Virus record (IMG/VR): IMGVR_UViG_3300042868_014220
DNA length: 17,077 nt
Direction: 5' to 3' (one strand)
Origin: a virus
Taxonomy: Duplodnaviria; Heunggongvirae; Uroviricota; Caudoviricetes
Below, piece after piece: positions 1 through 17,077 of this stretch. Below the pieces are notes generated by a model. That model ran no database searches, had not been told where the DNA came from, and worked only from the letters and a program-made list of their open reading frames with translations. Position 1 is the stretch's first letter, and each line of letters opens with the position of its first letter. The translations under genes and the position numbers were made by a program.

Positions 1-729
1 TCCTCTGCCATACCTTCCCCCCAAAATATCATAAACAGAATCCCCGCCTGCAATACTCTCTCCTTTTCTTCCTCCGTTCCACACATTACTCGAGTAAAAA
101 CCGAGATAAGCACCCCCTGATGTATTGTCACTAGCACCACCTCTAAATCCAGTTTCGGAGGCGTTTATTGTGCCATTAATCGTTCCATTTCCTCCAATTT
201 CAATAACTGTTATTCCACCACTTCTCCCATTCCAATTGGCGGGCCTTATTGTATTACCACTCGCTAAATTAAAGCTTGTGTATCGTGGAACTCTTATAAC
301 TTGTGTTTTTCCACTAGATGAATAATTGTTTACTAAGGGAACATTAAAATTTATAGTAGTTGAGTTTGGTACACTACTTACACACCTGAATTCATACAGT
401 CCCGCACTGTTGTAATTGGTAATAGCACCATAAGTTGCATTATTTACAATGTTTATAGTAGCACCCTGCATTTGAATAATGAGGATTAAATCGCCAGATG
501 ACAAATTACTACTAAAAACAGAACCAGATAAATTACTGTTGTTGACCGAAATAGAAGTACTCCCTGCTGAGACATTAGAGGTAAGATATGTGCGGGTATT
601 TACGTCAACATTATTACCTGTAATAGTTCCCGAACCCATAAAACCAACCTGAGAAAATAAAAGTTGGGTAAAGCTAGTAAAATAATAAAGACATAGAAAC
701 GTCCAATATTTGTAAAAATTTTTGTTCAT
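1..729 (-). CDS. Bacteroidota-type secreted Gly/Ser/Asn-rich protein, N-terminal part (runs off the left edge of the window)
   Basis: Absent from the ORF track because there is no stop in the window. Manual translation gives 243 open codons from ATG 729: MNKNFYKYWTFLCLYYFTSFTQLLFSQVG...GDLILIIQMQGA...NYNSAGLYEF...TQVIRVPRY...WNGRSGGI...GFRGG...GGRKGESIAG...GGRYGRG. It has a signal-peptide-like N-terminus ending LFSQ, and these motifs recall N-terminal regions of T9SS-cargo proteins. Confidence 0.8.
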   Translation of the reverse strand, partial: MNKNFYKYWTFLCLYYFTSFTQLLFSQVGFMGSGTITGNNVDVNTRTYLTSNVSAGSTSISVNNSNLSGSVFSSNLSSGDLILIIQMQGATINIVNNATYGAITNYNSAGLYEFRCVSSVPNSTTINFNVPLVNNYSSSGKTQVIRVPRYTSFNLASGNTIRPANWNGRSGGITVIEIGGNGTINGTINASETGFRGGASDNTSGGAYLGFYSSNVWNGGRKGESIAGGDSVYDILGGRYGRG

Positions 730-817
730 AAAACTTTATTTAATTAATGTAATTTAGTTCAACTATAATTATCTAAAATTCTATTATTTTATATTATAAA
801 ATAATTATTAATTTAAA

Positions 818-1150
818 TTAAGTTATTAAATATTTCTTATCCATTAACAGGAACCTTGTTAATTTTACCTTATCAACAGGTAAGTTATATCTATCTTGAA
901 ACCATTTACCAATAAGATTTAAAGAGTCATTTATATCAAGCATAAAAAAATCGGTTAATTTTTCCGTAATATCTCTTTGAATAGTTAAAGTTCCTGGTTC
1001 CTTCCAACCGAACTCATTATAATCACCTTCCGAACTTTTAAAAACGACATCAAATAATAAACCATCGTCGGATTCAAGTCCACCAAAATCCATATCCAAA
1101 TACTTGAATATTGTTTGTTCCAATTTACTTTCAGTTATTATATATTTCAT
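818..1150 (-). CDS. Hypothetical protein, MKYIITE-leader ~100-aa family
   Basis: MKYIITESKLEQTIFKYLD start and ...LTDFFMLDINDSLNLIGKWFQDRYNLPVDKV family C-terminus; starts 2 nt after the upstream stop. Confidence 0.9.
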   Translation of the reverse strand: MKYIITESKLEQTIFKYLDMDFGGLESDDGLLFDVVFKSSEGDYNEFGWKEPGTLTIQRDITEKLTDFFMLDINDSLNLIGKWFQDRYNLPVDKVKLTRFLLMDKKYLIT

Positions 1151-1152
1151 TA

Positions 1153-2148
1153 CTACTCTTTAATTTTACTCACATTTTTTGCTCTATAATCAAAAACAAT
1201 TGGTAAACCACCTGTTGATTTCTTCAAAATATGTTTAAGGTCATAAACAATGTCATCAAAATTAAACCGACTCATAATACTCGAATAATTAATAGTCAAT
1301 TTAATGTATATTGATGGAGTTGAATCGTATGGTTTACCTGACATATCGGTTCTAGCACCTGTCATCATATTTACCTCATCCACTTTAACTGAATCAATCA
1401 CGGCAATATCATCACAAGAACCAAAGCCAACATCTCCACCATAGTTTTCTGCAGATAAGTCTTCATTACAAAAACCACGAATATAGTCCAATTTATTGTT
1501 AATTAAGTCCTGAAATACCTCAATTTTACTTAGTTTTGTTTCAAATAACCTATTATATTGAGATTCGGTGACAATAATTTTCTTCACAGATTCGTTAGCT
1601 CTATTTTTGAGAGTTTTATCGTATTCTTTCTTAATTTTGGATGAAAATTGTGCAACAAAAAAATAATATAATTCATCTTTTTCTTTAGGTGTTGGTGTAT
1701 AATCTGTAATAGAATCAATTAAATTATTAAATAAGGTATCACATACATCCGAAATAAAATCGCCAGATTTAGTATAAAGATATGCATTTATTTCATAATC
1801 AAGAACATTCCTCAATTCTTTATTAAAATCATACGTCATGAATCTTCTTTTAAGTCTCTGTGAAATATCTTCATTTATAGAATCCTCAACACCACATTCT
1901 TCAAAGGTAACATCAACTCCAACAACTAAACCAAACCATTTTCTAATTTCACTACTAATTCCTTGTTCCATTCTTTTAACAATAAAATCAGGTTTTGATA
2001 ACCAATGTTTTAAATCCAAAACAATATGAACCCAATAAGTTTCATTATTCCCATATTCATTTACTTCAATATCCGCCCAAGTCCTACACATACCTTCCAA
2101 ATTATATGATGAAATAAATTCCTCAAGAAGTTTTATAGTTCTATCCAT
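1153..2148 (-). CDS. Hypothetical multi-module protein (331 aa)
   Basis: Long ORF with TATTTAT 5 nt upstream of the ATG and an internal leader-like segment VKKIIVTESQYNRLF. Confidence 0.9.
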   Translation of the reverse strand: MDRTIKLLEEFISSYNLEGMCRTWADIEVNEYGNNETYWVHIVLDLKHWLSKPDFIVKRMEQGISSEIRKWFGLVVGVDVTFEECGVEDSINEDISQRLKRRFMTYDFNKELRNVLDYEINAYLYTKSGDFISDVCDTLFNNLIDSITDYTPTPKEKDELYYFFVAQFSSKIKKEYDKTLKNRANESVKKIIVTESQYNRLFETKLSKIEVFQDLINNKLDYIRGFCNEDLSAENYGGDVGFGSCDDIAVIDSVKVDEVNMMTGARTDMSGKPYDSTPSIYIKLTINYSSIMSRFNFDDIVYDLKHILKKSTGGLPIVFDYRAKNVSKIKE

Positions 2149-2195
2149 TTATTATAAATACCTCGTTAAATATAAATAAGGAAATATTTATAGTT

Positions 2196-2345
2196 ATGTC
2201 AGTAGAAGAAGCAAAAAATTTTTTATCAAACAGGGGATTATCATCTTGTTCGTGTGCGTATGGTGGAATAGATGGATTAGTTAATGAGGCAATCCGATTG
2301 AAGAATTTAGAGGAACAAAAAAACCCCACCATTAGTGAGGGTTAA
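2196..2345 (+). CDS. Small hypothetical protein (49 aa, MSVEEAKNFLSNRGLSSCSCAYGG...)
   Basis: Manual translation; TATTTAT at 2185-2191 just before the ATG, divergent from 1153..2148. Confidence 0.55.
   Translation: MSVEEAKNFLSNRGLSSCSCAYGGIDGLVNEAIRLKNLEEQKNPTISEG
2317..2343 (-). terminator. Intrinsic terminator
   Basis: Minus strand reads AACCCTCAC-TAATG-GTGGGGTT (one bulge) running into a T7 tract, just after the 2352..2588 stop. Confidence 0.65.
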
Positions 2346-2351
2346 TTTTTC

Positions 2352-2588
2352 TTATTCATCAAATTTCCAAATTTCAATATCAACTCCAAATTCAGTGGAT
2401 ATTTCGTTGATACATTTTTCAATGTCAGATTCAAATGCCAAAAAAGTTCTATATATTTTATAAATATCTTTTCTTCTAACTTCCATAAACCCATTAGTTT
2501 TATGGACAACCAAACAATATTCTCCCTCTTCAAATTTTAATTCGGTTAGTTGTCGTTTTATTTCAACGATAATTTCTGGTGGTGTCAT
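2352..2588 (-). CDS. Hypothetical protein (78 aa)
   Basis: ORF with a TATCTTTA promoter-like site upstream and a terminator downstream. Confidence 0.75.
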   Translation of the reverse strand: MTPPEIIVEIKRQLTELKFEEGEYCLVVHKTNGFMEVRRKDIYKIYRTFLAFESDIEKCINEISTEFGVDIEIWKFDE

Positions 2589-2627
2589 ATATTTTAAAGA
2601 TAAACATAATCATAGAACATATCAAAT

Positions 2628-2963
2628 TTAACTTACAGAAAATAGCTCATGAAACTTTTGCCTGTTTGTTTTTTCAAGTGGATAAGAAAATTTACTTACC
2701 TGAAATGAAATAAAATTATAATCAGGATAAGTAAATTTGAAAAGATTAGTTAAAATATCACTATAGGTATTTACGGTACCATTAAGTTTATGTTCTCTAT
2801 TCATATGAAGATTAACATTAATTCTAATAAGTTCATTGGTATCAAATGTTGATGGGTTAATGAATTTTTGTGTAATAAAATCCTCATATTCAACATTGGA
2901 AATCTCAAGATTCATTTTAGTAATCACAGTTAAAAACTCTTCAGGTATTTTGTATTGAATCAT
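2628..2963 (-). CDS. Hypothetical protein (111 aa)
   Basis: ORF overlapping the upstream stop by 4 nt (ATGA coupling). Confidence 0.8.
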   Translation of the reverse strand: MIQYKIPEEFLTVITKMNLEISNVEYEDFITQKFINPSTFDTNELIRINVNLHMNREHKLNGTVNTYSDILTNLFKFTYPDYNFISFQVSKFSYPLEKTNRQKFHELFSVS

Positions 2964-3325
2964 AACATTATCTTATCCTTCAAGATAGAAGGAATCATTT
3001 CCTTTAAAAGTTTAATTCTCTCTAACTCAAGTTTGATTAGTTTATTCAAACTATCAATATATCGGGTAATTTTGTCAAATTCTTCGGGTTTTAACAAGTA
3101 AATGTAACCTTTAACCTGTTTTGAGACGTTTTCTGTGGTAACTTGAACCATTTTACACTCACCATTAACATTAGAATCGTAATAGTATGGTGTAACTCCC
3201 ATTGACGGAAATTTCCTAATATCCCACGCATTTACCGTATACGGTCGTCTAACTCTTGTATTTTCTTCTTCACTGATAACATTTTTAACAATATCAACCA
3301 ATTCTGATTCATTTATATCGCTCAT
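2960..3325 (-). CDS. Hypothetical protein with INESEL leader-like N-terminus
   Basis: MSDINESELVDIVKNVISEE start; TATCTTTG at 3330-3337 (minus) directly upstream. Confidence 0.85.
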   Translation of the reverse strand: MSDINESELVDIVKNVISEEENTRVRRPYTVNAWDIRKFPSMGVTPYYYDSNVNGECKMVQVTTENVSKQVKGYIYLLKPEEFDKITRYIDSLNKLIKLELERIKLLKEMIPSILKDKIML

Positions 3326-3360
3326 GGAGCAAAGATAGGAAAAAATTTTAAAATAAAAAA

Positions 3361-3696
3361 TTAATTATTAATTCCAGGGTAATATATTCTGTCGGCTTTC
3401 CATTCAGGAGTTGAGTTAATCTTCATTCCCAATTTATCTTGCAATGAAATCTTAATTAACTTTAATGCTTTATCCATTTGAATTCCAAACATTGTATGAA
3501 CATTTCTAACCAATGGTTTAACTACCAATAATTGTGAGTTTTTGGTGTCCAATTTCATAAGGATTAGTTTAGTATCTCCTTGATGGGTATCAACAAAGAA
3601 AATAAAATGGTCAATCCTAACCTCTTTCAAATCTAAACTTTCTAAGTATAAATCAATTAACCTTCTTAATGAACTTTCTCTAGCTGTGTATTTCAT
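3361..3696 (-). CDS. Hypothetical protein, ~100-aa family (MKYTARESSL leader variant)
   Basis: Leader variant plus LIDLYLE and family-like C-terminus; ATGA-type 4-nt overlap with the upstream gene. Confidence 0.85.
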   Translation of the reverse strand: MKYTARESSLRRLIDLYLESLDLKEVRIDHFIFFVDTHQGDTKLILMKLDTKNSQLLVVKPLVRNVHTMFGIQMDKALKLIKISLQDKLGMKINSTPEWKADRIYYPGINN

Positions 3697-4064
3697 TTAT
3701 TATAATTTGTTAATTTATCCCATATTTTTTTACCGATACGACTTGATATCTCCGTTCTTTCCATACTAATAACTGGAATTCCTATTGAATACTCAGTATA
3801 ATCATAGTCATAAGATTCGTAGATTATTACAGGGACGTTTCCCACATTAAATTTGATTTGGCTAGATAAAAAAGGGTGAGGAGGTGATTTAAACTCGACA
3901 TTTGAAATATTCCCATCATTAGCCGCTTTCAATATAATTGATGCTATTGTTTGGTCATCTCCAATCAATGTCCTAAATTTTTGTAAAAGAGATGGGTTAT
4001 AAGGAGTTCTACTTAATTTAGAAAAAATATTTCCAAGTTGGTTTTGTTCAAGAATTATTTTCAT
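3693..4064 (-). CDS. Hypothetical protein (123 aa; start revised to MKIILEQNQL)
   Basis: The ORF-track start at 4148 overlaps the neighbouring gene; ATG 4064 lies 4 nt after that gene's stop and gives a leader-like N-terminus. Confidence 0.8.
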   Translation of the reverse strand: MKIILEQNQLGNIFSKLSRTPYNPSLLQKFRTLIGDDQTIASIILKAANDGNISNVEFKSPPHPFLSSQIKFNVGNVPVIIYESYDYDYTEYSIGIPVISMERTEISSRIGKKIWDKLTNYNK

Positions 4065-4068
4065 ATTA

Positions 4069-4383
4069 TCAATTTTTGAAATGAATAGTTTCAATACCTT
4101 TAACACTGTTAACCTCAACTCCCGTACTATTTTGAACCCATCTTCCAATTACTTGTTTAGATTCGGTTTTGCTTAAAGAAAAAAAATCAGAAACTTCTTT
4201 AATTAATTTATGAGAAACATAACAATCTCCATCGGGTTTATAAAGATAGATTTTAGCATATTCATTATCTTTAGAATTAAGAAAAAATATTTCATCTGAT
4301 TTTTTCTGTATAACCAAACTTTTCATTTCTAAATATCTAAAAATTCCTCTGTCGTATTGTGATTCTGTTATGATATACTTCAT
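4069..4383 (-). CDS. Hypothetical protein, MKYIITE-leader ~100-aa family
   Basis: MKYIITESQYDRGIFRYLE...VSDFFSLSKTESKQVIGRWVQNSTGVEVNSV. Confidence 0.9.
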   Translation of the reverse strand: MKYIITESQYDRGIFRYLEMKSLVIQKKSDEIFFLNSKDNEYAKIYLYKPDGDCYVSHKLIKEVSDFFSLSKTESKQVIGRWVQNSTGVEVNSVKGIETIHFKN

Positions 4384-4761
4384 TTAAGATAAATACATAG
4401 GAACACAAAAATCTCCAATAACTTTACCTGACTCAATAACCTTTTCTGGTTTAAACTCATCTGACCAATCATATTCACTTGGTGTAATGTCAGGATGATA
4501 ATTTGGTCCAATCTTAACTTTAAGTTTTTCCTCAGCCCAATCTTTAATGTAATCCTTATCTTCTATACTATCCAAAGATATATAACGAAATAAAGGGGTG
4601 AAAACTTCGTAATTATACCACAGATAATCTAATCTTGAGGCTCCAACGTGAATTACCCATTCTTTTGTTTCTGGATTAATAATCCACAACCCATCATCAT
4701 ATACATATAACAAACAATCTTTGACTTGAGTATCAATAACTTTAAAAACTATTTTCTTCAT
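4384..4761 (-). CDS. Hypothetical protein, ~100-aa family (leaderless)
   Basis: LWYNYEVFTPLFRYISLDSIEDKDYIKDWAEEKLKVKI matches the family pattern; abuts both neighbours. Confidence 0.85.
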   Translation of the reverse strand: MKKIVFKVIDTQVKDCLLYVYDDGLWIINPETKEWVIHVGASRLDYLWYNYEVFTPLFRYISLDSIEDKDYIKDWAEEKLKVKIGPNYHPDITPSEYDWSDEFKPEKVIESGKVIGDFCVPMYLS

Positions 4762-5057
4762 TTGATGAATTTATTTAAATCTGAGAATTTTTTAATATTA
4801 TGTTTATCTCCAAACCAATCACGAATTTTTCTCATGGCATCTTCCTCAGTAATGTTAAACCAAGAGGATATGAAGTTGTTTAACTTAACATTTCGGCAAA
4901 GAACAAATTCGTTAGGTTTATTAACCCAAAACGACACAATGGTTGTTCCATTTTCGGAACAAAGACTATAGTTAATTCGGTTATTCCACGTAATTCGTTT
5001 AACTACAACCTCATCTCCAAGATATTTATCCAAGAATTTATTGATTATTATACTCAT
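4758..5057 (-). CDS. Hypothetical protein, ~100-aa family (leaderless)
   Basis: IINKFLDKYL...FISSWFNITEEDAMRKIRDWFGDKHNI; first gene of a five-gene unit. Confidence 0.85.
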   Translation of the reverse strand: MSIIINKFLDKYLGDEVVVKRITWNNRINYSLCSENGTTIVSFWVNKPNEFVLCRNVKLNNFISSWFNITEEDAMRKIRDWFGDKHNIKKFSDLNKFIK

Positions 5058-5061
5058 ACCA

Positions 5062-5093
5062 CAAAGGTATGGATAATATTTTGTATAAACAAA
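5062..5093 (-). promoter_or_regulatory. Bacteroidota primary-sigma promoter
   Basis: TTTG (5093-5090), 20-nt spacer, TACCTTTG (5069-5062); matches the -33/-7 consensus TTTG-N19-21-TAnnTTTG. Confidence 0.8.
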
Positions 5094-5113
5094 AAAACCC
5101 CACCTTTGTGGGG
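5091..5113 (-). terminator. Intrinsic terminator
   Basis: Minus strand reads CCCCAC-AAAG-GTGGGG then T7. Confidence 0.85.
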
Positions 5114-5125
5114 AGGGGAATTTAA

Positions 5126-5341
5126 TTAGTCATTCATTTCAGCCAAGAACTCATCAACGATTTGTTGACACTCATCATCGGTTAACTCCTCATCGTCAAA
5201 TGTAATCTCATCAGGTGTAACATTCCAATCATCCCAGTCATTCCAATTAGCCATAATTGTAAAACCTTTACCTTCGTCAGTCTCACCTCTAAACCAAACC
5301 GTTTTTGATTGCAATTCTCCGTTTTCGTAATCTATATTCAT
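5126..5341 (-). CDS. Small acidic hypothetical protein (71 aa)
   Basis: ORF between TATCTTTG (5364-5371, minus) and a terminator. Confidence 0.8.
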   Translation of the reverse strand: MNIDYENGELQSKTVWFRGETDEGKGFTIMANWNDWDDWNVTPDEITFDDEELTDDECQQIVDEFLAEMND

Positions 5342-5395
5342 AATTGTTATTTTTTTTAGAATACAAAGATAAGAAATAATTTGGAAATAAAAAAC

Positions 5396-5728
5396 TTATG
5401 CTGGCTCCCGAAAACCGACGCTATTGGCATTCTGGTTAAATTCGTTATTAAACCAATCAACCACAGCCATCACACCATCTGGCCATCCAAGATAGTTTTC
5501 AATGTTATGATATAGATTGTTATTTAATATGATTACTTGTCTCCAAGTATCATACTTTGCAAGAAAAACAGGTTTACCATTATTTGTATAGTAATAATTA
5601 ATCATAACACTACCGTCTTCCTGTTCAGCAAAAACCTCAGCATCTTGTTTATTAAACTGTGGTTCCATAGAATCAATCATTTTGCTAACCAAACCAATCA
5701 TTCTATCTTCAGTGATAATATATTTCAT
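5396..5728 (-). CDS. Hypothetical protein, MKYIITE-leader ~100-aa family
   Basis: MKYIITEDRMIGLVSKMID...VVDWFNNEFNQNANSV. Confidence 0.9.
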   Translation of the reverse strand: MKYIITEDRMIGLVSKMIDSMEPQFNKQDAEVFAEQEDGSVMINYYYTNNGKPVFLAKYDTWRQVIILNNNLYHNIENYLGWPDGVMAVVDWFNNEFNQNANSVGFREPA

Positions 5729-5997
5729 AAATCAAATGATGCTTTAATAAATAATACCAATGGTATTTCATATGTCAAATATGAATCCCAATATTGTTGT
5801 TCGGTTCCTGAATCATTAATCTCCTTAAAGTCTTTTAATGAGACGTAATGTCTAATGGTATCATACACTGCTTCGCTAACGTTCTCATCATTCTCTAATT
5901 TTTCCTTAACTGCTTCAACCATCTGAGCCAATTCATCAGGGGTGAACCTTCGTTTAAGAAAGGATGAGAGTTGGGGATATGTAATGATATGTTTCAT
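5725..5997 (-). CDS. Hypothetical protein (MKHIITYPQL leader variant)
   Basis: Leader-like start; 4-nt overlap with the downstream gene. Confidence 0.85.
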   Translation of the reverse strand: MKHIITYPQLSSFLKRRFTPDELAQMVEAVKEKLENDENVSEAVYDTIRHYVSLKDFKEINDSGTEQQYWDSYLTYEIPLVLFIKASFDL

Positions 5998-6008
5998 CTA
6001 ATATTAAA

Positions 6009-6467
6009 TTACGTATTTGCATCTAATTTTTGGGTAATAATCTTCCTACTGATTTCATATATGTTAGGAGTATCCAACAATTCAGGGAATTGTCTTTCAC
6101 TACCAATGTAAATCTTAACATGTCCGTTTTTAGTTTTCTTTCCATTATATTCAAATGGAAATTTAACTGTCGCAATAATATAAGGAATTTTTGTATTATT
6201 AATCACCAACAAAGTAAACTTTGGTTGTTCAATATGTCGTCGAACATCAATAGCATGTTTAAATTCATAATACTTGTCAATGGTCTCTTTATTTTTTTCG
6301 TAATAAGATTTTAAATCAGTTTCCATTCTTTTTGCCAACGCTTCTAACTCATAAGTATTAAGAGGTTTATCCGAGTTTTTAATGTCTTCATAATCAAATT
6401 CTTCATTAATTACTTGTTTAATGATATTACACAAATCTGATTCAGTTAGTCTTACAACTTTTTTCAT
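6009..6467 (-). CDS. Hypothetical protein with MKKVVRLTESDL leader; paralog of 6571..7050
   Basis: Start revised to ATG 6467 (TATTTAT at 6473-6479); shares FTL.IINN...VK....YNG....IYIG.E...P.LLDTP.I with 6571..7050. Confidence 0.9.
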   Translation of the reverse strand: MKKVVRLTESDLCNIIKQVINEEFDYEDIKNSDKPLNTYELEALAKRMETDLKSYYEKNKETIDKYYEFKHAIDVRRHIEQPKFTLLVINNTKIPYIIATVKFPFEYNGKKTKNGHVKIYIGSERQFPELLDTPNIYEISRKIITQKLDANT

Positions 6468-6489
6468 ATTTAATAAATATGAAGGATAA

Positions 6490-6510
6490 CCAAAAAAAGG
6501 GTTGGGATTA
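6490..6510. repeat. Intergenic repeat A, copy 1
   Basis: CCAAAAAAAGGGTTGGGATTA. Confidence 0.85.
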
Positions 6511-6538
6511 AGCTTGATGATGAGCAACAATAAAAATT

Positions 6539-6566
6539 AAAAAACCCCTCTTTGTTGGAGGGGTTT
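6539..6566 (-). terminator. Intrinsic terminator
   Basis: AAACCCCTC-N7-GAGGGGTTT perfect 9-bp stem with an A-tract on the left (U-tract on minus). Confidence 0.85.
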
Positions 6567-6570
6567 ATAA

Positions 6571-7050
6571 TTAAACATCAGGACTAACATACTGAAAAGG
6601 TTCTTGTTTATCAACCATATTCTTCACTTTCTTTTTTGCAATGTCCATAATACTTGGGGTATCCAATAACAACGGATATTTTTTTTCACCTCCAATATAT
6701 ACACTTATATAATCTTTATATATTCCATTATAAGGTAATTTCCATTTAACCTTTGCAAGTATACTTTTAGCACCCCGATTATTAATAATAGCTAAAGTAA
6801 AATGAGGGTCATCTCTAGTCTCAAGTTCAGATACCTTATTCTTAACATAATGGTATTTATGAATGATATCCTTATATTTTTCATAAAGTTTATTAAAATC
6901 AGAATTAACTTGTGATATAGAATCTTCTAAATTCACATCATCTCCGTAATCAAAGTCTTCTTCTTCAGACATTTCATTATCCTGTTCTTTAATCACGCGT
7001 CTAACAATCCCCATTAAATCGGATTCAGTTAATTTTATAATTTTACTCAT
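6571..7050 (-). CDS. Hypothetical protein with MSKIIKLTESDL leader; paralog of 6009..6467
   Basis: Leader plus shared C-terminal domain; TATTTAT at 7065-7071. Confidence 0.9.
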   Translation of the reverse strand: MSKIIKLTESDLMGIVRRVIKEQDNEMSEEEDFDYGDDVNLEDSISQVNSDFNKLYEKYKDIIHKYHYVKNKVSELETRDDPHFTLAIINNRGAKSILAKVKWKLPYNGIYKDYISVYIGGEKKYPLLLDTPSIMDIAKKKVKNMVDKQEPFQYVSPDV

Positions 7051-7080
7051 AGTATTCTTTCAATATAAATATAAAGGTTC

Positions 7081-7100
7081 CCAAAAAAGGGCTGGGATTA
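7081..7100. repeat. Intergenic repeat A, copy 2
   Basis: CCAAAAAAGGGCTGGGATTA. Confidence 0.85.
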
Positions 7101-7127
7101 AAACGACCAAAGGGAGTTGCCGAATAC

Positions 7128-7295
7128 CTACACATCATTTGGTTTATGTATTACAATATTCCCACCCATATTTTCACGAATCTTAATATTCACCAATTTT
7201 TCCACAATCTCTTCCAATTCTTTCTTCATAAAATCATATGAAATAATTCGTGGATAAAAAGAAGGGTAATCTGTAAAATCTGTTATTGGTTCCAT
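7128..7295 (-). CDS. Small hypothetical protein (55 aa, MEPITDFTDY...MGGNIVIHKPNDV)
   Basis: Manual translation; TAATG stop/start overlap with 7295..7453 and a shared GGNI.IHKP C-terminus. Confidence 0.7.
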   Translation of the reverse strand: MEPITDFTDYPSFYPRIISYDFMKKELEEIVEKLVNIKIRENMGGNIVIHKPNDV

Positions 7296-7453
7296 TATAA
7301 TGTTTTTGGTTTGTGTATTTCAATATTCCCACCCAATTTCTTACGAAGTATAATATTAGCCCATTTATCCATTCTTATTTGCCATTCTTTCATTATAGAC
7401 TCACTTGGTATAATTGGTTGTGCCGCAATAATATAAAATTCTTTTTTATCCAT
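7295..7453 (-). CDS. Small hypothetical protein (52 aa, MDKKEFYII...LGGNIEIHKPKTL)
   Basis: Manual translation; consensus promoter directly upstream and paralogous C-terminus with the next ORF. Confidence 0.7.
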   Translation of the reverse strand: MDKKEFYIIAAQPIIPSESIMKEWQIRMDKWANIILRKKLGGNIEIHKPKTL

Positions 7454-7457
7454 ATTA

Positions 7458-7489
7458 CAAAGATAATATATTCAAATGAGATTTCCAAA
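7458..7489 (-). promoter_or_regulatory. Bacteroidota primary-sigma promoter
   Basis: TTTG (7489-7486, supplied by repeat A copy 3), N20, TATCTTTG (7465-7458). Confidence 0.8.
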
Positions 7490-7504
7490 AAAAGGGCTGG
7501 GATT
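7485..7504. repeat. Intergenic repeat A, copy 3
   Basis: CCAAAAAAAGGGCTGGGATT. Confidence 0.85.
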
Positions 7505-7528
7505 GAATCCGTAGCCGAACAACAATAT

Positions 7529-7558
7529 AAAAAAACCCCACCTGAATTAGAGGAGGGG
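7529..7558 (-). terminator. Probable intrinsic terminator
   Basis: Minus strand reads CCCC-T-CCT-N7-AGG-T-GGGG then T7. Confidence 0.6.
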
Positions 7559-7566
7559 GGGTTATA

Positions 7567-7869
7567 TTATAATGATTTAATATACCATCGAATGTCAGGT
7601 CTACTATTCTTTCGAATTAATTTAATGGTCTTATCGGCATCTTTTCTATTATTAAAAATATATGGAGATTCATCATCACCCAATCTCCTTCTAAATTCAG
7701 TAGAGGTTGGTACCATAGAATAACCACCATTTCCCGTATAAATAAATATACCCACTCCTCTTATGTGGTCAGCCTCACCATAAATAATATATTCCGATTC
7801 AGATTCCATTAAAAATCTCTTAACTAAAGAAACCAAATCACCCTCCGTTAATTTTATAATTTTTCCCAT
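7567..7869 (-). CDS. Hypothetical protein with MGKIIKLTEGDL leader
   Basis: Leader motif; TATTTAT at 7875-7881. Confidence 0.85.
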   Translation of the reverse strand: MGKIIKLTEGDLVSLVKRFLMESESEYIIYGEADHIRGVGIFIYTGNGGYSMVPTSTEFRRRLGDDESPYIFNNRKDADKTIKLIRKNSRPDIRWYIKSL

Positions 7870-7891
7870 ATTCCATAAATACCAAAGACTT

Positions 7892-7911
7892 CCAAAAAAG
7901 GGCTGGGATTA
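7892..7911. repeat. Intergenic repeat A, copy 4
   Basis: CCAAAAAAGGGCTGGGATTA; contains the stop codon of the HNH gene. Confidence 0.85.
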
Positions 7912-8964
7912 AATCGAACGAAGTGAGTTCGGGTTCGGCGGTACACGAACATCCCCAAGATATTCTTCAACCAAATATTCAAACTCAGGAAGAATCTTAT
8001 TACTTTTATTTTGATTATCTTTACGCCACAACGGTTGTAGATTTGTGTAATGATTTAATTTAAAAATATCCTCTTCGGTGTTAGCCAAAGATAAGGGAAC
8101 CTTATGGTCCAATTCCCACAACCCCTTATTCTCCCAAGACATCCCATTCACAAATTGATTTTCAATATGACGATAAAACCCTTCATAATCAATCCCCAAT
8201 ATTTTATTTGTATGTGACTTTTTTGAATATCCTTTGTTAGTAAAGGATAAAAGTATAAGTCTTCTAATATTATGTTTTAATTTATATTTGGGGTCTTTTG
8301 ATAATCTCCTCTTAACATTATCATATTTGTGAATTTTAACTTTTTCAGGATTCTCAATTCTCCATCTTCTAACTCCACCATAATATTTATCAGGATTACT
8401 CTGTTGCCACTCTTTCATATAATTAGGATTGACAATCCTATATTGTTTCATATATTTTTTTCTTGGTTCTGAGTTTTCTTTATTATATGACTTTTTATCA
8501 CCAACGTGACATTCTATACAATCATTACGTCTCCCATCATTGGAATCCTTACGAACATAAAAATCATTTGCAGGTTTTTCTTTCCCACATTTAATACAGA
8601 CTTTGGTAATCAAATCTTTCACAGGGTCTTTTCTCAATGATACATATAATTTAACTCCCTCATGTTTTAATACCTCAGAAATATAAGTGTCCCCTTTTTT
8701 GAAGAATCTTGCAGTATCCTTTAAACTTTTGGTTGTATAGTATTTATCCACAATCATTTGATTAGTTATCTCAGGTTTACCAACCCCCTGTCTATAACAC
8801 CCACAAGATTTTGATTTACCCTTAACAATACCTCGTAATATGTTTTTCTTAATTGTTCCACATAAACATTTACATAAGACATACTGTTCTTTGTTTTTTT
8901 CTCTTGGAATATATTCCAATATTTCCCAATTGTAATATTTTTCACCAATAAGGTTTTTATCCAT
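7909..8964 (-). CDS. Multi-domain HNH (homing-type) endonuclease
   Basis: N-terminal CKCLCG...KSCGC Zn module, CIKCG...CIEC Zn module, and C-terminal WELDHKVPLS...LNHYTNLQPLWRKDNQNK HNH motif. Start revised to MDKNL (ATG 8964), 4 nt after TATCTTTG. Confidence 0.85.
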   Translation of the reverse strand: MDKNLIGEKYYNWEILEYIPREKNKEQYVLCKCLCGTIKKNILRGIVKGKSKSCGCYRQGVGKPEITNQMIVDKYYTTKSLKDTARFFKKGDTYISEVLKHEGVKLYVSLRKDPVKDLITKVCIKCGKEKPANDFYVRKDSNDGRRNDCIECHVGDKKSYNKENSEPRKKYMKQYRIVNPNYMKEWQQSNPDKYYGGVRRWRIENPEKVKIHKYDNVKRRLSKDPKYKLKHNIRRLILLSFTNKGYSKKSHTNKILGIDYEGFYRHIENQFVNGMSWENKGLWELDHKVPLSLANTEEDIFKLNHYTNLQPLWRKDNQNKSNKILPEFEYLVEEYLGDVRVPPNPNSLRSI

Positions 8965-8968
8965 CCCA

Positions 8969-9000
8969 CAAAGATATGGAATTATCAAAATTTTTCCAAA
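8969..9000 (-). promoter_or_regulatory. Bacteroidota primary-sigma promoter
   Basis: TTTG (9000-8997), N20, TATCTTTG (8976-8969). Confidence 0.8.
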
Positions 9001-9055
9001 AATTTTTTTTGAAGAATTGGAACCTAATTGAAACAGGGGGTCAATGTTTGGAAAT
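8987..9055. repeat. Intergenic repeat B, copy 1
   Basis: AAAATTTTTCCAAAAATTTTTTTTG...TAATTGAAACAGGGGGTCAATGTTTGGAAAT. Confidence 0.85.
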
Positions 9056-9057
9056 GA

Positions 9058-9354
9058 CTACCCCAAACCTCTAATATTCAAACTTGGGAATTTCTTACCT
9101 AAGTACTCAATCATTAACTGATATGAATGTTCCCCAAACATTCCATATAATAAATCCTCCATTGAATCGTTTGAATAATAGAATTGGTTGGCAACAACGG
9201 TTCCAAATATTTCCCCTCTACCATCCCTAATGTAGTTATAATGAATTCCACCCATTCTCTCATTATCCTTTTCATCGTAACTTAAATCGTGTACCGAATC
9301 CATATAAGAATCAAAGATTTCTATTAGTCGGTTTTCATTTATGATGTATTTCAT
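9058..9354 (-). CDS. Hypothetical protein, MKYIINE-leader ~100-aa family
   Basis: Start revised to ATG 9354; the upstream sequence TACCTTTGTATTTATATCATATG contains both promoter motifs. Confidence 0.85.
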   Translation of the reverse strand: MKYIINENRLIEIFDSYMDSVHDLSYDEKDNERMGGIHYNYIRDGRGEIFGTVVANQFYYSNDSMEDLLYGMFGEHSYQLMIEYLGKKFPSLNIRGLG

Positions 9355-9359
9355 ATGAT

Positions 9360-9398
9360 ATAAATACAAAGGTAGACATTTCCCCAAAATTTTCCAAA
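9360..9398 (-). promoter_or_regulatory. Tandem host-type promoter and TATTTAT motif
   Basis: TTTG (9398-9395), N20, TACCTTTG (9374-9367), immediately followed by TATTTAT (9366-9360). Confidence 0.75.
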
Positions 9399-9453
9399 AA
9401 TTCTTTTTTGACTTTTAGGGGTTAATTGAAACAGGGGGTCATGTTTTGGAAAT
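9386..9453. repeat. Intergenic repeat B, copy 2
   Basis: AAAATTTTCCAAAAATTCTTTTTTG...TAATTGAAACAGGGGGTCATGTTTTGGAAAT. Confidence 0.85.
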
Positions 9454-9479
9454 AAAAAACCCCTCGTTGAAGGAGGGGT
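9454..9479 (-). terminator. Intrinsic terminator
   Basis: ACCCCTC-N7-GAGGGGT stem with an A-tract on the left. Confidence 0.8.
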
Positions 9480-9482
9480 CTA

Positions 9483-9794
9483 TTAAATATGATTATATCC
9501 ATGTTTTGATTTAAATGACCAATCGTCATTATCAGGAGTTTTAAACCAAGAGACAATCTTGGTGGTCCTTTCATTCTTCTCCCCAATCCCAGTCATTTTA
9601 AAGATATTTTTAAGTTCAGTGTCTATCTCCATTTGAATGTCAGCATCAAGAGAAACATCCGAAATAAATCTGATTTCATATATCCTACCATTAACGAAAG
9701 GATAAGAGTCAACATTATCTAATGTTAAAAAAGAATATCTCGGTAAGATAATCTTGTTAATAACTGTCTCTAAAATTTCATAAGGTGATTTCAT
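9483..9794 (-). CDS. Hypothetical protein (start probably MKSPYEILE)
   Basis: TATTTAT at 9799-9805 overlaps the first ATG, favouring ATG 9794; terminator downstream. Confidence 0.8.
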   Translation of the reverse strand: MKSPYEILETVINKIILPRYSFLTLDNVDSYPFVNGRIYEIRFISDVSLDADIQMEIDTELKNIFKMTGIGEKNERTTKIVSWFKTPDNDDWSFKSKHGYNHI

Positions 9795-10071
9795 AATCAT
9801 AAATACTCATACCCCCGACCAAAAAGGGATAATTTTTTCCCAAAATTTTTATTTGCGTAGTAGAGGGGATTATCCCCCCTAATCTGACATTCTGACATAT
9901 AGTAAGGGGGGATACGGGGGGAGGGGGGGTGTATACCCCATGCCAAAGGGGAGGGGGAGGTAAGGATGTTAATAACTATTGTTATCCACAAGTTATACCC
10001 CCCTCCTATGTGGACAAGTATGTCCCACGAAGTATGAGATGTTTACAACACCTCCAAGGTGTGTGAATAAC

Positions 10072-10518
10072 TTAATTAGGTAATGTCATCTCGTCATTCC
10101 CATTAAGAATGGGTGGAAGATATTTCGGGTAGGTAATGAATGTACCAATCTCAAGTTGCTTATGAAGCTTTAGTTCATTAGGAAGAGCGGGGGACTTGTG
10201 TATACCATTCATCAGTGTCCCCATATCTTTATTAATCTTATCTACCGACTCACGGTTATTAAAGAATGTGTTAAGGTATGGAGCCCAATAGTCTTCCCCT
10301 CTCTGTAGTGAACGGGTTACAATGGACCACACGGGAATACCGTACATATGACCAAGTATGTATGGGTCAATAACAAGTTCAAGGTATAAGGCATACTTCC
10401 ATCTATTGATATCATCGTCATCTCTTGCATATACATTCTTAACGAATGGGAACTCTTTCATCAGGGCTTTCTTTGTTACCTTGTATTCATAATTGTCTTC
10501 TAACTCTTCTTTGGTCAT
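10072..10518 (-). CDS. Hypothetical protein (148 aa)
   Basis: Clean ORF with TATTTAT at 10523-10529. Confidence 0.85.
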   Translation of the reverse strand: MTKEELEDNYEYKVTKKALMKEFPFVKNVYARDDDDINRWKYALYLELVIDPYILGHMYGIPVWSIVTRSLQRGEDYWAPYLNTFFNNRESVDKINKDMGTLMNGIHKSPALPNELKLHKQLEIGTFITYPKYLPPILNGNDEMTLPN

Positions 10519-10541
10519 AACAATAAATATATGATATTATG

Positions 10542-10573
10542 TTTGGGGGTTTGAAATATTATCCGTACCTTTG
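10542..10573 (+). promoter_or_regulatory. Bacteroidota primary-sigma promoter with no ORF behind it
   Basis: TTTG (10542-10545), N20, TACCTTTG (10566-10573). Confidence 0.75.
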
Positions 10574-10580
10574 TATTGTT

Positions 10581-10685
10581 GTTTTAGTGGCGGGGTCATT
10601 AGCAAAGGGTTCAATTTTTATTGCAGAGGGTATACTCCAACCTGCTTTATATTTTATATAAAGTTATTCCCCACCCATTAGAAAC
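10581..10685 (+). ncRNA. Candidate structured non-coding RNA
   Basis: Starts at the expected TSS of the promoter; ends pair (GTTTTAGTGGCGGGG with CCCCACCCATTAGAAAC); internal hairpins GCAG..CTGC and CTTTATAT-TTT-ATATAAAG. Confidence 0.4.
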
Positions 10686-10689
10686 AAAA

Positions 10690-10828
10690 AACCCCACACT
10701 TTAATGAATAAAAAATTCCGTGTAGGTAACGATTGGTTAATAAGTATTTGAAGGTCGGTACCAAACTTTACGTCCATTAAGGTCCTGAGTGGTGAATCCC
10801 CTACTGAGGGGGAATACTAACGTTCTAC
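10690..10828 (-). ncRNA. Candidate structured non-coding RNA
   Basis: TATTTAT at 10830-10836 with no nearby ATG; nested pairings GTAG/CTAC, AACG/CGTT, AGTATT/AATACT enclose a CCCCT-CAGT-AGGGG hairpin; ends in GTGTGGGG-TTTTT. Confidence 0.4.
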
Positions 10829-10881
10829 AATAAATATAATGTATATGTTGAAAATCTAAATACTTGTTATATATTTGTAGT

Positions 10882-11016
10882 ATGAAAAAATTAATTAAAG
10901 CCGTTGTTATTGGTTATGCTGTATTATGGATTGCAGATTCAGTTAAGAGTGCATTTAAAGACAATGAGATTAACTCGTTGGATGATATTAAGAAATTCCT
11001 TAAGGATAAGTTATAA
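10882..11016 (+). CDS. Small protein with hydrophobic N-terminal segment (44 aa, MKKLIKAVVIGYAVLWIADSVK...)
   Basis: Manual translation; TATATTTG at 10870-10877 lies 4 nt upstream. Confidence 0.65.
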   Translation: MKKLIKAVVIGYAVLWIADSVKSAFKDNEINSLDDIKKFLKDKL

Positions 11017-11265
11017 TTAATATCCCCGTTCCTTAATAAGGTCCTGACACGTCTTGATAATCTCTCTTGGGGTGGGGACTTCCCCTGCCATATCATATAA
11101 CCCTTCTATCTTTGCATCCACACATCCCCAAGCATCCATACTAATAGGTTTGTTCTGAAAGGAGTTCTTTGCTTTCTCGAAATACAATATCACAACCTCT
11201 TTATCTTTGTGGGTAACTATTATTCTTAGTCTCCCCACCTCTATCTCACTTAATTCATATGTCAT
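11017..11265 (-). CDS. Hypothetical protein (82 aa; start probably MTYELSEIE)
   Basis: The 3' part reads as protein-like; the ORF-track extension to 11361 runs through DnaA-box/TGACA elements. Confidence 0.65.
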   Translation of the reverse strand: MTYELSEIEVGRLRIIVTHKDKEVVILYFEKAKNSFQNKPISMDAWGCVDAKIEGLYDMAGEVPTPREIIKTCQDLIKERGY

Positions 11266-11558
11266 ATGTGGATAAGATAAGTTGGAACATATAAAAATAA
11301 ACATATCCACACATAAGTTATCCACCTGACACACTGACAGTTGTGTCTCCACGTGACCCAAAGGGGAAATGTGGAGGGGAAAATTATCTTAATTGTGGAT
11401 AAGTTTGGGGGTAATTTATTTGGAATTGTCATAATGTCAGGGGACTGACACAATGGGGATAATCCCCTCGCCTACTATTACCCACTCCATCTTACTACAT
11501 TATCCCCCACTTTCCACCACCGATATGGTTATGTAGATGGTGTAGTAACCACTTTTTT

Positions 11559-11590
11559 CCCCCTGACAGTATCAGGAGAGGGGTTTTTTT
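11559..11590 (+). terminator. Probable intrinsic terminator without an obvious upstream gene
   Basis: CCTGA-CAGTA-TCAGG inner stem, CCCC/GGGG outer stem, then T7. Confidence 0.5.
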
Positions 11591-12030
11591 ACTATACGTA
11601 TTTTCCAGCTAAAAAAGGAAGACTAAGTTCAGGACGCGGGGAAACGACTGTAAGGAGTGTTATAGTGGTATTTTATACCCCTTCAACGAAGAATCGGTAG
11701 GTTATTTAGACCCCAACGAGGTGACAATGTAACGTCCCTTCATAGAAAGACAAGGCGAAGTGTGAGTGAAACGAACACATGGTGGAGTAAAGTGGATTAT
11801 ATCTAATTACATATAGTTTGGACCCGTAGGGTTGTTTTATATGTAAACACGTATAATCCATAATATATCGTGTCATATAACGATATTTCATTTATATGGT
11901 ACATTTATACGATATCATAAGGTTATCTACCATTCATACCATATTTCTCATTTATCGTGTAATTAAACGATTACTAATCACATCTCATTCTGTGTTGTTG
12001 TAGGATGGGGACCTGATAACTAAAGGCGGG

Positions 12031-12047
12031 GATTAAAGGATGGGGTT
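12031..12047. repeat. Inverted repeat, left copy
   Basis: GATTAAAGGATGGGGTT. Confidence 0.75.
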
Positions 12048-12102
12048 ATGAATGAAGTGTGGGAACACAAAGTGTTCCGCTTTCCACACGGAATGAGTAA
12101 CC

Positions 12103-12633
12103 TTATTCTTTAATTCTGAATAGTACGGTTAATCTATCATAACCACCCCATCCTTTAACAATCTCTATCTTATATTCTAACTTATGTTGTGCAATGAAAC
12201 CATCTAAACAACGTATACCTAAATTATTTGATATACTCTCTAATACTTTATCTAAGATGTCTTTACGTTGATTGTAGAAGTCTTTAACAAACTGATTGTA
12301 TTGTGTTTTATCTATACACTCTTTTCCTGAGTCTGTAGCTACTTTAAAGAATGGTTCTGAGTATAGAGTCCATGTATGTAATTTACTTGTCTCATATCTC
12401 TTTACTTCGAATGTGAGAGCATCATTGTTGTGGTAGACAAAATCGTATTTGGATAGTATGGATTCTTCACTAAGGTTAAACTTGGTAACATCATAGTTAA
12501 CATTCTTAATCTTGTCGAATACATTTTTACCAGGGACATCCCATACCATCTTTGGTTTTCTTTCCCTTCTAACCCATAGTTTGTTTTCTATGTCCTTTTC
12601 GAATTGTGTCCCCGTGACTGCTCTTGTTTGCAT
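12103..12633 (-). CDS. Putative PD-(D/E)XK-superfamily endonuclease
   Basis: TGTQFEKDI (helix Glu), KYDFV (Asp) and TFEVKR (E-x-K) in the expected order. Start revised to MQTRAV behind TATCTTTG (12643-12650). Confidence 0.6.
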   Translation of the reverse strand: MQTRAVTGTQFEKDIENKLWVRRERKPKMVWDVPGKNVFDKIKNVNYDVTKFNLSEESILSKYDFVYHNNDALTFEVKRYETSKLHTWTLYSEPFFKVATDSGKECIDKTQYNQFVKDFYNQRKDILDKVLESISNNLGIRCLDGFIAQHKLEYKIEIVKGWGGYDRLTVLFRIKE

Positions 12634-12671
12634 TGTATGGGTCAAAGATAATTAATTGTTTTTATATTAAC

Positions 12672-12689
12672 AACCCCCATCCTTTAATC
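12672..12689. repeat. Inverted repeat, right copy
   Basis: AACCCCCATCCTTTAATC; its reverse complement equals the left copy plus one G. Confidence 0.75.
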
Positions 12690-12690
12690 A

Positions 12691-12722
12691 TTTGGTAGTG
12701 TGTAATAAATGTAATACCTTTG
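12691..12722 (+). promoter_or_regulatory. Bacteroidota primary-sigma promoter
   Basis: TTTG (12691-12694), N20, TACCTTTG (12715-12722). Confidence 0.8.
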
Positions 12723-12727
12723 TTGTA

Positions 12728-13012
12728 ATGGAGAAACTTATATTTAAATACCTAAATTGTATGTACCCTAAAACTTATCGTAAATTGACTAAGTTTGGGT
12801 ATGAACTATGTGGGTATAATGAAACCAATACAGATTGGATTTATGTTAGAGGTAATATGATTAAATCCATCATGGCTTTATTCTGTTGTAATTGGATTAC
12901 CGCTGATGATATGATAAATAAATGGATTGATACTCTTTGGGTTCTTGATGATTCTATATTAACTACAACAGAACGTATTATAATCTCTAAACGTTATAAT
13001 ATTGATTGTTAG
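12728..13012 (+). CDS. Hypothetical protein, ~100-aa family (leaderless, MEKLIFKYLN)
   Basis: ATG 5 nt after the -7 element; LIFKYLN and MINKWI family motifs. Confidence 0.8.
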   Translation: MEKLIFKYLNCMYPKTYRKLTKFGYELCGYNETNTDWIYVRGNMIKSIMALFCCNWITADDMINKWIDTLWVLDDSILTTTERIIISKRYNIDC

Positions 13013-13077
13013 AATCTCTCTGTATTCGGCAACTGATTATCCCCTACCCCTTCTATAATCACTTATATTTATATCAT

Positions 13078-13383
13078 ATGAATTACGCAATACCTAATGA
13101 ACGATTAAATAACCTTATGAGTGATTACCTTAATGATTTTATGGATGGTTGTAATGTATCTAAGTTTGATAGTTTTATTGCATTATCTAAAAAGAATCAC
13201 GACGATTTTGAATATACCGAAGTCCTTATGGAATATGATTATTCTGATAGTAGATTATGGATGGATACAAATACCGTTAATAATTTTATTACTTGGTTCC
13301 CCATCTCTCGTCCCGAAGCCAAAAAGTTTATTAAAGATTGGTTTGAGAATACTTTTAATGTAAAAATATCTTACGTATCTTAA
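13078..13383 (+). CDS. Hypothetical protein, ~100-aa family (MNYAIPNERL leader variant)
   Basis: TATTTATATCATATG upstream (identical to the 9354 gene); LW...FITWFPISRPEAKKFIKDWFENTFNVKISYV. Confidence 0.9.
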   Translation: MNYAIPNERLNNLMSDYLNDFMDGCNVSKFDSFIALSKKNHDDFEYTEVLMEYDYSDSRLWMDTNTVNNFITWFPISRPEAKKFIKDWFENTFNVKISYVS

Positions 13384-13398
13384 TATCTAATAAACATA

Positions 13399-13809
13399 TT
13401 ATTTCATCATATGTTTGAATACCTTCTTGATATCCTTGGGTAATTTACTGATTGGTATTTCTTTTCCCTTGATAGTCTTTAATCCTTTTCTAACAGCCTT
13501 TTGTGCTCTGTGGTGTCCGTCTACTATAGATATGAATTTTCCATCATCATCCACAAATATTAGTATAGGGTATTTTAACTCGGCCTTATCTATTTTCTTA
13601 ACCTCATCTTCATCATCATCCCAAGTTAATAGATGTGGTTTTAATTCTTCTACAGATATTTTTTCCACAGGAATATCTTCGGTGGCATTTAATAAATCCA
13701 TAAGGGTTATTTTATCACCCTCTTCATTTTCCCAAGATGTGTCGTGTAATCCTTCATTGATTATCCCCATCATCTGTTTAATCCTTTGTATGTTCTCTTG
13801 TAAGTTCAT
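13399..13809 (-). CDS. ParB/Sulfiredoxin-like domain protein with MNLQENIQRIKQMMG leader
   Basis: LKYPILIF...IVDGHHRAQKA is the ParB/Srx PI...DGHHR signature; TATTTAT at 13815-13821. Confidence 0.8.
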   Translation of the reverse strand: MNLQENIQRIKQMMGIINEGLHDTSWENEEGDKITLMDLLNATEDIPVEKISVEELKPHLLTWDDDEDEVKKIDKAELKYPILIFVDDDGKFISIVDGHHRAQKAVRKGLKTIKGKEIPISKLPKDIKKVFKHMMK

Positions 13810-13861
13810 TGTTAATAAATACCTGTAGACAATAAAAAAGGGTTGTATATTTATTCATTAT

Positions 13862-14302
13862 ATGAAAGTAATCATTACAGAATCCAAGTTAACCAATATT
13901 ATTTATAAATTCCTTGAATTGTCCTATGATGGGTTTGATAATTGTTGGATTGATTGGGGTAACTATGGTTGTAACTTGGGTATATGTTGTGACCCTTATT
14001 CTATTATATTTGTTCCCCCTAAAGAAAAATCATTTGATGACTTTATATTTAAGTTGGCTGATTCCCGTAACTATAATGAGTATGGTGATAACTATCCTTC
14101 TGAATGGATGCATGAAACGCCAGATACTTGTAGTGAACACCCCGACGTTAAGGACCCAAATTTTGATACTATCATATTGTCCGAAGGTATGTATGATAAA
14201 TTAAAGAGTTTCTTTGGTACAACAACTATGTTGAAGGAGCCTCTATTAAACATTATAAACGAAGTGTTCGGTTTGAATGCAACTCACATTACATCAGAGT
14301 AA
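13862..14302 (+). CDS. Hypothetical protein, MKVIITE-leader family with Cys-rich insertion
   Basis: MKVIITESKLTNIIYKFLE; TATTTAT at 13848-13854. Confidence 0.9.
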   Translation: MKVIITESKLTNIIYKFLELSYDGFDNCWIDWGNYGCNLGICCDPYSIIFVPPKEKSFDDFIFKLADSRNYNEYGDNYPSEWMHETPDTCSEHPDVKDPNFDTIILSEGMYDKLKSFFGTTTMLKEPLLNIINEVFGLNATHITSE

Positions 14303-14308
14303 ACTATT

Positions 14309-14569
14309 ATGACTAACAACGATACCCTTAAAAGAATTATCCTTAGAATGCTTAATGAGGAATACCCCATGATTACCGATGTTAAGGTTGTATCTTATGA
14401 TAATGAAGGGAAATACTATTATACCATCTTCTTGGGAATGAAATTTAAAGACTTTAATGATTTGGATACAACGGAACTTAAACAAAAGGTTAGAAGAGTA
14501 TTTAACTATGTCTATCCTCACGATACATTACAAGCAACTAATTTCTTTAACCCTGAGCCAGGGTATTAA
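14309..14569 (+). CDS. Hypothetical protein (86 aa)
   Basis: Starts 6 nt after the upstream stop; loosely similar to 9483..9794. Confidence 0.8.
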   Translation: MTNNDTLKRIILRMLNEEYPMITDVKVVSYDNEGKYYYTIFLGMKFKDFNDLDTTELKQKVRRVFNYVYPHDTLQATNFFNPEPGY

Positions 14570-14576
14570 TTCTTTT

Positions 14577-15956
14577 TTATATCAATTCATATTTTGTCAT
14601 AAATTCACGAGTCTTTTCTTTGTGACAATTTTTATGTAACATTTGTAAATTACTTTCATCTGTTAATCCTCCCTTAGAATGTTCTACAATATGGTCAGCC
14701 TCAGCTTCTGACATGACAAGATGTTCACCACAAATAACACATTTGTTTTCTTGATTAGTTAAAATACGTACTTGCATGTCTTGAGGAAAAAAACGAGTTT
14801 TATCACGTTCTACAATGTGAATAAACTTATCAATATTATCTACCAAAAATTTAACTCTTTTTGCTGTATGACCATCCTGTCCGCGACCAAAGAAACTAAA
14901 ATAAGGTTGGTACCATTCTTTATTTATCTCATCATTCATATTGGCAACATTCGCTTTTTGGTATGCAACAAACTTTTTATTCTGAGCAAATACACTATTA
15001 AGTTTTACCATAGTAGAAATAATAAAGTTTTTCATATCATCCATAGTTATAAGTTTACCCATTCTTTTCAATTTAATGGTTGCAACCATAATATCACGAA
15101 GAGATGTTGAACCCGCCTGATAATTTTTATGTACTGTTTTATATTCAACAACCGCTGAAGTGATTATTTTTAAATACTTAATTACATTATTTGACTCACC
15201 ATCAATTTCTTTATCACCATGCATACTTAACAATTGTTTTGGAGTTGGGTCTTTAGTTAAATCTTTTTGAATCATATGATAAATAAGTTTTTCGTATAAC
15301 TCATTTACTTTATTACGACCAAACTTCTTAGATAAAATTAAAGATTGTTTTGTTATATCATCCATCTCAACTATTAAAGGTTTAATAATTGAATTAATGG
15401 TACTATAAAGTCCTCCACGTAATTCGGCAGGATTTAAGTTTGAACCATTATTCCATTTCATAAAAACATAAGATTTTAAAATATTTATCTTATCTCCATC
15501 AAGACCGTAATTATCAATTTCTGTTGTTTTAATTGGAGTGTTTTTTAATTTTTCACAACATTTAGAAAATTCTACGTTACCACGTTTAACATTATAGTAA
15601 AGTGTACTTGGTTCTAAATCGGAACTATTATATTCATAATCACCATCTATAAAGTTAAAAATTGATGTGAGTCTTTGTTGACCGTCGGCAACATAATAAG
15701 TTCCGTCAGCATCAATGAAAAAAACAACTTCAGTAAGAAGTTTAGGTGTATTTAATAATGTATGAATCAACATTACTTTTTTCTTATGGTCCCAATGAAA
15801 CCCACGTTGGAACCAATCTTGAAGAACAAGTTTTTTTTCTTGATACAGTTCGTATAATTCACGAATTGTTTTAGTATCTGATGAAATATTAATTTTGCGG
15901 TCTTTTTGGAATTGGGCCCCCATTTCCATTAGTTGTGATACTGAGAAATTTTTCAT
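14577..15956 (-). CDS. DUF262 + HNH protein (GmrSD-like, putative modification-dependent endonuclease)
   Basis: FQRGFHW and VADGQQRLTSIF are DUF262 signatures; C-terminal CVICG...EADHIVEHSKGGLTDESNLQMLHKNCH is an HNH domain. Start revised to ATG 15956 behind TATATTTG (15964-15971). Confidence 0.85.
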   Translation of the reverse strand: MKNFSVSQLMEMGAQFQKDRKINISSDTKTIRELYELYQEKKLVLQDWFQRGFHWDHKKKVMLIHTLLNTPKLLTEVVFFIDADGTYYVADGQQRLTSIFNFIDGDYEYNSSDLEPSTLYYNVKRGNVEFSKCCEKLKNTPIKTTEIDNYGLDGDKINILKSYVFMKWNNGSNLNPAELRGGLYSTINSIIKPLIVEMDDITKQSLILSKKFGRNKVNELYEKLIYHMIQKDLTKDPTPKQLLSMHGDKEIDGESNNVIKYLKIITSAVVEYKTVHKNYQAGSTSLRDIMVATIKLKRMGKLITMDDMKNFIISTMVKLNSVFAQNKKFVAYQKANVANMNDEINKEWYQPYFSFFGRGQDGHTAKRVKFLVDNIDKFIHIVERDKTRFFPQDMQVRILTNQENKCVICGEHLVMSEAEADHIVEHSKGGLTDESNLQMLHKNCHKEKTREFMTKYELI

Positions 15957-16040
15957 TATGGCACAAATATAATACATTTTGCCTATTTAAAAAAACTTAT
16001 TTTTAATTCTAAGATATTTCATTATCTTTGTATTTAATGT

Positions 16041-16334
16041 ATGACTAACGAGCTATTAGATAAAGTAATGAAACCATATTGGGAATCAAAATTTGATTCT
16101 ACTGAACTTGGATACTTTGATGAGTATAAAGACCCTTGGTTTGGATTTGTCCTTAATAATGAGATATTGGTTGGTTGTCCTGTAGAGGACTTATCAAGTG
16201 GTGGTTGGTTTTATGCTGGAACTGATTTTGTAGGTGGTGACGATATGTTTGATGTAACCCGAAAAGAATTTTTATCTGCAATGGTAAGATATCTTAATAA
16301 AACATATAACGTTGAAATTAAATCAATAATATAA
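16041..16334 (+). CDS. Hypothetical protein, ~100-aa family (leaderless, divergent)
   Basis: TATCTTTG at 16023-16030; MFDVTRKEFLSAMVRYLNKTYNVEIKSI resembles the family C-terminus. Confidence 0.8.
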   Translation: MTNELLDKVMKPYWESKFDSTELGYFDEYKDPWFGFVLNNEILVGCPVEDLSSGGWFYAGTDFVGGDDMFDVTRKEFLSAMVRYLNKTYNVEIKSII

Positions 16335-16454
16335 TCTGCAGTTGTTCGGTTAAAGTTTATCCCCCACCATTGCTGATGAGGGTCTTTATTTAACAAGGTA
16401 TGATTAACACCAGGAATTGTATCCAAAACAATATTAACATAATCTCGCTTTCTG

Positions 16455-16546
16455 CAGTCAGGACAGGACTCGAACCTGTATTACGACTGTCCATATTATC
16501 TGAGTCGACGCTTATTGGGTTGTGTAAACCATTCCACCACCTGACT
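16455..16546 (-). tRNA. tRNA-like element / pseudo-tRNA, anticodon not assignable
   Basis: Perfect 7-bp acceptor AGTCAGG/CCTGACT, D-arm GTG-GAATGGTTTA-CAC and T-arm ACAGG-TTCGAGT-CCTGT; the 42-nt middle lacks a canonical anticodon arm and there is no encoded CCA. Confidence 0.65.
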
Positions 16547-16552
16547 ATTTTA

Positions 16553-17077
16553 TTATAGATATTGTTGTAGATTATATTTGTCTATAATTTGTTTGAAGAT
16601 TTGTTGTCTATTTCTTTTTCCTAAAGTTTCTTTTTTACTAATAAAACCATAACCAAATCCATATGAACCACCAATTCCCACAACTTTCCAATAATTTTGT
16701 TCGTTTATAACTGTCGGCATTAAATAACCTGTAAACTTATAGGGCATATTATCTTTAGTCCCATATACAAAATCCCCCAATTCTTTTTCATTAGTTCTTA
16801 AACCCCGTTTACTAGAATTCAATCCCAATTCTTCAACCAATACATCGTGTATATACATTGCCATACCATCAGATGAATTATAAATCAATGGTATTTTTAA
16901 ATCCTTTGAAAACTCAATTTTATCACCATTGTAAAGAATTTTAATTAAATTTGAAACTCCTCCAACTAACTTGGAAGCCTTAGCTAACCCCAAAGAAGAT
17001 ATCATGGATTTTAAAGCATCAACCTTTGACTCTCGTTCTTCCCTCAATATTCGTTTTATTGATTCCTGTAAACTCAT
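16553..17077 (-). CDS. Hypothetical protein with MSLQESIKRILREE leader
   Basis: 174-aa ORF whose ATG is at the window edge; the leader resembles that of 13399..13809, so it is probably complete. Confidence 0.85.
   Translation of the reverse strand: MSLQESIKRILREERESKVDALKSMISSLGLAKASKLVGGVSNLIKILYNGDKIEFSKDLKIPLIYNSSDGMAMYIHDVLVEELGLNSSKRGLRTNEKELGDFVYGTKDNMPYKFTGYLMPTVINEQNYWKVVGIGGSYGFGYGFISKKETLGKRNRQQIFKQIIDKYNLQQYL

Follow-up and report, generated by a model that had tools for sequence, protein, structure and literature searches.

Candidate capsid-targeting leader peptides on diverse proteins of an uncultured T4-like phage of freshwater Bacteroidota

Short related N-terminal peptides on otherwise dissimilar proteins are encoded by many genes of a 17,077-nucleotide stretch of viral DNA (the window), which is a hypervariable accessory island of an uncultured T4-like phage (~300 kb) of freshwater Bacteroidota. 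The reading that best accounts for these leaders, to which we assign a probability of about 0.55, is that they would be capsid-targeting propeptides of the T4 kind, removed by a cut behind (I/L)-x-E. A leader stands at the N-terminus of 16 of the ~31 window genes and belongs to one of three related types, the MKYIITE type, the (K/R)LTESDL type or the LQE/ILRE type; as a module it comprises 7–23 residues, with a short hydrophobic stretch and an amphipathic helix that carry one or two (I/L/V)-x-E sites. The leaders have no Pfam model, no description of them was found in the literature searched, and the leader-bearing proteins of the window give no Pfam match.

All 13 leader starts listed in an earlier note on this DNA are present at their coordinates, and three N-terminal copies are added to them here, at 3325, 4064 and, as a weak case, 14309 (in what follows, genes lie on the minus strand unless stated and slashes mark candidate cut sites). 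MKYIITE itself opens three members of a ~100-aa “W-helix” family, namely a 110-aa protein (818–1150, leader at nt 1130–1150), a 104-aa protein (4069–4383, with a TATTTAT box 7 nt upstream, within the end of the preceding gene) and a second 110-aa protein (5396–5728); other members of the family carry MKYIINE (98 aa, 9058–9354) or the variants MKYTARE (111 aa, 3361–3696) and MNYAIPNE (101 aa, 13078–13383, plus strand). Further leaders are found on a 146-aa protein with a TATTTAT box upstream (MKVIITE, 13862–14302, plus strand), on a 123-aa protein (MKIILE/QNQLGNIF, 3693–4064) and, in the degenerate form MKHIITY without Glu, on a 90-aa protein (5725–5997). The LTESDL type begins with MKKVVRLTESDL in the 152-aa protein of 6009–6467 (22-residue leader MKKVVRLTE/SDLCNIIKQVINE/E, nt 6402–6467, TATTTAT box upstream), with MSKIIKLTESDL in its 159-aa paralogue of 6571–7050 (MSKIIKLTE/SDLMGIVRRVIKE/Q, nt 6985–7050, followed by an acidic linker), the two cargoes being homologous at E=1e-22, and with MGKIIKLTEGDL in the 100-aa protein of 7567–7869, whose cargo is unrelated (MGKIIKLTE/GDLVSLVKRFLME/S, nt 7804–7869). 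An LTESDL-like leader, MSDINE/SELVDIVKNVISE/E (nt 3266–3325, start MSDINESELVDIVKNVISEE), precedes the 121-aa product of 2960–3325, and a host-type TAnnTTTG promoter lies upstream of this gene. The LQE/ILRE type is represented by a 136-aa ParB/Srx-like protein (13399–13809; 19-residue leader MNLQE/NIQRIKQMMGIINE/G, nt 13753–13809) and by a 174-aa protein (16553–17077; MSLQE/SIKRILRE/E, nt 17039–17077). Two internal leader-like copies, S-I-N-E/D (residues 90–93, nt 1870–1881) and KKIIVTE/S (residues 189–195, nt 1564–1584), form the junctions of a 331-aa three-module protein (1153–2148). The (I/L)-x-E motif read from the leaders in the earlier note recurs as I-T-E, L-T-E, L-Q-E, I-N-E or L-R-E in 14 of the 16 window leaders; against it stand MKHIITY, which lacks the motif, and variants with A or P at P3.

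The pattern [IL][TNQ]E with its Glu at residues 5–9 is found in 11 of the 36 window ORFs, whereas its internal frequency of 0.002 per position predicts ~0.36, and in the complete relative G003 its Glu falls exactly at residue 7 in 19 of 381 ORFs, where 0.85 would be expected. The profile count that had been proposed for the leaders agrees: built without the initiator Met and run over 1,851 ORFs of relatives at a threshold of at least 10 bits, the leader profile places 86 of its 89 matches within the first 8 residues. Taken alone, the loose [IL]-x-E is non-discriminating and is satisfied by 18% of T4 ORFs; what sets the leaders apart is that entire leader families are shared, not this tripeptide by itself. 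At least 44 of the 381 ORFs of G003 and about half of the window genes are tagged, and 8,746 protein clusters in public data match a 32-position profile of the LTESDL leader. After the leader Glu, Ser is encoded by AGT in some leaders and by TCN in others, which places selection at the level of the peptide rather than of the DNA.

The leaders had first been described as ending at a Glu within (I/L)-x-E; the motif at the end holds, but for most classes the end is probably not at the first Glu. Conservation in the LTESDL, LQE, ILRE and ITESQY classes extends to a second (I/L)-x-E at residues 11–23 and then stops, and it is probably at this second site that most leader classes end. Leader-bearing members of the ~100-aa family have just 7 residues ahead of a helix that directly follows MKYIITE and is part of the fold; members without this leader begin directly at that first helix, and three of them serve as comparators in the window, MSIIINKFLDKYL (4758–5057), MEKLIFKYLN (12728–13012, plus strand) and MTNELLDKVM (16041–16334, plus strand), each behind a host-type promoter. 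The AF2 model of the 818–1150 product (pLDDT 84.9) shows residues 1–6 as coil outside the fold and a helix from residue 7; in the ParB-like protein the leader helix is modelled at a pLDDT of about 50, residues 17–22 (the I-N-E/G linker) below 50 and the domain at 77–96. The leaders are thus placed by AF2 outside the domains, and not as an integral strand of one shared fold, which the earlier note had named as a refutation, and the mature protein is predicted to fold without its leader.

The leaders are portable, as the earlier note held: they are N-terminal, sit on unrelated cargoes and can be exchanged on one and the same cargo, the ParB-like one. What follows them also differs in the way it had claimed, given that only small groups of proteins can still be aligned once the first 25–28 residues are removed. 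Clustered by cargo, the 67 leader-bearing proteins from the window, G003 and G001 form about 55 groups, the same leader is carried by proteins of 29–568 residues without detectable relation, and the leaders are by far better conserved than the cargoes. The conserved ParB-like cargo, which starts LHDTSW, is preceded by five different leaders (MNLQENI..INEG, MNIIISESQYNKLF..KEG, MKKIIRLTESEL..VINEG, MGKIIRLTESEL..EEG and MKYIISENQYNFLLEG) and constitutes in other homologues the C-terminal domain of 299–548-aa proteins; the joint between leader and cargo is invariably x-E-G/LHD, the slash here marking the cargo start, fusions included. In the 13399–13809 protein the match to phrog_17560 begins at residue 30, past the leader. 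The G003 homologue of the 16553–17077 cargo has the leader MKELIKKVLRE/E instead of one of the MSLQE type, and module 2 of the 1153–2148 protein (residues 88–181) has a homologue in G003 (E=1.5e-9) that stands alone as a 106-aa protein starting MKIIITE/RQ.

A gp21-like protease, to be expected if the leaders are processed as was earlier suggested, is encoded by the relatives G001–G004, where PF03420 (Peptidase_S77) scores above cut-off and is flanked by Gp23, Portal_T4 and Terminase_6N. The S77 protease is also present in 14 of 20 further contigs selected solely by leader pattern and a minimum size of 80 kb, among them all six with a completeness of at least 80%; this co-occurrence is confounded by descent, because all leader-bearing genomes seemingly belong to one clade. 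Extrapolating from the relatives, the head of the phage would be built by T4-type machinery, with a gp20-like portal, a gp21-like S77 protease, an acidic scaffold and a gp23-like capsid protein. The N-terminal domain of the relatives’ capsid protein aligns with the T4 gp23 propeptide and contains the maturation site L-I-N-E/A; the T4 site GSFLTE/A corresponds to ASFLINE/A, and the leader motif is thus found at the capsid cleavage site, where the earlier note had advised looking for it. In G003, capsid protein, scaffold and protease have sites comparable to the [IL]-x-E of T4 head proteins. Related leader classes occur in the cultured relative Flavobacterium phage immuto, one of them on a 73-aa gene between the portal and protease genes, which is the position of the gp67/gp68 core-protein genes in T4.

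Leader genes are also distinguished by what lies upstream. TATTTAT precedes 8 of 12 leader genes and 3 of 24 other genes in the window (p=0.0018), and it is likewise enriched before leader genes in G001 (p=6e-4) and G003 (p=0.017); the same box precedes scaffold, protease and portal genes. Within the ~100-aa family, 14 leader members have the putative late TATTTAT promoter and 2 a host-type promoter, versus 3 and 6 of the leaderless members (p=0.0099).

In T4, gp21 cuts after L/I-x-E and the capsid-targeting sequence (CTS) is a segment of 10–19 residues on otherwise unrelated proteins (PMC9026906, PMC3012670, PMC5694885). The window leaders resemble the CTS of IPI, IPII, IPIII and Alt in being short N-terminal peptides that end in (I/L)-x-E and are common to otherwise unrelated proteins (PMC9026906, PMC3012670), in the association with an S77 protease within the gene order gp20/protease/scaffold/gp23 and in the location of the bearers in hypervariable regions; the same analysis applied to T4 picked out the leader common to IPII and IPIII and the one that Alt has in common with its neighbour. 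They differ in having no similarity to MKTYQEFIAE beyond the motif, in forming at least 4–5 classes where T4 has essentially one, in their length of 7–23 residues, often with two Glu sites, in being carried by dozens of proteins per genome, as in G003, versus about five, in the occurrence of tandem or internal copies and multi-module proteins, and in the setting, a ~300-kb genome with a Bacteroidota host, whose leaders are known from sequence alone. Each of the T4 core and head proteins gp67, gp68, gp21, gp22, gp24 and gp23 has [IL]-x-E at residues 4–10, and the start of gp24, MAKINE/LLRE/S, resembles the MSDINE/S and ..ILRE/E leaders of the window; however, these core and shell proteins are essential, structural and present as one copy each, whereas the window bearers are mostly small accessory ORFans of variable islands.

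Among giant phages, about 8–19 head proteins of phiKZ, 201phi2-1 and SPN3US undergo cleavage after Glu by a divergent gp21-like protease, the propeptides are believed to direct proteins into the prohead, and paralogues with conserved N-termini occur (PMC5694885). Large genomes and the many head proteins cut after Glu are points in common, but there P3 is small (S/A/G-x-E or A-x-E) and most propeptides exceed 100 residues (PMC5694885); the window leaders do not fit the phiKZ type of head propeptide, as they have I, L or V at P3 in nearly all cases and a length of 7–23 residues, which is the T4 pattern. Phage P1 likewise loads accessory proteins (DarA, DarB, Hdf, Ulx and DdrA/B) into its capsid and delivers them with the DNA (PMC9024508, PMC12810830), as would the leader system proposed here. 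In P1, loading is reportedly hierarchical, by way of protein–protein dependencies, with no common short cleavable leader. A secretion signal (Sec, lipoprotein or T9SS), for which an N-terminal hydrophobic core of at least 10 residues or a C-terminal Por_Secre_tail domain was the criterion, also does not fit, judged by inspection of the sequence and by the Pfam search: the leaders have just 3–4 hydrophobic residues, and T-E-S and a charged helix come next.

Several observations count against capsid targeting: the 7-residue MKYIITE is shorter than any documented CTS (10–19 residues), the number of tagged genes is far above the handful of CTS proteins of T4, G001 has few IITE leaders despite the same protease, and the leader gene 2960–3325 has a host-type promoter, which is probably early. 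The variants without the motif or with A or P at P3, the common descent of the leader-bearing genomes and the likeness of φ-T-E-S-x-φ to a strong helix N-terminus weigh in the same direction. The leaders might instead be uncleaved docking or assembly peptides, whose strand-prone stretch and amphipathic helix bind a common hub (a chaperone or scaffold-like factor of the phage, a target in the host, or one another by strand or helix exchange), with neither removal nor encapsidation. The conserved part does include the amphipathic helix, the post-leader helix of the ~100-aa family belongs to the fold, internal copies sit at domain starts, and the AF2 models show flexible, exposed leaders, as expected of a docking peptide. 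We nevertheless consider such docking unlikely, as it leaves unexplained the (I/L/V)-x-E ending of every class, the stop of conservation exactly at that motif, the constant x-E-G joint to the ParB-like cargo even in fusions and the tie to a clade with the S77 protease; the hub itself would be hypothetical. There is a small chance that the leaders are signals for processing or turnover only, read in the cytoplasm by the prohead protease or by a host Glu-specific or AAA+ protease, and serving to activate proteins, separate polyproteins or limit them in time, with the cargo staying out of the virion. This would suit the (I/L)-x-E sites at module junctions of multi-module proteins, the exposed site-bearing linker of the ParB-like AF2 model and the leader start, Met-basic-hydrophobic x3, which resembles one class of ClpX N-terminal recognition signals reportedly described by Flynn et al. 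in 2003. Cytoplasmic cleavage of the leaders is a supposition, however, and the association with the putatively late box of head genes fits loading at assembly; T4-type prohead proteases act inside proheads (PMC9026906).

Could the shared N-termini have no special function and be a remnant of ancestry in a huge, fast-diverging paralogue superfamily, combined with a generic helix-start motif? Many bearers do lie in one expanded ~100-aa family, whose fold matches only ORFans of uncultured phages, and φ-T-E-S-x-φ is also typical of a strong helix N-terminus and suits helix N-cap preferences. The chance of this is slim: five different leaders precede the same ParB-like cargo, one leader is shared by proteins of widely different length without detectable relation, leaderless members of the ~100-aa family occur, leader conservation far exceeds that of the cargo, and the LTESDL profile has matches in thousands of clusters. 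A role at the RNA level, in which A/U-rich, unstructured first codons would enhance the translation of late mRNAs with almost no 5′ leader in a host lacking Shine-Dalgarno pairing, has very little probability. Leader codons are indeed A/U-rich and TATTTAT lies merely 4–10 nt before many leader ATGs, but synonymous sites vary, with Ser alternating between its two codon families, 19 leader genes of the ~100-aa family are operon-internal and lack an upstream box, the box stands before scaffold, protease and portal genes that have no such leader, and leader copies also occur internally, at domain junctions.

[quoted passage not shown] The prohead protease would then cut after Glu and free the cargo, with the small propeptide escaping from the head; the cargo would remain with the DNA and enter the next host cell. 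Multi-module proteins with internal leader-like junctions would be cut into modules in the same step. The sequence-based and structure-prediction comparisons accord with a T4-type targeting and processing tag, and the interpretation in the earlier note is thereby supported in part. We infer core binding, cleavage, encapsidation, ejection and any anti-defence role of the leader proteins from this analogy, and an effector and anti-GmrSD role of the cargoes would be pure analogy. A broader proposal, possible yet doubtful, is that of a combinatorial cargo-cassette system: throughout the clade of ~250–330-kb aquatic Bacteroidota phages, at least one-tenth of the genes would encode capsid-loaded proteins (thousands of families in public metagenomes), made of shuffled modules, each behind an exchangeable address peptide, that the prohead protease would separate at their (I/L)-x-E joints. 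If true, this would be by far the largest arsenal of injected proteins known, and the tag would provide a homology-free sequence handle for phage effectors and anti-defence proteins.

The T4 capsid-targeting sequence is the textbook route by which phage proteins reach the next host, and it is known from just a few proteins of T-even phages. If the leaders described here act alike, an abundant clade of huge freshwater phages would use the T4 principle at industrial scale, drawing on several address peptides that can be swapped and on polyproteins built of modules. Searching for the leaders is easy and, as the cultured immuto has related ones, the idea is directly testable. With such a role, a first functional label, “delivered with the DNA”, could be attached to thousands of ORFan families, which would therefore be prime candidates for host-takeover and anti-defence functions.

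All 13 N-termini listed in the earlier note are present in the window, together with the additional N-terminal copies MSDINESELVDIVKNVISEE (start 3325), MKIILE (start 4064) and a weak variant (14309), while gene 1153-2148 holds two internal copies of the leader. The motif [IL][TNQ]E with its Glu at residues 5-9 is found in 11 of the 36 window ORFs, for about 0.36 expected. Two relatives from IMG/VR were analysed whole, G003 (308,574 bp, with direct terminal repeats) and G001 (310,691 bp, 93% complete), and in G003 the motif with its Glu at residue 7 occurs in 19 of 381 ORFs, for 0.85 expected. A profile of the leader without its initiator Met places 86 of 89 matches within the first 8 residues (1,851 ORFs). 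The leader signal is position-specific, and the observation is solid and reaches well beyond the window. The looser pattern "[IL]-x-E within residues 4-12" was dropped as a predictor, being met by 18% of T4 ORFs; it is met by 15% of the ORFs of G001 and of the Flavobacterium phage immuto and by 23% of those of G003. In terms of charge, the cargoes show a weak trend towards basic proteins. No earlier description was found in the literature on the leader motif strings or on capsid targeting sequences (CTSs) in connection with metagenomes or Bacteroidetes.

The extent of the leaders differs between classes (the arrow marks the putative cut). The LTESDL class, with 22 non-identical examples, is conserved over residues 1-23, up to (V/I)-(I/L)-x-E-(Q/E/G/S), beyond which the sequences are unrelated and often form acidic linkers; the LQE class ends in I-(N/T)-E↓G at residue 19 and the ILRE class in L-R-E↓E at residues 11-13. 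Among 88 IITE-type N-termini, the information is down to background by about residue 20, and a second φ-x-E ends at residue 15 in 20 of them. Most leaders thus appear to be modules of 11-23 residues that contain two Glu sites, rather than peptides of 5-9 residues. The predicted structures do not make the leader an integral strand of one shared fold, which the earlier note had named as refuting its inference: in two AlphaFold2 models the leader is outside the folded domain. In the model of the 818-1150 protein, a member of a family of ~100-aa proteins (mean pLDDT 84.9, 44 sequences), residues 1-6 form a coil that is not part of the fold, whose first helix begins at Glu7; in that of the ParB-like protein (mean pLDDT 84.1; domain at pLDDT 77-96) the leader is a low-confidence helix with a pLDDT of ~50, and residues 17-22 (I-I-N-E-G-L) lie below 50. 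A Foldseek search with the ~100-aa family model gave no PDB match and returned only BFVD ORFans of uncultured phages.

What follows the leader varies widely. When the 67 proteins with a leader in the window, G003 and G001 were clustered by BLASTP (1e-4) after removal of their first 28 residues, ~55 cargo clusters resulted. The ParB-like domain (window gene 13399-13809 (-), phrog_17560) starts with LHDTSW and is 63-100% identical across relatives. It is preceded by one of five leaders, MNLQENI..(I/L)(N/T)EG, MNIIISESQYNKLF..KEG, MKKIIRLTESELILLVKRVINEG, MGKIIRLTESEL..EEG or MKYIISENQYNFLLEG, or else stands as the C-terminal domain in larger proteins (299-548 aa); in every case it is joined through x-E-G, and the residue two before the Glu is usually I/L/V/M. 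In some homologues (2908-3507 of locus L030, P0031, P0041), the junction TEGLHDTSWEN occurs twice, with a ~68-residue module inserted between the copies; recombination at the boundary of leader and cargo would be expected to leave such a duplicated joint. Others (4805-5341 of L028, 9947-10477 of L025 and P0114 among them) have a small basic Cys-containing module, ELTE(K/R)CW.GYTQKGMKTMFGK.YPNC.KK, added to the ParB-like domain after a linker ..EEMKEG; P0114 has two such add-ons, each preceded by an M-K-E-(G/S) linker. Leaders also differ between homologues at 16553-17077, where the window protein starts MSLQESIKRILRE↓E and its G003 counterpart MKELIKKVLRE↓E.

An unrestricted iterative search for the ~100-aa family drifted, because the leader itself draws in unrelated cargo, and was replaced by one without the first 22 residues. 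Defined on residues 23 onward, the family has 48 non-redundant members, some with MK(Y/I/V)IITE ahead of the first helix and others leaderless and beginning right at that helix (MEKLIFKYL, MSIIINKFLDKYL, MKNLVFKYF, MDRLNKLCIKWL). Three modules are fused in gene 1153-2148, with junctions S-I-N-E↓D and KKIIVTE↓S, the middle module being similar to a stand-alone G003 protein that starts MKIIITE↓RQ (E=1.5e-9); the 331-aa product of this gene as a whole had no match in IMG/VR.

In phage T4, the prohead protease gp21 cuts after L/I-x-E, and the CTS of the internal proteins and Alt, 10-19 residues long, is their sole common feature and is enough to load foreign proteins (PMC9026906, PMC3012670, PMC5694885). 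In the T4 record, [IL]-x-E is found at residues 4-10 of gp67, gp68, gp21, gp22 and gp24, the last of which starts MAKINE↓LLRE↓S. As a positive control, the same ORF analysis recovers from T4 the leader common to IPII and IPIII and the one that Alt shares with its neighbour.

A gp21-like protease and the same motif at a putative capsid cleavage site, both of which the earlier note had singled out, were found in the relatives. Peptidase_S77 (T4 gp21-type) lies above the Pfam cut-off in each of the first four relatives tested. In G003, the head genes run in the order portal (Portal_T4), 239-aa gene, bS21, 156-aa gene, S77 protease, 69-aa gene, 528-aa acidic scaffold and Gp23-type capsid protein, in agreement with T4 20-67-68-21-22-23, and a T4-type large terminase is near. 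The bS21-like gene (67 aa; 272371-272574 (+), or 12371-12574 of locus L076), which separates portal and protease genes, is in the opposite orientation. Residues 1-120 of the capsid protein align with the T4 gp23 propeptide, and the T4 maturation site GSFLTE↓A has as its predicted counterpart ASFLINE↓A in G003, conserved in G001. Of 20 IMG/VR contigs (80 kb or longer) picked solely for the leader DNA pattern, 14 had an S77 protease, among them every one of the six with a completeness of 80% or more; the leader-bearing genomes with S77 are probably one clade, and this agreement is therefore not independent evidence.

The leader genes differ from other genes in their upstream sequence. Two boxes occur in the window: TAnnTTTG, the Bacteroidota housekeeping -7 element, and the A/T box TATTTAT, found 4-25 nt before many start codons. 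Within 32 nt upstream, TATTTAT precedes 8/12 leader genes vs 3/24 others in the window (p=0.0018), 7/12 vs 49/350 in G001 (p=6e-4) and 16/44 vs 64/337 in G003 (p=0.017), gene 2960-3325 being an exception. In the ~100-aa family, members with a leader have TATTTAT in 14 cases vs a host-type promoter in 2, and leaderless members in 3 vs 6 (p=0.0099). Scaffold, protease and portal genes are likewise preceded by TATTTAT, and the association would fit a tag needed during head building.

The window itself (G+C ~30%) is densely filled with small genes, the majority on the minus strand. At the DNA level it shares with G001 only the ParB gene and with G003 that gene and two short stretches, so little that it is taken to be a hypervariable island. 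Pfam and PHROGs together name three genes only: the ParB-like one, an HNH/EndoVII-like nuclease (7909-8988 (-)) and a GmrSD_N (DUF262)+HNH protein (14577-15977 (-)); the latter two share the island with the leader genes and are themselves leaderless. The island is flanked by genes for large secreted proteins (window 1-729 (-), L005 688-3030, L001 4268-7141), whose 780- and 957-aa products each have a signal-like N-terminal start and, at the C-terminus, a T9SS sorting domain (Por_Secre_tail); genes for an ECF-type sigma factor and a DUF6089 protein lie to the right of the window. Tandem paralogues at 7128-7295 and 7295-7453 (-), of 55 and 52 aa, have a common C-terminal motif GGNI(V/E)IHKP. A repeat AATCCCAGCCCTTTTTT(G)G between gene cassettes (6490, 7081, 7485 and 7892, minus strand), a short way before TATTTAT or TAnnTTTG boxes, resembles a terminator or promoter spacer. 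The relatively G+C-rich segment 9800-12100 (0.36-0.38), with few ORFs, divides the minus-strand block from a mixed-strand block, and at 16454-16546 (-) ARAGORN calls a 93-nt "tRNA-Tyr" with an oddly placed anticodon ATA, for which Rfam gives nothing at the gathering threshold.

Proteins identical to those of the window are carried by metagenome contigs of up to 59.6 kb and 157.6 kb, and a search of IMG/VR with the ParB-like protein gave 49 related loci, several on contigs of 245-334 kb. Neither megablast of the window nor tblastn of two leader proteins matched cultured phages; an exact-pattern scan of IMG/VR gave no match, a word-index homology search with the window protein g4069 returned near-identical proteins only, and ESM Atlas look-ups for g6571 and g16553 nothing usable. 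The 32-position LTESDL profile, searched against 1.84 billion representative proteins, matched 8,746 at E<=0.001, of which 338 reach E<=1e-10. In the top 150, the match almost always falls within residues 1-30 of a protein that is 29-568 residues long; many profile-matching proteins have a second, internal copy, often still starting MKK, and those looked up are unnamed metagenomic proteins. By capsid protein, the nearest cultured relative is Flavobacterium phage vB_FspM_immuto (MW353176, 160 kb; host Flavobacterium sp. LMO8), whose head module, S77 protease included, is the same. It has no MKxIITE leader and carries three related shared leaders: MKKQILSEQF.RMQ.LAGIITE↓S (2 copies), MKKSQL..II.KE (4 copies, one of them on a gene of 73 aa that lies between the portal and protease genes) and MENFDLKKFLVEN..LLKE↓G (4 copies). 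The acidic protein that it encodes between protease and capsid protein (6879-8120 of L096, MW353176 125582-126823), annotated "DNA polymerase phi-like protein", is by position and N-terminal similarity the predicted scaffold, a gp22 analogue.

Several readings of the leaders have to be weighed. Common N-termini could reflect mere paralogy, which has to be set beside the ~55 cargo clusters and the different leaders on one ParB-like domain. They could be a start signal acting at the RNA level; in the leader codons, synonymous positions are variable and both AGT and TCN encode the Ser that follows the Glu, so that the constraint acts on the peptide. The leader might also be a docking peptide that stays uncleaved, to be held against the S77 protease and the Glu-terminated module ends, or a processing signal that has nothing to do with packaging, to be held against the head-gene TATTTAT boxes. 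All four fit fewer observations than a T4-like system of capsid targeting and processing that uses several exchangeable classes of leader. Against the latter count the very large number of tagged genes, the ~100-aa family with its very short leader of 7 residues, and leader variants without the motif.

This T4-like system is the best-supported reading, somewhat better than an even chance at a probability of about 0.55, and it is put no higher because every functional step is one that we infer: the leader would bind the core and be cleaved, and the cargo would be encapsidated, ejected and act as an effector. Apart from the ParB-like one, the leader-bearing cargoes of the window belong to no family in Pfam or PHROGs, and the long leader proteins of G003 and G001 gave sub-threshold matches only (SLT, DHH, AAA_23). 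Among them, a 468-aa G003 protein (104718-106124 (-), or 4721-6124 of L068) has a weak leader MKKLIKE↓S and a sub-threshold match to DHH phosphoesterases (22.7 bits vs a 28.1 cut-off); as a packaged phosphodiesterase, it would be a candidate signal-degrading anti-defence enzyme.
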